Positions 1-64,000 of a stretch of 64,000 nt of DNA are shown here, piece by piece. Source of the DNA: a virus. Positions within the stretch are counted from its first letter, which is position 1, and the number at the start of each line of letters is the position of its first letter. The DNA is taken from positions 113,659 through 177,658 of the IMG/VR virus record IMGVR_UViG_3300046008_000291; one strand, 5' to 3'. Made by a program: the position numbers and the translations under genes. The notes below the pieces were generated by a model, which was given only the letters and a program-made list of their open reading frames with translations, was not told where the DNA came from and ran no database searches.

Positions 1-1
1 T

Positions 2-3000
2 GCAGATGGTCCAAACGCTGTTGATGTTAACACCAGCGGAGTTGATTTAGAAAAAACCTATAATGTTGTTCGTAATGTAAGTTCGTCTCGTTACGAGTTT
101 ACATCTACTAGCCCGACAAAAAATACTCTTACTCTAGCACGTGGTGGCCGATACACATTTGAAGTTGATCAATTGGGTAATCAATTCTGGATACAAACTG
201 AATTAGGTGTAGATGGTCTAGTAAATGCAACTCCGACAGTTAGTACACGTGATGTATTCGGAGTTATTAACAACGGTGCAGACTCGGGTACAATTACATT
301 TAATGTGCCGCAGGCAAGTGCCCAAGACAGATATGTGTTAATGAATGTAGTGGCCAACGTAGAGTACGCAGTGCCTCTTGCCTATGCTGATATACAAAAT
401 CATACTGTTAGTCAATTCCTTGCTGCGTTTCCAGGCTATGCAGGTGTTGCTACTCAACTCAACGGTAAAACTGCAATATTCATTGATCAAAATTTATTAA
501 CAAACCGTGGTGAAGAAGCATGGACTGTACCTAATGTTTACGATGGCAACGGTGATATTGTGTCTGGCTATAATGCCGGCGAGGTAATACCCGAGGCACA
601 ACGTTACGGAGTTTGGCGTGTACAATTTGCAGACAGTGGTGATATCAACGATCCATTAATTCGATTGGCCTGTGTACAAGATGTACAAATCAACGAAAAG
701 GTCTATATCAGATCTGGTGTAGTTAATGCCAATAAAGAATTCTTTAAAGATTATGATGGATTTTTTCATGTTGTTCCTGTGATATCAAGTATACAAGATA
801 CTTTGTACTTTCAAGATGGTAACAATCCGTCTATCTATGGTACAATTAAACTAGTTGATATCGCTGGCTGGTCTATAGATGTTGAAAATGATATTTTAGG
901 AAAAACTACATACACCAGTCCCAATGGAGTGGTATTTACTAGCGGATTGAAAATAAGATTTGGTACTGATGCTATCCCAGCAACATATCAGGATAAGGAA
1001 TATTATGTAGAAGGAGTAGGGTCTGCTACAGGCATACAATTAGTTGATACAACATTATTAGTTACACCTGAACCCTACAATGATGAGATTATCACTAATT
1101 ATCCATTGAATAGAATTAGTTTAAGTGCAGTTACTACAGATGTAATCCCTGCAGGTACTGTTATTAACATTGGCACTATTGAAGTTGAAGTATATTATGA
1201 AGTTACAGTTGGATCTTTGTACATTGTTACATTGAGCGATGTATCTTCAATAGTAAATGGATCGGCTATAACTGGAACAGGCATTGCCAGCGGAACATCA
1301 GTAATCAATACACGTCGAGACACTGTGTATCCAGAATATATTACCATTAACAGAGCTAGTGTAGATTTAAATGCATGGTCGAGAAATAATCGATGGTTCC
1401 ATCGAGATATAATCACTGCCACTGCTACCTATAACAATGAACAATATATATTTGACCAAGACCTTCGCGCACGTCGTCCAATTGTACAGTTTGAATCAGA
1501 CCTGCAATTGTTCAATTACGGCAGGATTGGAAAAGCACCAGTTGATATATTAGATACTACAACACAAGATGCATTTAATAATTTGAATGGACAGGTATTT
1601 TCTGTAGCGTTTGGAGTCACATTATTTGATGGCATGCGAGTTATATTTGCCAACGATGTTGATCCGTTGGTTCGTAATAAAATTTTTGTACTTAATTTAG
1701 TGCAAACTGCAATTGATGGTGAAGGATTATTAACTGGGCCCAAATATATAAATTTAAATCCAGCTGCCGATGGTGCAGTTGAAACTTACGATTCTGTAGT
1801 TATAACTGATGGTGTTTACAAAGGCACTCAGTGGTGGTACAATGGTGATACTTGGATAGCTAGTCAGCAAAAAACTAGCCTACAACAAGATCCGTTATTT
1901 GACATGTACGATAGTGCTGAACAGAGTTTTTCGCTTTATCCGTTGAGTACGTTTACCGGCACACGATTATTTGGCTACAACAGATCAAGTACCGGCACTA
2001 TTTCTGATTCAGTATTGGCCTTTCCGCTGACTTACACATCATTCCAAACTCAGGGAAATATTGAATTCATCAATTACTTTGATACTGATACGTTTAGTTA
2101 TGTAGCTAATCAAACTCAACTTACTGAACGAATTGCCACAGGGTTCCTACATCAAATAGTAGATAGATACACATCACTACCAAAAAATAATTGGAATACA
2201 GTTACTGAAAAAAATAATCAATATCAATTGATTACCTATGTATACGATGGTATTAATAGTCCATTTAAAATTGATGTCACTGTACCAGATGCAGTTACGA
2301 TACCATATGTTAAAGTTTATAAAAATAATGTATTCTTAAAAACATCTCAATGGACTTTAACAAATGGAGCATTGACATTATCCACTGCACCTACTATAGG
2401 TGATAAGATCGACATTCTAGTCTATAGTAATGAAGTAAGTGCGCTTGGGCAATACCAGATACCAAAAAATCTAGAGCTCAATGCACAAAATACTGATTTA
2501 TCAACATTGACATTGGGTCAAATCAGAAATCACCTAGTGGAACTAAGTCAAAATAGTACAGAGTTAGTGGGTGATGTACTCAGTGATAGTAATCTTAGAG
2601 ATATTGAGATTAAATCACAAGGCGGCACCATATTACAACACAGTGCACCTTTATCGAATGCAGCATTATTTTTAGTAAATGACAGCACAAACTTTATTGA
2701 CGCCGTTCGTTACGCACAGCAAGAATATGCTAGATTTAAAAATAAATTTTTAGAGTTAAGTGTAACTTTGTCTGGCATACAACCGACTGATCCTGTGGCC
2801 AGTGTTGATTTAATCATAACCGAAATTAATAAGATTAAAAACAGTACGTTCCCTTGGTATTACAGTGACATGATACCGTATGGTACATTAAAAAATATTG
2901 TCAATGGCGTGGGCTATACAATATTTGACCCATTGGTTCGTTCATATGAAATTACTACAACATTCGATGCCCGTGCATTAAGTAATAAAGCAGTACTTGT

Positions 3001-6000
3001 TTATTTAAATGATGTACAGTTAATAATAGATATAGATTATACATTTGATACAGATCGTCCAGCAATAACGTTTACCGACACTGTTACTTTGGAAGTTGAT
3101 GACAATGTTAAAATTGTAGAATATGCAGATACTAATGGATCTTATGTACCAGAAACTCCAACTAAGTTAGGGTTATATCCTAAATTTATTCCTGAGATCT
3201 TTTTAGACGATACCTATCGTACATCCATTAATGTTATTCGCGGCCACGACGGTAGCATAACACCAGCATTTGATGATTATAGAGATGAATTTTTATTAGA
3301 GTTAGAAAAACGTATATACAATAACATCACGCTGCGTGATATCGGTAGCTATCAAGACATTTATAACGTAATGCCGGGTAAATTTAGAAATAATGATTAT
3401 TCGATAAATGAAATAAATCAATTAACGTCTAAGAATTTCCTTATATGGATAGGCAATAATAAAATTGATTTCACAGTCAACGACACATTTGACAGCAATG
3501 ATCCCTTTACATGGAATTACAGCCGTTTTGTGGATCGAATTGATAGTGAAGCATTACCAGGTAGTTGGAGAGCATGCTATCAATATTTCTATGATACATT
3601 ACGTCCGCATTTAACTCCGTGGGAGATGTTGGGTTTCTCTACCATGCCATCATGGTGGGTAGAAGAATACGGTCCTGCACCTTATACTGGCGGCAATAAA
3701 TTACTATGGGACGACCTAGAAGCTGGATTGATTAAACAAGGTACTCGCGCAGGTATAGATACAACCTTTGCACGCCCTGGATTGTCAGAAGTTATACCAG
3801 TTGATGCAAACGGATTTTTATTAAGTCCGGCAGCAATAATGACTGCATCATTTAATGCTACTCATGCGGCAACTGCATGGGCAGTAGGACAACAGGGACC
3901 GGTCGAAACAGCGTGGCGCCACAGCAGTGACTTTGCGTTTGCTGTACAACAAGCACTGGCATTGGCTAAACCAGCCAAGTATTTTAGTCTATTAATGGAT
4001 GTGTCACGTTATTCAAAAAATACTATGTTGGAGCAATATGTAACTGATACCAATGATCACATTAAACAAACATCACTGACATTCAATGGTGACACATCAG
4101 CTGGCACTGTGGTTAGAACCGCCGGTTATATAAACTGGATTGCTGACTTTTTAATACATCAAGGTGTAGATCCTGCTACTGTTATTACTCCGCTGATATC
4201 ACATTATCAAATTAATCTTGCATATAAACTGGCCGGATTTAGTGATCAAAAATATCTACAAATTTTAGCAGAACAAAGTTCACCGACCAGTACAAATGAT
4301 AGTATTATTGTACCAAATGAAAATTATAATGTACATTTGTATAAATCGACGCCTGTTGACAAACTAGTCTACAGTGGTGTGATTATTGAAAAGACCACAA
4401 ATGGCTATAGTGTACGTGGGTATAATTTAGCTAACCCGTACTTTACTATTATTCCAAGTGTGATAAATTCAAATGCATACAAAATTACTGTATTAACTAA
4501 TTCAGTAACAGTGTTTAAAGATTATCAAAACTTAAAATTAACCGTACCTTATGGGTATGAGTTTAATAGCCAACAACAAATAGCTGATTTCTTAATTAGC
4601 TACGAAAGATATTTAATGGCGCAGGGTTTTACCTTCAATGACACAGATGAACAACTAGGCGAAACACGCAACTGGAAACTATCAACTAAAGAATTCTTAT
4701 TCTGGGCACAGCAAGGTTGGGCACCGGGCAGTATCTTAGTATTATCACCGGTGGCTAACACAATAAATGCAGTTACAGTTGGTGCAATCACTGATGCAAT
4801 TACTGATAGTCAGCATGGTTCAAAAGTATTAGATCAAAATTTTGCCTTGGTTAAAACTACAAATTACAATGTGTTACGTAGCCCAACTGCATTTAAATTA
4901 ACATTGACCAATGATGCAGTTATTGGCTATATTGAATTAAATCTAGTACAATACGAGCATGTGTTAATTTTTGATAACACCACAGTGTTTAATGATATCA
5001 TTTACAAACCTGAACTTGGTAATAGACAATACAGGTTAAAATTGATTGGACAAAAAACCGCAGACTGGGATGGCAGTTTAAGTGCGCCAGGCTTCATCTA
5101 CAATTCTGGCAACATAGATGCGTGGTCCAGTAATAAAGATTATTTAAAAGGTGACCTAGTACAATATAAAAATCAATATTATGTTGCATTGAATAATGTT
5201 ACTCAAACAACTAATGCTGAATTTGCCTTTGCTTATTGGAAACAAATTGCCGCAAGTGAAATTAAAAAAGGGCTATTGCCAAACTTTGCCACCATTGCTG
5301 CTAAATCTCAGGTATATTATGATTCATATACAAATTTTAAAGATGCGGATCAAATCAACTACAGCCATGGATTAATTGGATTTAAAACACGTCAATATCT
5401 GTCAGATCTTGGTTTAAGTGATACGACACAAATTGAATTATACAAAGGATTCATTAAACAAAAAGGTTCTGCTAATGCAATTAATCAATTGACCAGTGCA
5501 GAATTTAATAATTTAAGCAGTGCCATAAATTTCTATGAAGAATGGGCAATACGTGTGGGCGAATATGGTGCATTAGATACAAACCCATACGTGGAAATTG
5601 CACTCGATGAAAAAGCATTTTCAGTTAATCCTGCAACTGCTACATTTGTAACTGATTCCAGCAGTGACGGTGTAACTACATTTAACAAATCACAATTATA
5701 TAAATCAACCGAGCAGTATAACGGAATTATTGCATTAGATAGAGATGCACAAAGTGATTACAATAACGATATCACTACTGCTGGATATGTAAATATCGAT
5801 GATGTTGATACTACTATATTTGATCTAGCCAACTTCACTGATTTGAACAATCAATTATCTGCAATCGGTACTGGCTATACTATATGGTGTGCAAAAGACT
5901 TTTCGCAAAACTGGAATGTATATCGAGTAACAGAAACTGATAATACAGTTACATCAGTGGCTAACTCGTTAGATGGATATGTAACATTTACCACCACTAA

Positions 6001-9000
6001 TCCTCATGGATTGGTTGCTGGCGACATATTTTTAGTTCGTAGTTTTGCCACTGAGTTCGACGGCTTCTATCAAGTCGACAGTGTAATAGACCTTGATAAC
6101 ATATTAGTCAGATACGCAGGTGACACTTCACAACTAACTACCTTAGATGGCGACGGCATGTTGTTTATTCTAGACAGTGTACGTTTTAACTACATGGAAA
6201 CTGCACGTTTATATACGCCGCCGCATCAATGGAAAGTCGGTGAAAAGATTTGGATCGATGAAGATGCGGAAACTAATGCTGTACAAGGCCAGCCATTTGG
6301 TACGCAACCAAGCGGTACATGGAAAGTATACGAAAAAACACACCCATGGGAAATGGATCAACGTCTAGTTAAAACCAATGATATGTACATTACATTTAGT
6401 AATGTGGCACTGGCCAATGCAACTAGTACATTAACCATTGGCGGAAATGCTGTGACTAATATCACAACTATTACAGGTAATGCAGTGGGCATTATATCAA
6501 ATTTCCTTACTAGTAGTAATGCATCTAATGTAAGCACAAGTCAGATAGTTAGTACTAATAATATATTTCCAGCAAACACTACAGTATCTTCATTAACAAC
6601 TAATAATGAATATTCTGCAAACATAGGCTACGGTCAAGCATTAAAAATGATTGACAACATCGAGCAAACTATTTTTGTCGGTACCACTTTGTATGCAAAC
6701 TTATCTGTTTCTACTAACACAGGTGCAGTAAATGTATTTGATAAAAATACTTCAAATGTCTATACTGAATCGACAACTATAACACCTGATGGTGCAAATA
6801 CATTTACTTACGGTTCGCACATTGATACAGCAGTTGATCCGTTCATTGATGATGGAGTTGCCGGAAGAGAAACGTTAGCAGTTAACGCACCAACAAGTTC
6901 TGGTGCCGGCGGCGCCGCTAATGTTGGTTTAATCTATACCTATAATAAACTTGAAGGCGAAACTGTATGGAATAGAGGACAGGTTATTACAGGCAATGTT
7001 AGTGCTGTCGATGGACAGTTTGGCTATGGCTTTGCGTTTGATGAGTTAGGCCACTGGTTGTATGTTGGCGCTCCGTACGAAGCAACTCCAAAAGTGTATG
7101 TATATGGCTTACAACGCTTTGTAACTAAAGCTACGGGAAATGTTACTACATCTGGTTCTGTATCTACAATAACAGTACCATTTACACCCGAAGTTACTAA
7201 TGATGCAAATGCACTAGTTGTGACTAGCTCAACACGTACATACATTCCAAATATTGATTACACATTATCTGGCACAACTATAACATTTATATCTGGAAAT
7301 GTTAATGGTACACTAACAATTTCACAAGGTCCGTACTACACATTAGTTAAAACTATTAACGGACCGGCGGGCAGTGAATTTGGTTTTTGTATTGATGCTA
7401 GTTTAAACGGTGCACAACTTGGTGTTGGCGCACCAGCTGACAGTGTAATTGGCTCTAGTGGCGACTTGCTCGATGAAGCCGGCGCAGTATACGCATACGA
7501 TCGTGTTATCGAAGCATTTACCAGTACAACTGGTACAGTGTATACCACAGTAGAAACAATTGCACCTGTGTATAAAGTAACTGTTGACGGAATTGAATTG
7601 CCTCGCAGCGAATATACTGCAACCCCGGGAACTAATACAGTTACATTAAATGTTCCATTAGGTGTTGGTAAAGTTGTCAATGTTGAAACAAATGAATTTA
7701 CTCTATTAGAAAGATTGATTGGCATTGACAGTTTAGATGGTAGTCTAAATGCTATTCAAGAAGGTGCACGATTTGGTACAGCCCTGACTATCTGTTCAAA
7801 CAACTGCGCATTCTATATTGGTGCTCCTTATTATAATGCCGGTACAATTTACAATACTGGTGCAGTATGGAAATTCCATAACAGAGGAACCTTGTACGGT
7901 ACTAACACAGGCTATACACAAAATCCAACGTTTACTCCAGGCAATACAATTCGACTAGATAACTTCCAAATTACTGTGACTGGTACAAGTTTAGATAGTT
8001 TAATCGAAGATATTAATGATGCTAACCTATTAGGTATCACCGCAGTTAATGAAAATGGATACTTAAGATTAGACAGTGATAAAACTGTAGCTAAAAATCG
8101 CTTACGTGTCTTATCAGGCAGTGGTACAGTGTATGAAGATGCAGGCTTGGCTATATTTGCGTTCATGCAGATTATTGTTAACCCATATCGTAGTAACAAT
8201 GAATATTTTGGTACTAAAGTTATCTTGGCTCGCAATGCATACATGCTGGTTATTAGTAGTGAACGTGGAACAACAAAACATTATGCTACATTTGATGCGC
8301 ATACAGACTTATTATATCCTAACGCACCTGAATATATTATTGACACTGACCCAACCAGTCTAACCTATAACGAATTAATAGTAAATCCAGAACAATATCT
8401 ATTAGATTCAACTAGCACACTGCACAATATTAACACAACACTCGATGATGATTCTACAGCACTATTAGACGAAGTTAAAGCAAGTGGTAGTGTTTACACA
8501 TATGAATTATATGATGACCCACGTGACCATGTTGAGAATCCAGGACGTTATGCATTCTGTCAACAACTCGATCCAACAGATTTAAACTCAGGCGACGGAT
8601 TTGGCGCGGCATTTGATGTAATCGGTGGACATATTGTAGTAAGTGCACCAACTGATGATACTACTATAGAAAATGGTGGCAGTATCTACTTGTTTAACAA
8701 TCCGACTGGTCGTCGTGGTTGGAGTTTAATTAGATATCAAGAGCCACGTGTAGACATCGAATCAGTTACTAGAATGTATCTATACAGTAATTTAACAAAT
8801 ACTATTTTAACATCATTGGAATTCATTGATCCTGCCAAAGGCAAAATCCTCGGTCGTGCAGATCAGGAAATATCATACAAAACTGGCTATGATCCGGCAA
8901 TATACAATCGCGGAACAAACACCGCAGTTAGCCTAAACGATAATATATTCTGGAGTACTACTCAAGTTGGTGAAGTGTGGTGGAATCTAAGTCAACTTAG

Positions 9001-12000
9001 TTACATAGATTATGAGCAAGATACATTAACATATCGCAGTATTAATTGGGGTAATTTATTCCCTGGATCAACTGTGGAAGTGTTAGAGTGGGTAGAAAGT
9101 ATATATCTACCTAGTGCTTATGTTGCCAACGGTGGTGATGGCGTGCCTAAATATGCCGATGATAGTGCTTATGTTGAACTTGTTTATGTTGATCAAGTTA
9201 CTAACATTATTAGTATTAAATATTTCTACTGGGTCAAAGATAAAACAACTGTTGATCCAACTAACGAAACTAGACAATTGACCACAACATCAATACAGGA
9301 TATAATACAAAATCCAAAAAATCAAGGCATTCCGTATGCGGCAGTTATACAGAATAATTCAGTTGTTGTATATAATGTAGCTGATTATCTGTCTGCGCAA
9401 ACTACTATATTGCACCTTGACTATAATACAGTTAAGAATACTAATATTATTCATAGTGAATATGAACTAGTACAAAAAGGAAATGCAGATAGTATAATAT
9501 CTCCTAAGATTATTAATAAATTAATTGATAGTCTGGCTGGTATCGATATACTGGGTGCAGAGGTGCCTGACCCAACACTAAGCGTTGCTGATAAATTTGG
9601 CTTAGGCACAAGACCACGTCAGGCTATATTTGCTGACAGAATTGCTGCCTATGCTAACTTAGTAGAATATGCTAACAGTATTTTGATAACTAAACCGATT
9701 ACAAGAAACTGTGACCTAACTACTATTAGTTCAGCTGAAGCAGAGCCTAGTTTTAAATTGGGAGAGTACGATTTAAAAATTGAAACAGAAATAGAATTAG
9801 ATTATCTCGATGTGGCATTATTAACCGCAGGATACAAAGTTTTAGTAAATCAAGATACTACCCAGGATAATTTATGGGTATTATATGAATTGTCTGCGGA
9901 TAAAACTTGGACCGCTATTAGAACACAAAGTTACAAAACCGACTTGTATTGGGATTATGTTGATTGGTATGCGCCCGGTTATGGTACAGATACTCAACTT
10001 GAATATGTAGTTGACACATTAACTGATGCATTAAAATTACCAGTAGCAGTCGGCGATGATGTTTTAGTCAGAGTTGCCAACGGAGTCAATCGCGGATGGA
10101 ATTTACTTGTTCTCAATGGCAATAATCAATTTGATGTAGTCGGTATACAAGACGGAACTATTCAATTAAAAACATCAAATGGTAATTTTGTTAACAATAA
10201 AACCCCAACTACTGAAATTCGTTATATAATTACTGCACTTAAAGATGATATTTTTGTTGGCGAGTTAGACACAGAATTTAATAAATTATTCTTTGTAATG
10301 ATTAACTATCTATTCAATGAACAAAAATATGTTGACTGGATATTTAAAACTAGTTTTATTAGTGTATCGCATAAATTGCGTTCACTATTACAATATCCTA
10401 ATTATATTAAAGATAATCAAACGTATTATGAAAGTTATATTACTGAGGTTAAACCGTATTCAACTAAAATACGTGAATACTCTATTAACTATGACAGTAC
10501 TGATGAATTTGCAGGCAGTGTAACTGACTTCGATCTATCTCCATATTACGATACGGATACTAAAATATTCCGTAGCCCTAGTGGTGAAGATGTAATCAAA
10601 GACGAGGCTCTATGGCAAACTGACACATACAATCAATGGTATGCAAATAGAAATCATCGTGTTGAAAGTATCGTAGTAGAATACGGTGGAAGTGGCTACA
10701 CATCAGAACCGATAGTTACTATTGTCGATGGTGGACTTGCAGCCACAGGCGCAACTGCCCGTGCAATTATTGATTTTGACTCAGGCGCAGTAACTAGCAT
10801 TGAACTTTTAACATCTGGCAGTGGATATTATATAACACCGACCGTGATTATTAATGGTGGATGCACTATACCTGCAACTGCGTATGCAATACTTAAAAAC
10901 AAACAAGTTAGAAGTGTTAATACAACATTAAAATTTGATAGAGTTAGTTACACTAGTTCTGTGCAGGAATGGGCCGCTAACACTGCTTATACTGCTGGTG
11001 ATATTGTAACTCATGTGGGTTCACTGGCCGGTGCTGTTCGTCATGCATTTATAGTAAATGCAAACATAACATCGGGATCTACGTTTGTACACACTGAGGA
11101 TTATACACGATACAGTTCGGCTAATTTTACCAATGCAAATGATCGTATTGTAGGATACTACGAACCAACTGCTGCCATGCCTGCAATCGAAACGATTAAT
11201 AAAGATATTACAATCGCGGCCTCTGTCACAAACTCCAATGTATTATTTGTAACAGCCACTCCTGGATTGCATAAAAATATGACTATTAGCAGTAATTCTG
11301 CTAATGCAACAATAATCACTGAAGCAGTATCTGGAATATTATTATTAAGTGGTAATATCTCTGCCAACGTCGGTGATTATTTAACTCAAACCAGGGTATC
11401 AAACATATATAATGTTACTAGCAATGTTGCTACATCATATTGGGCAAATGTATTTGTAACAGCTAATGTACAGATCCTCACAACTCTGCCTGCAATATTT
11501 GGAAATATAACCAATGCATATCGTGTAGGCGCATACTTAACTGAGCATGAGTTTAATTTAACCGATGTTATTAGTATTGTTGATAATTCAACAATCACAA
11601 CTACTAGCGTTTACCCACAGGCAACTAATCTGACAGCATTAAAATTAGAACGCCCCCAAACACAAACTCAGGGCAATGTTCTAATTGCATCTTATAGAAA
11701 TATGGGGCAATTACTACGCGGCATTGATTATCCGGGGGTACAAGTACAAGGAATCGAATTTAATCAAGCTCCGGAATTTGATGGAGCAACACCATTTGAT
11801 AACGGCTTGTTTGATAATATTCAATACGATGTTGACGGCTTGCCTATGCTAGATGATGCTGCTGTTGACACAATTATACAGAGTAACTATACCGATTTAG
11901 CTCTTGGTACACGTGCTGAAGATATCGATGTTGTCGGTGGTGCGTATGTTGATGCATACAGTTCACATGCTCCAGAAGAAATGGTTCCTGGTATTGTATT

Positions 12001-13111
12001 TGACACACTAGACATGCAGGTCTATACTAAAATTAACGGTAATGTTGATGTAATTGCCTATAGAATGTTTAGTAATATGATGCGTGAAGAAAGTTATTTA
12101 CGTATTGCTGATGCACATGCAACAACACTTGCTTCTAATTTAGCAATAACCGACACTACAATTGTTGTGGCAGATGCAAGTAAGTTAACTGCACCATTTA
12201 TCGACACAGTAGGATTAGGACAAATTGCTATCCCTGGCGTGATATTTATTAATGGTGAACGTATAACTTATTACACACGTAATCTATTAACAAATACACT
12301 TGGGCAAATACGTCGAGGCACACAAGGTACAGGTACACCAGCACTTTACACTGCTGGAACACTTATAACTGATGGTAGCATTGATCAACTTGTGCCAAAT
12401 GTAGTTTCTAATATTTCACTTAGCACAATTACACCATATACGGTAACAACAACTCGTTCGTACTATCTTTCATTAACTGGTAACGTAAGTGCCAATGTTG
12501 GTGATGTAATAACACAATCTGTATCTGGTGCGTCGATGACAGTAGCTGGTATTGATTCAGTTGCAAGAGTGTTGTTGGTTATACGCAATAATACAAATAG
12601 TCTAACATATCAAAATAATGATGTAGCTCTAAGTGGAAATGTTACTGTAACTGCTGGTGATTATATAACACAATCATCGACTGGTGCTAATTTAACAGTA
12701 TTAACAAGCGGTGCTAATGTTAGCAACATTTCATTAAGTTACTATGGAATTACAACATTAACTACTGGTAAAGCTGGTAGTAATATTGCAATTAATGGAT
12801 CTAATGTTGCAATCTATCCAACTACAATAACTAGCAATGTATCACTTAGTTCAGCGATAATAATAAATGGAACAAGCACAGGTAATGTGTATCCATTAAG
12901 TATTGTGCCGGTTGGTAGAAACGATGCTGGCAACCCATTTGTTGATAGCAACGGTAACGTAACTATTGTAGCTAATATATCATTGCATACAACCAACGTA
13001 TGGTATAATTTAGGTAGCGGAGTAGCAACAGATGGGACAGGATTTAATGGAGCAACAACTGAGCAAGTGACATTCTTAAAAGCTAGCACAGCAACATTAA
13101 TCGCACCTTAA
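2..13111 (+). CDS. Giant virion structural protein (baseplate wedge/tail-associated), 5'-truncated, >4,369 aa
   Basis: Frame is open from base 2 (ADGPNAVDVN...TLTLARGGRYTFEVDQLGNQFW), so the TTG at 173 is not the true start. Contains FG-GAP-like blades, two WxxxxxYxxGDxV (CBM5/12-like) motifs (~5122, ~10970) and GSGY(T/Y)xxPxV repeats typical of large myovirus baseplate proteins. Structural role is inferred from these motifs and from neighbours. Confidence 0.75.
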   Translation, partial: ADGPNAVDVNTSGVDLEKTYNVVRNVSSSRYEFTSTSPTKNTLTLARGGRYTFEVDQLGNQFWIQTELGVDGLVNATPTVSTRDVFGVINNGADSGTITFNVPQASAQDRYVLMNVVANVEYAVPLAYADIQNHTVSQFLAAFPGYAGVATQLNGKTAIFIDQNLLTNRGEEAWTVPNVYDGNGDIVSGYNAGEVIPEAQRYGVWRVQFADSGDINDPLIRLACVQDVQINEKVYIRSGVVNANKEFFKDYDGFFHVVPVISSIQDTLYFQDGNNPSIYGTIKLVDIAGWSIDVENDILGKTTYTSPNGVVFTSGLKIRFGTDAIPATYQDKEYYVEGVGSATGIQLVDTTLLVTPEPYNDEIITNYPLNRISLSAVTTDVIPAGTVINIGTIEVEVYYEVTVGSLYIVTLSDVSSIVNGSAITGTGIASGTSVINTRRDTVYPEYITINRASVDLNAWSRNNRWFHRDIITATATYNNEQYIFDQDLRARRPIVQFESDLQLFNYGRIGKAPVDILDTTTQDAFNNLNGQVFSVAFGVTLFDGMRVIFANDVDPLVRNKIFVLNLVQTAIDGEGLLTGPKYINLNPAADGAVETYDSVVITDGVYKGTQWWYNGDTWIASQQKTSLQQDPLFDMYDSAEQSFSLYPLSTFTGTRLFGYNRSSTGTISDSVLAFPLTYTSFQTQGNIEFINYFDTDTFSYVANQTQLTERIATGFLHQIVDRYTSLPKNNWNTVTEKNNQYQLITYVYDGINSPFKIDVTVPDAVTIPYVKVYKNNVFLKTSQWTLTNGALTLSTAPTIGDKIDILVYSNEVSALGQYQIPKNLELNAQNTDLSTLTLGQIRNHLVELSQNSTELVGDVLSDSNLRDIEIKSQGGTILQHSAPLSNAALFLVNDSTNFIDAVRYAQQEYARFKNKFLELSVTLSGIQPTDPVASVDLIITEINKIKNSTFPWYYSDMIPYGTLKNIVNGVGYTIFDPLVRSYEITTTFDARALSNKAVLVYLNDVQLIIDIDYTFDTDRPAITFTDTVTLEVDDNVKIVEYADTNGSYVPETPTKLGLYPKFIPEIFLDDTYRTSINVIRGHDGSITPAFDDYRDEFLLELEKRIYNNITLRDIGSYQDIYNVMPGKFRNNDYSINEINQLTSKNFLIWIGNNKIDFTVNDTFDSNDPFTWNYSRFVDRIDSEALPGSWRACYQYFYDTLRPHLTPWEMLGFSTMPSWWVEEYGPAPYTGGNKLLWDDLEAGLIKQGTRAGIDTTFARPGLSEVIPVDANGFLLSPAAIMTASFNATHAATAWAVGQQGPVETAWRHSSDFAFAVQQALALAKPAKYFSLLMDVSRYSKNTMLEQYVTDTNDHIKQTSLTFNGDTSAGTVVRTAGYINWIADFLIHQGVDPATVITPLISHYQINLAYKLAGFSDQKYLQILAEQSSPTSTNDSIIVPNENYNVHLYKSTPVDKLVYSGVIIEKTTNGYSVRGYNLANPYFTIIPSVINSNAYKITVLTNSVTVFKDYQNLKLTVPYGYEFNSQQQIADFLISYERYLMAQGFTFNDTDEQLGETRNWKLSTKEFLFWAQQGWAPGSILVLSPVANTINAVTVGAITDAITDSQHGSKVLDQNFALVKTTNYNVLRSPTAFKLTLTNDAVIGYIELNLVQYEHVLIFDNTTVFNDIIYKPELGNRQYRLKLIGQKTADWDGSLSAPGFIYNSGNIDAWSSNKDYLKGDLVQYKNQYYVALNNVTQTTNAEFAFAYWKQIAASEIKKGLLPNFATIAAKSQVYYDSYTNFKDADQINYSHGLIGFKTRQYLSDLGLSDTTQIELYKGFIKQKGSANAINQLTSAEFNNLSSAINFYEEWAIRVGEYGALDTNPYVEIALDEKAFSVNPATATFVTDSSSDGVTTFNKSQLYKSTEQYNGIIALDRDAQSDYNNDITTAGYVNIDDVDTTIFDLANFTDLNNQLSAIGTGYTIWCAKDFSQNWNVYRVTETDNTVTSVANSLDGYVTFTTTNPHGLVAGDIFLVRSFATEFDGFYQVDSVIDLDNILVRYAGDTSQLTTLDGDGMLFILDSVRFNYMETARLYTPPHQWKVGEKIWIDEDAETNAVQGQPFGTQPSGTWKVYEKTHPWEMDQRLVKTNDMYITFSNVALANATSTLTIGGNAVTNITTITGNAVGIISNFLTSSNASNVSTSQIVSTNNIFPANTTVSSLTTNNEYSANIGYGQALKMIDNIEQTIFVGTTLYANLSVSTNTGAVNVFDKNTSNVYTESTTITPDGANTFTYGSHIDTAVDPFIDDGVAGRETLAVNAPTSSGAGGAANVGLIYTYNKLEGETVWNRGQVITGNVSAVDGQFGYGFAFDELGHWLYVGAPYEATPKVYVYGLQRFVTKATGNVTTSGSVSTITVPFTPEVTNDANALVVTSSTRTYIPNIDYTLSGTTITFISGNVNGTLTISQGPYYTLVKTINGPAGSEFGFCIDASLNGAQLGVGAPADSVIGSSGDLLDEAGAVYAYDRVIEAFTSTTGTVYTTVETIAPVYKVTVDGIELPRSEYTATPGTNTVTLNVPLGVGKVVNVETNEFTLLERLIGIDSLDGSLNAIQEGARFGTALTICSNNCAFYIGAPYYNAGTIYNTGAVWKFHNRGTLYGTNTGYTQNPTFTPGNTIRLDNFQITVTGTSLDSLIEDINDANLLGITAVNENGYLRLDSDKTVAKNRLRVLSGSGTVYEDAGLAIFAFMQIIVNPYRSNNEYFGTKVILARNAYMLVISSERGTTKHYATFDAHTDLLYPNAPEYIIDTDPTSLTYNELIVNPEQYLLDSTSTLHNINTTLDDDSTALLDEVKASGSVYTYELYDDPRDHVENPGRYAFCQQLDPTDLNSGDGFGAAFDVIGGHIVVSAPTDDTTIENGGSIYLFNNPTGRRGWSLIRYQEPRVDIESVTRMYLYSNLTNTILTSLEFIDPAKGKILGRADQEISYKTGYDPAIYNRGTNTAVSLNDNIFWSTTQVGEVWWNLSQLSYIDYEQDTLTYRSINWGNLFPGSTVEVLEWVESIYLPSAYVANGGDGVPKYADDSAYVELVYVDQVTNIISIKYFYWVKDKTTVDPTNETRQLTTTSIQDIIQNPKNQGIPYAAVIQNNSVVVYNVADYLSAQTTILHLDYNTVKNTNIIHSEYELVQKGNADSIISPKIINKLIDSLAGIDILGAEVPDPTLSVADKFGLGTRPRQAIFADRIAAYANLVEYANSILITKPITRNCDLTTISSAEAEPSFKLGEYDLKIETEIELDYLDVALLTAGYKVLVNQDTTQDNLWVLYELSADKTWTAIRTQSYKTDLYWDYVDWYAPGYGTDTQLEYVVDTLTDALKLPVAVGDDVLVRVANGVNRGWNLLVLNGNNQFDVVGIQDGTIQLKTSNGNFVNNKTPTTEIRYIITALKDDIFVGELDTEFNKLFFVMINYLFNEQKYVDWIFKTSFISVSHKLRSLLQYPNYIKDNQTYYESYITEVKPYSTKIREYSINYDSTDEFAGSVTDFDLSPYYDTDTKIFRSPSGEDVIKDEALWQTDTYNQWYANRNHRVESIVVEYGGSGYTSEPIVTIVDGGLAATGATARAIIDFDSGAVTSIELLTSGSGYYITPTVIINGGCTIPATAYAILKNKQVRSVNTTLKFDRVSYTSSVQEWAANTAYTAGDIVTHVGSLAGAVRHAFIVNANITSGSTFVHTEDYTRYSSANFTNANDRIVGYYEPTAAMPAIETINKDITIAASVTNSNVLFVTATPGLHKNMTISSNSANATIITEAVSGILLLSGNISANVGDYLTQTRVSNIYNVTSNVATSYWANVFVTANVQILTTLPAIFGNITNAYRVGAYLTEHEFNLTDVISIVDNSTITTTSVYPQATNLTALKLERPQTQTQGNVLIASYRNMGQLLRGIDYPGVQVQGIEFNQAPEFDGATPFDNGLFDNIQYDVDGLPMLDDAAVDTIIQSNYTDLALGTRAEDIDVVGGAYVDAYSSHAPEEMVPGIVFDTLDMQVYTKINGNVDVIAYRMFSNMMREESYLRIADAHATTLASNLAITDTTIVVADASKLTAPFIDTVGLGQIAIPGVIFINGERITYYTRNLLTNTLGQIRRGTQGTGTPALYTAGTLITDGSIDQLVPNVVSNISLSTITPYTVTTTRSYYLSLTGNVSANVGDVITQSVSGASMTVAGIDSVARVLLVIRNNTNSLTYQNNDVALSGNVTVTAGDYITQSSTGANLTVLTSGANVSNISLSYYGITTLTTGKAGSNIAINGSNVAIYPTTITSNVSLSSAIIINGTSTGNVYPLSIVPVGRNDAGNPFVDSNGNVTIVANISLHTTNVWYNLGSGVATDGTGFNGATTEQVTFLKASTATLIAP
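6620..8700 (+). repeat. Seven FG-GAP-like blades (integrin-alpha-like beta-propeller) inside the giant protein
   Basis: IGYGQALKM..IFVGT; TYGSHID..LAVNAPT; QFGYGFAFD..LYVGAPY; EFGFCIDAS..LGVGAPA; RFGTALTIC..FYIGAPY; YFGTKVILA..LVISSE; GFGAAFDVI..IVVSAPT. Confidence 0.65.
11341..12673 (+). repeat. Three copies of an L(S/T)GN(V/I)(S/T)xxxGD(Y/V)(I/L)TQ module near the C-terminus of the giant protein
   Basis: LSGNISANVGDYLTQ (~11341), LTGNVSANVGDVITQ (~12471), LSGNVTVTAGDYITQ (~12628). Confidence 0.7.
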
Positions 13112-13119
13112 GTATACGG

Positions 13120-13155
13120 TAAATACAATAACTGTTAGTAGGATTGAAATAAATA
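13120..13155 (+). promoter_or_regulatory. Putative T4-like late promoter(s), TAAATA
   Basis: GGTAAATA (TAAATA 13120-13125) and AATAAATA (13150-13155) in the 49-bp gap before a structural gene; resembles the T4 late consensus TATAAATA. Confidence 0.45.
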
Positions 13156-13160
13156 AGTAT

Positions 13161-13835
13161 ATGGATAAAAAAATGCAAGATTTAACAATGAAAACACAAA
13201 CAACTACTGCACCAGCTAAACAACCTGATGAGCGTGGTGGTATACACCTTCAAGGTCATATTAAGATATTTGATCCTGAGACTAATGAAGTGTACGTAAA
13301 CAAACGCAACGCTATTCATTATGAAAATATGAGTGAAGCAATTGCACAAAGTTTAAGTAATAAAGGCACACAATTTATTACTGAAATGCATTTTGGTAAT
13401 GGCGGTACTACAGTTGACCCCACTGGTGTTATTACATACTTGCCTACAAACACCAACGTACAAAATGCTGACTTGTATAGTCCACAATATTTTAAGATTA
13501 TCGATGACACAAATGCTGCCAACGGTGACCCATTGCGTAATAAAATGGTAATTATACACACTCCTGGACAGATCTATAGTGACATTATTGTAAGTTGTTT
13601 ATTAGACTACGGCGAGCCTAGCGGTCAAGCTGTGTTTGACAACAGTCAAGACTTGAACGGTCAATTTGTCTTTGACGAACTGGGCCTAAAAGGATTTACA
13701 TCGTCGGGTGAAGGACTTGGTAAACTATTGACACACGTGATTTTTAGTCCGGTGCAAAAATCCTTAAACAGATTGATTCAAATTGATTACACGGTGCGCA
13801 TACAAACACTGACTAATTTAAGTACTACTGCATAA
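13161..13835 (+). CDS. Virion structural protein (putative baseplate/tail component), 224 aa
   Basis: HFGNGGT..FDELGL..THVIFSPVQKSLNRLIQIDYTVRI pattern recalled from jumbo myovirus structural proteins; lies in the structural module. Confidence 0.6.
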   Translation: MDKKMQDLTMKTQTTTAPAKQPDERGGIHLQGHIKIFDPETNEVYVNKRNAIHYENMSEAIAQSLSNKGTQFITEMHFGNGGTTVDPTGVITYLPTNTNVQNADLYSPQYFKIIDDTNAANGDPLRNKMVIIHTPGQIYSDIIVSCLLDYGEPSGQAVFDNSQDLNGQFVFDELGLKGFTSSGEGLGKLLTHVIFSPVQKSLNRLIQIDYTVRIQTLTNLSTTA

Positions 13836-13848
13836 CTAGGATAATAAA

Positions 13849-15216
13849 ATGGCGTATATAATAAGAAAAACAAACGGAACAACACTTGGTACTATCCTAG
13901 ATGGTACTGTAGATACTGCGCAGACTAGTTTAACATTAGTTGGTCGTAACTACAGTAACTACGGTCAGATAATGACTGATAACCTAGTATCATTACTTGA
14001 AAATTTTGCCTATGACATTGAACCAAGCAATCCATTAAGTGGGCAATTGTGGTGGGACACATCGGCTAAATTATTAAAAGTATACACTGGTACATATTTT
14101 AAAATTATCAGTAGTGCCACTGCGCAGAATAGTGATATAGTTGGTGCACCATCGACAGTAGTCGCAGGCGACATATGGTGGGATACCTATGCTGAACAAC
14201 TATACGTATATGATGGCACAACTCCGTATGATGTCGATGGCTGGAAATTAGTTGGCCCAGTATGGAGCAAAGTAAACGGCAAGAGTGGTGCATTGTGGGA
14301 ACAAATTACAGACACTGGTTCTGCAATTCATAATGTTGTATCATTATACATAGATGGCACCCGCACAGCAATTATCAGCCAAGATAGTGAATTTACTCCA
14401 GGAACTGCGATTACTGGCTTTACCTCTATTAAAACTGGACACAATTTACGTAGTACTCAAACACTTTGGGGTACTGCTAATAATGCTAGTTACTTAGGTG
14501 GTGTTATTGCTAGTAACTATTTCCGTACAGATATTAACAATAGTACTACTGGTAATCTACGTATTGTAAATGATAGTGGCATTACTATTGGTGCAGGATT
14601 AGATTTAACATTATCTGTATCTGGTGTAGATGCATCGATAACAAATAATTCCGACGGTGATATTAATCTAGTTACAAACAGTACAACGTATCTAACAGTT
14701 AATGGTGCAACCGGAGTCGTTGAAGTGGCTGCTGACCCAACTACAACATTGGGTGTTGCTACAAAAAATTACGTTGACAGTAGTTTTGTTGATGCAACTT
14801 TAACAGGAGTATCAACTGCAATTACTATGCCAGCATCAACAGCAAATACTGCGATTGCTACTACAGAATTTGTCGTTAATAATTCTGGTTTCTTAAAAAA
14901 TAAAATATATCAAGCTAATAGTTTCTTAGAAATTATTGATAGTGGAACAGGTAGTGCAAATTTAGCAATAGATGGCACTAGTGTAATGACTGCTAGTGCA
15001 AGTGGTGTAAATTTACTCGCGGGTGCAACAGCAGCAACGCAGGCACAGACATATACCAGTACAGGTAATGCTGCAGTTGCAACTACACAATATGTAAGAA
15101 CAGCCGGAGCATGGTGGGACGGCAGTGCTAAATTTGTTAGTACAGATGCACCTGAGCTCGGAGTCAATGACACTGGATCACACGATGGCGATTTTTGGTT
15201 CCAATACACAGCTTAG
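13849..15216 (+). CDS. Tail fibre/baseplate protein, paralog A (455 aa)
   Basis: N-terminal DGT..LTLVGRNYSNYG..N.V.LLENFA...P..GQLWWD domain; T/G/A/S-rich body; AGGA RBS. Confidence 0.65.
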   Translation: MAYIIRKTNGTTLGTILDGTVDTAQTSLTLVGRNYSNYGQIMTDNLVSLLENFAYDIEPSNPLSGQLWWDTSAKLLKVYTGTYFKIISSATAQNSDIVGAPSTVVAGDIWWDTYAEQLYVYDGTTPYDVDGWKLVGPVWSKVNGKSGALWEQITDTGSAIHNVVSLYIDGTRTAIISQDSEFTPGTAITGFTSIKTGHNLRSTQTLWGTANNASYLGGVIASNYFRTDINNSTTGNLRIVNDSGITIGAGLDLTLSVSGVDASITNNSDGDINLVTNSTTYLTVNGATGVVEVAADPTTTLGVATKNYVDSSFVDATLTGVSTAITMPASTANTAIATTEFVVNNSGFLKNKIYQANSFLEIIDSGTGSANLAIDGTSVMTASASGVNLLAGATAATQAQTYTSTGNAAVATTQYVRTAGAWWDGSAKFVSTDAPELGVNDTGSHDGDFWFQYTA

Positions 15217-15221
15217 AACAG

Positions 15222-15228
15222 ATAAATA
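15222..15228 (+). promoter_or_regulatory. Putative late promoter ATAAATA
   Basis: GATAAATA in the 32-bp intergenic gap upstream of paralog B. Confidence 0.45.
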
Positions 15229-15248
15229 ATACATAATAGGTAAAGATA

Positions 15249-16514
15249 ATGTCATATACAGTAACCACAACAGCCGGCGCAACACTTACACGTATTACGG
15301 ATGGTACGATTAATAATACCGTTACTAGTTTAACTTTAATCGGTAAAAACTATGCCGGATACGGGTTGTTCCTTAATGAAAATTATGTTAAGTTACTTGA
15401 AAATTTTGCAAACACATCCGAGCCGTCATACAGTCTTGATGGTCAACTATGGTATGATTCTACTAATAAAATAATTAAATTACGTAGAAATTCTTTGTGG
15501 AAAGCACTTACAGCAAGTACAAGTAGTTCTACAACTCCAGTGGATAACTATGTTGGCGATTTATGGTGGGACACTATTGTTTCACAACTCAAGGTATGGA
15601 GCGGAATAGAATGGGTAGCCATCGGACCAGCATATACATCGGCAGTAGGAACATCGGGCGCACTAGTTGAAACAATCTTAGACAGCAGTTCGATTAGCCA
15701 TGTGGTTGTTAAATTTTATATTTCAAACACTGTGATTGCTGTATTGAGTAAAGATAGTGAATTTACACCCCAAACATCAATTACTGGATTCACTACCCTT
15801 AAACCAGGATTAAATCTAATTAGTTCAACTTCATTGACTGGAGTACAATTTACCGGTAATGCTAGTAGTGCTCTGACACTTAATGGTGTTTCATCATACT
15901 TACGCAGTGATATTGATGCCACAGCTACTGGGAATTTAACCGTAGCCGCAGGATTGAATGTAAGTAGTGATTTAGAAGTTCGCACTCTTAGTGGTACTGT
16001 TAGTTTAACTAATGTAACAAATAATGGTGATTTGAATTTATGGGTTAATAAAGGTGGTGTAAATACCAAAGCCATCGGCATTAACGGTACAACGGCCGCA
16101 GTTACCTTACCTGGCAGTTTAGTTGCACAAGGTACAGCAAGTGTTACTGGTAATTTAACTACAACTGGCTATACATTAAGTCAAGGCATTACTATTGCAT
16201 CAAACCATATATTACCAAACGCAACTAATACAATTAATATTGGTGCAAGTGGCACTAAATTTGCTAACATGTATGTTACTACATTAACAGGTAATGTAAC
16301 AGGTAATTTAACAGGTAATGTAACAGGTAATTTAACAGGAAATGTAACGGCAACCAACGTAACTGCCAGCGGCTACGTAAAAAATGCTGTATATGCAACA
16401 ACTGTTGCACGTGATGCAGCAATAACTTCACCTACAGCAGGCATGCAAGTATTTGTAACTGCTGGCACAACATTTTATGGATATACCGGTTCTGCGTGGG
16501 TAGCATTAAATTAG
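15249..16514 (+). CDS. Tail fibre/baseplate protein, paralog B (421 aa)
   Basis: Shares with 13849..15216 the DGT..LTLIGKNY..YG..LLENFA..GQLWYD, GDLWWD..QL.V and FTP.T.ITGF..K.G.NL blocks (tandem duplication). Confidence 0.65.
   Translation: MSYTVTTTAGATLTRITDGTINNTVTSLTLIGKNYAGYGLFLNENYVKLLENFANTSEPSYSLDGQLWYDSTNKIIKLRRNSLWKALTASTSSSTTPVDNYVGDLWWDTIVSQLKVWSGIEWVAIGPAYTSAVGTSGALVETILDSSSISHVVVKFYISNTVIAVLSKDSEFTPQTSITGFTTLKPGLNLISSTSLTGVQFTGNASSALTLNGVSSYLRSDIDATATGNLTVAAGLNVSSDLEVRTLSGTVSLTNVTNNGDLNLWVNKGGVNTKAIGINGTTAAVTLPGSLVAQGTASVTGNLTTTGYTLSQGITIASNHILPNATNTINIGASGTKFANMYVTTLTGNVTGNLTGNVTGNLTGNVTATNVTASGYVKNAVYATTVARDAAITSPTAGMQVFVTAGTTFYGYTGSAWVALN
16284..16349 (+). repeat. In-frame 12-bp-period tandem repeat encoding LTGNVTGNLTGNVTGNLTGNVT
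   Basis: TTAACAGGTAATGTAACAGGTAAT repeated exactly twice (16284-16331), then TTAACAGGAAATGTAACG. Confidence 0.9.
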
Positions 16515-16516
16515 TA

Positions 16517-16551
16517 TATAAATATTTTTTAATAATATATTATAATAAATA
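16517..16551 (+). promoter_or_regulatory. Putative late promoter(s): TATAAATA and ATAAATA
   Basis: Exact T4 late consensus TATAAATA at 16517-16524 and ATAAATA at 16545-16551 in an AT-rich gap; AAGGA RBS follows. Confidence 0.55.
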
Positions 16552-16581
16552 CATAAAGTGTAAACAGTTAAGGAAATAAGA

Positions 16582-17523
16582 ATGGCATACGCATCGGCTG
16601 GCTTAATACAAGCTACAGACTATAACTATCTAGCATGGGGCGGCACTCAAGGTACCTATACCAATGTTACTAAAAACATTGCGTATGTTATGGGTGTAGG
16701 CACAGGTGCCACAGGATACGGACAGACTATTAGTGCAATCAATACAGTCTCTGCCGCTGGAACAGTAACAGCCACACAATGGAGTGGATTACTAACACTA
16801 CTTAATGGCGCATTGGGACATCAAAGTGGTGCAGGTGCACAATTAAGTGGTAACTATACTGCTGGACAGACTATTACATATTTTGCCAACGTAGCAACTG
16901 CGGTGACAACAATTAATACAAATGCGGCTTTATACAGTGCGCAAGGTGCTACAACTACTGGTGCTAACTTTGATGCAACTGTATCTAGTACAACTGGTTT
17001 AAGTAGTTATACAGTGAATCGTGTGGTAACTTTTGCTAGTGCGGATGCAGCACGTTATTTCTTTAATGCAGGTGGACAATTAAATTTAAGATTAAGTACA
17101 GTTAACTCAGCTGATAGTGGAGCAGAAAACAGTTTTGCTAGACTAGTAACTGGTTTGGGCGGCGTTGGATTTAAAAATACTACAAACACTGGTCGCACTG
17201 GGTCTGGTATTACCTTAAATACCAACAATACAGCACTTGGTTATAGAACTAACGTACTTAACACACCGGCTACTATAGTGCAAGTAACTGATACCACAGC
17301 AAGTTACACAGCAAGCACTGGGTATTTACAAGTGTATACAAGCAGTAGTGACACTACTAACGGCTCAAACGGATTAAACGTAGTTTTCCGCACTGTGTTC
17401 ACTGTTGCTGACAAAACTTGGGATGATACATTAAGTTTAACCTACAGAATGGCAGTTGATATTGTATTCCCAGAATCAACATACTTAACAACTAACTCAT
17501 GGGGTACACCAACCATTTCATAG
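16582..17523 (+). CDS. Virion structural protein (313 aa, T/A/G/S-rich)
   Basis: MAYASAGLIQATDYN start, FASADAARYFFNAGG block, fibre-like composition, follows a late-promoter motif. Confidence 0.55.
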   Translation: MAYASAGLIQATDYNYLAWGGTQGTYTNVTKNIAYVMGVGTGATGYGQTISAINTVSAAGTVTATQWSGLLTLLNGALGHQSGAGAQLSGNYTAGQTITYFANVATAVTTINTNAALYSAQGATTTGANFDATVSSTTGLSSYTVNRVVTFASADAARYFFNAGGQLNLRLSTVNSADSGAENSFARLVTGLGGVGFKNTTNTGRTGSGITLNTNNTALGYRTNVLNTPATIVQVTDTTASYTASTGYLQVYTSSSDTTNGSNGLNVVFRTVFTVADKTWDDTLSLTYRMAVDIVFPESTYLTTNSWGTPTIS

Positions 17524-17552
17524 TTGACAACTTAATACAAATGTCTTATACT
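17524..17552 (+). promoter_or_regulatory. Sigma70-type promoter heading the modification operon
   Basis: TTGACA (17524-17529), 17-bp spacer, TATACT (17547-17552), immediately after the TAG stop of the last structural gene. Confidence 0.7.
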
Positions 17553-17599
17553 ATAGGTAAGTTATTTTGACTTACCTATTTTTATGGCTAATTACTATT

Positions 17600-17917
17600 A
17601 TGACAACAGAAATTACTCAACTAGTTGCTCAAATTAAACAAGCAACGGATTATCAAACCAACAAACGCATACTTAAAGAAAAAATACAAACGGATTTACA
17701 TGTTCCGTATAACAATGGACTCTTTAAAGTAACACCGGAACTTATAGCATTCCTATCAACTTGGACTGCTGATACTTTATATCTTGAAGATACCTACGAA
17801 AATCCTATAGAAATACAACGACTAGCATTTTTAGAATTGTGTCGGCAACACTATCAACAAGTTATGAACGAATGGCATATTCAATATGACGAAATCCGAC
17901 GTGCCCGCAAAGTCTAA
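17600..17917 (+). CDS. Hypothetical protein (~105 aa)
   Basis: ORF track 17567..17917 starts at TTG; the in-frame ATG at 17600 (MTTEITQLV) is the more plausible start. Confidence 0.6.
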   Translation: MTTEITQLVAQIKQATDYQTNKRILKEKIQTDLHVPYNNGLFKVTPELIAFLSTWTADTLYLEDTYENPIEIQRLAFLELCRQHYQQVMNEWHIQYDEIRRARKV

Positions 17918-18662
17918 AGGTGTTGTATTATTTGCTGTTAACACTGCCACAGTCGATTATGTTCGAATCGCTGAGCAGGCCGCACGTTTAATTAAACATA
18001 CTCTAAACTTACCTACTACCATTATCACAGATCCGGGCGTACCTAGTTTAAGTAACTATCGCACCGGCCATGCTGGCGGCACAGAATGGAAGAACGGTGG
18101 CAGATATCGTGCGTACGAACTTAGTCCCTATGATGAAACTATCTTACTTGACAGTGACTACCTACAGTTAGATACAAGTTTATTAACCATACTCGAAACC
18201 ACTGTCGATTATAAGTTAATGCACTACAACCAAAGCCCTCAACAGTCAATGTCGGGCAACATGGGTCAGTTAAGTTTAGATTATGTATGGGCCACTGCTA
18301 TAACATTTAAGCGTACAGATAAAACACAAATGTTATTTGATCTAGTTGGTCGTATCGAACGTAACTATGCTTACTATCAAAAACTATATCACTTAAGAGA
18401 ACGTAATTTCCGCAATGATTATGCGTTTGCCATTGCCAACAACATTATTAATGGGTACACTACTAACACTACACAAAGTATACCTTTTACCATGTTAACC
18501 TTGGATAAACTAATTAAAAACATTGAAATAACAGGCGAAAAGATGATTATACGCGAAGAAAATTCTGCACATGTCATTGCCCTGCAAAACATACACGTAA
18601 TGGATAAAGATTATTTGCTTAGTGAAAAGTTTGATCAATTGGTGGACACAGTATGCGCATAA
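17886..18662 (+). CDS. GT-A-fold glycosyltransferase-like protein (nucleotide-diphospho-sugar transferase)
   Basis: KGVVLFA N-terminal strand; SPYDETILLDSDY DxD motif. Confidence 0.6.
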   Translation: MTKSDVPAKSKGVVLFAVNTATVDYVRIAEQAARLIKHTLNLPTTIITDPGVPSLSNYRTGHAGGTEWKNGGRYRAYELSPYDETILLDSDYLQLDTSLLTILETTVDYKLMHYNQSPQQSMSGNMGQLSLDYVWATAITFKRTDKTQMLFDLVGRIERNYAYYQKLYHLRERNFRNDYAFAIANNIINGYTTNTTQSIPFTMLTLDKLIKNIEITGEKMIIREENSAHVIALQNIHVMDKDYLLSEKFDQLVDTVCA

Positions 18663-19510
18663 CACCACATCAAGCACAGCAGGGGTTTATGACCATTGCG
18701 CAGAATACAGCAGAGGTTGATTACTTACAGCTTGCTTACGTACAAGCAATGAGTATTAAACTGACCATGCCTGGCAGTTCGTACGCAGTAGCAGTTGATA
18801 AGAATACACTTGAACAGGTAACAGAACAACATCGAAAGGTGTTTGATTATGTAGTTACTATTGACAATGACCTAGCCCAAGACGAAACTTGGAAGTTATC
18901 AAATGAATGGCAGGCATTTTATCTCACACCATTCAAAGAAACAATTAAACTCGAAAGTGACATTGTATTCACTAGAAGTATTGCGCATTGGTGGACTGCT
19001 TTTAGATTAAAGAATGTTGTACTAAGCACAGGATGTAGAGATTATCAGCAAGAGTTAAGCGCATCACGAGAATACAGAAAGTTATTCGACGATAATGAAT
19101 TGCCCGATACTTACAACGGGCTAATGTATTTTAGATACAGTCGTGAAGCCACTGAATTCTTTATGTTAGCAGAACAAATATTTAAAAATTGGGCCTATCT
19201 ACGTGACAACGTATTACTTAACTGTCGCGATGATAATCCTACTACCGATGTTGTTTATGCTCTAACTGCAAAGTTACTTGGTGTAGAAGATTGCACATTG
19301 CCCAGCTTAGATTTTATTAATTTTGTACATATGAAGCCGGCAATTAACGCATGGACCAGTACACCCTGGCCTGAGTTAGTTGTATGCGAAACAGACTTAC
19401 CAATGATACGTATTGCCAACACCAATCAATATCACCCCATACACTATCATGAAAAGTCCTGGGTAACACCTGAATTAATCAAGGAGTATGAACATGAACT
19501 CTTTAAGTGA
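18653..19510 (+). CDS. GT-A-fold glycosyltransferase-like protein, paralog of 17886..18662
   Basis: QGFMTIAQN..VDYLQLAY; TPFKETIKLESD (ExD variant of DxD); RDDNPTTDVVYA. Confidence 0.55.
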   Translation: MRITPHQAQQGFMTIAQNTAEVDYLQLAYVQAMSIKLTMPGSSYAVAVDKNTLEQVTEQHRKVFDYVVTIDNDLAQDETWKLSNEWQAFYLTPFKETIKLESDIVFTRSIAHWWTAFRLKNVVLSTGCRDYQQELSASREYRKLFDDNELPDTYNGLMYFRYSREATEFFMLAEQIFKNWAYLRDNVLLNCRDDNPTTDVVYALTAKLLGVEDCTLPSLDFINFVHMKPAINAWTSTPWPELVVCETDLPMIRIANTNQYHPIHYHEKSWVTPELIKEYEHELFK

Positions 19511-19844
19511 ATTTGAAAAAGCATTGGCCATGCTCAAACCCATTGTAGAAGAAGTTAAAGAATATAGATTGCACTATGATGAACTTGGAATCATTACAAT
19601 GTGTACAATGATCAATCACCCAACGGATACTAACTATATTGTTGTTAGTCGAGATGAATATGACAACTATTTCCGTTATACAATTGTAGATAATAAGCTG
19701 AAAAAGATTGACAACAACCCTGGTTATCGTGTACAATTAGCTAGTAGTACCACTGGCTACGCCACAGTAAAGAAACATGCAGGAATACTAATAGAACCAA
19801 CTGACACCTATCAGGATATAGAATACTATGACACAAATCGTTGA
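19488..19844 (+). CDS. Hypothetical protein (118 aa)
   Basis: ORF overlapping both neighbours in the operon; no motif recognised. Confidence 0.55.
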   Translation: MNMNSLSEFEKALAMLKPIVEEVKEYRLHYDELGIITMCTMINHPTDTNYIVVSRDEYDNYFRYTIVDNKLKKIDNNPGYRVQLASSTTGYATVKKHAGILIEPTDTYQDIEYYDTNR

Positions 19845-20724
19845 TATAGCAGATTTAGCCTGCATCTATCTAAGCTACGATGAACCTAAGAAAGAAGAAT
19901 TTTGGATCAAGATTCAAAACATGGTTCCGTGGGCTAAACGTGTAGATGGGGTTAAGGGCAGTGATGCTGCCCACAAAGCCGCGGCGGCTGCCAGCGACAC
20001 CGAACGCTTTGTATTAATAGATGGCGATAACTTGCCCGATCCAGAATTCTTCAACCTGCAACTTACACTGGATGATACCAATCGAGATGTAGTATTCCGT
20101 TGGAAGGCTCGTAATCACATCAACGGACTTATGTACGGCAATGGTGGCATGAGTTGTTGGACCAAGGACTTTGTCAACAACATGCGCACACACGAAGCCA
20201 GTGATGGTGCAGATGATACAGCTATCGAGTTTTGCTTTGACCCACGCTATTGGGCAATGAATGATTGCTACAGTACAACATACCCAAATCAAAGTTCATA
20301 TCAAGCCTGGCGAGCTGGATTCCGTGAAGGTGTTAAGATGTGCTTGGATCGTGGCACAAAGCCAAGCCTTGGTGAATTTGAGCGACGTGTACACGCACGC
20401 AACTATGATCACTTGAGCATATGGCACAATGTGGGCATGGATGTAGAGAATGGTGACTGGGCTATGTATGGTGCTAAACTAGGCACATATATGACCATGA
20501 TTACGGATTGGGACTACAGAGAAGTACAGGACTTTGATGCACTGAATCGTATCTGGGAGCAAAACAAAGTATTAAATCTAGTAGAAGAATGTAACGAAAT
20601 GTCACATACATTAAGTGTAAAATTAGGATTGCCTGCTCCGCATTTTACAGCGGCGCAGAGTAGATTTTTCAAACATCACTACAAGAGCGTATTTAAGAAC
20701 AAAGGTATAATGTCGAGAGAATGA
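19828..20724 (+). CDS. GT-A-like glycosyltransferase
   Basis: IYLSYDEP..AKRVDGVKGSDAAHKAAA..RFVLIDGDN (DxD); later AWRAGFREGVK. Confidence 0.6.
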   Translation: MTQIVDIADLACIYLSYDEPKKEEFWIKIQNMVPWAKRVDGVKGSDAAHKAAAAASDTERFVLIDGDNLPDPEFFNLQLTLDDTNRDVVFRWKARNHINGLMYGNGGMSCWTKDFVNNMRTHEASDGADDTAIEFCFDPRYWAMNDCYSTTYPNQSSYQAWRAGFREGVKMCLDRGTKPSLGEFERRVHARNYDHLSIWHNVGMDVENGDWAMYGAKLGTYMTMITDWDYREVQDFDALNRIWEQNKVLNLVEECNEMSHTLSVKLGLPAPHFTAAQSRFFKHHYKSVFKNKGIMSRE

Positions 20725-21593
20725 GATTACACGATACTAATTTAGTAAAGTATTTTTCATATATCCCAGAAGTTTGGCGAACTTATCCTGTTTATCCATA
20801 TAATTTCATTGATCGAAATTCAAATACATTAGTGGTTACCATTGGTGACAGCTGGACATTTGGTGCTGATATTTGTCTAGATGATTATGCAATGTCTCAG
20901 GAAAGATTAGACAAGATGTATGGAAACATCGTTGCATCTAACTTGGGTGCCGACTTCTTAAGCCTGGGACAGAGTGGTACTTGTAATTTATATATAATTA
21001 ATAAAATAACAGAATTAGACACCCTTATTCCGCAATTGGATTATACTAATATTATAATCATATGCACATTTACCGAAGCATGTCGAACATTCGATGGACC
21101 GTTTGACAAACACAACGATTATGTCACGTGGTTTAGTAACCAAACATTTGATTCAGTTGATAAGTTTGATTCTATTATAAAATATCATAATGGACTACAA
21201 CAGGATTCAATAGTTGAATTAGCTGCAAAATATCAACACGTTAAAGTAATAGTGGGTACTAACTTTGTTGATCCTATTGGCATGAATCCAGCTATAACAA
21301 TCTTATCTAAAAGTTGGCTGCAGGTATACAGCGAACAAATAATTAATCAAGAATATCTCGGTCATTGTTATATTATGTCGCATTGGGTATTGGACAAACT
21401 GCCCGGAATCATTACTGGATTTAAACCAGATATAGATCGAACTTTATTATTGCAGTGGATGTGTGGATTAACTGAATCAGCAATGACACGAAAACAATTA
21501 GTATCAGACTCCTGTTATTTTAGAGGAATCAATCATCCACTTGCTGAAGGTCATCGAGTATGGGCTGATTATCTATTAGAGCAACTGCAATGA
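20721..21593 (+). CDS. SGNH-superfamily acylhydrolase/acyltransferase
   Basis: VTIGDSWTFG (block I GDS), LGQSGTCN, C-terminal NHPLAEGH; ATGA overlap with the upstream gene. Confidence 0.65.
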   Translation: MRLHDTNLVKYFSYIPEVWRTYPVYPYNFIDRNSNTLVVTIGDSWTFGADICLDDYAMSQERLDKMYGNIVASNLGADFLSLGQSGTCNLYIINKITELDTLIPQLDYTNIIIICTFTEACRTFDGPFDKHNDYVTWFSNQTFDSVDKFDSIIKYHNGLQQDSIVELAAKYQHVKVIVGTNFVDPIGMNPAITILSKSWLQVYSEQIINQEYLGHCYIMSHWVLDKLPGIITGFKPDIDRTLLLQWMCGLTESAMTRKQLVSDSCYFRGINHPLAEGHRVWADYLLEQLQ

Positions 21594-22555
21594 ATACGTA
21601 TACACTACAATTAGAAAATGATCAGTTGCACAATATTACTCCATTTATTAAATTCTGCCGTGATCACGAACATACAGATATTAAGTTAATTGTAAATCAA
21701 GAATCACATTGCTTGCAATTTTGTGGAGTGTATGCAATACTCGATTTATTTACATTTACCTCAGTTACTATTGTCACTGCTAATGCTGTTGAATGCCACG
21801 ATAGATATAGAATTGTTATTAATTGGGCATATTGGTTAAAACAATCTAGAAAATTTAAAACATCAAATGACTATACGTGGAATCAAACAAAAATATTTGG
21901 ATGTTTTTACGGAAGACCTAGTGCACCTCGGGTTGGCATTGCAGGCCATTTAGCGCAACATTATAATGACAAAAGTTTATTACAATTAAGATTTAATACA
22001 GACAGTGAAGATACACGCAAGTTGGTTGATATACAAAAACTATTTGCCTGGGATATAACTGGCGCAGCTAAATTAGATCAGTTGGTGCAAAATAAAGAAC
22101 AATATTTTCAACCTATACCTGCATACGAGTACACCACTGGTAGTTACGATTACAATAGTGATCTTAATAACCTATACAAAAATATTTTTGTAGATATTGT
22201 AGTCGAAGCTACAACTTTAGGTAATACATTTTATCCTACTGAAAAGATTGCACGTGCAATATTGTGTAGAAAACCTTTTATTGTCATGGCATCTAAATTT
22301 TATCTTGGCTATTTAAAACAAATAGGATTTAAAACGTTTGATGAATATTGGCCCGAGCTATATGATAACGCAGATGGTAAAGCACGATATCTTGCTATCT
22401 TAGAATTAATTGATCGTCTGGCAAAATTATCAACAGCAGAGTTGGTAGAGTTAAATATTAAAATGCAACACACTATAGAATATAATCGTCAGTTATTAAT
22501 AGCTCAACAATATAACAAGCAGGTTACAAGAATCATTCCGCATTATGAAAACTAA
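21590..22555 (+). CDS. Glycosyltransferase-like protein (GT-B; GT10/exostosin-like C-terminal half)
   Basis: DIVVEAT..FYPTEKIARAILCRKPFI..LKQIGFKTFD motif. Confidence 0.5.
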   Translation: MNTYTLQLENDQLHNITPFIKFCRDHEHTDIKLIVNQESHCLQFCGVYAILDLFTFTSVTIVTANAVECHDRYRIVINWAYWLKQSRKFKTSNDYTWNQTKIFGCFYGRPSAPRVGIAGHLAQHYNDKSLLQLRFNTDSEDTRKLVDIQKLFAWDITGAAKLDQLVQNKEQYFQPIPAYEYTTGSYDYNSDLNNLYKNIFVDIVVEATTLGNTFYPTEKIARAILCRKPFIVMASKFYLGYLKQIGFKTFDEYWPELYDNADGKARYLAILELIDRLAKLSTAELVELNIKMQHTIEYNRQLLIAQQYNKQVTRIIPHYEN

Positions 22556-23939
22556 AAGCGACTTTATGTCAACGGCAGAAGAAATGAAGGACAAGTTAGG
22601 TCCTGCACTCTGCTTGGCTAAATGGCAACAGGTAAGTCTACACTTGCCTACAGGACTTACTAATAGTTGCTATCATCCACCGTTACATGAAATTGATAGT
22701 GCACCGCTAGTGTTTAACCCGGGTGCCTTACACAATACAGCACATAAAAAACAACAGCGTAAACTTATGTTAGAGCAACAACGTCCAACAGAATGTAGCT
22801 ACTGTTGGAGTGCAGAAGACAATAAGCAACTAAGTGATAGACACTATCGTAGTGGTGAGCCATGGGCAGCTGAACACTACGAAACTATAGTAAATGCACC
22901 TTGGGATCAAGACGTTGTACCAAGTTATGTTGAAGTAAACTTCAGTCACGGCTGTAACCTAGCCTGTAGCTATTGCAGTCCACAGTATAGTACAGAGTGG
23001 GGCAAAGATATTGACCGATGGGGAGCATATCCTACTAGCACTCCACACAATGCACCTGAACATTTTGAAGGCAGACGTAAGCCTATTCCTGTACGTGCGG
23101 AAAATCCCTATGTAGAAGCATTTTGGCGTTGGTGGCCAGAACTGTACGGCAGTTTAAAACACTTCCGTATGACGGGTGGCGAACCCCTGATGGATAAGAA
23201 TACGCATCGTGTGTTTGATTACATACTTGCCCTGCCTAAGAGTGATCTACACGTTGACGTAACCAGTAACTTTAGTGTGGATAGTAATCTGTTTAAGAAA
23301 TACATAGATAAAGTTAAGCAACTATGTGAAGGTGAACGCATTGAACATTTTATGCAGTATGTTAGCCTAGACACAGGCAACAGCGAGCATGCAGAATATA
23401 TTCGCGACGGTCTACATTATTTTAGATGTATGTCTTATGCGCATCAATTTCTAACTGACATTCCTTATCGCAATAGTCTAACGTTTATTATCACAATGAA
23501 TAATTTAAACATACTAGGATTGCGACAATTACTTGAATCGATATTAGAGATGCGTAAAAAATACAGTTCGACCTATCAACGTGTATGGTTTGATACACCG
23601 TTGTTACGCAGTCCAACATATCAAAGTTTACAAATATTACCAGCAAGTTATGTTCGCATATTAGAAGATGTTGTTACCTTTATGCGAGCAAATCAGGCAG
23701 ACGAAACAGCTGATAACTTCGAAGGCTTTAAAGATTATGAAATACAACGTATGGAACGTAATGTTGAATGGATGAAACAAGGTTGCGAACTTGCCGCAGA
23801 CTATGTTACAATACAAAGAGCAGACTTTTATAAGTTCTTCAATGAATACGATAAACGCAGAGGATTAATATTTTTGGAAACGTTCCCACAAATGAAAGAG
23901 TTTTGGCAGGAGTGCAAATATCATGCCGAAAATAGCTAA
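22545..23939 (+). CDS. Radical SAM protein with N-terminal twitch-like Fe-S domain (1)
   Basis: CLAKW..SCYHP..CSYC, then core CNLACSYC (CX3CX2C) and MTGGEP. Confidence 0.85.
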   Translation: MKTKSDFMSTAEEMKDKLGPALCLAKWQQVSLHLPTGLTNSCYHPPLHEIDSAPLVFNPGALHNTAHKKQQRKLMLEQQRPTECSYCWSAEDNKQLSDRHYRSGEPWAAEHYETIVNAPWDQDVVPSYVEVNFSHGCNLACSYCSPQYSTEWGKDIDRWGAYPTSTPHNAPEHFEGRRKPIPVRAENPYVEAFWRWWPELYGSLKHFRMTGGEPLMDKNTHRVFDYILALPKSDLHVDVTSNFSVDSNLFKKYIDKVKQLCEGERIEHFMQYVSLDTGNSEHAEYIRDGLHYFRCMSYAHQFLTDIPYRNSLTFIITMNNLNILGLRQLLESILEMRKKYSSTYQRVWFDTPLLRSPTYQSLQILPASYVRILEDVVTFMRANQADETADNFEGFKDYEIQRMERNVEWMKQGCELAADYVTIQRADFYKFFNEYDKRRGLIFLETFPQMKEFWQECKYHAENS

Positions 23940-25299
23940 CGAAACAGATTTAGAATATAAGCGCAGAGTAATTGACATTAAGTCAGAATCATTCTGCGCG
24001 GCTAAATGGTATAACGCTACTATATGGTTAGGGTCAGGACAGACTACCAGCTGTCATCACCCATTGCCGCATGCTATTGACCTAGAAGCAATTAAAACTA
24101 ATCCCAGTGCTATCCATAACACTCCGCAAAAGAAATTAGAGCGTAAACAGATGCAGGTAGGTGATCGTCCTAGCGGATGCGAATACTGCTGGAAGATTGA
24201 AGACATGTATAAAGATCCTAAGTATGATGGGGTTGATGTACCAACTCCTATTAGTGATCGTGTGTACAAAACTGTAATTTATAACGATGAGGATTTAAAC
24301 TATGCATACAATTTACCTTCGGATCAAGATGTTAACCTCCGGACTTTGGAAATCGCCTTTGACCGCACTTGTCAGTTTGCTTGTAGCTACTGTAACCCTG
24401 CATTTAGCACTACTTGGGTTAAAGACATTCGGAATAACGGTGCCTACACCGATTTGGTGTCGGATGGACGTAACCACTTTACTCATACTCATGATAGCAA
24501 TCAATTGTTTAAGCTCGATGAAGTTAATCCTTATGTCGAAGCGTTCTTCAAATGGTGGGAAACAGACCTGCACAAGACGTTAAAAGAACTGCGCATCACA
24601 GGTGGCGAACCGTTAATGTCAGGATACACCTGGCGTCTAATAGAATGGTTTCAAAAGAACAAAGGACAAAGTACTACACGTCTTGCTATCAATAGTAATT
24701 TAGGATTTGAGAAAGATAAATTAGAGAGGTTATTAGATGCTACACAAGGTATCGAATTGGATTTGTACACTAGCAATGAATCGTGGGGCCGTCATGCAAT
24801 GTATATACGTGATGGCTTGGATTGGGATCAATGGGTTAGCAATGTACAGTATCTATTGGATAGCAAGAAACTGCGAGGCCTACATGTTATGTGTACCATC
24901 AATGCTCTATGCTTACTAAGCCTTACTGATTTGTTATGGATGATAGTAAAACTTAAACGCACTTATGGCAAGGATGCAATTAACTTTAGTCTAAACATCT
25001 TACGATTCCCTAGTTTCCAAAGTCCGTTGATCTTGCCTATGGAGATACGTGAACAAATGGCCGAAGACCTACAACAATTTGGCGAAGCGGCACACAGTGA
25101 ACTACACGAATCTGAATATAATCAATTGACTAGATTGATTGAGTACTTACAGACTGTAGACAGCCCACACAGTGGAGCACTATCACGTGAGATTTTACAA
25201 CGTGACTTTAAGAACTTTTATCAGCAATACGACCAGCGGCGTGGTCTAGACTTTAAATATACATTTACACAATTAGCGGACTGGTACGACACACTATGA
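23923..25299 (+). CDS. Radical SAM protein with N-terminal twitch-like domain (2)
   Basis: CAAKW..SCHHP..CEYC; core CQFACSYC; ITGGEP. Confidence 0.85.
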   Translation: MPKIANETDLEYKRRVIDIKSESFCAAKWYNATIWLGSGQTTSCHHPLPHAIDLEAIKTNPSAIHNTPQKKLERKQMQVGDRPSGCEYCWKIEDMYKDPKYDGVDVPTPISDRVYKTVIYNDEDLNYAYNLPSDQDVNLRTLEIAFDRTCQFACSYCNPAFSTTWVKDIRNNGAYTDLVSDGRNHFTHTHDSNQLFKLDEVNPYVEAFFKWWETDLHKTLKELRITGGEPLMSGYTWRLIEWFQKNKGQSTTRLAINSNLGFEKDKLERLLDATQGIELDLYTSNESWGRHAMYIRDGLDWDQWVSNVQYLLDSKKLRGLHVMCTINALCLLSLTDLLWMIVKLKRTYGKDAINFSLNILRFPSFQSPLILPMEIREQMAEDLQQFGEAAHSELHESEYNQLTRLIEYLQTVDSPHSGALSREILQRDFKNFYQQYDQRRGLDFKYTFTQLADWYDTL

Positions 25300-27854
25300 G
25301 CGATGAGCCAAGCAAGAAATTAACAGTACATCATAAAAATCACAATTACAATACTCGTAAACCTGTGTATATACATGAAGATGATTTAACAGAAGATCAT
25401 ACATATAAATTAATAGAAAGTAAACATTTCTGTATGATACCATGGACACACATGCACAGTATCCCTGACGGTCGTGCATACCCTTGCTGTCTGGGTGAAA
25501 TGCATTTGCCAATTGGCAACTTTAAAGAAAACACCATGGCCGAAGTATGGAACGGCACTCCATATAAACAGATGCGCATAAACATGCTTGAAGACAAGCC
25601 GAGTAAAGAATGTACTCGTTGTTACGAACAAGAAGACAACGGGTTCTTTAGTATGCGTAACAGTCAAAACAAAAACTTTGGCCATCATATTGCCCTGGCA
25701 GATAAAACTAATGCCGATGGCAGTTTAGATGACTTTAAACTACGCTACTATGACATACGCTTCTCTAATCTATGTAACTTCAGTTGCCGCACCTGCGGTA
25801 GCTTGTTCAGCAGCAGTTGGTTTGCGGAAGAAACTAAACTGTTTGGTAAATTAAATCATCCGCAAATTATGTTTTCTGGTAAAGATAAAAATGATATGTG
25901 GGAACAGATGCAGGAGCATATTCCGTACCTCGAACAGATATACTTTGCTGGTGGCGAACCACTGATCATGGAAGAACACTATCGCATCTTAGAAGAACTA
26001 GTGCGTCGTGAAATGTTCCATGTTAGACTAGTCTATAACACAAACTTTAGTCATATGCGTCTTAAAGATAAGATGGTATTTGAGTATTGGAAACTGTTTG
26101 ATGTGGTAAGTGTAGGTGCTAGTTTAGATGATTCATATCTTCGTGGAGAATACATTCGCAAGGGTCAAGACTGGGCAGAAACAGTAGAAAATCGTCGCAA
26201 AATGATTGAAATTTGCCCCAATGTTGACTTTTATGTTAGTAGTACAGTCAGTATACTCAATGCCTGGCATTTAACAGAATTCCATAAAGAATGGGTCGAG
26301 CTTGGCCTGATTAAAGCCAAGGATTGGAACGTAAACATTTTACAGAGTCCAGAGCGTGATCGTATTGACGTGTTGCCTATACAATTTAAAGATCGTATTA
26401 AGCAACGAGTCGAAGAACATATTGCATGGCTAGAACCACAGGATCAATTACAGCGAGCAGTGTCCGGTTATCGAGCTATTATCACATTTATGTATCAAGA
26501 TGATAAGAGTCATTTATTAAAAGAATTCTTTAAGGTCAATGATCAAACAGACGAGATGCGTAAGGAAACTTTTGAAGAAGTATTCCCTGAGTATCAAGAG
26601 TTGCGTGATCATTTAGGCATTAACAAGACGCATGATAATATCTGTATGTTACCCTGGGTTAGTATAGAAGCAAGTCCAGTGGGTACAGCTCGTCCATGTT
26701 GTCTAGCCAAAGACGAAATTACCAAGAGTGATGGTACTCCGTATAAACTTAGAGAAAGTTCATTGGCTGAGATTTATAATAGTGAATACATGCAGGACCT
26801 GCGCCAACAATTCCGCCGCGGTGAAAAACCAGCGACGTGTAATCGTTGTTGGAGTGAAGAAGATGCTGGTATAGTTAGTAAACGTATCAACAGTAGAATT
26901 AGACTTAAAGAGTTTTATCCTATTGTAGACTGGCGTAATGATACACCTGATCAACTATGGTTCATTGATCTTAAACTGGGTAATATTTGTAATCTTAAAT
27001 GTCGTATCTGCGGCAGTTGGAGCAGTAGTAAATGGGCCAAGGAAGAAATTGACTACGAAGCTATAAAATATAAAGACGTGGAAGGATATGACCGTAAGCA
27101 ACACGGAGCATACATGTTCCTACAAGAAGGTACGTGGCCCAGAGACAATGATATATTTTGGGATAACTTAAAAGCACTACTGCCAAACATTAAGTATTTT
27201 GAATTCACTGGTGGTGAACCATTCTTAATTGAAGAACACTTTAAACTATTGCGTTATGCAGTGGAGCACGGTTACAGTAGTCGTATTGATATACATTACA
27301 ATACCAACGGCACTGTGTATCCTAACGATGAAGAAGTTGCCCTATGGAGTAAATTTAGAAATGTTGAAATTGCAGTTAGCATTGACAACACCGAAGCACG
27401 TTTTGAATATGAACGTTATGGCGCAGTGTGGGAAGAAGTAACAGCCAATGTTGTGAAATTTAATGCCATGCGCACTGATTTAATTGCCACACAGGTCTGC
27501 ATGACTGTGAACATACAAAATGTTTATTATCTACCTGAACTATGTGATTGGGTCAATACCCAGGATTTTGACATGGTGCATTTTAATATGCTACATGACC
27601 CACATGTTATGTGTATTAACCGTATGACACCTGCGGCGCAACGATTAGTTATAGATCGATTAACTGCTTATCCATTCACAGTTAAACATCGTGTTGAGAT
27701 CGATAAAATAATTCAGTTTATTGAAAACGGCTCGGGCAGTGATGGCACTGAATTCCTACGTAAGATGCAGGAAACTGATCAATACCGTAATCAAAGCATG
27801 TTAACCACACATAGAGAAATTGCACTAGCAATGGGATATCATGACACCATCTAA
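25296..27854 (+). CDS. Double (head-to-tail fused) N-twitch radical SAM protein, 852 aa (modules 3 and 4)
   Basis: CMIPW..PCC..CTRC / CNFSCRTC / AGGEP, followed by CMLPW..PCC..CNRC / CNLKCRIC / TGGEP. Confidence 0.85.
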   Translation: MSDEPSKKLTVHHKNHNYNTRKPVYIHEDDLTEDHTYKLIESKHFCMIPWTHMHSIPDGRAYPCCLGEMHLPIGNFKENTMAEVWNGTPYKQMRINMLEDKPSKECTRCYEQEDNGFFSMRNSQNKNFGHHIALADKTNADGSLDDFKLRYYDIRFSNLCNFSCRTCGSLFSSSWFAEETKLFGKLNHPQIMFSGKDKNDMWEQMQEHIPYLEQIYFAGGEPLIMEEHYRILEELVRREMFHVRLVYNTNFSHMRLKDKMVFEYWKLFDVVSVGASLDDSYLRGEYIRKGQDWAETVENRRKMIEICPNVDFYVSSTVSILNAWHLTEFHKEWVELGLIKAKDWNVNILQSPERDRIDVLPIQFKDRIKQRVEEHIAWLEPQDQLQRAVSGYRAIITFMYQDDKSHLLKEFFKVNDQTDEMRKETFEEVFPEYQELRDHLGINKTHDNICMLPWVSIEASPVGTARPCCLAKDEITKSDGTPYKLRESSLAEIYNSEYMQDLRQQFRRGEKPATCNRCWSEEDAGIVSKRINSRIRLKEFYPIVDWRNDTPDQLWFIDLKLGNICNLKCRICGSWSSSKWAKEEIDYEAIKYKDVEGYDRKQHGAYMFLQEGTWPRDNDIFWDNLKALLPNIKYFEFTGGEPFLIEEHFKLLRYAVEHGYSSRIDIHYNTNGTVYPNDEEVALWSKFRNVEIAVSIDNTEARFEYERYGAVWEEVTANVVKFNAMRTDLIATQVCMTVNIQNVYYLPELCDWVNTQDFDMVHFNMLHDPHVMCINRMTPAAQRLVIDRLTAYPFTVKHRVEIDKIIQFIENGSGSDGTEFLRKMQETDQYRNQSMLTTHREIALAMGYHDTI

Positions 27855-28926
27855 TACATTTTGTTCAGCACCATGGATGAATAGGTATATTAATCCTATC
27901 GGTGAAATGTCACCTTGTTGTTTTACTACTAATATTGAAACTGAAGCAGACATAGCAGGTCTTAAACAATCATTTATAGACGGAGAACAAGCCCTAGCTT
28001 GTAAGTATTGCTGGCATAACGAACAGCATGCGATGCCTAGCCCAAGACTTGATTTCAATGCCGCCGCTGGTGGTAAACTATCATTTGATGACGATGTATA
28101 TTCTACGGCAGAAGTTAATCAGTTGTCGATTAACATAGGCAATTATTGTAATGCCGAATGTATCATATGTAATGGTATGTCTAGTAGCAAACGAAATAAT
28201 TGGTTAAAGCATCATAATAGTAAATTTCATAAAATTCATACTATACAACGTGCTAACGATAACATTGATGATTTACCGTACTTGAACATCAAGACGCTGA
28301 CTTTGCTCGGTGGCGAACCGACTATACATCCATCTACTTATAAAATTTTAGATTACTATATTAATAAAGGAATCTCAAAAAATATTTCTATTAGTCTAAA
28401 TACAAATGCAAGTAAATTAGATCCGAGTCTATTAGATAAATTAAAATTATTTGACATCCTGTCGATTACCCTGAGCATAGACGGCACCGGGTCATATTTT
28501 GAATATCAGAGAAGACCAATTAAATGGAAAATTGCAAAACAGGTAGCCGAACAATGGATGACTGCCGCCGACAATATTGTAATAAATTATGTTGTCACAG
28601 CAGTTAGTATATGGGGCTTTAATGAATTTCTCACATGGTTTTCTACATTGCCACAGTATGTATTAGATAAAAAACCTACGGTAATTTTAACTCCTGTGGG
28701 AAATAATCCTTGTTTATCACTAGCTGTATTAAACGACGAACAACGAACTAATTGGATTGATCAAGCAACTGATCACCCACTTAAACAACAGATAATTAAT
28801 ATCATTAACTCTACGGTATATGATAAATCATTGTTACCTCAACTAGCTGACAAAGTCAAACTTGAAGATACCACGTCGAAAATAAAATTTGCAGATATAT
28901 TCCCCAATTGGGATTTAAATGGATAA
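27841..28926 (+). CDS. N-twitch radical SAM protein (5), divergent
   Basis: CSAPW..PCC..CKYC; core CNAECIIC; LGGEP. Confidence 0.8.
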   Translation: MTPSNTFCSAPWMNRYINPIGEMSPCCFTTNIETEADIAGLKQSFIDGEQALACKYCWHNEQHAMPSPRLDFNAAAGGKLSFDDDVYSTAEVNQLSINIGNYCNAECIICNGMSSSKRNNWLKHHNSKFHKIHTIQRANDNIDDLPYLNIKTLTLLGGEPTIHPSTYKILDYYINKGISKNISISLNTNASKLDPSLLDKLKLFDILSITLSIDGTGSYFEYQRRPIKWKIAKQVAEQWMTAADNIVINYVVTAVSIWGFNEFLTWFSTLPQYVLDKKPTVILTPVGNNPCLSLAVLNDEQRTNWIDQATDHPLKQQIINIINSTVYDKSLLPQLADKVKLEDTTSKIKFADIFPNWDLNG

Positions 28927-30208
28927 ACCGCAAACACTTTGTCTAGCACCTTGGGTACATACATATCTTAGTCCGCAGACTGAGCGACGTATGTGTTGTG
29001 CTAGTCGCGAGCCTGCGCAGAACTTTGAACAGTATATAGATACCAAGGCCGGCACTGGTAAGTATATTCCTATTACACTTGAAGAACATTGGAATAGCGA
29101 GCACATGAAGTCAGTGCGCCAGCGTATGATGGCAGGTGAAACACTACCTGAGTGCGAAGTGTGCAATGACAAATTGTTAAACACATCCGTTTACCGTAGT
29201 TATTTTGATAGCATGTTTGGTCATAAGTATGATAGTATATGGGACACAACAGACGCAGACGGTGCTACCACAATGCGCCCAGTCAGTTGGGATTATCGAT
29301 TTAGCAATCTATGTAACTTCAAGTGTCGTATGTGCGGTGATATGTTGTCTAGCGCATGGGAAACTGAACAGAGACAACACAACATGATCAACTGGAGTAA
29401 TCCAAAGAATAATTGGATGCTACCAGAAATAAGAGATCAAATATCAGCATTCCAAGACAATCAAATTGAAAAAGAGTTTGCTGAAGCTGTTGAAAATCAT
29501 CAAGTAGAAGAAGTATATTGGGTAGGTGGAGAGCCACTAATGTATGAACAACATTGGCGTTATATGCGACGCATTGTTGAATTAGGAGATGGTAAAAATG
29601 TCTATGCTCGTTACAACACAAACCTCAGCCGTGTCACTTACCGTGGGGCCAATCTGTATACTGATATTCTTAGTGGGCTACGTGATTGGCAGATATGTGC
29701 AAGTCTTGATGGTACGCAAGAAATTGGAGAATATATTAGAACAGGACTTGACTATAATTCATGGCTTACAAACTTCCGTGAAGGAGTTAGAATTGCAAGT
29801 CACAGACGCCAAATGCGAATTGACTTCACTCTCACACTGCCCGGCATGTTTGAAGTCACAAACATTACCCAGCTTGCTGAAAAAGAAAACGTAGATATCT
29901 TGGCTAAGGTTGTTTTTAGCTTTAGCCCTGATATTATCCTTAGTCCACTTGCACTCCCACGCGAGTTATTACATCCATGGTTAGATGAGCTAATCCCACA
30001 AACTTCTGGAGCAATGCAGGATATACTTGTGCAGTTAAAATCACGACCAACGTTTGACGAGCAATGGCCCGATATATACAAAGTAAGTCTTGCAGAGGGC
30101 AAGGCTCGTGTGCTACGACTAGAAAGTATACGTAATGATACACTTACACTAGCAGACATATTAAAAGAGAGACCGGCTGTATATGAATGGTACCAAAACA
30201 TTGCTTGA
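28919..30208 (+). CDS. N-twitch radical SAM protein (6)
   Basis: CLAPW..MCC..CEVC; core CNFKCRMC; VGGEP. Confidence 0.85.
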   Translation: MDKPQTLCLAPWVHTYLSPQTERRMCCASREPAQNFEQYIDTKAGTGKYIPITLEEHWNSEHMKSVRQRMMAGETLPECEVCNDKLLNTSVYRSYFDSMFGHKYDSIWDTTDADGATTMRPVSWDYRFSNLCNFKCRMCGDMLSSAWETEQRQHNMINWSNPKNNWMLPEIRDQISAFQDNQIEKEFAEAVENHQVEEVYWVGGEPLMYEQHWRYMRRIVELGDGKNVYARYNTNLSRVTYRGANLYTDILSGLRDWQICASLDGTQEIGEYIRTGLDYNSWLTNFREGVRIASHRRQMRIDFTLTLPGMFEVTNITQLAEKENVDILAKVVFSFSPDIILSPLALPRELLHPWLDELIPQTSGAMQDILVQLKSRPTFDEQWPDIYKVSLAEGKARVLRLESIRNDTLTLADILKERPAVYEWYQNIA

Positions 30209-31283
30209 TCAACTTGAAATTGATCTAAAGAATGATGCAACAGGAGAATTACTGACAGTATATATTGATGTATTTGACAGTTCGCTCGGCCGTAAATGGT
30301 TATCGGCATTAAACAATCTAATAGAAAAGAACTATCACCTTGAGAAGAATTTTTGTTTTCATGGATTTGTTGAATCTGAACGTAATGCAGAATATATAAC
30401 TGATCAAATTAATCAATCAATTGCAGCAATTAATCAGGCAAATCTCGGCTATCATATCAACGATCATTTCACGGTGGCTAATACCATAGTGCCGGGAGAG
30501 ATTGGCGAATTTCTCGAAGGCGGAAAACTAGTACACGATAAATTAAATCAACTACATAGATATTTCGAAGATCTGCAGGGAGTTAGCGGTCACATGTCGG
30601 GTTATTACAATCAAGCTGATGACAGTACAAAATGGCATATCCGACAGTTAAATTTATTATGTCACGAATACGAATCTCTAGTACTAAGCATGCGCAAAGC
30701 TGTGCATGCACCCGAATGGCGTCGTCCTAGTCAATTGATGTGTTGGTTAAATGCACCACGCTTTGTATTAGACGCGGACGATTTTGAATTATTTGGAATT
30801 GAAAGTTTAAATCGTCCGGCTGGCGGCGTATTTGTAGGAGTTAATAAAGCTATTGGCAAACATCATTATGAAGTCTTTCGTGATGAAGGCGGTGCAGGCC
30901 ATAGGATTGATGAATTGACTACATCAGCAATGCGCTCGCAAACAGAAGCAGCAGGTGATTTTGATATTGAATGGGCAATTAGTCCGGGCCAGTACGATTG
31001 GATGAAAAAAGAATTAGCAGATTTTACTCAATGGTTAATAGACAATGGATTCGACCCCGACGATAAATCATTAACTATAGGACACCCACAGGTAGGACAG
31101 GTTGATCTACAGCGAACATTCGGATCACAAGACCATAATGTAATATGGTCACAACTGGGCCTACATCTAAACGTATATAAGTTGAGAACTAGTCAAGCGT
31201 CTGCCATTTATGAATATAATTGGTCAGATTCTGATTATCGAGATCAACAGATACTACAGATTAAACGAGGACAAATAGCCTAA
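30183..31283 (+). CDS. Hypothetical protein (366 aa) coupled to the rSAM array
   Basis: Long ORF overlapping the last rSAM gene; no motif recognised. Confidence 0.65.
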   Translation: MNGTKTLLDQLEIDLKNDATGELLTVYIDVFDSSLGRKWLSALNNLIEKNYHLEKNFCFHGFVESERNAEYITDQINQSIAAINQANLGYHINDHFTVANTIVPGEIGEFLEGGKLVHDKLNQLHRYFEDLQGVSGHMSGYYNQADDSTKWHIRQLNLLCHEYESLVLSMRKAVHAPEWRRPSQLMCWLNAPRFVLDADDFELFGIESLNRPAGGVFVGVNKAIGKHHYEVFRDEGGAGHRIDELTTSAMRSQTEAAGDFDIEWAISPGQYDWMKKELADFTQWLIDNGFDPDDKSLTIGHPQVGQVDLQRTFGSQDHNVIWSQLGLHLNVYKLRTSQASAIYEYNWSDSDYRDQQILQIKRGQIA

Positions 31284-32101
31284 TGATTTTATTATCCGGC
31301 GGCGATAGTTTTACCTATGGTAGTGAACTTGCTGATGGAGTGTCGCCACATGACCCTAACGGTACAGAACCAGCATACCCGATTGTCAGTCAGAGTACTT
31401 TTCCTGCACTACTAGCTCGAGACTTTGGTATGCACTATGAATGTGCAGCCTACCCGGGATTTAGTAACAGTGCAATTCGACGTACTGTAATGAATAGCTG
31501 TGAAAGTCTGTTAGACGTAGGGTTGGTAATAGTAACATGGACATTTCCTGGTAGATACGAATTTAGATTTGATTATAACACAGGAGAACGATGGGGTAAC
31601 TGGTATAATTTAAACCCTTGGTCTATAATAGATAATGTAGAAGACATAAAAAAAGAATTTAAAACTGATAATACAACAATATTACAACATCATACTAATC
31701 ATTTGCTACGAGCCAAACAAACAGGCACAGCAGATTTTGCTAAAACATTTTACAAACATGTTGGTTCAACTGCCTATTGGGAAACATACAATTCACTAGT
31801 AGAAATAATTATGTTACAGCAATACCTACAGTTAAAAAAGATACCATATATATTTTCCATGGTTGATGAAGCATTGTTAAATAACTGTACATATCTAATG
31901 AATGATGAAAATATAATAACATTGTATAATCAACTTGATTTCGATCGATGGGCAACCTTTCCGAATAATCAAGGATTTTTTACATGGGCTCGAGATTTTA
32001 AATATCCATTTGCCACAACTCATCCATTAGAACCAGCGCACATTGATGCTGCAAAGTATATTCGGGAGAACTACAATGAATTGGTTAAAGACTTTATATA
32101 A
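31283..32101 (+). CDS. SGNH-superfamily protein
   Basis: LSGGDSFTYG, YPGFSN, THPLEPAH. Confidence 0.65.
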   Translation: MILLSGGDSFTYGSELADGVSPHDPNGTEPAYPIVSQSTFPALLARDFGMHYECAAYPGFSNSAIRRTVMNSCESLLDVGLVIVTWTFPGRYEFRFDYNTGERWGNWYNLNPWSIIDNVEDIKKEFKTDNTTILQHHTNHLLRAKQTGTADFAKTFYKHVGSTAYWETYNSLVEIIMLQQYLQLKKIPYIFSMVDEALLNNCTYLMNDENIITLYNQLDFDRWATFPNNQGFFTWARDFKYPFATTHPLEPAHIDAAKYIRENYNELVKDFI

Positions 32102-32177
32102 CAGAATTAAATTAGAAATAACTTATCGTAAAAAATTAAAAGCATTACGTAAGCGTGATCCATTTATCTATAAGTAA
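32076..32177 (+). CDS. Small basic peptide, 33 aa (MNWLKTLYNRIKLEITYRKKLKALRKRDPFIYK)
   Basis: Not in the ORF track. GGAG 7 nt upstream of the ATG; its TAA overlaps the next ATG (TAATG); it fills the gap between two SGNH genes. Confidence 0.55.
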   Translation: MNWLKTLYNRIKLEITYRKKLKALRKRDPFIYK

Positions 32178-32827
32178 TGCGAATATTAACCATTGGCGAT
32201 AGCTTTACCTACGGCGATGAACTAGTTGATATTCAGCAGGCATGGCCGTATGTATTACAAAATAAGTTATCCTGTGAGTTAACAAATTTAGGAAAGCCTG
32301 CTACAGGTAATACCAGCATGGTTCGAAATGTAGTAGAACATGCTAGAGATTATGATTTAATTATCGTCGCCTGGAGTCATTTTGCCCGTATTGAATTTGC
32401 CGACGAGCATGGCATTTTTGATACATGGCCCGGACATCGTGGCGTGGCGTTTACTAATAATATTGCATATAGAATGGAGTTGTTAAATTATATAAATCGT
32501 CACCACAACGATGAATATTTGTATAAACAATATCTATTGAATATAATTTTATTACAAACTTATGCAGATCACCTAGGCAAAAAATTGCTTATGCTTAATA
32601 CGCAGATTAATTGGAATAAACTATCAGAAGATTCATACATGGAAAAGTTTGCATCTACGATTAATCGAATCGATACTCAATATTTTATTGGATGGCCAAA
32701 TGAATCGATGATGGAGTGGACATTTGGCACTCCCAAAGGACCAAACGGTCACTTTTTAGCAGCAGGACATACAATAGTAGCGGATAAAATTTATGAATAT
32801 ATTAGGCATCTCGGCTGGGTTTCATGA
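32177..32827 (+). CDS. SGNH-superfamily protein
   Basis: LTIGDSFTYG, LGKPATGN, GHFLAAGH. Confidence 0.65.
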   Translation: MRILTIGDSFTYGDELVDIQQAWPYVLQNKLSCELTNLGKPATGNTSMVRNVVEHARDYDLIIVAWSHFARIEFADEHGIFDTWPGHRGVAFTNNIAYRMELLNYINRHHNDEYLYKQYLLNIILLQTYADHLGKKLLMLNTQINWNKLSEDSYMEKFASTINRIDTQYFIGWPNESMMEWTFGTPKGPNGHFLAAGHTIVADKIYEYIRHLGWVS

Positions 32828-34292
32828 CGCAGCTGTAACAGTCATTCAAAATGACGAAATTGTATTTGCTGGGCATAGTGAACGCTACAGCAAAATTAAA
32901 CATGACCCAAACTTATGTTCAAGTTTACTAGCAGATGCAATTTTAGAATCGGGTGCATATCCACATCAAATAGCCTACTATGAAAGACCTTGGGTTAAGA
33001 AGACACGTCAACTCTACGCTGGCCAATACAGTGAGCTAACCAAAGGCTGGAGTGTACGCAATATGATTTCCAAGGCTGCACCGTGGTTCAATCATCGAGA
33101 CATTCCACTTAAAACATACAATCATCATTTAAGTCATGCGGCCGCAGGCTTTCAAACAAGTCCGTTTGACAATGCAACAGTTGTGGTAATTGATGCTATC
33201 GGTGAGTGGGACACTATTAGTATTTGGACAGCAAAGTATGTCAATGGTAAGGCACAATATACAAGAGTATGGCGCCAATTATACCCACACAGTATCGGCT
33301 TGATGTACAGTGCGTTTACCAAAGAAGTTGGACTTAAACCCTTAGACGAAGAATACATTCTAATGGGCATGGCTGGTTGGGCACAAAAAAATACAGGACG
33401 ATTGAGTGACGAACTTTCTAATTGGTTAGTTGATCACGAGTTTGATCTGACATTAAAACACAATCTACATATCGGCCTGCCCGAGAATGACATGCGAGCT
33501 CGCTGGAACGACTTCGAAATTGCCGCGGCAGCTCAGACATTAGCGGAACAATTGATACATAATATTATGTACAAGGCAATGAAGTTAGCACCTAACCGTA
33601 ATTTAGTATATGCTGGTGGCGTTGCTCTTAATTGTAGTGCTAATAGAGACTTGGGAGAATACTTTGATGAAATATGGATTATGCCTAATCCTGGTGATGC
33701 TGGTAGCAGCCTTGGAGCGGCGGCCTTGGCACACGGGGGTCGACTTAATTGGAATAATGCTTTTCTTGGCCATAATATTAGTGGCCCTTATCCTGTCACC
33801 GATGTTGTCTCCGAATTAATGACCAATAAGATCGTTGGTGTTGCTAGCGGTCGTGCAGAATTTGGACCAAGAGCATTGGGTAATCGTAGCCTATTGGCGG
33901 ACCCGCGCGGTCATGATATTAAAGATCGAGTTAACTTAATTAAACATAGACAAAAGTTTAGACCTTTTGCTCCTATCATACTTGAAGAATTCGCCGATGA
34001 ATATTTTGAAATGCCCAACGGCTTTGCCACAAGCAGATATATGCAGACAACTGCAAAATGCTTGCGTCCTGATGAATTTCCTGCTATAATACATGTTGAT
34101 GGTACAAGTCGAGTACAGACTGTTCCACGAGATGGCAGTGGTATACGTGAACTATTATGCTTATGGTATACTTGGACGGGTTGCCCGATGTTGCTTAATA
34201 CAAGTTTAAACATCAGAGGCGAGCCCATGGTAAATGATCGCGCTGACGCAGATCGCTTTGAAGAATTATACGGAGTTCGTGTTTTATCATGA
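32793..34292 (+). CDS. O-carbamoyltransferase (NodU/CmcH/TobZ family)
   Basis: ILGISAGFHDAA, HHLSHAA, DAIGE, GGVALNC, PGDAGSSLGAA, EFGPRALGNRS, RPFAP, HVDGTSRVQTV, LLNTSLN. Confidence 0.92.
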   Translation: MNILGISAGFHDAAVTVIQNDEIVFAGHSERYSKIKHDPNLCSSLLADAILESGAYPHQIAYYERPWVKKTRQLYAGQYSELTKGWSVRNMISKAAPWFNHRDIPLKTYNHHLSHAAAGFQTSPFDNATVVVIDAIGEWDTISIWTAKYVNGKAQYTRVWRQLYPHSIGLMYSAFTKEVGLKPLDEEYILMGMAGWAQKNTGRLSDELSNWLVDHEFDLTLKHNLHIGLPENDMRARWNDFEIAAAAQTLAEQLIHNIMYKAMKLAPNRNLVYAGGVALNCSANRDLGEYFDEIWIMPNPGDAGSSLGAAALAHGGRLNWNNAFLGHNISGPYPVTDVVSELMTNKIVGVASGRAEFGPRALGNRSLLADPRGHDIKDRVNLIKHRQKFRPFAPIILEEFADEYFEMPNGFATSRYMQTTAKCLRPDEFPAIIHVDGTSRVQTVPRDGSGIRELLCLWYTWTGCPMLLNTSLNIRGEPMVNDRADADRFEELYGVRVLS

Positions 34293-34690
34293 GAATATTA
34301 ATTTGTGGTCTGCCAGGCTCGGGTAAAACTACACTAGCACATGCATTATCAACATTGATAGATTGTATATGGTACAATGCTGATGCAGTTAGAAGCAAGT
34401 ATAATGATTGGGATTTTTCTGAAGAAGGCAGACTACGTCAGGCAACACGTATGAAAAAGTTAGCCGATGACAGCAACGGTCACATTGTATGTGACTTTGT
34501 TGCTCCTACCAAAGAGATACGTGATATCTTTGATGCTGACTATGTTGTATGGATAGATACAATTAAACTAGGTAGATTCGAAGATACAAATAAAGTATTT
34601 GAGCCACCGGAGCATTACGATATACGGGTAACAGAACAAGATGCCGCACGTTGGGCAGCTATTATTGCCAAGGAAATAAATGAAGCCTAA
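34289..34690 (+). CDS. Adenylyl-sulfate (APS) kinase-like P-loop kinase, compact (133 aa)
   Basis: GLPGSGKTT Walker A; NADAVR; DFSEEGRLRQA; CDFVAP, resembling CysC blocks. Confidence 0.6.
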   Translation: MRILICGLPGSGKTTLAHALSTLIDCIWYNADAVRSKYNDWDFSEEGRLRQATRMKKLADDSNGHIVCDFVAPTKEIRDIFDADYVVWIDTIKLGRFEDTNKVFEPPEHYDIRVTEQDAARWAAIIAKEINEA

Positions 34691-35102
34691 ACACCAAACA
34701 GCACACATGCGAGCCGCACATATCTACGCTGAACTAAGCACAGCACGTAGACTTAAAGTGGGCGCACTTGTAGTTAAAGATGATAGAATTGTATCAATTG
34801 GCTACAACGGTATGCCCAGTGGATGGGACAACAACTGTGAATATGATTTAGAAGATGGAAATATTAAAACTAGACCGGAGGTATTACATGCAGAAACTAA
34901 CGCACTTGCGAAATTGGCTAGAAGTACTGAGTCTGGTCTTGATGCTGATTTATTTGTTACTCATAGTCCTTGCTTGGATTGTGCCAAGCTCATATATCAG
35001 AGTGGTATTAAACGAGTATTCTATGCTACTGCTTACCGCGATAATTCCGGGATTAATTTCCTTAAATCTTCGGGTATTGACGTAGAGCAACTAGATGTTT
35101 GA
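34680..35102 (+). CDS. dCMP deaminase (ComEB/T4 cd-like)
   Basis: KVGALVV..GYNG, HAETNA and PCLDC zinc motifs. Confidence 0.88.
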   Translation: MKPKHQTAHMRAAHIYAELSTARRLKVGALVVKDDRIVSIGYNGMPSGWDNNCEYDLEDGNIKTRPEVLHAETNALAKLARSTESGLDADLFVTHSPCLDCAKLIYQSGIKRVFYATAYRDNSGINFLKSSGIDVEQLDV

Positions 35103-37503
35103 TGTGTTCTACACGGGCCCAAAGCCTGGCTTATTTCCATTTGAACTGCCAGCTGATACACTAGCGGAAGCTGCTAGTTTAAGTCGTACTAAGTTTTTTT
35201 GGTTCGTCGATGGACAAAATGATTACACAGGATTTGATTTTAATTTTCAGGCAGTGCCTTGGGAAGAACATCAAATACACACATGGCCAAATCAATGGCA
35301 GGTTGACGGAGGTGTATATTTTGCTAACAAATATACTATACAAGATCGTATACATAATTACCATTCAGACACCTATACACATCGACTACCCAACTTAGAT
35401 TATTGGGATTATCGTGACTGTGACCCTGCTAGTGTAGATCAACGGTGGGCACCAGATCCATTGGATCCTCCTTACATCTATCAGTTTCCTGTTAAGTGGG
35501 GGCGCGAGCAAGTAGATGGACCACGGTATTGCGTACCAGGTGCCGCAGAAGTAAAATACCTATACGACTTTACAGCAGAGTTTAATCCACAGTTAGAATT
35601 ATGGACTGTACCAGAAGAAATTAATGCTGAAGATATTGATTTTACCTGGCGACCTGATCCTGACCATCCTCCTTACATCTATCACTTTAGTTCAGAGTTC
35701 CAAGTGAGTTCTGGATTAACCTATACAGTGCCTGGTGCAGTCGATGTCAAGTTTGTGGACATGATGCCCACTAAGACGGGCAATGCTATACAGGTCTTGG
35801 ACATATTCTTTATTGATAAAAGCAATGCCAGCGCGGCTGTGCGTTATGAAATGTTAGTAGATGAATATCCGCATGCACAAAAGATACGCTATGCCAATTC
35901 AATGATGGATACTATTGCTCGATGTGTTACACGCAGTAAGACCAGTAAGTTTTGGATAGTCAGTAGTGAAAACATTTACACAGACTTTAACTTTAGTTGG
36001 CACGCTGAACCTTGGCAAGGCCACATGATGCATGTGTTTGGATCACAGCATCAAAAGTGGAGCGATACCTACTTAATTAATCGCAGTGAATTTACTCGCT
36101 GTAGGGCGTGGGCTCGGAATCTAGAAGAGTTTCCTAATCTGCATTTTGTCACAGATCAGCCTGTGTATATTCCTGATGACCTGCATGACATATACTTTGT
36201 TGATCACGGTAATGACAATGATCAACTTGAACAACTGCAAAAGAAACACCCCGATATCAAATCAACTCGTTATGTTGATAACTACCTCGATACCTTTAAG
36301 CGTATTATGTCAACTGCTTCAACAGAACATGTATGGATAATCAGTAGCCTATGTGATTATACACGCTTTGACTTTAGTTGGCAACCGGAACCCTGGCAGA
36401 AAGAAATGATACATGTGTTTCCTAGTGCTAACCAAGCTCGTGGTGATACATTCTATATACATGTTGAATCATTTAAACAACAGATGGTTGAACTTGCTCT
36501 GTTAGATTGGTTCAACGTTATTAACTACTGTGAAGAACAGCGTGTTCCAAGACTACCTATGCCCGTGCATACTTACCAAGGAGATAATTTAATCACTGCG
36601 GTTAGCGAACACGAGTTTAAACATCCATATACTTGGTTTTGTAAACGAGATCGTGGTATAGTGTATAACCCTAGCATTTGGTACGCAAAAGATAAGAAAA
36701 TCGTCTCGTTTACGCCCGATAATAGCTATGTTTTGGCACCGAGAGAGGCCAAAAACTATATCAGTACACAAGTATACTATTATCCATATATTGATAAAAT
36801 ACCGACGTTTTATAGCCCTCAACAGGATATTATTTTTATCAGTTATGACGAAGTTGAAGCCGATGCTAACTGGGCCAAGCTAGGTAGTAAATATCCTAAT
36901 GCTAAAAGACTGCATGGTGTAGAGGGAATGGAAAATGCTCTACGTGCGGCTGCTGAATTAAGCGAAACTGAATGGTACTACGCTGTATTTGCTAAAACAG
37001 AAATACATCCTGGGTTTGAATTTGATTTTAGTCCTGATTACTTTCAATTGCCCAAGCATTATATATTCTATGCACACAATGAAGCCAACGGATTAGAGTA
37101 TGGTTATGCAGGAGTTATATTATACAATGTTAACCTTGTTAAGACTGTGACTGAATTTGGTATTGATTATACTATGAGTGCACCGCATGCTGTTATACCT
37201 AAACTAAGTGCTATTGCACATATAGGCGCAACTCCGTATCAAGCCTGGCGCAGTGCATTTCGTGAATGTGCAAAACTTGCACAGATACATGAAGAAACTG
37301 GCTGTATTGAAACTAAACATAGACTACACACATGGACAACCACAGCCCGTGGGCCTAATGCTGAATGGATATTAAAAGGTGCCAACGATGGTGTTGCCTT
37401 TTATTCAGCCAATAAAAATTCCCATCAAACACTTAAACAAGCATTTAGATGGGAATGGTTAGCTAGGCAGTTTGCGGAATTGTATCCCGAAGTTGATCGA
37501 TAA
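35095..37503 (+). CDS. 802-aa multi-module protein with four GT-A-like repeats (related to 19828..20724)
   Basis: Modules begin FDVFY, LDIFFID, HDIYFVD and QDIIFISYDE. Each is followed by an (S/T)xTxx(F/V/Y)W/Y strand and an F.F.(W/F)...PW/DY segment; C-terminal AWRSAFRECAK. Confidence 0.55.
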   Translation: MFDVFYTGPKPGLFPFELPADTLAEAASLSRTKFFWFVDGQNDYTGFDFNFQAVPWEEHQIHTWPNQWQVDGGVYFANKYTIQDRIHNYHSDTYTHRLPNLDYWDYRDCDPASVDQRWAPDPLDPPYIYQFPVKWGREQVDGPRYCVPGAAEVKYLYDFTAEFNPQLELWTVPEEINAEDIDFTWRPDPDHPPYIYHFSSEFQVSSGLTYTVPGAVDVKFVDMMPTKTGNAIQVLDIFFIDKSNASAAVRYEMLVDEYPHAQKIRYANSMMDTIARCVTRSKTSKFWIVSSENIYTDFNFSWHAEPWQGHMMHVFGSQHQKWSDTYLINRSEFTRCRAWARNLEEFPNLHFVTDQPVYIPDDLHDIYFVDHGNDNDQLEQLQKKHPDIKSTRYVDNYLDTFKRIMSTASTEHVWIISSLCDYTRFDFSWQPEPWQKEMIHVFPSANQARGDTFYIHVESFKQQMVELALLDWFNVINYCEEQRVPRLPMPVHTYQGDNLITAVSEHEFKHPYTWFCKRDRGIVYNPSIWYAKDKKIVSFTPDNSYVLAPREAKNYISTQVYYYPYIDKIPTFYSPQQDIIFISYDEVEADANWAKLGSKYPNAKRLHGVEGMENALRAAAELSETEWYYAVFAKTEIHPGFEFDFSPDYFQLPKHYIFYAHNEANGLEYGYAGVILYNVNLVKTVTEFGIDYTMSAPHAVIPKLSAIAHIGATPYQAWRSAFRECAKLAQIHEETGCIETKHRLHTWTTTARGPNAEWILKGANDGVAFYSANKNSHQTLKQAFRWEWLARQFAELYPEVDR
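35465..35684 (+). repeat. Intragenic 201-bp-period duplication (PDP..PPYIY.F..VPGA..VK)
   Basis: Exact 19-bp direct repeat ATCCTCCTTACATCTATCA at 35465-35483 and 35666-35684. Confidence 0.8.
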
Positions 37504-38449
37504 AATCCTGCGCTAATAACCAATCAAGATATGCAGGAATGCCCTGTTCGATATCCCATACAGGTGTATAGTCTAGCATGTGTTTAATCTTATCGCTGTT
37601 AAGTGTATCGCGATTAGGATAAAACGCATCATGTGGTTTAATAATAATTTCACCACCTAATCTTTGTTGTACAAGTTCAGCGGCTTCTAAAATAGTGCGC
37701 CCACGGCCACGTGTACAGTTAAAGATTTGATTAACTGCTGCCGGATTCAATGCGGCTTCTGTAAAATACCCTGCAACATCTTCTACAAAACTAAAATCTA
37801 GTCGATTATCTGGACCCTGTACTGTGATAGCACCATTGCGCAATGAACCTGCAGCCATTTGACTTATAACACGTACTACCATATCGCGTGTACCATACAA
37901 AGCACTTGGTCGCATAATAACATATTCTAAGTCATGATCCTGTGCCCAGATCTTAACCATACGCTCACCTTGCAATTTGTAACTACCGTATAGGGTTAAT
38001 GGATCACAGTCAGCAGTTTCATCCGGTGCGGCAGTTTTAAATTCACCGTAGACCATACTACTAGACGCAAATACAAGTCGTTTAACGTGATGTTGTGTGC
38101 AATTTAATAATATGTTAGCAGTAGCACTAACCATGTTATTGGCGGCATCAACAGGATTACGGTGCACCATCTTAGCATTGGGATATGTTGCCACATGAAT
38201 AACAACATCTGGTTTAAAATCATTAAACACACCATTAATAAACAACTGATCTTCGATGCGTCCTTTGAATACTTGGTCGGCATCAGCTAGTGCAATACGC
38301 TGTGCCAGTACTGGGTTATATTCCCAGTCTGGAAATGTATAGTATTGATGATAGCAGTCCACTACACCGATAGTATGTCCTAATGCTTTGAGTTTACTAC
38401 TGGTATGACTACCAATAAAGCCGTGTCCGCCTAAAATTAATATTTTCAT
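37463..38449 (-). CDS. NAD-dependent sugar epimerase/dehydratase (extended SDR) 2
   Basis: GGHGFIG, ASSSMVYGEF, YGSYK (YxxxK), RPSALYG, DFSFVED. Confidence 0.9.
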   Translation of the reverse strand: MKILILGGHGFIGSHTSSKLKALGHTIGVVDCYHQYYTFPDWEYNPVLAQRIALADADQVFKGRIEDQLFINGVFNDFKPDVVIHVATYPNAKMVHRNPVDAANNMVSATANILLNCTQHHVKRLVFASSSMVYGEFKTAAPDETADCDPLTLYGSYKLQGERMVKIWAQDHDLEYVIMRPSALYGTRDMVVRVISQMAAGSLRNGAITVQGPDNRLDFSFVEDVAGYFTEAALNPAAVNQIFNCTRGRGRTILEAAELVQQRLGGEIIIKPHDAFYPNRDTLNSDKIKHMLDYTPVWDIEQGIPAYLDWLLAQDFIDQLRDTIPQTA

Positions 38450-39504
38450 TTGAATGTCCTTAATGCATTAGTGATAGTGTTAATTTCTTCATCGGTTAAT
38501 GTGTGTTGACAGGGTATGCCTAGACTACGTTCACTTAACCATGTGCTATTATGTAATACAACATCACACAGATATAATTCTTCTTCGTGTACCAGTGGTT
38601 GGTAATACACTTGACTATCAACTCCGTGGGCTGTTAAATGATCTCTTAATTGCTGTCTAACTTCTAAATCTGCACATCGAATAATAAATTTATGCCAGGT
38701 ATGTTGACCTCTAGTAGTGGGAGCAATTAGTCTATCACTGGTAATGTTTATTATAAACTCTTCTGCTATGGATTGTCTACGGTCACGCCATTGTTGATGA
38801 TGATCGACACAACACAACACCTGTGCCGCTTCTAGGCTACTCATCATACTATTAGCACCAGCAGTAATAGCCACATCGCTATTGATGTTCTTACCATGTG
38901 TGCGCCACTTACGTGCCCACACAGCAAATTCATCATCATCTGTTAGTATTGCACCGCCACTGCCAAATGCTGGAATTGTTTTTGTTGGACTAAAGCTAAC
39001 TGCACTGGCTATACCCTGGGCAAGACTACTACGACCTTGTCTATCAAACGTTTCTATGCTTTGTGCAGCATCCATAACAAACGGAATGTCTAGGTCAGCT
39101 ATCTTATCATAATCTTGTGCTAGTCCAAACAGGTCAACACCTACAATACCATTTAATCCGCCAATGTCATTTAGTTTTACATGATAGTTAGCATCCACAT
39201 CAAGGAATATAGGAACTAGTCCGGCTCGTTCGATGGCATTAACTGTGGCAATAAATGTATAGCTAGGTACACCTATAAGAGATTCTTCAGGGAAATGGTA
39301 CTCTAAAATGCAACGTAAGGCGTCTGTACAGCTAGCAACTGTGATAGCATGCTTGCGACCACTATAATCGCATAACCACTGCTCTAACGCTAAAGTGCTA
39401 GGACCTTTTTGAGCCCATCCTTGACTGGCAACTAGATCCATACCGGCAAGTGCGGCATGTCTGATCTCAGACCAGATACGATCTAATTGAAATAGCTTGA
39501 TCAT
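38446..39504 (-). CDS. DegT/DnrJ/EryC1/StrS PLP sugar aminotransferase 2
   Basis: VASCTDAL, PSYTFIAT, DAAQS, SFSPTK (PLP lysine), GSGGAILT. Confidence 0.9.
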   Translation of the reverse strand: MIKLFQLDRIWSEIRHAALAGMDLVASQGWAQKGPSTLALEQWLCDYSGRKHAITVASCTDALRCILEYHFPEESLIGVPSYTFIATVNAIERAGLVPIFLDVDANYHVKLNDIGGLNGIVGVDLFGLAQDYDKIADLDIPFVMDAAQSIETFDRQGRSSLAQGIASAVSFSPTKTIPAFGSGGAILTDDDEFAVWARKWRTHGKNINSDVAITAGANSMMSSLEAAQVLCCVDHHQQWRDRRQSIAEEFIINITSDRLIAPTTRGQHTWHKFIIRCADLEVRQQLRDHLTAHGVDSQVYYQPLVHEEELYLCDVVLHNSTWLSERSLGIPCQHTLTDEEINTITNALRTFK

Positions 39505-40142
39505 TTAATACAACGATACCGAACTTCGAAAGATTCTGCATAGGTACTACCCAACATCTGTCCACGTAGTGCAGATTGGCCTTTGATATTGTGCAGTAAT
39601 GTATCACTAAAGTAGCTATCATAACATTGGATAGCTTGAATTTTTGTATCGATGTATGGAGCAATGTCTACAAATATATTAGGTACGAATTCCTTGTTAC
39701 GATTAGTATAAGGTCCGCCTTCCATGCACCATAGTTCGCCTTGATAACGACGTAGACTACTGTTGACGATATGGAAAGTATTTACATGATCCTGATGATG
39801 ATCGCCCGGGCTGTGTGTGATGACTAAATCATACTCTTTGCCCTGCATGTAGGAATCAAGTTGTTCTACAGTGGCACTATCCCATTCCAATACAGGGCGA
39901 CCAGTTGCATCTAATCGATTATTGAGAAAGGTAAACTTAGTACCAATGACCCGTTCACTTGCTGAATATTCAGCAACCATTTTATCCTTGTCACGCCACA
40001 CGCTTGGACGCGGCACATTGTCATTACGTGCTACTACAATATCAAATTCTGCACCTTGATCACGGAATTTTAATAACGTACCCAAGCAACCTAATTCAAT
40101 ATCATCTGGATGTGCGCCCACTGCTAAAATACGTTTATACAT
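39501..40142 (-). CDS. PIG-L/LmbE-family de-N-acetylase
   Basis: AVGAHPDDIELG and HHQDH zinc motifs; C-terminal AESF. Confidence 0.88.
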   Translation of the reverse strand: MYKRILAVGAHPDDIELGCLGTLLKFRDQGAEFDIVVARNDNVPRPSVWRDKDKMVAEYSASERVIGTKFTFLNNRLDATGRPVLEWDSATVEQLDSYMQGKEYDLVITHSPGDHHQDHVNTFHIVNSSLRRYQGELWCMEGGPYTNRNKEFVPNIFVDIAPYIDTKIQAIQCYDSYFSDTLLHNIKGQSALRGQMLGSTYAESFEVRYRCIK

Positions 40143-40998
40143 TTAATTTCCTTGACATTAATTCTACCGTTTGTGTTACTCTTAACATATGATCCATATC
40201 TGCTCTTGGCTTATCACCACTATCAACACAGCGCATAAAGTCTTGTATCTGCGCTTCTAGTGGCGACTGCTTGGGATTAAGCTGCACCACCGAAGTCTTT
40301 GCTTCTTTAAGATTGCCCTCGGCATACCCGCCTTCAGTAATATGCAACGCTGTGTCATCTAACCATATCTGGCATTCATCACAGGTAATAACAAATTCTC
40401 TAACTTTAGTAGGCCACTGCCATCCTAATATTATTGTAGCACCTTTATTAGGATATGTCAATCCAAATTGTGCATAATCATATTGCGGACTATTATTTAA
40501 ATGAGTACCGTTCCCGTCAATAGTCAGCGGTAAACTATTGGTTAACTTATCGATTACACTGATATCATGCGGAGCCAAGTGCCAGGCTAGATCTATATTA
40601 GTCTGTAGTCTACCCCAATTTAGTCTGCGACTTTCTACGTGACGCACATTTAATGTTGACACAAGTTTTAACATATATTCTATGTTTGGTTGGAATAAAA
40701 GTATATGACCAGCTTGGTAGACTAGGTCCTGTGATCTAGCTAGCTCATTTAATTCTTGTTGTTCCGCTACGCTCATACAAGTAGGTTTCTCGCACAATAC
40801 GTGAATGCCCTGTTCAAGATACCATTTGGTCATTGTGTAATGTTGATCGGCTGGTGTGGCAATAATAACAGCATCTAATGTTTTATTCTGCCAACTGTCG
40901 CCGTTCTTAATATCCATGATGACAATAATAGCCTGATTACTAGCACTATTAACAATTTTGCTACCCCAATAACCTGCACCTGCTATGCCTAGTTTCAT
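40135..40998 (-). CDS. Gfo/Idh/MocA-family oxidoreductase
   Basis: GAGYWG, IATPADQH, HVLCEKP, HLAPHD. Confidence 0.88.
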   Translation of the reverse strand: MKLGIAGAGYWGSKIVNSASNQAIIVIMDIKNGDSWQNKTLDAVIIATPADQHYTMTKWYLEQGIHVLCEKPTCMSVAEQQELNELARSQDLVYQAGHILLFQPNIEYMLKLVSTLNVRHVESRRLNWGRLQTNIDLAWHLAPHDISVIDKLTNSLPLTIDGNGTHLNNSPQYDYAQFGLTYPNKGATIILGWQWPTKVREFVITCDECQIWLDDTALHITEGGYAEGNLKEAKTSVVQLNPKQSPLEAQIQDFMRCVDSGDKPRADMDHMLRVTQTVELMSRKLNV

Positions 40999-42050
40999 TT
41001 GAATTCTCTTTTAACAGTAGTGGCAATTAATTCAACTTCACTATCAGTTAGAAACTGATGTGTAGGTATGGCTAAATTCATTCGACTATAATATTCTGTA
41101 TTAGGCAACTGAGCATTGATATTATATGCAGGCTGTTTGTAGGCAAGATTGCTGTAATATCTACGTGATTCGATATCTTTTGCTTTAAGTGCGGCTTCGA
41201 TTTGTTCTGACTGTTCACTTAATACAATATATTGATGCCGTACATTGTACCCTTGCGCAAATTGCGGAATAACCTCAAACAAGTTTTTAAATTGTTCGTC
41301 GTAGTATGCAGATATTTCTCTGCGACGACTGTTCCATTGATCTAAATGTGGTAATTTGTTATCAAGTAATTCTGCTTGTATACTGTCCAATCGACTATTA
41401 TATCCTACATGACTGACATTGAATTTACTTTCTTGTCCGTGATTGCGTAGCTTTTTAATAGTAGCGGCATAGTCTGCATTGTTAGTAGTAACTGCACCAC
41501 CATCACCCAAGCAACCTAAATTCTTAGTAGGATAGAAACTAAAGCAGGTTAGATCAGTAACACTGCCAACCATGCGATCTTTATATCTGGCACCAGTGGC
41601 CTGTGCCGCATCGCTGATAGTAGCTACTGGAAACTTAACCTTATCCCAATCACATGGCTGACCAAACAGATCCACACCGATTATGGCCTTGGTACGACTA
41701 TCTACAGCAGCCAAGGCATCATCCATGTTCATGGTTAGATATTGATCAACATCAACTAGGCGTATCTCTGCACCTAAGTTAGCAATAACTTCGTATGAGC
41801 TTAACCAAGTAAGTCCTACAGTAATAACATTGTCGCCGGGCTTAACACCTACTGCATCTAAACTTAATCGTAGTGCGTCTGTGCAATTGCCTACGGCAAT
41901 AGCATGTTCTGCTTGTGTATAAGCGGCAAAGTTGCTTTCAAAGTCGCGCACTGCTTTGCCTAAAATAAAGTCCTGTCTAGTTAATGTGCCTGCACATAAT
42001 TTATCTAAACTATGTTCGCGCTCATAATGAAAATCACTTAATTTAATCAT
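40995..42050 (-). CDS. DegT/DnrJ/EryC1/StrS PLP sugar aminotransferase 1
   Basis: VGNCTDAL, DAAQATG, SFYPTKNLGCLGDGG, GYNSRLD. Confidence 0.92.
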   Translation of the reverse strand: MIKLSDFHYEREHSLDKLCAGTLTRQDFILGKAVRDFESNFAAYTQAEHAIAVGNCTDALRLSLDAVGVKPGDNVITVGLTWLSSYEVIANLGAEIRLVDVDQYLTMNMDDALAAVDSRTKAIIGVDLFGQPCDWDKVKFPVATISDAAQATGARYKDRMVGSVTDLTCFSFYPTKNLGCLGDGGAVTTNNADYAATIKKLRNHGQESKFNVSHVGYNSRLDSIQAELLDNKLPHLDQWNSRRREISAYYDEQFKNLFEVIPQFAQGYNVRHQYIVLSEQSEQIEAALKAKDIESRRYYSNLAYKQPAYNINAQLPNTEYYSRMNLAIPTHQFLTDSEVELIATTVKREFK

Positions 42051-43009
42051 ATTTTATAATACTCAGAATTAATAAACCAGTTATAATATTTGTAAAAACC
42101 TTGTTCTACATCTACTGTAGGTGTGTAGCCTAAATCTTGTTGAGCACGGCTAATATCTAATTGACCGCGTTTAGGAAAACTCAAATCTCGTGGACCAACT
42201 ACTAATTGCCCTTGACCGGCAATTTTAATAGCAAGTTCGGCAGCATCTTTAAGTGTCCATTGACGTTGCTCACTGCGTGTGATATTATAGATGTTACCAT
42301 TGGCCTTATCAAGTGTTGCGGCCAATACAATACCTTGAGCAGTATCTTCTACATAGGTAAAGTCCAGAACTTCATCTGGACCATGCACCTTAAGAGTCTG
42401 ACCTCGCATGGCAGCCAGCATGAACTTACTGACCACACGGTCTTCGACATCCCACTCACCATATACAGCACTAGGACGAATAATCACATGCTCAAAGCAT
42501 CCACGTCGACTATAGTCTTCTACAAGTTTCTCGCCCATGTATTTCATAATACCATATTGGCCCTGCGGAGTACAATGAGCTGATTCTGTAACATCTGAGG
42601 TAAAGTCACCGTATACCATACTAGAACTTATATAGACAAACTTTTTAATATTATGTTCTTTGCTTAATTCTAGTAGGTTGATCAACCCAGTAGTCATAAC
42701 TTCACTGGCTAGTGCAGGATCTTGTTCTACTACTTTTTGTCTAGGAAAGCTGGCCATATGAATAATCACATCTGGCTGTTCAGTAGCAAACAAGCTGTTT
42801 AATCGTGTTTGGTCACGTATATCAATTTTATACGTTTCGCTGGTGTAGCGAGTGCGTCTGTGCGCAGCCAAGTATATAATCTCTGCAGTAGGGATAAAAC
42901 CGTAGTTAGTAAATGTGTCTACTACAACACATTCATGACCTAGTGCTTCTAAGAAACGTGTAACATTGTGCCCAATAAAGCCAGCACCACCTGTGATAAG
43001 ATATTTCAT
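42047..43009 (-). CDS. NAD-dependent sugar epimerase/dehydratase (extended SDR) 1
   Basis: GGAGFIG, ISSSMVYGDF, YGIMK, RPSAVYG, DFTYVED. Confidence 0.9.
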   Translation of the reverse strand: MKYLITGGAGFIGHNVTRFLEALGHECVVVDTFTNYGFIPTAEIIYLAAHRRTRYTSETYKIDIRDQTRLNSLFATEQPDVIIHMASFPRQKVVEQDPALASEVMTTGLINLLELSKEHNIKKFVYISSSMVYGDFTSDVTESAHCTPQGQYGIMKYMGEKLVEDYSRRGCFEHVIIRPSAVYGEWDVEDRVVSKFMLAAMRGQTLKVHGPDEVLDFTYVEDTAQGIVLAATLDKANGNIYNITRSEQRQWTLKDAAELAIKIAGQGQLVVGPRDLSFPKRGQLDISRAQQDLGYTPTVDVEQGFYKYYNWFINSEYYKI

Positions 43010-43167
43010 CTACCGCGGCCCGCTGATTTTTTAGTAGGCTTGTTACTAGCAACTTTACCTTTAGGTGTGCCCTTGCCAGTATCAACGGTTAAGTTGGTAT
43101 GAGTGATGTTTTGTTCTGCTTGTTTCTTTTCTAATGCCTGCTTGACTAAATCTTTAAGTGATGCCAT
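43006..43167 (-). CDS. Small basic protein, 53 aa (MASLKDLVKQALEKK...KKSAGRGR)
   Basis: Not in the ORF track; AAGGA RBS; its TGA overlaps the SDR start (ATGA). Confidence 0.6.
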   Translation of the reverse strand: MASLKDLVKQALEKKQAEQNITHTNLTVDTGKGTPKGKVASNKPTKKSAGRGR

Positions 43168-43187
43168 TGTTCTATTCCTTAGATAGT

Positions 43188-43484
43188 TTATAAAAATCTT
43201 AGTGCATAATCTGTATATTGTATTTGAGACACGTCACCGTAGAATACAATTTGTTTTAGATCGAGCATATAATTATCGTCAGCAGCCCACTGTAACTTTA
43301 CTCCGTTGTCTTCTACCCATTGTGCCTGCGGCGTAAGATTAAATTTTTCTGCCACCTTACGAAATATTTCGTATTCACTGGCTTCATTATTAGGCACTGA
43401 GCCGATGAAAAATCGAACACGTCGAGTGTTTTCAGTCTTAGACTGCCATTGGTGCTGATATTGGTGCAAGTGAGTTATAGCCAT
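43188..43484 (-). CDS. Hypothetical protein (98 aa)
   Basis: ORF fills the gap after thyA; start uncertain (47-bp overlap with thyA). Confidence 0.5.
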   Translation of the reverse strand: MAITHLHQYQHQWQSKTENTRRVRFFIGSVPNNEASEYEIFRKVAEKFNLTPQAQWVEDNGVKLQWAADDNYMLDLKQIVFYGDVSQIQYTDYALRFL

Positions 43485-44316
43485 CTAGTCTAAAGTCTTC
43501 CATGGTAAATTTAGTAATATCAGTAACAGCTGGATTGATCCAAAGTTGTGGTGCAGGTAAGGGTTCACGTGATAGTTGTTCTTTTACCTGATCTACATGA
43601 TTCAAATATATGTGTGCGTCACCGAGTACGTGAACAAACTCGCCTACCCCAAGGCCACACACTTGGGCTACCATATGCGTTAGCAGGCTGTAGGACGCTA
43701 TATTAAAAGGCACGCCTAAAAACATATCGCATGATCGTTGATACATTTGACACGACAACTTATTATCTGCACTTACGTAAAACTGTGCAAAACAATGACA
43801 CGGTGGTAGAGCCATAGAGCTTAATTCTCCCGGATTCCACGCAGTTAATATGTGTCTACGTCCATACGGATCTGTTTTGATATTGTGAATAAGTTCTGCT
43901 AATTGATCTATTTCTACTGGCTCACTTTCACTCGAGCTAACCCAACGTTTTAATTGTGTACGCCAGTGACGCCACTGTACACCGTATACACGACCTAGAT
44001 CACCCGGAAACTTAGCATTGGGTTTCCAATATGGTGATGTTGCATTGTCTGTCCATATAGTACGTTTACCACTATCGCGTGTACCGTGTAGTATTTCTGC
44101 TAGTCTGCGTTCATCACCACTACCTTCAATAAACCAAAGTAGTTCACTGAGACAGGCTTTGAATGCTAGTTTTTTGGTAGTAACAGCTGGAAAGCCCTTG
44201 CTCAAGTCATAGCGTTGTTGCATACCAAATATGCCAATTGTGCCAGTGCCTGTGCGATCTTCTCGTACAGTGCCATTATTTAAAACTGTATGTAATGCGT
44301 CAAGATATGTTTTCAT
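43438..44316 (-). CDS. thyA: Thymidylate synthase
   Basis: RTGTGT, ELLWF, GDLGRVYG.QWR, LPPCH, YQRSCDMFLGVPFNIASY, GDAHIY.NH. Confidence 0.96.
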   Translation of the reverse strand: MKTYLDALHTVLNNGTVREDRTGTGTIGIFGMQQRYDLSKGFPAVTTKKLAFKACLSELLWFIEGSGDERRLAEILHGTRDSGKRTIWTDNATSPYWKPNAKFPGDLGRVYGVQWRHWRTQLKRWVSSSESEPVEIDQLAELIHNIKTDPYGRRHILTAWNPGELSSMALPPCHCFAQFYVSADNKLSCQMYQRSCDMFLGVPFNIASYSLLTHMVAQVCGLGVGEFVHVLGDAHIYLNHVDQVKEQLSREPLPAPQLWINPAVTDITKFTMEDFRLDGYNSLAPISAPMAV

Positions 44317-44995
44317 GTGTAATTAGATATTCAAAAAGTTTTCGATGGGCATGCCGATTTGGGTGTCTTCCGTCGGGCCAAAATAATTCTTTATTATCAA
44401 AAATTGAGTCCTGTAATGTTTTATTATATATTAGATTGTCCAAGCTGTCAACATCGAAATGCCGCCAGGATTGATCGATCCAGTCCGAAAACCAAATTTT
44501 AGGATGAATAAACGCGGGCATTAACAATTCGGGTATGCTGGGAATAACAGGAGATAAATTTGTATACTGTTCAATTAATTCTAGATTTAATTTGCTACAT
44601 CCGCCTAGGCATATAATTTTTTTATCAAATGAATTTAATATTTTATAGGTATTATCTATTAGACTATTCTGTTTGGTAAGTAAATTCTCAAATGTATCAA
44701 CCCATTTATCTCCATATGGACGTAGATCGCGGATAGGATCTGTTTGAAACCATATAATATGATCGTAGCATCGTAACTCTAATTGTTGTAATTTTACTAA
44801 TATTTCTTTATTAGATGCACCACCTTGGGAAATATTAGTAACAGCATGACCTAGTTCTAATAGATAGTACTCTAAACCACGGTGAGTAATAATATAAGAC
44901 TCATCTAATTCATCACCATCTTCCCACTTCCGTTCGCCGGCTCCCCACCCCCATTCGCCACACCCCCACGAATCGCCTGCAATTAATATTTTCAT
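44300..44995 (-). CDS. SGNH-superfamily protein inserted between folA and thyA
   Basis: LIAGDSWG, SQGGASN, DGRHPNRHAH; AT-rich. Confidence 0.65.
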   Translation of the reverse strand: MKILIAGDSWGCGEWGWGAGERKWEDGDELDESYIITHRGLEYYLLELGHAVTNISQGGASNKEILVKLQQLELRCYDHIIWFQTDPIRDLRPYGDKWVDTFENLLTKQNSLIDNTYKILNSFDKKIICLGGCSKLNLELIEQYTNLSPVIPSIPELLMPAFIHPKIWFSDWIDQSWRHFDVDSLDNLIYNKTLQDSIFDNKELFWPDGRHPNRHAHRKLFEYLITHENIS

Positions 44996-45498
44996 TATTT
45001 AAAAAACATTACTCGATCCCACGTTTCGTAGGTGCAGTTGTCACCGGGCTTAACTGATTTAATTTGAAAGCATGCCAGCATACTTTCCAACTGAATACGT
45101 GTGTCAGTAAACCAAGCACCTTTGATTCGTGTAAGTAATACTCTATCAACAATACTTTCTGTTGCTTCGTATAACTGTCGACCACCAATAACATACACAT
45201 CTTTAGAGGGATTATCCTTTTGTAACTGTAGTATATTCTCTACAGGGTTACTAGGAATCCATTTAACCAGGTGTTGATATTGTTGTGCTACATGTCGGCT
45301 ACTAACAACATAGTTTTCACGATTGGGCAATGGCTTAGGCATCTTAGGATCATCCCAAGTGTTACGACCCATGACTACAATATTACCTGTAGTGTGTTGA
45401 GCAAACCAACGCATATCTTCTTTATTATGTGGCCAAGGCAAGGTACCTCTGTTACCAATACCTCCAGTATTGGTAGAAGCTAAAATTGATATAATCAT
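44995..45498 (-). CDS. folA: Dihydrofolate reductase
   Basis: GIGNRGTLPW..EDMRWF..VVMGRNTW..PLPNRENYVVS..VIGGRQLY..DT. Confidence 0.92.
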   Translation of the reverse strand: MIISILASTNTGGIGNRGTLPWPHNKEDMRWFAQHTTGNIVVMGRNTWDDPKMPKPLPNRENYVVSSRHVAQQYQHLVKWIPSNPVENILQLQKDNPSKDVYVIGGRQLYEATESIVDRVLLTRIKGAWFTDTRIQLESMLACFQIKSVKPGDNCTYETWDRVMFFK

Positions 45499-45851
45499 AG
45501 GTTCTTAAGTACCTTGTCTGTCTCGGGTTGAACAGCGCCAACTACTTTATCAATGTCAATAAAGAAGTCTACAGTTTCAATATACTCGTCTAGGTCTTGA
45601 AACTTAGCATTGAGCAAATCTTCAATATCATCTGGGTCCTGTCCGTCATCGAGTAATTGTTTAACATCAATTGAAAGGTCAGTGCCATCAACGAGCTTAA
45701 CGATAATACGTTGTAGCACGGTAACTGGCACTTCCTTTTTATCAACGTCTCTAACAATATCTTGCCAACGTTTCTTAACACTCATGTTAAGTTTCTTGCC
45801 TGGTGTAGCTTTACGCCGCGGCTTTTTTGGTTGTGGTAGGTTTTCTGGCAT
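45495..45851 (-). CDS. Hypothetical protein (118 aa)
   Basis: Basic N-terminus, acidic C-terminus; ATGA-coupled to folA. Confidence 0.6.
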   Translation of the reverse strand: MPENLPQPKKPRRKATPGKKLNMSVKKRWQDIVRDVDKKEVPVTVLQRIIVKLVDGTDLSIDVKQLLDDGQDPDDIEDLLNAKFQDLDEYIETVDFFIDIDKVVGAVQPETDKVLKNL

Positions 45852-46512
45852 TTGTTTTCTTCGCAGGAGTTGTTGTTGTAGTTGCTTTTGCTACTTTTGC
45901 CTTAGTTACCTTAGGTGCTAGTGCGTTTGCTTCTTCTTTTAATCTTTTAGCTTCAGCCAATAAACTCTTAGCTTCAGATTCCATTTTATTGGCCTGTGCT
46001 ATGCGTTGATTTGCAATATCAGCATCGGACAATACACCATCTGTGTTAACACTAGCTGATGTAGTATTTACACTTTCTGCCGTAGTTCTTGCCGGCTCAC
46101 CTAACTCTCTACCTTCCCATCTTTGCCCTTGATCTGCCTTGGCTAATTTTTCAGTTGCGGCTTCACCTTTAGCAATTTCATTTAGTAAAGTGTTTAATTC
46201 ATCTAAGCGTACTGAACTAGCTGAAGTTGGTGTTACAATAACTTGGTTAGTTGGTACTTTTGACATCAACCCACCGCGGTGAATTGTAGTTAAACAATTT
46301 TGACCATCTGCCATAGTATGACGGAATAGTGCATCAGCAAAGTCATTGGCCTGTTGACCAATGTCGCTTTCTAACACCTTCATTAATTCATCATGAATGC
46401 GCATTGGTAATGTTTCACTGTAGATCACTAAACACATGTGATCTTCGTCCGGTACTTGTCTATATGCAATAACAACTCGCTTGTTATTGTGTCTACCTAC
46501 GTGCTTAATCAT
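45811..46512 (-). CDS. Hypothetical protein (233 aa) with K/A/T-rich C-terminal tail
   Basis: AGGAG RBS before the ATG at 46512 (MIKHVGRH), preferred over 46557. Confidence 0.65.
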   Translation of the reverse strand: MIKHVGRHNNKRVVIAYRQVPDEDHMCLVIYSETLPMRIHDELMKVLESDIGQQANDFADALFRHTMADGQNCLTTIHRGGLMSKVPTNQVIVTPTSASSVRLDELNTLLNEIAKGEAATEKLAKADQGQRWEGRELGEPARTTAESVNTTSASVNTDGVLSDADIANQRIAQANKMESEAKSLLAEAKRLKEEANALAPKVTKAKVAKATTTTTPAKKTNARKPTTTKKAAA

Positions 46513-46516
46513 AGTA

Positions 46517-46768
46517 TTACTCCTGTGCAGCAGTTTCTGGTTTAGAAATTGCACCAACGCTGTCTAAAAATGCAATTAATTTATTGTATAACGTGCCAAC
46601 GTTGGCTAACTCTTCGGCCCGATATGCGCCGCGTTGTGAGGTAAGTTGGATGATTTGTGCAACAAGAACTAAATCTTGAATTGTTAAACTTGGTACTTGT
46701 GGTTGTTGTGTTTCGTTAGATTCAACAGGCGTTGAATTTTCTGTTGCGGTTGTTTCTGCTTTGGCCAT
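46517..46768 (-). CDS. Hypothetical protein (83 aa)
   Basis: AAGGAG RBS; LTIQDL..SQRGAYRAEEL..VG.LYNKL. Confidence 0.65.
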   Translation of the reverse strand: MAKAETTATENSTPVESNETQQPQVPSLTIQDLVLVAQIIQLTSQRGAYRAEELANVGTLYNKLIAFLDSVGAISKPETAAQE

Positions 46769-46793
46769 TAAAAAGTTCTCCTTGGGATAACTT

Positions 46794-46799
46794 TATTTA
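46794..46799 (-). promoter_or_regulatory. Possible late promoter GTAAATA
   Basis: TAAATA in the intergenic gap upstream of 46768; same core as the structural-module motifs. Confidence 0.3.
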
Positions 46800-46828
46800 C
46801 CATGGTCTTAACAGGTGGAAATATTTTA

Positions 46829-47119
46829 TTACCACATAATATTAGATTGATTAAGTTGAGGTAGAAACAAGGCAAAATAACTAGCTTCACTAGCCAATTC
46901 AAATGCGATGCAATATTGTCGTGCGATAACACCAGACTCTTGCTTGACATCAATCTGTCCAGAGTAGAAGCGTCCTTCTAAGTTCTCATAGAGCCAGTCA
47001 ACCAGATCCTTGTCTTGTACAGCAAGGTCGAATATTACAGGAGTAAAGTGAGGCGGGCAATGACTAAGTTGTCTTAGTCCGTGTACATTGAGTGGGTTAG
47101 GTTCGTTATGTTTTAACAT
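46829..47119 (-). CDS. Hypothetical protein (96 aa)
   Basis: ORF; TAATG coupling to the upstream small ORF. Confidence 0.6.
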   Translation of the reverse strand: MLKHNEPNPLNVHGLRQLSHCPPHFTPVIFDLAVQDKDLVDWLYENLEGRFYSGQIDVKQESGVIARQYCIAFELASEASYFALFLPQLNQSNIMW

Positions 47120-47289
47120 TATTTTAACTGCATAATACGACTAATTTCTGCGTGGGCTTCTGTGCAGTCTAACTGTTCTTCAAAAATATCAGCCCAGGTT
47201 GTTTCTTCCATCATATTGTATGCTGGAGTTGAGATAACATGTTTGTATGTAATGGACCAAACTCCCCAAGTGTTTTCATTTGGATTCAT
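47119..47289 (-). CDS. Small hypothetical protein, 56 aa (MNPNENTWGVW...SRIMQLK)
   Basis: Not in the ORF track; AAGGA RBS; fills the gap exactly with a TAATG overlap. Confidence 0.55.
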   Translation of the reverse strand: MNPNENTWGVWSITYKHVISTPAYNMMEETTWADIFEEQLDCTEAHAEISRIMQLK

Positions 47290-47299
47290 TTATTTTTCC

Positions 47300-47755
47300 T
47301 TAATCTCTAGCATCGCCAAAGTCACTATACCATTTATTTACTTCGTCGTAGGCATCACCGATTCCTTTGCTCTTATAATTACCCAAGTGAGGAATAACAT
47401 TACGCACACCACCACGTGGATCAGTGACATCACCCTTGCGTCGAGGAATCATATGTACATGTGGCCAAGCAACTGTTTGTCCGGCCGCTTCACCAACATT
47501 AATGCCAATGTTATATCCATCACAGTTACCTTCGGCAACCATACGTTGTCCTTGCGCAATGGCATCAGCTACTGCGTCGGCTAACACATCTACGGTATTA
47601 TACTTAGGCACAAACAGCAGGTGCCCGTAGCTGACAGGAAAGCCATCTTTAAAAATAGCAATGTGAAAGTCTTCTTCTACTAATGTAGTCCACGGTGCTT
47701 GTTCGGGTGTACATTCGCTTAATTCATAGGGCAATGATTCAATTATTTTTGTCAT
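47300..47755 (-). CDS. HIT-family nucleotide hydrolase (151 aa)
   Basis: PVSYGHLLFVPK, GINVGEAAGQTVAWPHVHMIPR; AGGA RBS before the ATG at 47755. Confidence 0.85.
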   Translation of the reverse strand: MTKIIESLPYELSECTPEQAPWTTLVEEDFHIAIFKDGFPVSYGHLLFVPKYNTVDVLADAVADAIAQGQRMVAEGNCDGYNIGINVGEAAGQTVAWPHVHMIPRRKGDVTDPRGGVRNVIPHLGNYKSKGIGDAYDEVNKWYSDFGDARD

Positions 47756-47765
47756 AGTATTTTTC

Positions 47766-48212
47766 CTAAAATGGTATTGCACTGTAATCAACTTCGTCGT
47801 CAATATCGTACTCTTCTTCAAGATGCAAGCGCCATTCGTCAACACTGGTACATCCGACAGTGCCTTTAACTTCACGACCAGTTTTAATGGTGCGTAGTAA
47901 TTGCCGATTACGTTCGACTTGTTCTTTTTCCTTACGTTTCTTATCATTGCCAAGTTTAAGCATCTCTTCGTAGCCGCGAGCCCATTCAACGCCAGTTAAC
48001 CAGGTATTGATCTCCTCAAGTGTACCTATAAAGATATCGGCATCACGACTGTAGTGTGGTAAACAATCTTCCTTAGGTTTTAAACAGATATAACTTATAA
48101 TGTTGTTAGCACCATAGTTATAATTAGCTGAAGAAGAAAACTTAAACCCAAGCTCTTCTGCTCGAGCTTCTACACGTTTCATACGCTGTACATCATCCCA
48201 ACCTAAGGCCAT
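47766..48212 (-). CDS. Hypothetical protein (148 aa)
   Basis: ORF in a coupled run; no motif recognised. Confidence 0.6.
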   Translation of the reverse strand: MALGWDDVQRMKRVEARAEELGFKFSSSANYNYGANNIISYICLKPKEDCLPHYSRDADIFIGTLEEINTWLTGVEWARGYEEMLKLGNDKKRKEKEQVERNRQLLRTIKTGREVKGTVGCTSVDEWRLHLEEEYDIDDEVDYSAIPF

Positions 48213-48670
48213 TATCGTTTTTCCAATTCTTTTATGAAGTCTTCAGCAAGCATACCAGAACTTGCGCCTTTATAGTTAGGATCATCACCGGCACTCCAAC
48301 TTGGACCCCACATAGGAGTTGGTTTAGAAGTAGTTGGTGTACCGATCGGACCAAACGGACTGCCCGGATTGTATGGTGGTGTAAATGGTTCAACTTGACG
48401 CTTTTGTTGATCCCATTTAATCTTGTTTAGATCATCTTCTAAACGACCTAATCGTTGATTAAGATTGCGCATATCCTCAAACACACGTGCTAGCGGACCG
48501 TTGCGTAGCATTTGATCAGGATGTTCTGATGTACACAGCACAGTTATAGTCATAAGCGCACGTAAGGAGTCCTTAATGCGTTGATCGTCTGACTCTAGTG
48601 CAGAATCAATGACTCGAATAATCTGTTCAAGATCAAAGTCTTTTTGGTCTTTTAGCCTACCTGTACTCAT
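48212..48670 (-). CDS. Hypothetical protein (152 aa), coiled coil plus Pro-rich tail
   Basis: TAATG-coupled ORF. Confidence 0.6.
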   Translation of the reverse strand: MSTGRLKDQKDFDLEQIIRVIDSALESDDQRIKDSLRALMTITVLCTSEHPDQMLRNGPLARVFEDMRNLNQRLGRLEDDLNKIKWDQQKRQVEPFTPPYNPGSPFGPIGTPTTSKPTPMWGPSWSAGDDPNYKGASSGMLAEDFIKELEKR

Positions 48671-49005
48671 TACTCAACCACCTCTAACTTAGGTTTGGTT
48701 TTAAGTCGAGTTACATTCTTTGGCTTTTCTGGAGTAGCAGGTCTATAGTGGGTTGCTACTTCCACAATAGGAAAAACCCAAGAATTCTCTTCTTTATTAT
48801 CACCAAAGAAGTATTCTAACAATTTCTTACCAAACCCTTTACGGTTTGGCACAGCCATAACCATTATTTTACCCGACAATTCATTATACTGTTCGGTGGT
48901 GATGTATTTGTACTTCCATAGATAAGCAAGTGTGTCGTGTGTAGCACTAGACATTTGCTCTGCTAACTCTGTAGGACTATAACTAAAACTTTGATATACT
49001 GACAT
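48670..49005 (-). CDS. Hypothetical protein (111 aa)
   Basis: TAATG-coupled ORF. Confidence 0.6.
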   Translation of the reverse strand: MSVYQSFSYSPTELAEQMSSATHDTLAYLWKYKYITTEQYNELSGKIMVMAVPNRKGFGKKLLEYFFGDNKEENSWVFPIVEVATHYRPATPEKPKNVTRLKTKPKLEVVE

Positions 49006-50279
49006 TAATTGGATCCTTTCGATAAATCATAATAAGCTGTAATACCAAACGGCGCTTCGATACTAGTAGTACCGTGTATTACAAATAATGTGTCTGCGTA
49101 ACTCTCGTCACCCCAACCACCACCTGGGTAACCATCTGTAAACATAATAAACAATTTTGGCGCAATTTCATTTTCACGCATAAATTCCCAATTACATTCA
49201 AAGTCTGTACCACCGCCACCTTGTAATTCGTAAGTGTCAATGTCGTCAATGTTATCTGGCGTGAATTTTTCGTAACCATAAACATCTGTATCAAATGACC
49301 ATACATCAAGTTTAAAGTCGTCAAACGCCTCCATAATACCTTTAACTTCACTTAAGATATCACGCAACATACCTTCACTCATACTGCCCGACGCATCAAT
49401 GCTAACACTAACATCAATTGTTTCTGCAAAGTTGCTACCTGGCAAAATTGCATCTAAATGTTGCCCTTTTCTATTCATACGTGCCCAGGTAAAGTCAGCA
49501 CGTACTAAACTCTGTACCTGTTGTCTAATCAGTTCACGCCAGTTTAGTTGTGGGTTTGTTAGCTTATTAATCAAACGTTTAACACCCATTGGCAAGTTAC
49601 CTGCACCTGCCGCTTCTGCCGCTTGTAGTACAGCTTCGCGTATTTCGTCACGCAATGCTTTCTTTTCTTCAGCAGTCATTTTAGCAGGGCGACCATCTTT
49701 GCCCTCGCCGTTGCCGTCACTATCGCCTTCACCAGCATCGTCATCATCATCTAAGTGTTCATCTAACAATTGTTTAAGCAAATCATTAACGTTAATTTTT
49801 TCAGCGTTTTCATACAGCAAGTCATACACTTCTTCTGAGCTCATTCCTGCATATTTTTTATCATACAAAATCGGCACACTTGTAATTTTCTCACCGATCT
49901 TGCTGTTAATTAAATCAGCATTAACACAATAGTCTGCCGCAACGTTATACAATTGCGCATCTCTATCTTGTCTACGTCCCATGTGATCGTAAACTACATG
50001 CAACACTTCATGCCCAACTAAAAACTCCACTTGTTTCTGTGGCAGTTTGTTTACAAATTCACTGTTATAGTAAAAATTACGTCCGTCTGTAGCCGCAGTA
50101 CTACACCACTCATCAGCGTTAACTAATTTTAAGCGTGTTGCTAAGTTGCCAAAAAATGGCGCCTTAAGCAATAGCGCAATACGTGCCGTAATAAGTTTTT
50201 CACGTACAGCCGCATCAATACGTGCGTCTGTTACTGTTACAACTTTTTTCTTTTCTGCGCTAGTTGTTGCTGTTGCCAT
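49005..50279 (-). CDS. DUF2201-type putative metallopeptidase plus VWA domain (MoxR partner)
   Basis: TAATDG..GHEVLH (HExxH), acidic linker, MIDAS DASGS..SFDT..GGGGTDF..MFTDG. Confidence 0.85.
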   Translation of the reverse strand: MATATTSAEKKKVVTVTDARIDAAVREKLITARIALLLKAPFFGNLATRLKLVNADEWCSTAATDGRNFYYNSEFVNKLPQKQVEFLVGHEVLHVVYDHMGRRQDRDAQLYNVAADYCVNADLINSKIGEKITSVPILYDKKYAGMSSEEVYDLLYENAEKINVNDLLKQLLDEHLDDDDDAGEGDSDGNGEGKDGRPAKMTAEEKKALRDEIREAVLQAAEAAGAGNLPMGVKRLINKLTNPQLNWRELIRQQVQSLVRADFTWARMNRKGQHLDAILPGSNFAETIDVSVSIDASGSMSEGMLRDILSEVKGIMEAFDDFKLDVWSFDTDVYGYEKFTPDNIDDIDTYELQGGGGTDFECNWEFMRENEIAPKLFIMFTDGYPGGGWGDESYADTLFVIHGTTSIEAPFGITAYYDLSKGSN

Positions 50280-50310
50280 TACCTGCTCCTAATTGTTTAC
50301 TATAACAGCT

Positions 50311-50339
50311 ATTATACATTCAAATGTGGTGTTTGTCAA
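50311..50339 (-). promoter_or_regulatory. Consensus sigma70 promoter
   Basis: Reverse strand TTGACA-17-TATAAT; the -35 contains the TGA stop of the upstream ORF. Confidence 0.85.
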
Positions 50340-50647
50340 GTGCTGTGTGCCAAGGTGAAGAATGCCAATGCTTCTTCCGTTACATAAATTCTTAATAGGT
50401 GGTGATCAGATTGCCAAGCCCACTTTGGAGTTTGGTGGGTAAGACTGTTTATTCGATGACACTTACCAAGTTCGGCGCTTGGACCAAACTTCTCCCAAAA
50501 CCAAACACGGTGTTTGAGAAAATTTAATTCGTTATCTGATATATTACTAAACCCACGTCGAACATAAACATTATAATTTATATAATGATTAAACAGTTCG
50601 TGACCAGTATGTCTACGGTCCATCTTAGTTATTTTGAAATCACTCAT
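50336..50647 (-). CDS. Hypothetical protein (103 aa)
   Basis: ORF between the terminator and the VWA promoter. Confidence 0.6.
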   Translation of the reverse strand: MSDFKITKMDRRHTGHELFNHYINYNVYVRRGFSNISDNELNFLKHRVWFWEKFGPSAELGKCHRINSLTHQTPKWAWQSDHHLLRIYVTEEALAFFTLAHST

Positions 50648-50655
50648 CGAATGTA

Positions 50656-50677
50656 AAAAGCCCCTTGCGGGGCTTTT
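50656..50677 (-). terminator. Rho-independent terminator (potentially bidirectional)
   Basis: AAAAGCCCC-GCAA-GGGGCTTTTT on the minus strand, directly after the MoxR stop. Confidence 0.85.
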
Positions 50678-50682
50678 CCTTA

Positions 50683-51780
50683 TTATGCTACTGCCGCTAC
50701 TACGTACTTGCCAAAGCGTTTGTGGAACTCATCAAAGTTTTTCAACTTGTTAGGCACAAAAGGCAAGTTAAAAGTTGTTAACGCTACACGTGCGCCCATA
50801 ACAGTAACTTCTGTTGTAAAGTTTTCCATCATAAACTTAAAGAAGTAATCTGCCATAGTGTGCCATTTAGCATTATCTTCCTTGCCAATCTTAGTGTACG
50901 CATCTTTCAACTCGTAACACATACTCATTGTCAAACTGTACATAGCACTAATTTCTTTAACAGCAAGTTCTGTAACCTTGCCATTTAAAATGTCTGTTGG
51001 GTTAGGCATTTTAGCAGAAATCTTTCTATGCGCCATAAACTTAACAGCAGTACCTTCACCAATAGTACCTGCTACAATATCTGTAGTAGTGCTATCTGCC
51101 ATGCCGTCGTCTAACAACTCACTAACAAACGTCCAGCTACGAGGTGTTGCAAAACTACGACTTGAACTTTTTGGATCAAAGTCATACAAATCTTGTTTAG
51201 CAAAACTAATGTAACCAATAACGTCTTTGTTAATGCGATTTTCAGTAGCCCATTGTAACCAGCTATCAAAGTCTACACGCATTTCTAAATGCACAAACCT
51301 GTTAGCAAGTGGACTTGGCATTCTGTAGCTAACACCTTTGTCACCATCCCTGTTACCTGCCGCTACCAACACAACGTTATCAGGCAGTTTATACTTGCCT
51401 ACACGTCTGTTCAATACAAGTTGATAAGCAACTGCCTGCACACTCGGCGCCGCACTGTTCATCTCATCTAAAAACAATACCACAATCGGATATTGTGCAG
51501 CCATTTCTTCTGTGGGCAAATCAATTGGCGGAGCCCAATCCATCACGCCCAAGTCTTTGTTAAAGTAAGGAATACCACGTATGTCCGTCGGGTCCATTTG
51601 TGCCAAGCGTAAGTCAATCATCAACCCGCCCATGTCCTTAGTAATACCTTCTACTAATTCACTTTTACCAATACCTGGAGGACCCCATAAAAATAATGGG
51701 CGTTGTTTTGTAAAGCAACGTAAAATTGCCGCCTTTGCTTCTGTTGCTGTAACAGTTCTATTTTCAGTCATTGCCGCCAT
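50683..51780 (-). CDS. MoxR-like AAA+ ATPase
   Basis: LWGPPGIGKS (Walker A), LFLDEMN (Walker B), AAGN, PLANRFVH, TPRSW. Confidence 0.9.
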   Translation of the reverse strand: MAAMTENRTVTATEAKAAILRCFTKQRPLFLWGPPGIGKSELVEGITKDMGGLMIDLRLAQMDPTDIRGIPYFNKDLGVMDWAPPIDLPTEEMAAQYPIVVLFLDEMNSAAPSVQAVAYQLVLNRRVGKYKLPDNVVLVAAGNRDGDKGVSYRMPSPLANRFVHLEMRVDFDSWLQWATENRINKDVIGYISFAKQDLYDFDPKSSSRSFATPRSWTFVSELLDDGMADSTTTDIVAGTIGEGTAVKFMAHRKISAKMPNPTDILNGKVTELAVKEISAMYSLTMSMCYELKDAYTKIGKEDNAKWHTMADYFFKFMMENFTTEVTVMGARVALTTFNLPFVPNKLKNFDEFHKRFGKYVVAAVA

Positions 51781-51821
51781 TTTAAATCCTTCCTAATTAA
51801 TTATTAAATGTAACAAAACAG

Positions 51822-51850
51822 ATTATACTATCAAATTCTTGTTTTGTCAA
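51822..51850 (-). promoter_or_regulatory. Consensus sigma70 promoter
   Basis: TTGACA-17-TATAAT upstream of MoxR. Confidence 0.85.
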
Positions 51851-51857
51851 GTGCTGA

Positions 51858-52022
51858 TTAATCACCAACAATACCTGCGGCAATTTCCCAAACTACCCAA
51901 CCAACAGCAAAGTTACCTAATAGGTCATGTAACGCCGATCCATTCTCACCAAGTAATCCTAATGTTACATAACCGATGATTAACATTATTGAAATTAAAA
52001 TACGTTGTAAATTTTTACTCAT
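51858..52022 (-). CDS. Small membrane protein, 54 aa, two hydrophobic segments
   Basis: Not in the ORF track: MSKNLQRILISIMLIIGYVTLGLLGENGSALHDLLGNFAVGWVVWEIAAGIVGD; TAATG-coupled. Confidence 0.55.
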   Translation of the reverse strand: MSKNLQRILISIMLIIGYVTLGLLGENGSALHDLLGNFAVGWVVWEIAAGIVGD

Positions 52023-52432
52023 TACGCAAACTCCTTTTCTTTTGTGCAGGTATATGGCTCATCCCATTCACCTACGTTTAAATGAATGTAATAGGCAATG
52101 TGGAAATAATCTATTTGCGAATCACTTTTATCAAACCAAGCACGACCACCGGCACGAGCCGGGGCACACTTGATAATTTCTAATACCTGTTCAAAGAACG
52201 CTTCGTACTTGCCATAGTTATATAAATGATATTCGTTAATTTGAACATATTTACGTTTAGTAGGTAAATGACCATCGTCAAACACTTCAGCAAAGTCAAC
52301 TGGACCTTGTTTAATAGTTACATCAACTGAACTGCCCGCATAACCTTTACGTACACCAAATTTGAATTTAGGAAATGTTGCTTTAAGTTCGTCACGTATT
52401 GCTTTTACATCTTGTGCGCTAATATAAGCCAT
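52022..52432 (-). CDS. Phage protein, LPD29-like (large polyvalent protein-associated domain)
   Basis: VKAIRDELKATFPKFKFGVRK..SSVDVTI..GP..DYFH.AYY pattern; AGGAG RBS. Family call from memory. Confidence 0.45.
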   Translation of the reverse strand: MAYISAQDVKAIRDELKATFPKFKFGVRKGYAGSSVDVTIKQGPVDFAEVFDDGHLPTKRKYVQINEYHLYNYGKYEAFFEQVLEIIKCAPARAGGRAWFDKSDSQIDYFHIAYYIHLNVGEWDEPYTCTKEKEFA

Positions 52433-52465
52433 TTATTACTCCTGTGTTGTTAGTGTATGTGTAAC

Positions 52466-52494
52466 ATTATACAGTCAATTTACCAAAATGTCAA
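52466..52494 (-). promoter_or_regulatory. Consensus sigma70 promoter
   Basis: TTGACA-17-TATAAT. Confidence 0.85.
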
Positions 52495-52497
52495 CCG

Positions 52498-53028
52498 TTA
52501 TTTGCCATCCAATTTAGCAAGTCCAGCCGCTAGTGTAGCTTTAGCACGAGCCAACAGTGTTGCATCACCGTCAGTCATTACTTCAAGCATTGCGGCTTTC
52601 TCTTTAAGGTACACCCTGGCAAAGCCCGGATCATGCTCAACAATACTAGCAGTGTTTGACAACAAGTCAGCAAGTTTGATTGTTTTAGCATCGGCACACG
52701 CACTAGCAGTGTGTGCTAAATCAATAGCCTTGCGCACTGCTCTGTTACCGTCGGCGGTAGTACTAACATCAGTCAAGTCTGCTACGTACATTGCAACAAT
52801 TGGACCAAACTCTGCACGGATAGCCTCGATAGTAACACCAGTATCTTCTACGGTGTCATGCAACCAAGCGGCCGCTAGCATTTCGTCTGTGTGGGGAACA
52901 GTGGCAACAATAGCCGCAACTTCGGCAGGATGAACAATGTAGTCTTCACCTGTGTATTTTCGTTTATGACCGATTGCGCGATGCGCATGTGCAGCAAATG
53001 CTCTTGCTCTGCTTACTAATGATGACAT
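52498..53028 (-). CDS. HD-domain protein, RelA/SpoT-hydrolase (small alarmone hydrolase/Mesh1)-like
   Basis: AH...RK..G..YIVHP..V..AAWLHDTVEDT..EFG..V...LTD..RK..IKLAD..SN; visibly more GC-rich than the flanks. Confidence 0.8.
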   Translation of the reverse strand: MSSLVSRARAFAAHAHRAIGHKRKYTGEDYIVHPAEVAAIVATVPHTDEMLAAAWLHDTVEDTGVTIEAIRAEFGPIVAMYVADLTDVSTTADGNRAVRKAIDLAHTASACADAKTIKLADLLSNTASIVEHDPGFARVYLKEKAAMLEVMTDGDATLLARAKATLAAGLAKLDGK

Positions 53029-53053
53029 GTTTGACTCCTAACTATTAAGTGCT

Positions 53054-53082
53054 ATTATACACTCTTAATAGGTAAAAGTCAA
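53054..53082 (-). promoter_or_regulatory. Sigma70 promoter
   Basis: TTGACT-17-TATAAT upstream of the HD gene. Confidence 0.8.
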
Positions 53083-53085
53083 TCG

Positions 53086-53196
53086 TTAATTTGGATTATT
53101 ATATGAGGAGGCGTGTCGACAGTTAAAACACGTATTAAATTTTGCACAACCACTGAGAACTGCAACTGCTACTGCCATTGCAATAAGATACCGCAT
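53086..53196 (-). CDS. Tiny lipoprotein, 36 aa (MRYLIAMAVAVAVLSG-CAKFNTCFNCRHASSYNNPN)
   Basis: Not in the ORF track; AAAGGA RBS; basic n-region, hydrophobic h-region, LSGC lipobox. Confidence 0.6.
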   Translation of the reverse strand: MRYLIAMAVAVAVLSGCAKFNTCFNCRHASSYNNPN

Positions 53197-53208
53197 ATAG
53201 GTCCTTTC

Positions 53209-53502
53209 TTAGTTGATTTGAACTAAAACACGACGATAACAAGCACAATTACCATCATAAATGTTCTGATATTGGTAGATTGGTTCGTTGTTAGCTGGAA
53301 CATAACTTGGTAGTGGTGTATACTGTGGTTGCTGTACCACTACAGTACGAGGTTGTGCAATAATATAACCTAGTGTACCACCAACAATTAATGGAAGTAA
53401 TACGTCATTACCGTTGCTATGATAGTATCGATTGTAATAACCATCTGCGGCTGCAGTGGTGCTAAGTGATAATAACAGTGTTGCTAGTAATAGCTTCTTC
53501 AT
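53209..53502 (-). CDS. Exported protein (97 aa) with Sec signal peptide, hydrophobic GGxxG segment and Pro/Gln/Tyr-rich tail
   Basis: MKKLLLATLLLSLSTTAAA-; LLPLIVGGTLGYIIA; terminal CAC; AAGGAG RBS. Confidence 0.65.
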   Translation of the reverse strand: MKKLLLATLLLSLSTTAAADGYYNRYYHSNGNDVLLPLIVGGTLGYIIAQPRTVVVQQPQYTPLPSYVPANNEPIYQYQNIYDGNCACYRRVLVQIN

Positions 53503-53526
53503 GTCTTACTCCTTATTAATGTCTAT

Positions 53527-53555
53527 ATTATACTATTAAAGTTCTTGATTGTCAA
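53527..53555 (-). promoter_or_regulatory. Consensus sigma70 promoter
   Basis: TTGACA-17-TATAAT; the -35 lies inside the 3' end of ORF 53536..53865. Confidence 0.8.
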
Positions 53556-53865
53556 GATATTGTTGTAGGTTGTTAGCATGTAGGCTTAACATCATAGCAT
53601 CACGGTCGCTGACAATGTGTATGGTCTTACGATTTTGTACGTAATACGGCTCCTTAAACCAACGCTCTAGCTGTACAAACGTTTTAGGACGTATATCGTG
53701 ACTAAGTTCAAACTTATAGAATTTAACATGTTTACGTACTTCCAAATAGGCTCTTTGGGTCAATCGTAAACTGTTGTGATTAGTTGGATTATACCACCAA
53801 CTGCTAGGACTTACTGAGTATGGAGTTAAAGCGTAAAACTTAGCCTGCCATTCTGCTTGTAACAT
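53536..53865 (-). CDS. Hypothetical protein (109 aa)
   Basis: ORF track. Confidence 0.6.
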   Translation of the reverse strand: MLQAEWQAKFYALTPYSVSPSSWWYNPTNHNSLRLTQRAYLEVRKHVKFYKFELSHDIRPKTFVQLERWFKEPYYVQNRKTIHIVSDRDAMMLSLHANNLQQYLDNQEL

Positions 53866-53867
53866 GA

Positions 53868-54155
53868 TTATGGATAGATGATATCGCCAGCTTTAAGTAG
53901 TACAACTGAAAACTTTTCTGACTTAAACAGCGTATTAAGTTTCTTAGCGAGATTGATTGCGTGACCGGGGTTACTAAATGACACTTTCTTGTATTTTGGA
54001 CCAGGGTAGGCTACAAGTATGTTTTGCGTTTTTAGATTGATTGGTTGATTGTCAAAGAAGACTGCCCAGATACCTTCTGAATCCAGAATCTGATCACTCT
54101 TGTAATTTGTTTTATTAACATGCTCTAATAGTACTGTCGGCTTTGGTCTTGACAT
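53868..54155 (-). CDS. Hypothetical phage protein (95 aa)
   Basis: MSRPKPTVLL..GIWAVF..YPGPKYKKVSFSNPGHA.NLAKKLN; AAGGA RBS. Confidence 0.65.
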   Translation of the reverse strand: MSRPKPTVLLEHVNKTNYKSDQILDSEGIWAVFFDNQPINLKTQNILVAYPGPKYKKVSFSNPGHAINLAKKLNTLFKSEKFSVVLLKAGDIIYP

Positions 54156-54174
54156 AAAGTATCCTTGCTACGTT

Positions 54175-54181
54175 TATTTAT
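54175..54181 (-). promoter_or_regulatory. Putative late promoter ATAAATA
   Basis: ATAAATA in the intergenic gap upstream of 54155. Confidence 0.4.
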
Positions 54182-54204
54182 GCCAATTAACTACATATAT
54201 AATT

Positions 54205-54438
54205 CTAAAAACCTCCGCCATCCATCTCAATATTAACTACTGCTTCGGCTTCTTCTGCTTCTTTAATAGCAGTTAATGCTGCAATTTGTGCTAGTAATTC
54301 AAATATATCGTTGTGTAAATTTCTAACATCTGTGGCAGATAGTGTTAGATCTTTACTGTTAGTTTGATTCATTACCTTAACTCGGTTGTTAAATGCCTTT
54401 AAATGCAGGCTAAGTTGATTCTCCATCATGACCCCCAT
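54205..54438 (-). CDS. Hypothetical protein (77 aa)
   Basis: ORF track; true start may be one of the downstream Met codons. Confidence 0.55.
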   Translation of the reverse strand: MGVMMENQLSLHLKAFNNRVKVMNQTNSKDLTLSATDVRNLHNDIFELLAQIAALTAIKEAEEAEAVVNIEMDGGGF

Positions 54439-54976
54439 TTGCTATTTTTAATTGAATATTTCGTTCTTCTTGTGTTTTGAATGGACCTTGATATGGATAC
54501 CTATTTAAAGTAATTAATTTTGGACAATAGCTTTTTACCCATCCATTATTAAACTGTACAATATAGTATCCTGCACAGAAGAAACTCTTACTTTTGCTAC
54601 CTTTAGTAAACACTGGCAACTTATGTTGTACGTCCCATAAAGCATTTTGCGGTTTATTTTCGCAAGGGTATCCGTATACTTCGTGGGTTTCTTTTGCTAC
54701 TTTAGTTACTTTGGTTTTATCAATAATAATGTTATATCGATCGCTTAACAGTTTTAGACTACTAAACTGTTCACGCTGGCCGTCATGTACTAATGTAACA
54801 CCTTTGTTACCGTCATTGGCAAGAATAGTAGCAACTTTGGTACCGTCACTTTCAACTACCCAACATTTATTCTTTACAATGGTTCGTGCTAATAAATTAA
54901 ATACTGGTCCTTCACAACTATCTGCACCTACGCAGGTTTTTTCAAATTGACAAAAGCGTTTATACTGTTCCGACAT
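54410..54976 (-). CDS. Hypothetical protein (~188 aa)
   Basis: ATG at 54976 (MSEQYK) in frame with the track ORF; SKSFFCAGYY..W.KSYCPKL.TL.RYPY.GPFK. Confidence 0.6.
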   Translation of the reverse strand: MSEQYKRFCQFEKTCVGADSCEGPVFNLLARTIVKNKCWVVESDGTKVATILANDGNKGVTLVHDGQREQFSSLKLLSDRYNIIIDKTKVTKVAKETHEVYGYPCENKPQNALWDVQHKLPVFTKGSKSKSFFCAGYYIVQFNNGWVKSYCPKLITLNRYPYQGPFKTQEERNIQLKIANGGHDGEST

Positions 54977-55325
54977 AGATAATTCCAATATATGTTAAGT
55001 AATGCAGTCCTTGATCTGCACCCATCCAAACCCAAAACATGCGATCTGTGGTGCTTAGGCCCTTATTTAGTTGTTGTTTTGCCCAATCGATGTGATAGTG
55101 TAGAACAAAGTCTAAGAACGCTAGACCAATAATAACGTTAGCATGATTGACAAAGCACACTAGGATTAAGAATGTCCAGCTAGCATGCACTAATGAGTGA
55201 TGAATACCACCCGTGGCACCGTATATACCTTTTTCACGCAGCATGTAATCATACTGCATAATAAAATCAGCAATAAAATGTTTAATGCCAAACAATGCCA
55301 ATAAGACAAAGACGGTAGTAGTCAT
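54960..55325 (-). CDS. DUF3307-like membrane protein
   Basis: KHFIADFIMQ..HHSLVH..HYHIDWAK..ADQGLH; His/Asp-rich hydrophobic protein. Confidence 0.7.
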   Translation of the reverse strand: MTTTVFVLLALFGIKHFIADFIMQYDYMLREKGIYGATGGIHHSLVHASWTFLILVCFVNHANVIIGLAFLDFVLHYHIDWAKQQLNKGLSTTDRMFWVWMGADQGLHYLTYIGIIYVGTV

Positions 55326-55327
55326 AG

Positions 55328-55879
55328 TTAGCCTCTAATAAAAGTACTGCGTGACTTAGGAGTTTCCCACCAATCAATACGATCCACGGTTACATTTAAC
55401 TTTTTCATCTTAGCGTCGACTAACTCTGCCATCCAGCTGGATAAGTTTTCGCTAGTAGGAACAAAGTCTACAATAAAGAAACCTTCGTAGTATTCATACT
55501 CCGGTGTGTTCGGTTCCAAGTCACTCAAATCAAGCGTACTACCTGCGTATTGATCTGTTTCTGGAATATACACTGGAATCATTGCACGTGTGCCAATTAA
55601 TTGACCAAACAATGGGTCATTAACATCCAGCATAAACTGATGATCAATATATTCATTAATCCATTTCTTCAACCATTCTAAATGACGAAAGTCTGTTACC
55701 ATACCTGTTGCATCTAATGTGCCAGTCGGGCTCTTTAAGAACACTTGCATCTTGCCCTCGTGTCCATGTAAATGTCTGCAAGCGCATTTCAAATCTGCAG
55801 CATACTCGCCATTTAATTGCTGGCTCCACACCCGATGACCGTAGCAAAACTCGAACGTCTTATCTATTACATGTGCCAT
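55328..55879 (-). CDS. queD: 6-carboxy-5,6,7,8-tetrahydropterin synthase
   Basis: FEFCYGHRV..CRHLHGHE..DFRHL..DHQF..PTSENLS..WETP. Confidence 0.88.
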   Translation of the reverse strand: MAHVIDKTFEFCYGHRVWSQQLNGEYAADLKCACRHLHGHEGKMQVFLKSPTGTLDATGMVTDFRHLEWLKKWINEYIDHQFMLDVNDPLFGQLIGTRAMIPVYIPETDQYAGSTLDLSDLEPNTPEYEYYEGFFIVDFVPTSENLSSWMAELVDAKMKKLNVTVDRIDWWETPKSRSTFIRG

Positions 55880-55904
55880 ATTATTTTCTCCATATTGTTA
55901 TATT

Positions 55905-55933
55905 AGTATACATATTTTTTAATTTATTGTCAA
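55905..55933 (-). promoter_or_regulatory. Sigma70 promoter upstream of queD
   Basis: TTGACA-17-TATACT. Confidence 0.8.
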
Positions 55934-55977
55934 ACTCTAATTCAGTGCCTATAATTTTACAGGCCAGTATAAGATAA

Positions 55978-56562
55978 CTAGATAATTTTAGCATCATGTA
56001 ATAAGTTTTCAAGCCCACGTTGTCGCTCTAAGAACTTAAAGAATAGTGCGAGAGTATTAACTGCATCAATGTCTGCTCTGTGCGCTGTGCCTTTGAACTG
56101 TAGTTTAAACGTGCCCATAGCACTAGCAAGCCCGCCACTAGGATTCTTGCCACGTGCAAACATCATAAACGTATAGAACGTTTTACAATCAATCCAACGA
56201 CGACCGAAGTGTGGAAAGTCTGCATAATTTTTACAGAACTCATCTAACAGTTCTCTACTATCACCACCACCCCAAGTGATTGGGTTGATCCAAGTGTTAT
56301 GTTGTTTGATTAAGTCACTGAGTTCACGTGCAACTGTAGCATGACTTACACAGTTTAATCTAATATCGTGATCAGTAATACCAGTCAAATCGATAATAAA
56401 TTGATCAATCGGCTCGTTTGGATCGATATACCATTTCTTAGTTATGTAATTTTCAAACTTATCATTGGCACTGCCAATGGCAATACCAACCTGAATGATC
56501 TTACCACTGGGTTGGTTTAATTCTAAGTCTAGTGCTAAAAACTTCTGTGATTTATCTATCAA
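55978..56562 (-). CDS. DEDDh 3'-5' exonuclease
   Basis: ALDLELN (ExoI), WGGGD (ExoII), HRADIDA (ExoIII). Confidence 0.82.
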   Translation of the reverse strand: MIDKSQKFLALDLELNQPSGKIIQVGIAIGSANDKFENYITKKWYIDPNEPIDQFIIDLTGITDHDIRLNCVSHATVARELSDLIKQHNTWINPITWGGGDSRELLDEFCKNYADFPHFGRRWIDCKTFYTFMMFARGKNPSGGLASAMGTFKLQFKGTAHRADIDAVNTLALFFKFLERQRGLENLLHDAKII

Positions 56563-56572
56563 AATTTACTTT

Positions 56573-57592
56573 CTAATTAATTAAATGATACAATGTTACT
56601 GCTTGCGCAGGATAACTAGCACACATCCATTCTGCCATGTTGCTGGCATTGTCGCTTAGTTTAACTAGGTCATACTTGCCGCAGAACTTTAAGAACTGCG
56701 CACCTACCATAGGACGATTAAGTGCAGTTGCATTAGCTTTGATAGTTTCTTCTATCATAAGTTTATACTCTTTAGGCTGTGCTGCTAAGTCTACTAACGT
56801 AACGTTACGATTGTAGTCATCTAGCACACGATGCTCATCACCGTTATGATCAGTCCAACGTTGTAGCATTAGGTTATTCCAAGCATAACCTTGTTTGTCT
56901 TTGTCACCAAACGCTTCTTCTAGACCTACTTTGTTCTTAGTGCCTTTAGTACGTACACCGGGATACGCACTAAAGATATTATCAGTAGGGTCGCCACGTA
57001 CACATTTTTCAAATAAGATGAACTTAGGATCTGGAATCTTTTTAGGTTCTTTAGTTTTCTTGTCTATAACAAGTTTACCTTTCTTATCGTATATACCGGT
57101 AAGGGTGTGTAATTCATCACTAATACCGTTGTATTGATTAACGTTATCACTTAATAATTGATAAAAGTCCGTGTCACTTGACACAATAGTGTGATGGTCA
57201 GTTGGATGTGTTTGTATCCACCCTGCTACCAAGTCATCTGCTTCTAAGTTAGCATGTTGTAATACAGTGCAATTAGTCCGTTCAGCTAAGAACGTCTTCA
57301 TAGCGTCAAAAGCGTCCCAGAACATTTGCTCTTCTTCTTGTTCTGCTTCAGTCTTGGCAGCACGTGCCACAGCGCGATTGGCTTTATACGGAGTATAAAA
57401 GTCTTTGCGCCAACTACGACCTTCTAGACACACGATAACGTGGTCTGCTTTTTGATCGCGCCATGCTTTGTTAATTGATGCTAGGGTAACGTGTATAGCA
57501 AAGCCTAACTTATCCCAGGTATCGCTTTGTCTATGTGCGCTGTGTCTAGCACGGAAAAATGTGTTTGCTGCATCTACGATTAAGTATCTCAT
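56573..57592 (-). CDS. rnh: T4 RNase H-like 5'-3' exonuclease (FEN/PIN fold)
   Basis: IVDAANTFFRA, LEGRSWRKDFYTPYKANR, EADD, SSDTDFYQL, GDPTDNI..YPGV. Confidence 0.85.
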   Translation of the reverse strand: MRYLIVDAANTFFRARHSAHRQSDTWDKLGFAIHVTLASINKAWRDQKADHVIVCLEGRSWRKDFYTPYKANRAVARAAKTEAEQEEEQMFWDAFDAMKTFLAERTNCTVLQHANLEADDLVAGWIQTHPTDHHTIVSSDTDFYQLLSDNVNQYNGISDELHTLTGIYDKKGKLVIDKKTKEPKKIPDPKFILFEKCVRGDPTDNIFSAYPGVRTKGTKNKVGLEEAFGDKDKQGYAWNNLMLQRWTDHNGDEHRVLDDYNRNVTLVDLAAQPKEYKLMIEETIKANATALNRPMVGAQFLKFCGKYDLVKLSDNASNMAEWMCASYPAQAVTLYHLIN

Positions 57593-58317
57593 GTAGTTAT
57601 TATACTTTCATTTATGATTTTTGTCAAGTGATTTGCCCATGCTTGATGTGCATCTGCACCATAATGATAACTTGTTGGGGTAACAGGTGTGTAACCCTGT
57701 GATTTTAATAAATTAAAAAATGAACCAGCATGGGTGTATGGTTCATAATATGAATTACACCATGACAATTGGGTAGAAGTAGTCAACCCACTAAAGGTAT
57801 TAAAGAATAAATGTGGTATGCTTTCAGCAACTAATCGCTGATGCAAATTCCATATTGCTTCTTGAGCTTGATCACAGTATTGTTGTACACTATGTCTATC
57901 CAATACCCAATGCTTATAAGCTAGTACTGCATCATCGGACAATCCATCGGTGGACATGTTTGCGCTAAACTGATGCCAATATCCATCAATGAAAAACTCT
58001 TCGCGTTCCCAAGTTGCCCAACCGATTATTATTAAATCTGGATTAGGATTGGTTTCTAAATATTCGTAGGTTGTTCGTAGCATACGTTGATTGCTACTGC
58101 CACTTTCGGCTTGACAGACAAGGGTAGCATTGTATTGATCTGCTATTCGTTGCCCATAACTAACTTTGACATTATCGGGGTGTGGAACCCTACCAGCTGC
58201 AGTCTGCGTACGGTCATAATGATCCCAACCCATAGCTGGATCATCGGATAAAAAACAGTATGCATTGGCCGCTTCTGCTCCTGCACTGTGGCTGTCACCG
58301 TTTACATATACTATCAA
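57589..58317 (-). CDS. SGNH-superfamily protein
   Basis: YVNGDSHSAG, AESGSSN, YHYGADAH. Confidence 0.65.
   Translation of the reverse strand: MIVYVNGDSHSAGAEAANAYCFLSDDPAMGWDHYDRTQTAAGRVPHPDNVKVSYGQRIADQYNATLVCQAESGSSNQRMLRTTYEYLETNPNPDLIIIGWATWEREEFFIDGYWHQFSANMSTDGLSDDAVLAYKHWVLDRHSVQQYCDQAQEAIWNLHQRLVAESIPHLFFNTFSGLTTSTQLSWCNSYYEPYTHAGSFFNLLKSQGYTPVTPTSYHYGADAHQAWANHLTKIINESIITT
57599..57627 (-). promoter_or_regulatory. Consensus sigma70 promoter for rnh
   Basis: TTGACA-17-TATAAT within the 3' end of the upstream SGNH gene. Confidence 0.8.
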
Positions 58318-58790
58318 CTTACTTCCGTTCTACCATTGCCCAGATCACGTCTACGTTCATTGCGTTTTGATGGATCGGCTTGATCTTGTTCGTATGATTC
58401 TGTGATTACATTGCGACATATTGCTTTGAACCAATTATCTACAATATCAGCATCTGTTCGACCTTGATAGCCTGCACGTATTAAGTTGGCTACAAATTTA
58501 TCATTCCAATCTAATTCAAATGCACCATTACCTGGATCATCGGGATCTAAATCCATACTTAATATCTTTACCCAAGGTTCGCCATTTTTAGTAGCAAGTT
58601 TTTTGTCTGGATCTTCTACTACTTTCTTTTTACTAGCACGTGGCTTTTTAGGTTTAATAGCCGCTGGATCTGCACTAGCAACCTTGGGTGTTTTAACCTG
58701 TGTACGTTTCTTGCCTTCGGTTATAGGCGCAATCTTACCTGTTTCAGGCTGAGCTATATTTGTTAATACATTTTTAATTTTATTCCACAT
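58314..58790 (-). CDS. Hypothetical phage protein (158 aa)
   Basis: ATG at 58790, 1 nt after the queE stop; K-rich N-half, GEPWV..GAFELDWNDKF. Confidence 0.6.
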   Translation of the reverse strand: MWNKIKNVLTNIAQPETGKIAPITEGKKRTQVKTPKVASADPAAIKPKKPRASKKKVVEDPDKKLATKNGEPWVKILSMDLDPDDPGNGAFELDWNDKFVANLIRAGYQGRTDADIVDNWFKAICRNVITESYEQDQADPSKRNERRRDLGNGRTEVS

Positions 58791-58791
58791 A

Positions 58792-59640
58792 CTATTTCCC
58801 CCAACTGTTGCCCCAAAGATCAACATGTAATCTTGGGCTGTAATAATAACCGCGTAGCATTGCTTCGTCTGCTATATGAAACTTGTTACCATCATACACA
58901 CTAACAACACCACCAACTGGCATAACATAAACTACGCCTGTAAAGCCTGCAGCCCTGTATGCTGCCACAGCACGATCAACTTCATCAAAGTCATTGGGCG
59001 TTTCGATAACAAACTTGAGATAAGTTGTACCAACCTTTTCATAGCTTGCTACAATCTCAGGTTTAATAGCATCTTCCCAAGTTTCACCGCTAGCACTTAA
59101 CTTTGGACTTACACTAAATGTAATTTCACGTGCTTGTCTTTTCCATAGTTTCAAGTATGCGGCAAAGTCATCATGCAATGCCTGGGTGCCATTTGTTTCA
59201 AATGTTAAGTTAAGCAAGTTAAACATGTCATCATGTGCTAACAACTTAGGAAATGACCGTTGCCATCCTAATAGTGGCTCACCACCTGTTATAACTAAAT
59301 GTACGTTGTTGCCATTAGCCTGTTGCCAATTGTTATTGGGCACAACATCTAGCATCTGCTTGACTGTTTCGTCTATGGATAACAATGGACTTAAACTTTT
59401 AAAGCGTGGATCCCAACTAGCATAGCTATCACAGCCTGTATTAACAAGTGGCAGGTCGTTGTAGGTTTTGTACTGCTCAACTTTAACTACATTACGTTCT
59501 GTACTAATCTCACCACGTGGCATACCAAAGCCGCCGCAGGTAAAGTTACAGCCAAATGTACGTAGAAACAACGACGGGACACCAATAAAGCGTCCTTCGC
59601 CCTGCGCACTATAAAATATCTCACTGACTTTTAATTTCAT
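58792..59640 (-). CDS. queE: 7-carboxy-7-deazaguanine synthase (radical SAM)
   Basis: KVSEIFYSAQGEG..FLRTFGCNFTC..CDS..VITGGEP..FETNGT..VSPK..PRLHVDLWG; start at 59640 via TAATG overlap. Confidence 0.9.
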   Translation of the reverse strand: MKLKVSEIFYSAQGEGRFIGVPSLFLRTFGCNFTCGGFGMPRGEISTERNVVKVEQYKTYNDLPLVNTGCDSYASWDPRFKSLSPLLSIDETVKQMLDVVPNNNWQQANGNNVHLVITGGEPLLGWQRSFPKLLAHDDMFNLLNLTFETNGTQALHDDFAAYLKLWKRQAREITFSVSPKLSASGETWEDAIKPEIVASYEKVGTTYLKFVIETPNDFDEVDRAVAAYRAAGFTGVVYVMPVGGVVSVYDGNKFHIADEAMLRGYYYSPRLHVDLWGNSWGK

Positions 59641-60134
59641 TATCTTTCCCAAGGGTAAACAATCCAAACATCTTTTTCTGCTTTATTGATAGATACTGCA
59701 CAGTAATCAACACAGCGACTAAATTTACTAGACAAATTATCAACTAATACAGCTATTTTAACATTATTCCCCCAAACTTGCAACCAGTGTGCATCGGATG
59801 GATGGCAGCTATTTTGCCAATCGTTAGTAATCCAATCTAACGTAGCACCAGTATCGTTAATGTCATCTACAATAAGAATGTTTTTACCATTGTATGCATC
59901 TTCTGCCATCCATAAATTACTTTCTGGACCGTTATCACTGTCGCGTAGACTAACCTTAAGTGTTTCCATAGGAATACCTAATGTATTACTCATGATAACA
60001 GCAGGTATTAGCCCTCCACGAGTAAGACCAACAATGTAGTCTGGACGCCAATTATCTTTATACATTTTAAATGAGATATCATTAACCATCTCATGAACGT
60101 GTACATAATCATAATACTTTTTATTAATATCCAT
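59640..60134 (-). CDS. Type I phosphoribosyltransferase (Gpt/Hpt-like)
   Basis: IVGLTRGGLIPA; PRPP loop ILIVDDINDTGATL; WIVYPWE. Confidence 0.88.
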   Translation of the reverse strand: MDINKKYYDYVHVHEMVNDISFKMYKDNWRPDYIVGLTRGGLIPAVIMSNTLGIPMETLKVSLRDSDNGPESNLWMAEDAYNGKNILIVDDINDTGATLDWITNDWQNSCHPSDAHWLQVWGNNVKIAVLVDNLSSKFSRCVDYCAVSINKAEKDVWIVYPWER

Positions 60135-60151
60135 AGTTCTTTACTTCCTTA

Positions 60152-62191
60152 TTAAAATGCCTTGACTAAACTTAGCCCAACTACGTTGTTTGATACACCA
60201 CTTTGGTTTAGGTAATTCATTTGGTGTTCACCGTAGGCAATTACGTTCATTGATGCAGTGCGATATTTGTAGTATGCGCCAACATCGTATTCATTTACAG
60301 ATGGAGTAATGCTAACTTTTTCCTTAGAATAATTAACAGTACCGTTGGCATTATATCCTGTTGGTATATCCACATTAACCGTGCCTTGATAGACTGTAAC
60401 TGGTTGACTTAAGGTAGCACCGTAGCTGTGTGCATCTTGCGACCAATCTAATCCAACATTCCAACTGTAGCTTTGAGTTGCACTTACATTAGTAATCAAC
60501 CCAGTGGACTGCATATTAGTTTCGGTTTGTCCTAACCAAACACTACCAAATGCACTCATATGTTTATTTAGGTCATAATGTCCAGTGAAGTTAGAAAATG
60601 TAGTAAAACTACTCTGTACTTGTCCTAACGCACCACTAATACTATTACCTACCCAAGTGTTTTGTTCATTTAACATACCAAAACCAACACGCACGTTAGC
60701 CCTGTCATTTAACTTGGTAGTCTTACCAATTTCAGCTAGGCCTAAAGACGCAACATCGTTGGCACTGAACTTAAAGTCGTATTCGCCAGACTGTAGTTTG
60801 GCATTAGCTGTGTAAAAGTTTAACTTATTATACGGATTAAATTCCTCGTAGAAGTTAGCTTTGGTATTTGGGTTAAAGTCGGCTCTAGCACGTTTTGTAT
60901 TTGCGGCCTTGCTCATGTCAACATAGTAATCACGTTCAAAATCATCAGTAACCATAACACTGCTTAATTTACTGCTGATTGCTGTTAACCCGCTGGATGT
61001 ATTGGTACTGAACCCGCCCGACAATGCAATCTTATTAACCCTGCCAGTAGTGGGAATGCCTAATGCACCCACAGGTCGAGTGGCACGTTCTAAGTCAAGT
61101 AGGCCTTGACCGTGTATTTCTTTATTATAACCTGCAATATTCTTATTAGCCGTTACCATTAACAGTTTAACAATATTTTCAGCCTTCATAGTCGGCCACA
61201 TTTGATTGATAACTGCAACACTGCCAGATACTACAGCCGCCGCTTGGCTAGTGCCTGTTTGTATATTATATGCATCACCAGTCTTACTTGCTGTGAACGC
61301 ATTACCTGGCGCTAAGATATAGAAATCACTTACCCGATATAGATCCTTACACTGTCCGTTAACTACACTCCGACATATACTGCCTGCTCGGTTACTATAA
61401 CCAGCAACAGCATCCTTATCAACGTCCCATGCACCTGCAATAATAACGCGACCGCCTAGAATTAACTTACCGTTAGCATCTGTGGCTGTGGCCAACGTAC
61501 CCGGTTGCTCTGCATAAGCTCGTCCGCTATTACCGGCACTGTTGACTAATACCATGTTAGGACTTAATGCTGCGGCCCAGGTGTTAGGATTTTCATTCAT
61601 AAAAAATCTACCAACGTATCTCGGATCTTTGTTGGCCCAGGTTACGCCGTCACTTAACCTATACATATTTTTAAGATATGCCGCATCATAGGTATAGTTT
61701 GCTGAGATGTTAGCTACAATTGCACCAAGATCGCTGCCCCATTTTAATGCATTACGTGCCTGAGTAAAGTTAAACGCAGTATTATCTGTTACTTTAGCAA
61801 TAGCCAATTGTGCATCTGGTGCAACACCAGCCATACCAATACCATCCCAATTACCTGCGGCAATGCCAGCAAGTCCAGTACCATGTCCCTGTACATCAAC
61901 TATGCCATTTTTACTTTTGATAAAGTCTCGAGTAGCAAATATACTACCTGCAAACTCTCGATGGTTGGCGTTAATACCACTATCGATAATAAGAATTAAA
62001 CTACCTTTACCTGTATAACCACGTGCCCATGCGGAACTGGCATTGATCTCTTTGAGAAAATCGTCACCAGTTTTGCCTTTGGCAATAGTGTCAGCGGTAT
62101 ATTCGCTGGTGTTATAGGGAGTTAAGTTTAACGTTTCGGCATTAGCACCAACCGATGCCGCTAGCAATAACGATAATATAGTACGTTTCAT
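60152..62191 (-). CDS. Exported subtilisin-like (S8) serine protease with C-terminal beta-barrel-like domain
   Basis: Signal peptide MKRTILSLLLAASVGANA; catalytic IIDSG, HGTGLAGIAAG, oxyanion SAGN, GTSQAA; C-terminal amphipathic strands ending in Phe; AGGA RBS before 62191. Confidence 0.85.
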   Translation of the reverse strand: MKRTILSLLLAASVGANAETLNLTPYNTSEYTADTIAKGKTGDDFLKEINASSAWARGYTGKGSLILIIDSGINANHREFAGSIFATRDFIKSKNGIVDVQGHGTGLAGIAAGNWDGIGMAGVAPDAQLAIAKVTDNTAFNFTQARNALKWGSDLGAIVANISANYTYDAAYLKNMYRLSDGVTWANKDPRYVGRFFMNENPNTWAAALSPNMVLVNSAGNSGRAYAEQPGTLATATDANGKLILGGRVIIAGAWDVDKDAVAGYSNRAGSICRSVVNGQCKDLYRVSDFYILAPGNAFTASKTGDAYNIQTGTSQAAAVVSGSVAVINQMWPTMKAENIVKLLMVTANKNIAGYNKEIHGQGLLDLERATRPVGALGIPTTGRVNKIALSGGFSTNTSSGLTAISSKLSSVMVTDDFERDYYVDMSKAANTKRARADFNPNTKANFYEEFNPYNKLNFYTANAKLQSGEYDFKFSANDVASLGLAEIGKTTKLNDRANVRVGFGMLNEQNTWVGNSISGALGQVQSSFTTFSNFTGHYDLNKHMSAFGSVWLGQTETNMQSTGLITNVSATQSYSWNVGLDWSQDAHSYGATLSQPVTVYQGTVNVDIPTGYNANGTVNYSKEKVSITPSVNEYDVGAYYKYRTASMNVIAYGEHQMNYLNQSGVSNNVVGLSLVKAF

Positions 62192-62221
62192 ACACATCCT
62201 TTGAGGGTTAAGCGTATACAC

Positions 62222-62249
62222 ATTATACACTAATTTACAGAAAAGTCAA
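62222..62249 (-). promoter_or_regulatory. Sigma70 promoter upstream of the S8 protease
   Basis: TTGACT-16-TATAAT; context resembles the 52466 promoter. Confidence 0.7.
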
Positions 62250-62257
62250 CCGCTATA

Positions 62258-62599
62258 TTAGCGCATATACTCCATAGTAACAATCTTACTTAAACTTTCT
62301 GCCATATCTGCGTTCTCGTCAATGACATAACGCCTGATACTTTCGTTATCTTTCTTTTCATCCCAGCGTGATGTTTCTACAATCTTACCACCATTAGCGC
62401 CGTAGATTTTAAAAGTAATAACACTGTCATCATCATAGTTATGCTCTACTCTGCGTGTACCGGAACTTATAGGTCCTCCTTTATCAAGGCGCCCACGACG
62501 ACTACGTTTTGGTTCATCCCAATCATCAACTTCAATAAGTTCATCACGCTCACGAGCACGATTATAACAACGTTGTATAAAACTATCTAACCATTTCAT
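62258..62599 (-). CDS. Hypothetical protein (113 aa)
   Basis: AAGGA RBS before the ATG at 62599; F.IYGANGGKIVE. Confidence 0.6.
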   Translation of the reverse strand: MKWLDSFIQRCYNRARERDELIEVDDWDEPKRSRRGRLDKGGPISSGTRRVEHNYDDDSVITFKIYGANGGKIVETSRWDEKKDNESIRRYVIDENADMAESLSKIVTMEYMR

Positions 62600-63056
62600 T
62601 GGAAATTCCTTTATACTCATTATATTTTGCTTCGTTGTACGCATATATTTCTGCTAACAATCCTTTGAGGATGGCAGACTTGTGCCATTCTCTATCGCGT
62701 TTATCATAGGTATCCTTGTACTTTTTGTACACCGGATCACTCAGCGACGCATATTTCTTATTTTGAAGTTGCTGATATAACTCAACAATCACACTATCTT
62801 CATAATCTAAAATTTCTTTTGGCGCACGTAACTCAGCTAACCTAGATTTTCTTCTAAGTTTTTCTTCGTATTTTTTGTTTAATTCATCACGAGTCAATTG
62901 GGGAGGTTCTGCATGATCACCCATAAAGATTTTATACGCTTCGTCTAATATAACATCACCTCGTTCAGACAACTCGTCGTAGAGTGCTTCATTTTCTTCA
63001 TATAGTTTATAGTCAACGCTGTTAGGGCCAACCCCTAAATGTGTCAATGGTCTCAT
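62583..63056 (-). CDS. Hypothetical helical protein (157 aa)
   Basis: ATGA-coupled to folE. Confidence 0.6.
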   Translation of the reverse strand: MRPLTHLGVGPNSVDYKLYEENEALYDELSERGDVILDEAYKIFMGDHAEPPQLTRDELNKKYEEKLRRKSRLAELRAPKEILDYEDSVIVELYQQLQNKKYASLSDPVYKKYKDTYDKRDREWHKSAILKGLLAEIYAYNEAKYNEYKGISNEMVR

Positions 63057-63766
63057 CGTGGTGCAAACTGTTGTTGAAGTTTTACATTATCAAAGAATTC
63101 TTGTTTAGTACCTGGGTCATTATTAAATGCACCTTTGAGTACTGTAGTTTGTGTGAGCGAGCTATGTGCTAAAATACCACGATTCTCACAGCAACCATGT
63201 GTTGCTTGAATATATACAGCAACATCATTACTGCCCGTAGCCTTCATAATCTCTCTTGAAATATCATTACATAATTCTTCTTGTAATGTGCCACGTGTAG
63301 CACACCATTGCGCGATACGTGTATACTTACTAAGTCCAATTAGTTTTTGTGCAGCAATAATACCAATATAGGCTACACCTTTAACTGGTTGATGATGATG
63401 ACTACACATACTACGCAGTTCACTACGTACCACTAGCATACCTTCATAGCGATCCGTGCTATCATTTGGAAATGCAGTTGCATCTGGCGCCGGATCATAT
63501 CTACCTGCCATAATTTCATGATAGTACATCTTAGCAAGTCTACGTGCTGTACCTTTACTGTTAGGATCATTTTCACGGTCAATTAGTAGTGCATCTAGCA
63601 CTCCTTCAAAAGCCAATGTGGCTTCGTCGATTAAATGATCGACTGTTGATTCGTTAATATATTCACTAACGTTGTCGCCAGCCCAAAAGCGTTTTCCTGA
63701 AGCTTTCATGCTTGCACGTAGGGTTTGGTGTAGTGGTGGTACGTGGGTATATTTAATTTCTGACAT
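63053..63766 (-). CDS. folE: GTP cyclohydrolase I
   Basis: TARRLAKMY, SMCSHHHQP, GLSKYTRIA, LQEEL, HGCCENRG, EFF. Confidence 0.93.
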   Translation of the reverse strand: MSEIKYTHVPPLHQTLRASMKASGKRFWAGDNVSEYINESTVDHLIDEATLAFEGVLDALLIDRENDPNSKGTARRLAKMYYHEIMAGRYDPAPDATAFPNDSTDRYEGMLVVRSELRSMCSHHHQPVKGVAYIGIIAAQKLIGLSKYTRIAQWCATRGTLQEELCNDISREIMKATGSNDVAVYIQATHGCCENRGILAHSSLTQTTVLKGAFNNDPGTKQEFFDNVKLQQQFAPR

Positions 63767-63812
63767 TTACTGCTCCTATGTTAAGCCAGTGGATATTGGC
63801 GATTGATAAATT

Positions 63813-63842
63813 AGTATAACACTATTATTTAGGCGGTGTCAA
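63813..63842 (-). promoter_or_regulatory. Sigma70 promoter for folE with a nested CTAAATA late-like motif
   Basis: TTGACA-18-TATACT; CTAAATA (63826-63832) lies in the spacer. Confidence 0.6.
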
Positions 63843-63843
63843 A

Positions 63844-63999
63844 CTATTTGATAATAATTTCACGTAGGTCCGGATATTCATAGTATTTAGGTGATTGATC
63901 TACTGAGGGTAATTTTTCTAGTGCTTGTTCGGCTTCTTCTATAGTTGGGCGATAGTGATACCCAACTTCAAATACTTTTTGTGATTCCCACGGTGTTTC
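63844..63999 (-). CDS. C-terminal fragment of a gene cut by the window end, possibly DegT-like aminotransferase
   Basis: ETPWESQKVFEVGYHYRPTIEEAEQALEKL..YPDLREIIIK*; GYHY..T.E.A resembles the DegT GYN/HxRM/L segment. Confidence 0.35.
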   Translation of the reverse strand, partial: ETPWESQKVFEVGYHYRPTIEEAEQALEKLPSVDQSPKYYEYPDLREIIIK

Positions 64000-64000
64000 T

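Follow-up and report, generated by a model that had tools for sequence, protein, structure and literature searches.

Large glycan gene islands adjoining the fibre genes of aquatic T4-like phages have been described and are uncharacterised (PMC7029224, PMC7824862). The usual account in the literature of glycosyltransferase islands in pelagimyophages and cyanomyophages is modification of the host envelope. Such islands are already published; the architecture presented here is not.

The window, the whole stretch of 64,000 nucleotides analysed here, comes from an uncultured, giant, T4-like phage from a lake. Between 17.5 and 43.2 kb it holds two convergent operons with overlapping genes, forming a 25-kb block behind the tail-fibre genes. 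Judged from its gene content, the block most likely builds an amino-sugar decoration that is edited by six N-twitch radical SAM copies. The original prediction of a phage-encoded block for building and tailoring glycans was borne out, and its enzyme-family calls were mostly right. The comparison set comprised 80 related loci from IMG/VR, 47 of them fully flanked.

Layout and transcription of the cluster

The + operon spans 17567/17600-37503 and the - operon 43009-37463, and their 3' ends share 41 nt. Genes overlap by 1-35 nt at 17 of the 18 junctions of the + operon and at all five of the - operon, which agrees with the two convergent, tightly coupled operons first proposed. Baseplate and fibre genes lie upstream, whereas nucleotide-metabolism genes, not virion genes, lie downstream; the predicted position beside virion genes holds on the upstream side. 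The features of the + strand are as follows.

16582..17523, + strand: fibre-like protein, 313 aa, Ser/Thr/Gly-rich; last late-promoted structural gene ahead of the cluster
17524-17552, + strand: sigma-70-type promoter, TTGACA-N17-TATACT, opening the cluster
17553-17579, + strand: 12-bp hairpin and T-run, directly after the promoter
17600..17917, + strand: small helical protein, ~105 aa, first cluster gene; 47/47 loci; homologue RsoM2USA gp354
17886..18662, + strand: GT8-like glycosyltransferase a; DxD is DSD at residue 89; 80/80 loci
18653..19510, + strand: GT8-like glycosyltransferase b, paralogue of a; ESD replaces DxD; 80/80 loci
19488..19844, + strand: small ORF, 118 aa; variable presence, 13/47 loci
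19828..20724, + strand: core GT-A-fold glycosyltransferase; DGD at residue 65
20721..21593, + strand: SGNH-like protein, GDSWTFG motif; 3/80 related loci only
21590..22555, + strand: candidate GT10-like (fucosyltransferase-type) glycosyltransferase; a lead only
22545..23939, + strand: N-twitch radical SAM, long subtype; NF033640 273.5 bits; 62% median identity, 47/47 loci
23923..25299, + strand: N-twitch radical SAM, long subtype; NF033640 286 bits; RsoM2USA gp202 50% identical
25296..27854, + strand: fusion of two N-twitch radical SAM modules; NF033640 715 bits, two stretches
27841..28926, + strand: N-twitch radical SAM, the array's variable member; NF033640 199.8 bits
28919..30208, + strand: N-twitch radical SAM; NF033640 285.7 bits; 58% median identity
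30183..31283, + strand: conserved 366-aa protein; AF2 model pLDDT 84.5
31283..32101, + strand: SGNH-like protein by its GDSFTYG motif
32076..32177, + strand: 33-aa micro-ORF; basic amphipathic helix, near-invariant C-terminal RKRDPFIYK
32177..32827, + strand: SGNH-like protein by its GDSFTYG motif
32793..34292, + strand: NodU/CmcH/TobZ-family O-carbamoyltransferase; PF02543, PF16861
34289..34690, + strand: small P-loop kinase, 133 aa; partial APS_kinase match, 29.9 bits; phrog_10255 'kinase', E 2e-32
34680..35102, + strand: dCMP/cytidine deaminase; PF00383, E 3e-22
35095..37503, + strand: 802-aa multi-domain protein; two ~125-aa internal repeats, C-terminal GT-A-like domain without DxD

The hairpin probably terminates late read-through. 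TTGACA-N17-TA(T/C)ACT/TACTAT likewise precedes the first cluster gene in loci L001, L006, L008 and L009, and late-type ATAAATA motifs occur at 16518 and 16545 with none past the last fibre gene. By its motifs, the cluster promoter is a conserved, early-type sigma-70 promoter, not a late one, and is set apart from the late fibre genes. The last of these (16582-17523) encodes a protein with 27% S+T and no Cys, and is found in 46 of the 47 fully flanked loci. The first cluster gene gave no match in Pfam or PHROG.

Enzymes of the two operons

Five GT-like ORFs had been proposed. Two GT8-like enzymes and one GT-A enzyme were recovered, and the other two are motif-only calls. The family profile of ORFs 17886 and 18653 leads to glycogenin (GT8, E 5e-6), and the match spans the DxD motif. 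Glycogenin, a GT8 member, glycosylates a protein tyrosine. The top Foldseek match of the GT-A enzyme 19828 (AF2 model, pLDDT 82.5) is the PBCV-1 glycosyltransferase A64R (E 7e-5), followed by GT2 enzymes, with low TM-scores of 0.3-0.4; the glycocin S-glycosyltransferases SunS and ThuS are among its other fold matches. A64R, from a Chlorella virus, glycosylates PBCV-1's own capsid protein. The 19828 family holds >8000 phage protein clusters and has no Pfam model, and identity among relatives is about 58-70%. The C-terminus of the 802-aa protein 35095, which is present in all relatives, aligns with this family (hhalign 99%, E 4e-18) with DGD opposite AKT. For ORF 21590, the invariant positions include E218, K219, R222, P229 and F230 (a TEK...P-F stretch, GT10-like motif), and the nearest Pfam-bearing Atlas clusters carry PF00852 (score 0.80); a PDB profile search gave no match. 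The family search with the 118-aa ORF also gave none.

The six N-twitch modules of the original prediction were all confirmed, in five ORFs (22545, 23923, 25296 with two, 27841 and 28919), at 197-393 bits against the NF033640 cut-off of 170 bits. In the complete relative G013, each of the two modules fused in 25296-27854 has an ORF of its own, and 27841-28926 shows only ~25% identity to its counterparts elsewhere. To our knowledge, N-twitch NF033640 is an unstudied family of iron-sulfur enzymes. Secondary NCBIfam matches of these ORFs are to mycofactocin, YhhB cyclophane and DynA maturases (E 1e-10 to 1e-3).

The predicted NodU/TobZ carbamoyltransferase matched both Carbam_trans_N (E 1e-39) and Carbam_trans_C (E 3e-47). 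Its copies in G013-G017 are 63-64% identical, the G013 copy lying inside the cluster, and RsoM2USA gp199 is 47% identical. The three proposed SGNH proteins (20721, 31283, 32177) do have GDS, Asn and His at invariant positions in common, but Pfam gives no match, their likeness to SGNH esterases is weak (PDB E 0.15-0.9, hhalign 38%), and the call is motif-based. Similarly, the APS-kinase-like kinase stands as a P-loop kinase with only a partial APS_kinase match; the sulfation proposed with it rests on this weak match. No homologue of the kinase was found within 10 kb in any of the 80 loci.

The deaminase (34680-35102), the 366-aa protein 30183 and the micro-ORF (32076-32177) were missing from the original prediction. 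ORF 30183 is modelled as a beta-barrel that resembles cyclophilins (VIA Z ~9, barely over background) and carries a helical insert; Foldseek gave no match for it, and some of its His, Cys, Glu and Asp residues are invariant.

The micro-ORF is present in 30 loci, distant ones included, and in RsoM2USA, where it is unannotated. Its invariant residues are encoded by many synonymous codons across loci, which indicates strong selection at the protein level. The 33-residue peptide could itself be the substrate: radical SAM enzymes would introduce a cross-link into the FIYK at its C-terminus or process these residues, glycosyltransferases would add sugars to the product and the carbamoyltransferase would finish it, giving a glycosylated peptide-derived cofactor or RiPP, as in mycofactocin (MftA peptide, MftC rSAM-SPASM, MftF glycosyltransferase) or PQQ. 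This is rather improbable. The selection seen in those 30 loci and the whole-peptide invariance recall cofactor precursors, for which MftA and PqqA are the comparison peptides, but the peptide could equally be a partner subunit, and since its stop overlaps the start of the downstream gene, the micro-ORF could equally be a translational leader for that gene. Peptide maturation is typical of auxiliary-cluster radical SAM enzymes, and the secondary NCBIfam matches point the same way; however, the likeness to RiPP maturases is limited to the generic radical SAM core, and neither an RRE/PqqD-like domain nor a peptidase was identified. In RsoM2USA the micro-ORF adjoins the radical SAM gene gp202 and the carbamoyltransferase gene gp199, and SunS and ThuS would fit glycosylation of a peptide, but the peptide gene adjoins the carbamoyltransferase and is distant from the GT genes. 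A bacterial locus with a carbamoyltransferase, a GDSL protein and an N-twitch radical SAM enzyme is without the peptide.

The - operon is a six-gene NDP-amino-sugar operon, in which Pfam matches upheld the two extended SDRs, two DegT aminotransferases, Gfo/Idh/MocA oxidoreductase and PIG-L deacetylase first proposed. In order of transcription:

42047..43009, - strand: extended SDR 1; PF01370, E 5e-45; SSSMVYGD
40995..42050, - strand: DegT-type sugar aminotransferase 1; PF01041, E 1e-88
40135..40998, - strand: GFO/IDH/MocA oxidoreductase, UDP-GlcNAc 3-dehydrogenase-like; PF01408; NF040723 66.9 bits, below cut-off
39501..40142, - strand: PIG-L family de-N-acetylase; PF02585, E 3e-14; BshB1-like, 62 bits
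38446..39504, - strand: DegT-type sugar aminotransferase 2; PF01041, E 9e-56
37463..38449, - strand: extended SDR 2, NDP-sugar epimerase/oxidoreductase type; PF01370, E 5e-38; SSSMVYGE, no TDE

The best match of DegT 1 is PseC, below threshold (TIGR03588, 190 bits against a cut-off of 423). SDR 1, 58-79% identical in G001-G004 and G013, is not taken as a 4,6-dehydratase because of its SSSMVYGD motif; the Asp-Glu pair of 4,6-dehydratases occurs in neither SDR. Among relatives, the conserved part of this operon is SDR and DegT only.

Conservation of the cluster and the alternative acceptors

The original prediction had made co-conservation as a block its test, and the core order of fibre genes, small ORF, GT8, GT8, GT-A and radical SAM array was found in every one of the 47 fully flanked loci. 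The core genes, including four to five radical SAM genes, lie on one strand in all of them. The complete 337-kb genome G013 has the same layout. Identity is about 50-65% for the five radical SAM orthologues, the GT-A enzyme and the carbamoyltransferase, whereas divergence is far faster in the GT8 pair and the fibres (31-43%). The cultured Ralstonia jumbo phage RsoM2USA keeps the core order in part: gp355 is fibre-like, gp354-348 form a GT/rSAM module, and radical SAM is paired with carbamoyltransferase in gp202 to gp199. That module comes after the genes for gp361, gp359 and gp356, which were detected in virions by mass spectrometry (PMC8504454). GT8a diverges in step with protein 16582 (rho 0.58; partial r 0.58, p 2e-6), more closely than with the genes on either side of it (0.36 and 0.38); with only one reference and with loci that are related, this test is weak.

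Virion protein, DNA and host surface had all been offered as acceptors. TM helices are found in none of the 25 cluster products, all of which are soluble. During infection the enzymes could alter the host's LPS core, O-antigen or capsule, and the surface change would block superinfection by competing phages, as proposed for the host recognition cluster (PMC7029224) and the P-SSM2 'LPS' cluster (PMC7824862). We consider this unlikely here. GT8 enzymes typify LPS core synthesis and an early-type promoter suits superinfection exclusion, but the products lack TM helices, and no WbaP-type/WecA-type priming phosphoglycosyltransferase or Wzx flippase was found in five genomes (G000, G001, the complete G013, G014 and G015). 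A self-contained surface-polysaccharide route thus appears to be absent. The sugar operon varies among close relatives, as O-antigen loci do; the near-invariant core order at 50-65% identity over very many phages is, however, unlike diversifying serotype-conversion genes, and an invariant cytoplasmic micropeptide with five conserved radical SAM orthologues has no precedent in O-antigen modification.

Hypermodification of phage DNA, for example with glycosylated and carbamoylated 5-hydroxymethyl-pyrimidines, would have parallels in T4 glucosyl-hmC and in the phage-encoded 5hmC carbamoyltransferase of Yang et al. 2021 and is highly improbable. A carbamoyltransferase, dCMP deaminase and thymidylate synthase (TS) homologue all lie within 10 kb in the window, a co-occurrence that is the signature of modified-cytosine contigs (PMC8670742), and the promoter is early-type; yet this TS has the Cys146-His147 and Asn177 of the canonical dUMP enzyme and clears the ThyA equivalog cut-off. 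RsoM2USA carries a second TS homologue, which its Thr147/Asp177-type site makes dCMP-hydroxymethylase-like, but G000 and the 219-kb relative G001 have one homologue each. A TS-family gene is absent in G013 and in the 92%-complete G014, both with GT8, GT-A, radical SAM array and carbamoyltransferase. TGT/DpdA was looked for and not found. The deaminase gene is absent from relatives' clusters and probably serves ordinary dTMP supply; by locus comparison, kinase, deaminase and ThyA fall outside the conserved core. DNA modification is disfavoured because of the canonical TS here and the complete 337-kb relative that has the cluster and no TS-family gene.

Proposed pathway

The analysis itself shows the enzyme families, their conservation, their solubility and the promoter type; in the following scheme we infer the substrates, the order of the steps and the acceptor. 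The convergent operon would turn a host NDP-sugar into one or more NDP-amino-sugars, with SDR and DegT as the conserved minimum; the GFO dehydrogenase, second DegT, PIG-L deacetylase and second SDR added here would lead to a di- or tri-amino sugar. Transfer of sugars onto a cytoplasmic acceptor would then fall to the GT8-like pair and the GT-A enzyme. Next, the five conserved N-twitch orthologues and one variable copy, with the carbamoyltransferase and SGNH-like proteins, would edit the sugars once in place, through C-H chemistry (oxidation, epimerisation or dehydration, for example), O-carbamoylation and editing of esters. The first acceptor candidates would be the Ser/Thr-rich fibre-like proteins just upstream, above all 16582-17523.

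Against an acceptor made by the phage, the operon lacks a late promoter, unlike the fibre genes; GT8 enzymes build LPS cores too; and the position next to fibres could simply stem from the 'host recognition cluster', which is hyperplastic in T4-like phages (PMC7029224). In its favour count the enzyme families, the invariant block, the faster divergence of GT8 pair and fibres against the steadier radical SAM, GT-A and carbamoyltransferase genes, the missing TM helices, primer and flippase, the virion-gene adjacency in RsoM2USA, the co-variation of GT8a with 16582, the A64R fold match and the place of glycogenin in GT8. Taken together, the cluster is read, with a confidence somewhat short of even, as a conserved, entirely soluble glycan-building and editing pathway of jumbo T4-like aquatic phages whose most likely acceptor is a polypeptide made by the phage, and virion glycosylation is plausible.

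Layout of the cluster and its neighbouring genes

The window represents the terminal 64 kb of one 177,658-bp viral contig, which was estimated by CheckV to be about 49% complete. Related contigs reach up to 337 kb and carry direct terminal repeats, indicating that the source is a jumbo phage. Two convergent operons were found in the ORF map, with overlapping junctions at 17 of 18 positions in the + operon and at 5 of 5 in the - operon. Their final genes lie on opposite strands and share 41 nt (37463-37503), with no terminator between them. The enzyme families in these operons were confirmed by Pfam and NCBIfam, and the predicted cluster is real as a whole. It had been placed beside the virion genes. 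This is true of the upstream side, where baseplate and fibre genes are found, whereas the downstream side carries genes for nucleotide metabolism and replication:

Upstream of the cluster, + strand: virion structural proteins
Upstream of the cluster, + strand: gp5-like baseplate hub/lysozyme
Upstream of the cluster, + strand: baseplate wedge subunit (phrog_10646, 1018 bits)
Window 2-13111, + strand: 4504-aa ORF immediately preceding the fibre genes (full ORF, genome C1:113255-126769)
Upstream of the cluster, + strand: three fibre-like proteins, Ser/Thr-rich
Downstream of the cluster, - strand: thymidylate synthase (TS), HNH endonuclease, ATPase, exonuclease and QueE-like radical SAM (rSAM) protein, for nucleotide metabolism/replication

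The 4504-aa ORF showed weak, sub-threshold Pfam matches to FG-GAP and CBM_5_12 and nothing stronger. One of its segments resembles a 2540-aa ORF, annotated gp361, of the cultured Ralstonia jumbo phage RsoM2USA, and the gp361 product was found in virions by mass spectrometry (PMC8504454).

Two further observations concern the - strand. A 54-codon ORF (43006-43170) occupies the gap separating 43188-43484 from the first SDR gene and shows an ATGA overlap; the relative G002 has no room for a counterpart, and the ORF may not be conserved. The QueE-like gene (58792-59667; phrog_2076, E 3e-53) may belong to a 7-deazaguanine pathway or stand alone as an orphan, and no TGT/DpdA homologue is present on the partial contig that holds it.

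Enzyme families of the two operons

Five cluster ORFs contain six modules of the N-twitch rSAM family NF033640 (N_Twi_rSAM). All six, the number originally predicted, exceed the curated NCBIfam cut-off of 170 bits, with scores of 197.5-393 bits. The order of motifs is an N-terminal four-Cys twitch motif, CxxxCxxC and GGEP, all present in each of the six. Across seven aligned modules, C25, C44, C86 and C89, then C150, C154 and C157, and finally G227-G228-x-P230 are invariant. The family is without a known reaction; what is different here is a tandem array, including a two-module fusion, within a phage sugar pathway. Comparison of the rSAM profile with the PDB returned generic core matches only (BlsE, viperin, SkfB and similar), and since these are confined to the common core, no reaction can be read from the PDB search. 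By analogy with BtrN-type and anSME-type enzymes, the most economical guess is that the N-twitch proteins would oxidise or epimerise sugar C-H bonds.

An additional N_Twi_rSAM gene (256.8 bits) and, beside it, a Sulfotransfer_3-like ORF (E 2e-5, a weak match below the cut-off) are located elsewhere in the genome (C1:98350-101625, - strand; L028:4351-7626), 12-15 kb before the window start. Both are inserted between gp46-like and gp47-like recombination nuclease genes.

The prediction of GT-like ORFs, named here by their start in the window, stood for a GT8-like pair, for 19828 and, by homology, for the C-terminus of 35095, while 21590 is just a lead. A family profile of the pair 17886 and 18653 (12 sequences) matched glycogenin-1 (GT8) at E 5e-6 over 105 positions, through the DxD motif. 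This motif is DSD in 17886 and ESD in its paralogue 18653, the second Asp being invariant. Neither ORF matched a Pfam family at E <= 0.01, including Glyco_transf_8, and both are therefore named GT8-like rather than members. The profile of 19828 had no real match among PDB sequences, so a fold search was used instead. Its AlphaFold model (pLDDT 82.5) gave PBCV-1 A64R as the best match (E 7e-5, probability 1.0), followed by many GT2 enzymes, with low TM-scores of 0.3-0.4 for the fold matches. Together with an invariant DGD motif (D65 and D67), the model predicts 19828 to be a GT-A fold, GT2-like glycosyltransferase with DxD. The 802-aa 35095 contains two internal repeats and a C-terminal domain homologous to 19828, without the DxD. 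ORF 21590 is possibly a GT10-type glycosyltransferase, judged by a GT10-like motif and a weak lead from the Atlas; its family profile had no match in the PDB.

The three predicted SGNH proteins share invariant G7, D8, S9, N62 and H253 as GDS, Asn and His residues, but significance against known SGNH enzymes was never reached. There was no Pfam match, and the PDB profile matched esterases at E 0.15-0.9 in block I only. Alignment of the family with a Pfam-positive GDSL protein gave 38% in hhalign at E 3e-4. ORF 30183 has a confident model, a cyclophilin-like barrel with a helical insert. Foldseek found nothing for it, and the VIA match (Z about 9) is near background; accordingly, no function was assigned. 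In the Pfam and PHROG comparisons, seven ORFs at the 5′ end went without a match, as did four others.

The predicted carbamoyltransferase matched both domains of its family, Carbam_trans_N at 136.7 bits and Carbam_trans_C at 160.7 bits against Pfam cut-offs of 24 and 27. Its score of 157 bits against the NodU equivalog NF041651 (cut-off 1000 bits) indicates a member of the wider NodU/CmcH/TobZ family and not NodU itself. The APS-kinase-like protein of the prediction is a small P-loop kinase with only a partial APS-kinase match. PAPS-dependent sulfation was set aside, the candidates being that partial match and one weak sulfotransferase-like ORF elsewhere in the genome. The + operon also encodes a dCMP deaminase, absent from the original prediction.

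The - operon encodes, by Pfam and NCBIfam, SDR, DegT, GFO, PIG-L, DegT and SDR proteins, exactly the two SDRs, two DegT proteins, one GFO/IDH/MocA protein and one PIG-L protein expected. NDP-hexose 4,6-dehydratases of the RmlB type carry a catalytic Thr-Asp-Glu in the STDEVYG motif before YxxxK. Both SDRs have SSSMVYG(D/E) at this position, indicating epimerase/oxidoreductase-type enzymes. An RmlB-type identity was ruled out by the missing Thr-Asp-Glu and a TIGR01181 score of 122 bits against a cut-off of 365. The families nearest to DegT1, GFO and PIG-L are PseC-type 4-aminotransferases, UDP-GlcNAc 3-dehydrogenases and BshB-type deacetylases, respectively, all matched far below the equivalog cut-offs. 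It is a reasonable inference from these assignments that the product would be a sugar derived from UDP-GlcNAc and bearing two or three amino groups. The cluster is without a nucleotidyltransferase, and host NDP-sugars are therefore the likely starting material. The adjoining GFO dehydrogenase and DegT, plus SDRs, resemble the WbpB/WbpE and GnnA/GnnB type of oxidation-amination, which acts on UDP-GlcNAc derivatives. However, the PIG-L protein, the second DegT and the second SDR suggest a different, more aminated sugar. An aminoglycoside-like free small molecule was set aside, with no inosose synthase or cyclitol enzyme found among the annotated ORFs.

Conservation of the block and the invariant micropeptide

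Co-conservation of the genes as a block was examined in viral genomes. All fourteen IMG/VR loci retrieved with the double rSAM gene (25296-27854) have the + operon. The GT-A protein 19828 had at least 8000 matches in a database clustered at 90% identity, and its family was found on at least 597 IMG/VR viral contigs. The layout was compared in the 80 best of these at least 597 loci, of which 47 had full 10-kb flanks. In all 47, the genes run on a single strand and in the same order: the giant ORF, then fibre genes, 16582, a small ORF, GT8, GT8, GT-A and four or five rSAM genes. This layout recurs in the complete genome G013, together with 30183, a 35095-like protein, convergent DegT and SDR genes, and the micropeptide, which lies immediately ahead of the carbamoyltransferase. 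Five rSAM orthologues, the GT-A and the carbamoyltransferase retain 50-65% identity across loci; the GT8 pair and the fibres fall to 31-43%. The rSAM protein 27841 is without a close counterpart in the relatives, and the kinase, the deaminase and ThyA are outside the set conserved in related loci and G013. The sugar operon varies between relatives: all six genes occur in G002, SDR and DegT alone in G001 and G004, and these two plus GFO in G003.

A megablast comparison of 20 kb with isolate phages found no match. At the protein level, RsoM2USA carries a partial homologue in two modules. The first (gp355-348) starts with a fibre-like gene, behind which lie homologues of 17567, of both GT8 genes and of the GT-A gene, an N-twitch rSAM gene and a second GT-A-like gene. 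The second, at a separate site, holds an rSAM gene (gp202), the micropeptide and the carbamoyltransferase (gp199). With this partial homologue in culture, the question of what the block makes is directly testable.

The single-protein NF033640 locus scan found a bacterial context in two MAGs. The Bacteriovoracaceae MAG G006 has ten paralogues above the family cut-off, spread over many contigs (L037-L042) and mostly adjoining housekeeping genes. This setting is not a classical O-antigen context. One of its loci (L038) groups a 731-aa carbamoyltransferase, a GDSL protein, an N-twitch rSAM protein and a HAD hydrolase, and this grouping supports a functional link among the rSAM, carbamoyltransferase and GDSL families.

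Glycosyltransferase- and rSAM-containing islands adjoin fibre genes in aquatic T4-like phages (PMC7029224, PMC7824862, PMC5332604). Two such islands, both large and beside tail-fibre genes, are the pelagimyophage and cyanomyophage host recognition cluster (Zaragoza-Solas et al. 2020, PMC7029224) and the 'LPS' cluster of P-SSM2 (PMC7824862); they share GT8-type glycosyltransferases, NDP-sugar enzymes and rSAM cassettes with the present block. Carbamoyltransferase clusters are also noted in cyanophages (PMC7029224, PMC7824862). These accounts are descriptive and call the islands hypervariable, whereas the core order here is fixed (47/47 fully flanked loci). The unannotated GT-A family, the NF033640 orthologue array and the invariant micropeptide are without description in them, and a literature search found no paper on the fixed architecture, the N-twitch array or the micropeptide.

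The micropeptide is encoded by a 33-codon ORF (32076-32177, + strand), which fills the sole gap of the + operon (32101-32177) and whose stop overlaps the next start. It was found in 30 loci, some of them from distant relatives, and the RsoM2USA copy is unannotated. The last 17 residues, with RKRDPFIYK at the C-terminal end, are almost invariant, and the codons vary freely (six codons for Leu24, four for Pro29). Invariant residues with freely varying codons indicate that the micro-ORF is a translated peptide under strong selection.

A small conserved peptide encoded with auxiliary-cluster rSAM enzymes is the arrangement of RiPP and peptide-derived cofactor pathways of the mycofactocin or PQQ type. 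In the mycofactocin pathway, the MftA peptide is accompanied by the rSAM-SPASM protein MftC and the GT2 glycosyltransferase MftF. The likeness to MftA, MftC and MftF lies in a short, conserved peptide whose last residue is aromatic, auxiliary-cluster rSAM enzymes and a GT-A. However, equivalents of MftB/RRE, MftD and MftE were not seen, the twitch domain is N-terminal here, and the peptide is unrelated; the analogy is thus a resemblance only. This bears on the reading that the invariant 33-residue peptide is the true substrate or primer, to be edited by the rSAM enzymes, glycosylated and carbamoylated. Pfam, NCBIfam and PHROG scans of the cluster ORFs gave neither an RRE/PqqD domain nor a processing peptidase, and we regard this reading as quite unlikely. 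If true, the product would be a virus-encoded mycofactocin- or RiPP-like molecule, with the N-twitch rSAM family as maturases.

Possible acceptors of the glycan

As originally proposed, the block is read as one for glycan biosynthesis and tailoring, and its enzyme families and conservation support this reading well. Tentatively, a phage-made polypeptide is taken as the acceptor, an assignment that falls somewhat short of probable. The soluble enzymes and the fixed place behind fibre genes in two very different phage lineages fit a polypeptide acceptor. So does the predicted fold of the core glycosyltransferase, whose best match, A64R (PDB 2p6w), is a capsid-glycosylating enzyme. PBCV-1 and the mycobacteriophages with capsid/tail glycosylation similarly have a virus-encoded soluble GT-A beside structural genes. 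Those systems are without known rSAM, carbamoyl or amino-sugar tailoring. The divergence of 17886 (GT8a) follows that of protein 16582 (rho 0.58) more closely than that of its flanking genes (0.36 and 0.38); since a single reference and related loci were used, this co-divergence is only a hint of the acceptor.

Expression signals point the other way. In the 64 kb, a single copy of the T4 late-promoter octamer TATAAATA was found, against 10.45 expected by chance. The ORFs 13161, 15249 and 16582 are each closely preceded by the ATAAATA heptamer (13149, 15222, 16518 and 16545), which the cluster lacks altogether. Directly after the 16582 stop there is a TTGACA-N17-TATACT promoter followed by a hairpin with a T-run, and a promoter of like form precedes the first cluster gene in the diverged relatives L008 and L009. 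The - operon continues from ThyA, which is preceded by a perfect sigma-70 consensus. With sigma-70-type promoters on both sides and no late motifs in the cluster, both operons look early rather than late. Judged by these motifs, co-expression with the late structural genes, which a virion polypeptide acceptor would call for, was not found.

The literature favors the host surface (PMC7029224, PMC7824862), and the phage could add sugars to host lipid-linked intermediates. However, no TM segment was found in any of 25 cluster proteins. A WbaP-type or WecA-type primer or Wzx (PF02397, PF00953, PF01943) was absent from five genomes, with control genomes positive; the primer, flippase and membrane proteins of a Wzx/Wzy-type polysaccharide pathway are thus missing from these five. 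A host envelope glycan is accordingly an unlikely acceptor.

Phage carbamoyltransferases of the same Pfam family can carbamoylate 5hmC, and their genes co-occur with Asp177 TS homologues, dCMP deaminases and MazG (Yang et al. 2021, PMC8670742). The window shares with that system the carbamoyltransferase domains, a dCMP deaminase and a TS homologue. However, the TS here has His147 and Asn177 (motifs PPCH and PFNIASY) and scores above the ThyA equivalog cut-off, and one TS homologue each was found in this phage's genome (G000) and in the 219-kb relative G001. Both the complete G013 and G014, which is 92% complete, carry the entire cluster, including the carbamoyltransferase, and have no TS-family gene. 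After these residue and complete-genome checks, DNA modification was set aside as very improbable. A second, divergent TS homologue with Thr147 and Asp177 was observed in RsoM2USA (L044; MG752970.1, 7739-8398). By these residues it carries a dCMP hydroxymethylase or methylase signature, and RsoM2USA DNA may contain modified cytosine, which is not reported in the parts of the published description that were consulted. In the lake phages, the cluster has no link to this Asp177-type TS.

The block is among the most widespread unexplained gene sets of large aquatic phages. Solving it would give the NF033640 radical SAM family its first reaction, define a new GT-A family and explain the invariant micropeptide. 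It would also settle whether the phages decorate their own particles, the host or a small molecule, and this target bears on host range and on phage competition in lakes and oceans.

Follow-up and report, generated by a model that had tools for sequence, protein, structure and literature searches.

Few radical SAM enzymes are known to act on sugars, and the pathways described so far use one or two apiece; peptides or proteins are the substrates of most SPASM/twitch enzymes that have been characterised. A twitch domain has one Cys on either side of a β-hairpin, then a helix and then two further Cys, and holds a single auxiliary cluster packed beside the active site of the barrel, with no CX5CX3C motif for a second cluster (PMC6231123). 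A preliminary description of the locus studied here reported a tandem array of modules in which a Cys-rich segment precedes the radical SAM core, and ascribed this inverted architecture to a named family of unknown function. The family is NF033640 (NCBIfam N_Twi_rSAM, "twitch domain-containing radical SAM protein"), represented by a 398-position model with a curated cut-off of 170 bits. It is a bioinformatic definition only, with a record silent on tandem arrays, on two subtypes and on a phage glycan cassette, and our literature search returned no paper with its accession or name, nor any that deals with a twitch or SPASM domain in N-terminal position.

The window, i.e., the whole stretch of 64,000 nucleotides analysed, is a piece of a 177-kb IMG/VR phage contig whose source is an uncultured large lake phage. 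ORF calling and the NF033640 search agree with the earlier delimitation of the array at 22545-30208, where five overlapping plus-strand ORFs encode six complete modules: 22545-23939 (464 aa), 23923-25299 (458 aa), 25296-27854 (852 aa, containing the two full modules M3 and M4), 27841-28926 (361 aa), and 28919-30208 (429 aa). Neighbouring ORFs share 4-17 nt, and the array also overlaps the genes on either side of it, by 11 nt at the upstream end and by 26 nt at the downstream end. The family members on the contig are:

22545..23939, plus strand: M1, N-twitch radical SAM type A, CLAKW...NSCYHPP and CNLACSYC; NF033640 273.5 bits, model positions 3-398
23923..25299, plus strand: M2, N-twitch radical SAM type A, CAAKW...TSCHHPL and CQFACSYC; NF033640 286 bits
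25296..26615, plus strand: M3, N-twitch radical SAM type B, first half of the fused 852-aa ORF; NF033640 393 bits (25419-26603)
26616..27854, plus strand: M4, N-twitch radical SAM type B, second half of the fused ORF; NF033640 334.5 bits (26634-27821)
27841..28926, plus strand: M5, short N-twitch radical SAM type B, accessory; NF033640 197.5-199.8 bits
28919..30208, plus strand: M6, N-twitch radical SAM type B, most widespread orthologue group; NF033640 285 bits
G000:C1:100372-101508, minus strand: seventh N_Twi_rSAM family member, outside the window on the same contig

All six modules exceed the family cut-off, with 197-393 bits over model positions 1-3 to 386-398. Such end-to-end matches, compared with the required 170 bits, place the module pattern far beyond chance, and since each module passes the curated threshold, the inverted architecture is indeed that of the named family. 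In each of the six modules, the four-Cys twitch motif lies N-terminally, ahead of CX3CX2C and GGEP. Invariant positions in their alignment (M6 numbering) are C8, C26/27, C79, C82, W12, CX3CX2C (C132, C136, C139), and GGEP (203-206). The N-terminal placement of the Cys-rich segment is evident from this alignment and from the Pfam SPASM match on the 852-aa ORF, which covers residues 46-110 in M3 (67/67 model positions) ahead of the Radical_SAM match. The seven-Cys SPASM motif, which binds two auxiliary clusters, is absent, as only four Cys besides CX3CX2C are conserved across the six modules, and motif inspection revealed no further Cys motif ahead of their radical SAM core.

The two proposed subtypes, CxAKW..SC(Y/H)HP in M1 and M2 (type A) and CxxPW...CC in M3-M6 (type B), recur in 15 of 15 phage loci compared. 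The accompanying suggestion of a different cluster ligation in the His subtype found no support: in both subtypes, each of the four Cys is retained where a canonical twitch has it, and thus no His ligand is required. The type A His occupies the position of the extra Cys of type B, i.e., the second of the CC pair, which is not family-invariant and is absent from M1, M2, and the seventh contig copy.

An AF2 model of M6 (pLDDT 95.3, pTM 0.92) reveals twitch topology at the N-terminus, followed by a partial TIM barrel. The order is C8, strands 14-17 and 23-24, C26, helices 54-71, and C79/C82, and the C-terminus (348-426) is all-helical. In this model, the N-terminal domain of M6 fits the structural definition of a twitch (PMC6231123) in its succession of Cys, hairpin, and helix. 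Only the twitch hairpin precedes the barrel, and no element resembling an RRE, a winged-helix domain that binds peptides, is present in the M6 model. Motifs and model predict two [4Fe-4S] clusters per module, a SAM-cleaving one on CX3CX2C and an auxiliary one on the four Cys of the N-terminal twitch. Sequence and fold matches in the PDB comprise RiPP maturases (TigE, SkfB, CteB, SuiB) as well as sugar and nucleotide enzymes (BlsE, MoaA, viperin), none of which stands out (Z 11-12.4). The best fold scores, from aligners that depend on sequence order and aligned only the core (residues ~95-390), are Z 12.4 for SkfB, 11.6 for BlsE, and 11.5 for CteB and anSME. By sequence, BlsE reaches E 1.5e-6 and BtrN E 0.69, with peptide maturases and MoaA scoring equally well.

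Identity between modules is 17-35%, whereas a module and its own orthologues in other phages share 45-95%. Each module groups as its own orthologue clade across distant phages, and dN/dS is 0.03-0.13. From the low inter-module and high orthologue identity together with these ratios we conclude that the modules are old, non-redundant paralogues, in good agreement with the divergence assumed earlier. Orthologues of M1 are 57-90% identical in phage loci L001-L008, and gp349 of Ralstonia phage RsoM2USA is 33% identical to it; M2, 35% identical to M1, has orthologues of 46-88% identity in other phage loci. In L007 and L008, M3 is a stand-alone gene and the M4 orthologue likewise is unfused in a gene of its own. 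No M5 orthologue was found in L001-L014, and the closest relatives do without M5; its group of about 40 clusters (40-75% identity) occurs on some related contigs. For M6, 8000 of 8000 candidates were homologues, the best 120 of these 8000 sharing 77-91% identity, and 5380 representatives at 50% identity match it. The best explanation for the five ORFs is that they encode six complete, probably functional, and non-redundant N_Twi_rSAM enzymes.

The array lies within one tightly overlapping plus-strand gene block, inside a phage-encoded glycan island of about 25 kb behind fibre-like virion genes. Its surroundings comprise:

13849..17523, plus strand: three Cys-free proteins (455, 421, and 313 aa; 51-59% S/T/N/G/A), candidate glycan acceptors
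17886..19510, plus strand: two GT8-like glycosyltransferases (c2 pair); 13-orthologue profile against glycogenin-1, E 2.7e-6, N-terminal half
19828..20724, plus strand: GT-A fold glycosyltransferase (c1); AF2 pLDDT 84, best Foldseek match the PBCV-1 capsid-glycosylating transferase 2p6w, E 1.4e-4
20721..22555, plus strand: variable insert of a 290-aa protein with a GDSxT-like motif (TIGDSWTFG) and the 321-aa c12
30183..31283, plus strand: 366-aa conserved protein c6, directly downstream of the array, and after the last radical SAM gene in L001-L008
31283..32827, plus strand: c3 pair, two proteins with a GDS(F)TYG motif as in SGNH/GDSL hydrolases; weak Pfam matches to Lipase_GDSL_2 and DUF6071
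32793..34292, plus strand: NodU/CmcH-type carbamoyltransferase; Carbam_trans_C 3e-47, Carbam_trans_N 2e-39, phrog_1601 3.5e-94
35095..37503, plus strand: 802-aa protein with a C-terminal second c1-type GT-A domain, clustering with c1 in all loci
37463..43009, minus strand: amino-sugar nucleotide genes, namely epimerase/dehydratase, DegT, PIG-L deacetylase, GFO/IDH/MocA, DegT, and epimerase/dehydratase; Pfam 1e-14 to 1e-88

The 455- and 421-aa proteins match phrog_14394 ("virion structural protein") at their N-termini, and L001 and L006-L009 also keep the 313-aa protein upstream of the cassette. The c2 alignment contains an invariant Asp (D103) inside a conserved DSD consensus, and the pair is kept in most phage loci and in RsoM2USA. 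The c1 gene, with nearly invariant D65 and D67, was found in every array-bearing phage locus; its next Foldseek matches after 2p6w are SunS/ThuS, WrtF, and RmlT, and the 802-aa protein is 28-34% identical to the c1 paralogues of RsoM2USA. Proteins of the variable insert have no match in Pfam or PDB. A CRKPFIV motif among them presumably resembles GT-B glycosyltransferases, and L002 and L003 have one or two copies of c12. For c6, there is no credible match in Pfam, PDB sequences, or the ESM Atlas. Between 16582 and 43009 we found no small free ORF and, except for one 75-nt gap, no intergenic gap of at least 60 nt, and hence no precursor peptide ORF; a composition check revealed no Cys-rich protein among the array neighbours. 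The array also adjoins virion structural genes, whose products are themselves possible substrates, a point against a glycan reading.

Moving to other genomes, arrays of 2-10 N_Twi_rSAM genes recur in further phages, with 5-10 paralogues in the related phage loci fetched; in L008, an NAD epimerase/dehydratase gene lies inside the array. The earlier placing of the family mostly in uncultured samples is broadly right; however, cultured carriers exist. Ralstonia phage RsoM2USA has a minimal cassette, a single type A gene between two GT-A genes, and Vibrio phages K566/K567 have four clustered type B genes. In RsoM2USA and its relatives, the cassette tracks the structural genes. Arrays of 2-8 N_Twi_rSAM genes also occur in Bdellovibrionota and Bacteroidota, adjoining the same sugar genes. 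Here the neighbours are enriched in SGNH, GT1/GT4, UbiA, and PMT_2, with Lipase_GDSL_2 as the commonest Pfam family. On a Crocinitomicaceae chromosome, three radical SAM genes are surrounded by UDP-glucose dehydrogenase, epimerase, carbamoyltransferase, a UbiA-GT1-SGNH fusion, and sulfotransferase. Carbamoyltransferase homologues lie at most 10 kb from radical SAM genes in seven bacterial loci, and of five genomes tested, three have their sole NodU-type carbamoyltransferase gene inside the radical SAM locus. The isolates Mangrovivirga halotolerans and Marinigracilibium pacificum have matches at 28% identity.

Because the array sits in the midst of the genes with which the phage builds sugar chains, its modules most likely edit a glycan. 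The preliminary description had considered a sugar setting, with radical steps that might follow one another on a single substrate, and gene context in phages and, independently, in bacteria supports the sugar setting; the case for sugar as the substrate class is wholly one of gene neighbourhood. In our judgement, it is slightly more likely than not that a glycan made by the phage receives a separate radical edit from each paralogue. The glycosyltransferases (two GT8, two GT-A) would build the glycan from sugars supplied by the adjacent amino-sugar genes. Each paralogue would then take a hydrogen atom from a particular sugar C-H, with the auxiliary cluster helping to resolve the radical. The outcome could be a keto sugar by oxidation, an epimerisation, or a deoxygenation, as in BtrN, NeoN/HygY, and AprD4, and the SGNH proteins and the carbamoyltransferase may add further decorations. 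The likely acceptor would be a Ser/Thr-rich virion fibre protein, with a host envelope glycan as the alternative, and a varying number of paralogues would set the glycan fine structure. More tentatively, large aquatic phages may glycosylate their fibres autonomously and edit the protein-linked sugars with a modular, fast-reshuffling set of N-twitch enzymes, such that the resulting combinatorial glyco-code alters host range or shields the virion; the enzymes of predatory Bdellovibrionota and of Bacteroidota may have an equivalent role on surface glycans. The edits could in that case be epimerisation, deoxygenation, oxidation, or C-C bond formation.

Alternatively, the enzymes may act directly on residues of the neighbouring virion proteins (the 4369-aa giant or the fibre-like proteins rich in Ser/Thr), e.g., epimerising them, cross-linking them through C-C or C-O bonds, or oxidising Ser, so as to stabilise or diversify fibres, the glycosyltransferases being a separate function of the island. 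We regard such protein maturation as unlikely. In every phage locus, structural-like genes immediately precede the array, the SPASM/twitch enzymes characterised so far are mostly peptide- or protein-acting, the top PDB matches include SkfB, CteB, SuiB, and TigE, and a SPASM enzyme cross-linking a whole protein was published in 2026 (PMC13692751). Yet the neighbouring structural proteins are Cys-free, which excludes thioether chemistry on them, and the local context speaks against a peptide substrate, with no precursor ORF, no Cys-rich protein, and no RRE-like element in the M6 model. Moreover, the bacterial relatives sit in sugar or glycolipid loci without phage structural genes, and the radical SAM gene of RsoM2USA is flanked by two glycosyltransferases.

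A sugar might also be edited in another form, as a free, aminoglycoside-like small glycoside or a modified nucleotide sugar, the enzymes acting as BtrN, NeoN, and AprD4 do on a diffusible pseudo-oligosaccharide. Two DegT genes, the PIG-L deacetylase, GFO/IDH/MocA, glycosyltransferases, carbamoyltransferase, and twitch enzymes do resemble the sets of aminoglycoside pathways, where BtrS, BtrD, BtrN, and TobZ are the counterparts. We nevertheless consider this quite improbable: among the ORFs scanned (13-44 kb) there is no 2-deoxy-scyllo-inosose synthase-like gene and no exporter, the best fold match of c1 is, by a modest margin (E 1.4e-4), a capsid-glycosylating enzyme, and the island is fixed in its position behind the fibre genes. 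Even less probable is a role in nucleotide or DNA hypermodification, e.g., in making or altering a sugar carried by the bases of phage DNA. Genes for a P-loop kinase, a dCMP deaminase, and a thymidylate synthase are located in or beside the island, sub-threshold matches to the viperin, MoaA, and QueE models occur, and phage glycosyltransferases hypermodify DNA according to work cited in PMC12619734. The thymidylate synthase, however, scores as canonical ThyA (Pfam 3e-106; phrog_160 1.6e-113) and lies 11 kb off on the other strand, no hydroxymethylase was seen, the same arrays occur in bacterial loci of surface-glycan type, and the cassette of RsoM2USA and relatives follows structural genes. 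Finally, the tandem arrangement of one family could reflect redundant or decaying duplicates without distinct roles. This can hardly be the case, as it is contradicted by pairwise identities of just 17-35%, by the seven cluster Cys and GGEP kept intact in every module, by the separate orthologue clades, and by dN/dS of 0.03-0.13.

The N_Twi_rSAM family includes thousands of sequence clusters, with arrays of up to ten genes in sugar-handling cassettes of abundant lake phages and two bacterial phyla. Should its members edit glycans, they would give access to a large store of new radical chemistry on carbohydrates, phages would be seen to build heavily tailored glycans with enzymes of their own, and NF033640 would gain a function. 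Autonomous fibre glycosylation, if true, would mean that the radical enzymes modifying carbohydrates include a large class not recognised before, in which the domain order is permuted. With RsoM2USA and Vibrio phages K566/K567 as cultured carriers, the question is open to direct experiment.

Compared with the carbohydrate twitch enzymes BtrN, NeoN, HygY, BlsE, and AbmM, the modules share the single auxiliary cluster predicted on Cys, β-hairpin, Cys, helix, and CxxC, as well as the amino-sugar gene setting. In those enzymes, however, the twitch follows the barrel, whereas here it precedes it; the sequence similarity seen falls within the radical SAM core, and their pathways use one such enzyme per step as against 5-10 paralogues in the phage loci. 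With the RiPP and protein maturases (SkfB, CteB, SuiB, anSME, CrpC), the modules have in common the radical SAM core, auxiliary Fe-S clusters (predicted here), and the nearest solved folds. They differ in the reversed domain order and in lacking an RRE (in the model), the seven-Cys SPASM motif, and an adjacent precursor or Cys-rich protein. Our literature search found no virus glycosylation system with radical SAM tailoring enzymes, and we know of no virus-encoded virion glycosylation system equipped with them. Virus-encoded glycosylation of virions as such is described for mycobacteriophage capsids and tails in work cited in PMC12619734. A parallel on the glycosyltransferase side is PBCV-1 A64R, the best fold match of c1, where a virus likewise has its own glycosyltransferases beside structural genes. 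From these virion-glycosylation systems, the putative one of the phage island is set apart by its six radical SAM genes.

The window spans bases 113659-177658 of an IMG/VR virus contig of 177,658 nt, whose completeness of approximately 49% (CheckV) marks it as a fragment of a large phage. Five plus-strand ORFs of 464, 458, 852, 361 and 429 aa occupy window positions 22545-30208. Neighbouring ORFs of this array share 4-17 nt and both flanking genes overlap it as well; for this reason the ORFs look, judged by their sequence, like a translationally coupled block. All five match Radical_SAM in Pfam, and the 852-aa ORF reveals a full-length SPASM match (residues 46-110) N-terminal to the radical SAM core. 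The array comprises six radical SAM (rSAM) modules, M1 to M6, two of which (M3 and M4) are the halves of the 852-aa ORF. Each of the six matches the NCBIfam model NF033640 (N_Twi_rSAM, "twitch domain-containing radical SAM protein") from end to end with 197-393 bits, the curated cut-off being 170 bits, and all testable features of this family are present in the modules. The preliminary description had assigned the inverted architecture to a named family, and these matches confirm that assignment. A seventh N_Twi_rSAM gene lies apart from the array, approximately 12-13 kb before the window start (G000:C1:100372-101508 in contig coordinates, minus strand, 256.8 bits); it reads CIAPF...SPCA, with the second Cys of the pair missing. 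Long homologues (550-1100 aa) were searched for a fused informative domain and yielded only duplications and TPR repeats. Neither the N-twitch rSAMs nor the seven cassette proteins that were scanned against PHROGs have a family there, and a literature search on the family name and on an N-terminal twitch/SPASM domain returned no description.

In the alignment of the six modules, invariant positions of the N-terminal part (M6 numbering) are the cysteines C8, C26/27, C79 and C82 together with W12; further invariant positions are R93, C132, C136, C139, S144, W147, GGEP 203-206, N235, S262, Y272 and R274. M6 was modeled with AlphaFold2 from an alignment of 48 sequences; the model is of very high confidence (pLDDT 95.3, pTM 0.92) and shows the following elements.

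Elements of the M6 model, from N- to C-terminus
C8
beta-hairpin, strands 14-17 and 23-24
C26
helices 54-71
C79 and C82, at the start of helix 77-83
partial TIM barrel, approximately 120-330
all-helical C-terminal domain, 348-426

In a canonical twitch domain, a Cys flanks the hairpin on either side and two more follow the helix, together binding a single auxiliary cluster (PMC6231123). As modeled, the N-terminal domain of M6 has this layout, differing solely in its position before the barrel. The motif of a second cluster, CX5CX3C, is absent from the modules, hence the domain is assigned to twitch rather than SPASM. The modules are predicted to bind Fe-S clusters. Comparison of the model against PDB structures (Foldseek, VIA-align) matched the common rSAM core alone (best Z 12.4), which indicates that no solved relative exists.

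The two motif subtypes of the N-terminal Cys segment persist across 69 modules from 12 loci, i.e., the window, ten non-redundant IMG/VR loci and the Ralstonia phage RsoM2USA, which together stand for the 15 IMG/VR loci compared. Type A, C-x-A-K-[WF] ... S-C-[YH]-[HYR] followed by C-x3-C-x-Y-C, comprises the M1 clade, the M2 clade and gp349 of RsoM2USA. Type B, with few exceptions C-x-x-P-W ... C-C followed by C-N-x-x-C-R-x-C, comprises M3 to M6 and, in part, the seventh copy. Where type B has the second Cys of the CC pair, type A has Y or H and the seventh copy has A. The suggestion that the His subtype ligates its auxiliary cluster differently found no support: all four canonical Cys are present in both types, so a His ligand is not needed to complete the cluster. 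The type A His could have a catalytic role.

With regard to the age of the array, identity among the modules is 17-35%, while M1 to M4 and M6 share 45-95% with their own orthologues on other phage contigs; the modules are thus diverged paralogues, as had been proposed. Each of these five forms a separate clade, even alongside phages with 8-10 copies, and dN/dS against the orthologues in loci L001 and L003 amounts to 0.03-0.13, values that are approximate as dS is near saturation. The modules represent ancient orthologue groups under purifying selection; orthology and dN/dS together rule out redundant duplicates. The M3-M4 fusion is found in the window and its closest relatives, and two separate genes occur in L007 and L008. 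M5 is an accessory module, missing in the closest relatives and forming a smaller orthologue group of its own elsewhere. M6 is very widespread: all 8000 of 8000 candidates scored as homologues, the best 120 of which show 77-91% identity on contigs as long as 340 kb, and it matches 5380 representatives of a 50%-identity library (E <= 1e-3).

Gene clustering across the 15 loci revealed a conserved cassette in which the rSAM array is accompanied by glycosyltransferase-like and sugar-nucleotide genes (c numbers denote gene clusters).

Backbone of the phage cassette, in order
structural-like proteins, N-termini matching phrog_14394
313-aa protein, 59% S/T/N/G/A, no Cys
small protein c10
two c2 proteins
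small protein c8
c1
variable insert
rSAM array
c6
two proteins with a GDSxT motif
NodU/CmcH-type carbamoyltransferase
P-loop kinase
dCMP deaminase
large protein with a second c1 domain at its end
next, on the opposite strand: two epimerase/dehydratases, two DegT aminotransferases, PIG-L deacetylase, GFO/IDH/MocA oxidoreductase

The c2 profile matches glycogenin (GT8; E 2.7e-6). The c1 model adopts a GT-A fold (pLDDT 84), whose best fold match is the PBCV-1 glycosyltransferase acting on the major capsid protein, followed by SunS/ThuS, WrtF and RmlT. Individual features of the region are as follows.

2-13111, plus strand: ORF of at least 4369 aa that runs off the window start; 0.2% Cys, 40% S/T/N/G/A
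17524-17579, plus strand: near-consensus sigma-70-like site TTGACA-17-TATACT (11/12) in the small intergenic space ahead of the first cassette gene, with a 12-bp stem-loop immediately 3'
30183-31283, plus strand: c6 (366 aa), found behind the last rSAM gene of L001-L008; 76 invariant columns in seven orthologues
35095-37503, plus strand: 802-aa protein with three N-terminal repeats of about 130 aa (F[WF]x[VI]...D[FY]xFxWxxEPW...H[VT][WF], no Pfam match), then a C-terminal c1-type GT-A domain

The first of these ORFs, immediately 5' of the glycan island, presumably codes for a giant fibre or another virion protein. A scan of the region for promoters and terminators placed such sites at chance level overall. 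Searches of Pfam, PDB sequences and the ESM Atlas gave no credible match for c6 or c12 (321 aa), and a 692-aa phage protein matches S8 peptidase domains only.

In arrays of other phages, different radical SAM types are interleaved with the N-twitch genes: a B12-binding rSAM (756 aa; L009:12307-14574, plus strand) and a protein whose SPASM domain is C-terminal (388 aa; L010:14575-15738, plus strand). SGNH proteins and an NAD epimerase/dehydratase also occur among the genes of such arrays. Among cultured phages, RsoM2USA carries a minimal cassette, a lone type A rSAM between two c1 genes, every gene of which is annotated as hypothetical. Family matches were also obtained in the Vibrio phages K566 and K567. 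The cultured K566 (255 kb; OZ196521.1 159004-176239) has four clustered type B genes (tags 0303, 0305, 0306 and 0308) and is thus a possible laboratory model; an annotated PagP-like gene and a nicotinamide phosphoribosyltransferase gene are located near this cluster.

Bacterial relatives, scanned with one genome per species, belong chiefly to Bdellovibrionota (Bacteriovoracaceae, Bdellovibrionales) and Bacteroidota (Crocinitomicaceae, Chitinophagaceae, Saprospiraceae, Flavobacteriales), some on complete chromosomes, and form arrays of 2-8 rSAM genes. Loci L016 and L017 (Haliscomenobacter MAGs, 183 and 148 kb), L018-L021, L026, L028 and L051 carry c1, c2, c5 and c6 of the phage cassette and M6 orthologues with 45-77% identity. 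They are, perhaps together with L043, probably phage contigs mis-binned with bacteria, and owing to their phage cassette genes they were left out of the bacterial evidence.

Gene types near the rSAM genes in bacteria (Pfam: commonest families among 137 neighbours in 29 clearly bacterial loci; homologues: less than 10 kb from an rSAM gene)
Lipase_GDSL_2: 7 neighbours
Glycos_transf_1: 5 neighbours
PhyH: 5 neighbours
ABC_tran: 5 neighbours
UbiA: 4 neighbours
PMT_2: 3 neighbours
homologues of the window epimerase/dehydratases: 9 bacterial loci
homologue of the window carbamoyltransferase: 7 bacterial loci
homologue of the window DegT: 2 bacterial loci

In three of five genomes checked, the rSAM locus contains the sole carbamoyltransferase of this type in 3-4 Mb of genome; in the remaining two, the locus copy is one of two or three. 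The Crocinitomicaceae locus L066 (OZ252050.1 38439-59422) reads UDP-glucose dehydrogenase, epimerase, carbamoyltransferase, SxtJ-like protein, UbiA-GT1-SGNH fusion (1080 aa), two rSAMs, sulfotransferase, SGNH protein, third rSAM, PhyH protein, WelO5-like oxygenase (an Fe/2OG halogenase or hydroxylase) and ABC ATPase, and appears to be a locus for a glycolipid or glycan with unusually extensive tailoring. The association with the same gene types recurs in bacteria, and these shared types tie the family to heavily tailored glycans or glycolipids. Phage and bacterial settings have no structural genes in common, and the bacterial loci provide an independent line of evidence.

On balance, we lean towards glycan tailoring as the overall role of the rSAM array. 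The substrate of the modules would be a sugar, on which each paralogue may perform one distinct edit, and the acceptor would be a virion fibre protein. SPASM/twitch enzymes would by default be expected to act on a peptide or protein, and a SPASM enzyme that cross-links a protein was described in 2026 (PMC13692751). Four observations count against such a substrate here: the array is flanked by neither an ORF nor a gap of precursor size, RRE-like elements are missing from the M6 model, none of the neighbours is rich in Cys and the structural ones are free of it, and structural genes are absent from the bacterial loci. As the structural neighbours are free of Cys, thioether cross-links on them are rejected; direct modification of the fibre proteins by other chemistry appears unlikely.

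The gene set is also suggestive of a free aminoglycoside-like product, but neither a cyclitol synthase nor an exporter was seen among the ORFs scanned between 13 and 44 kb, and we regard this product as distinctly improbable. To DNA or nucleotide modification, suggested by the deaminase, the kinase and ThyA nearby, we give hardly any credence, as ThyA appears canonical and the cassette is associated with structural genes and with bacterial glycan loci.

The modules would work most like carbohydrate twitch enzymes such as BtrN; sequence and fold matches to these enzymes cover the shared core, for which peptide maturases and MoaA score equally well. In the literature, we found no account of phage glycan cassettes that contain radical SAM arrays. 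Tailoring by twitch rSAM enzymes and virus-encoded glycosylation are both already known, and the array is a permuted, multi-paralogue form of them.
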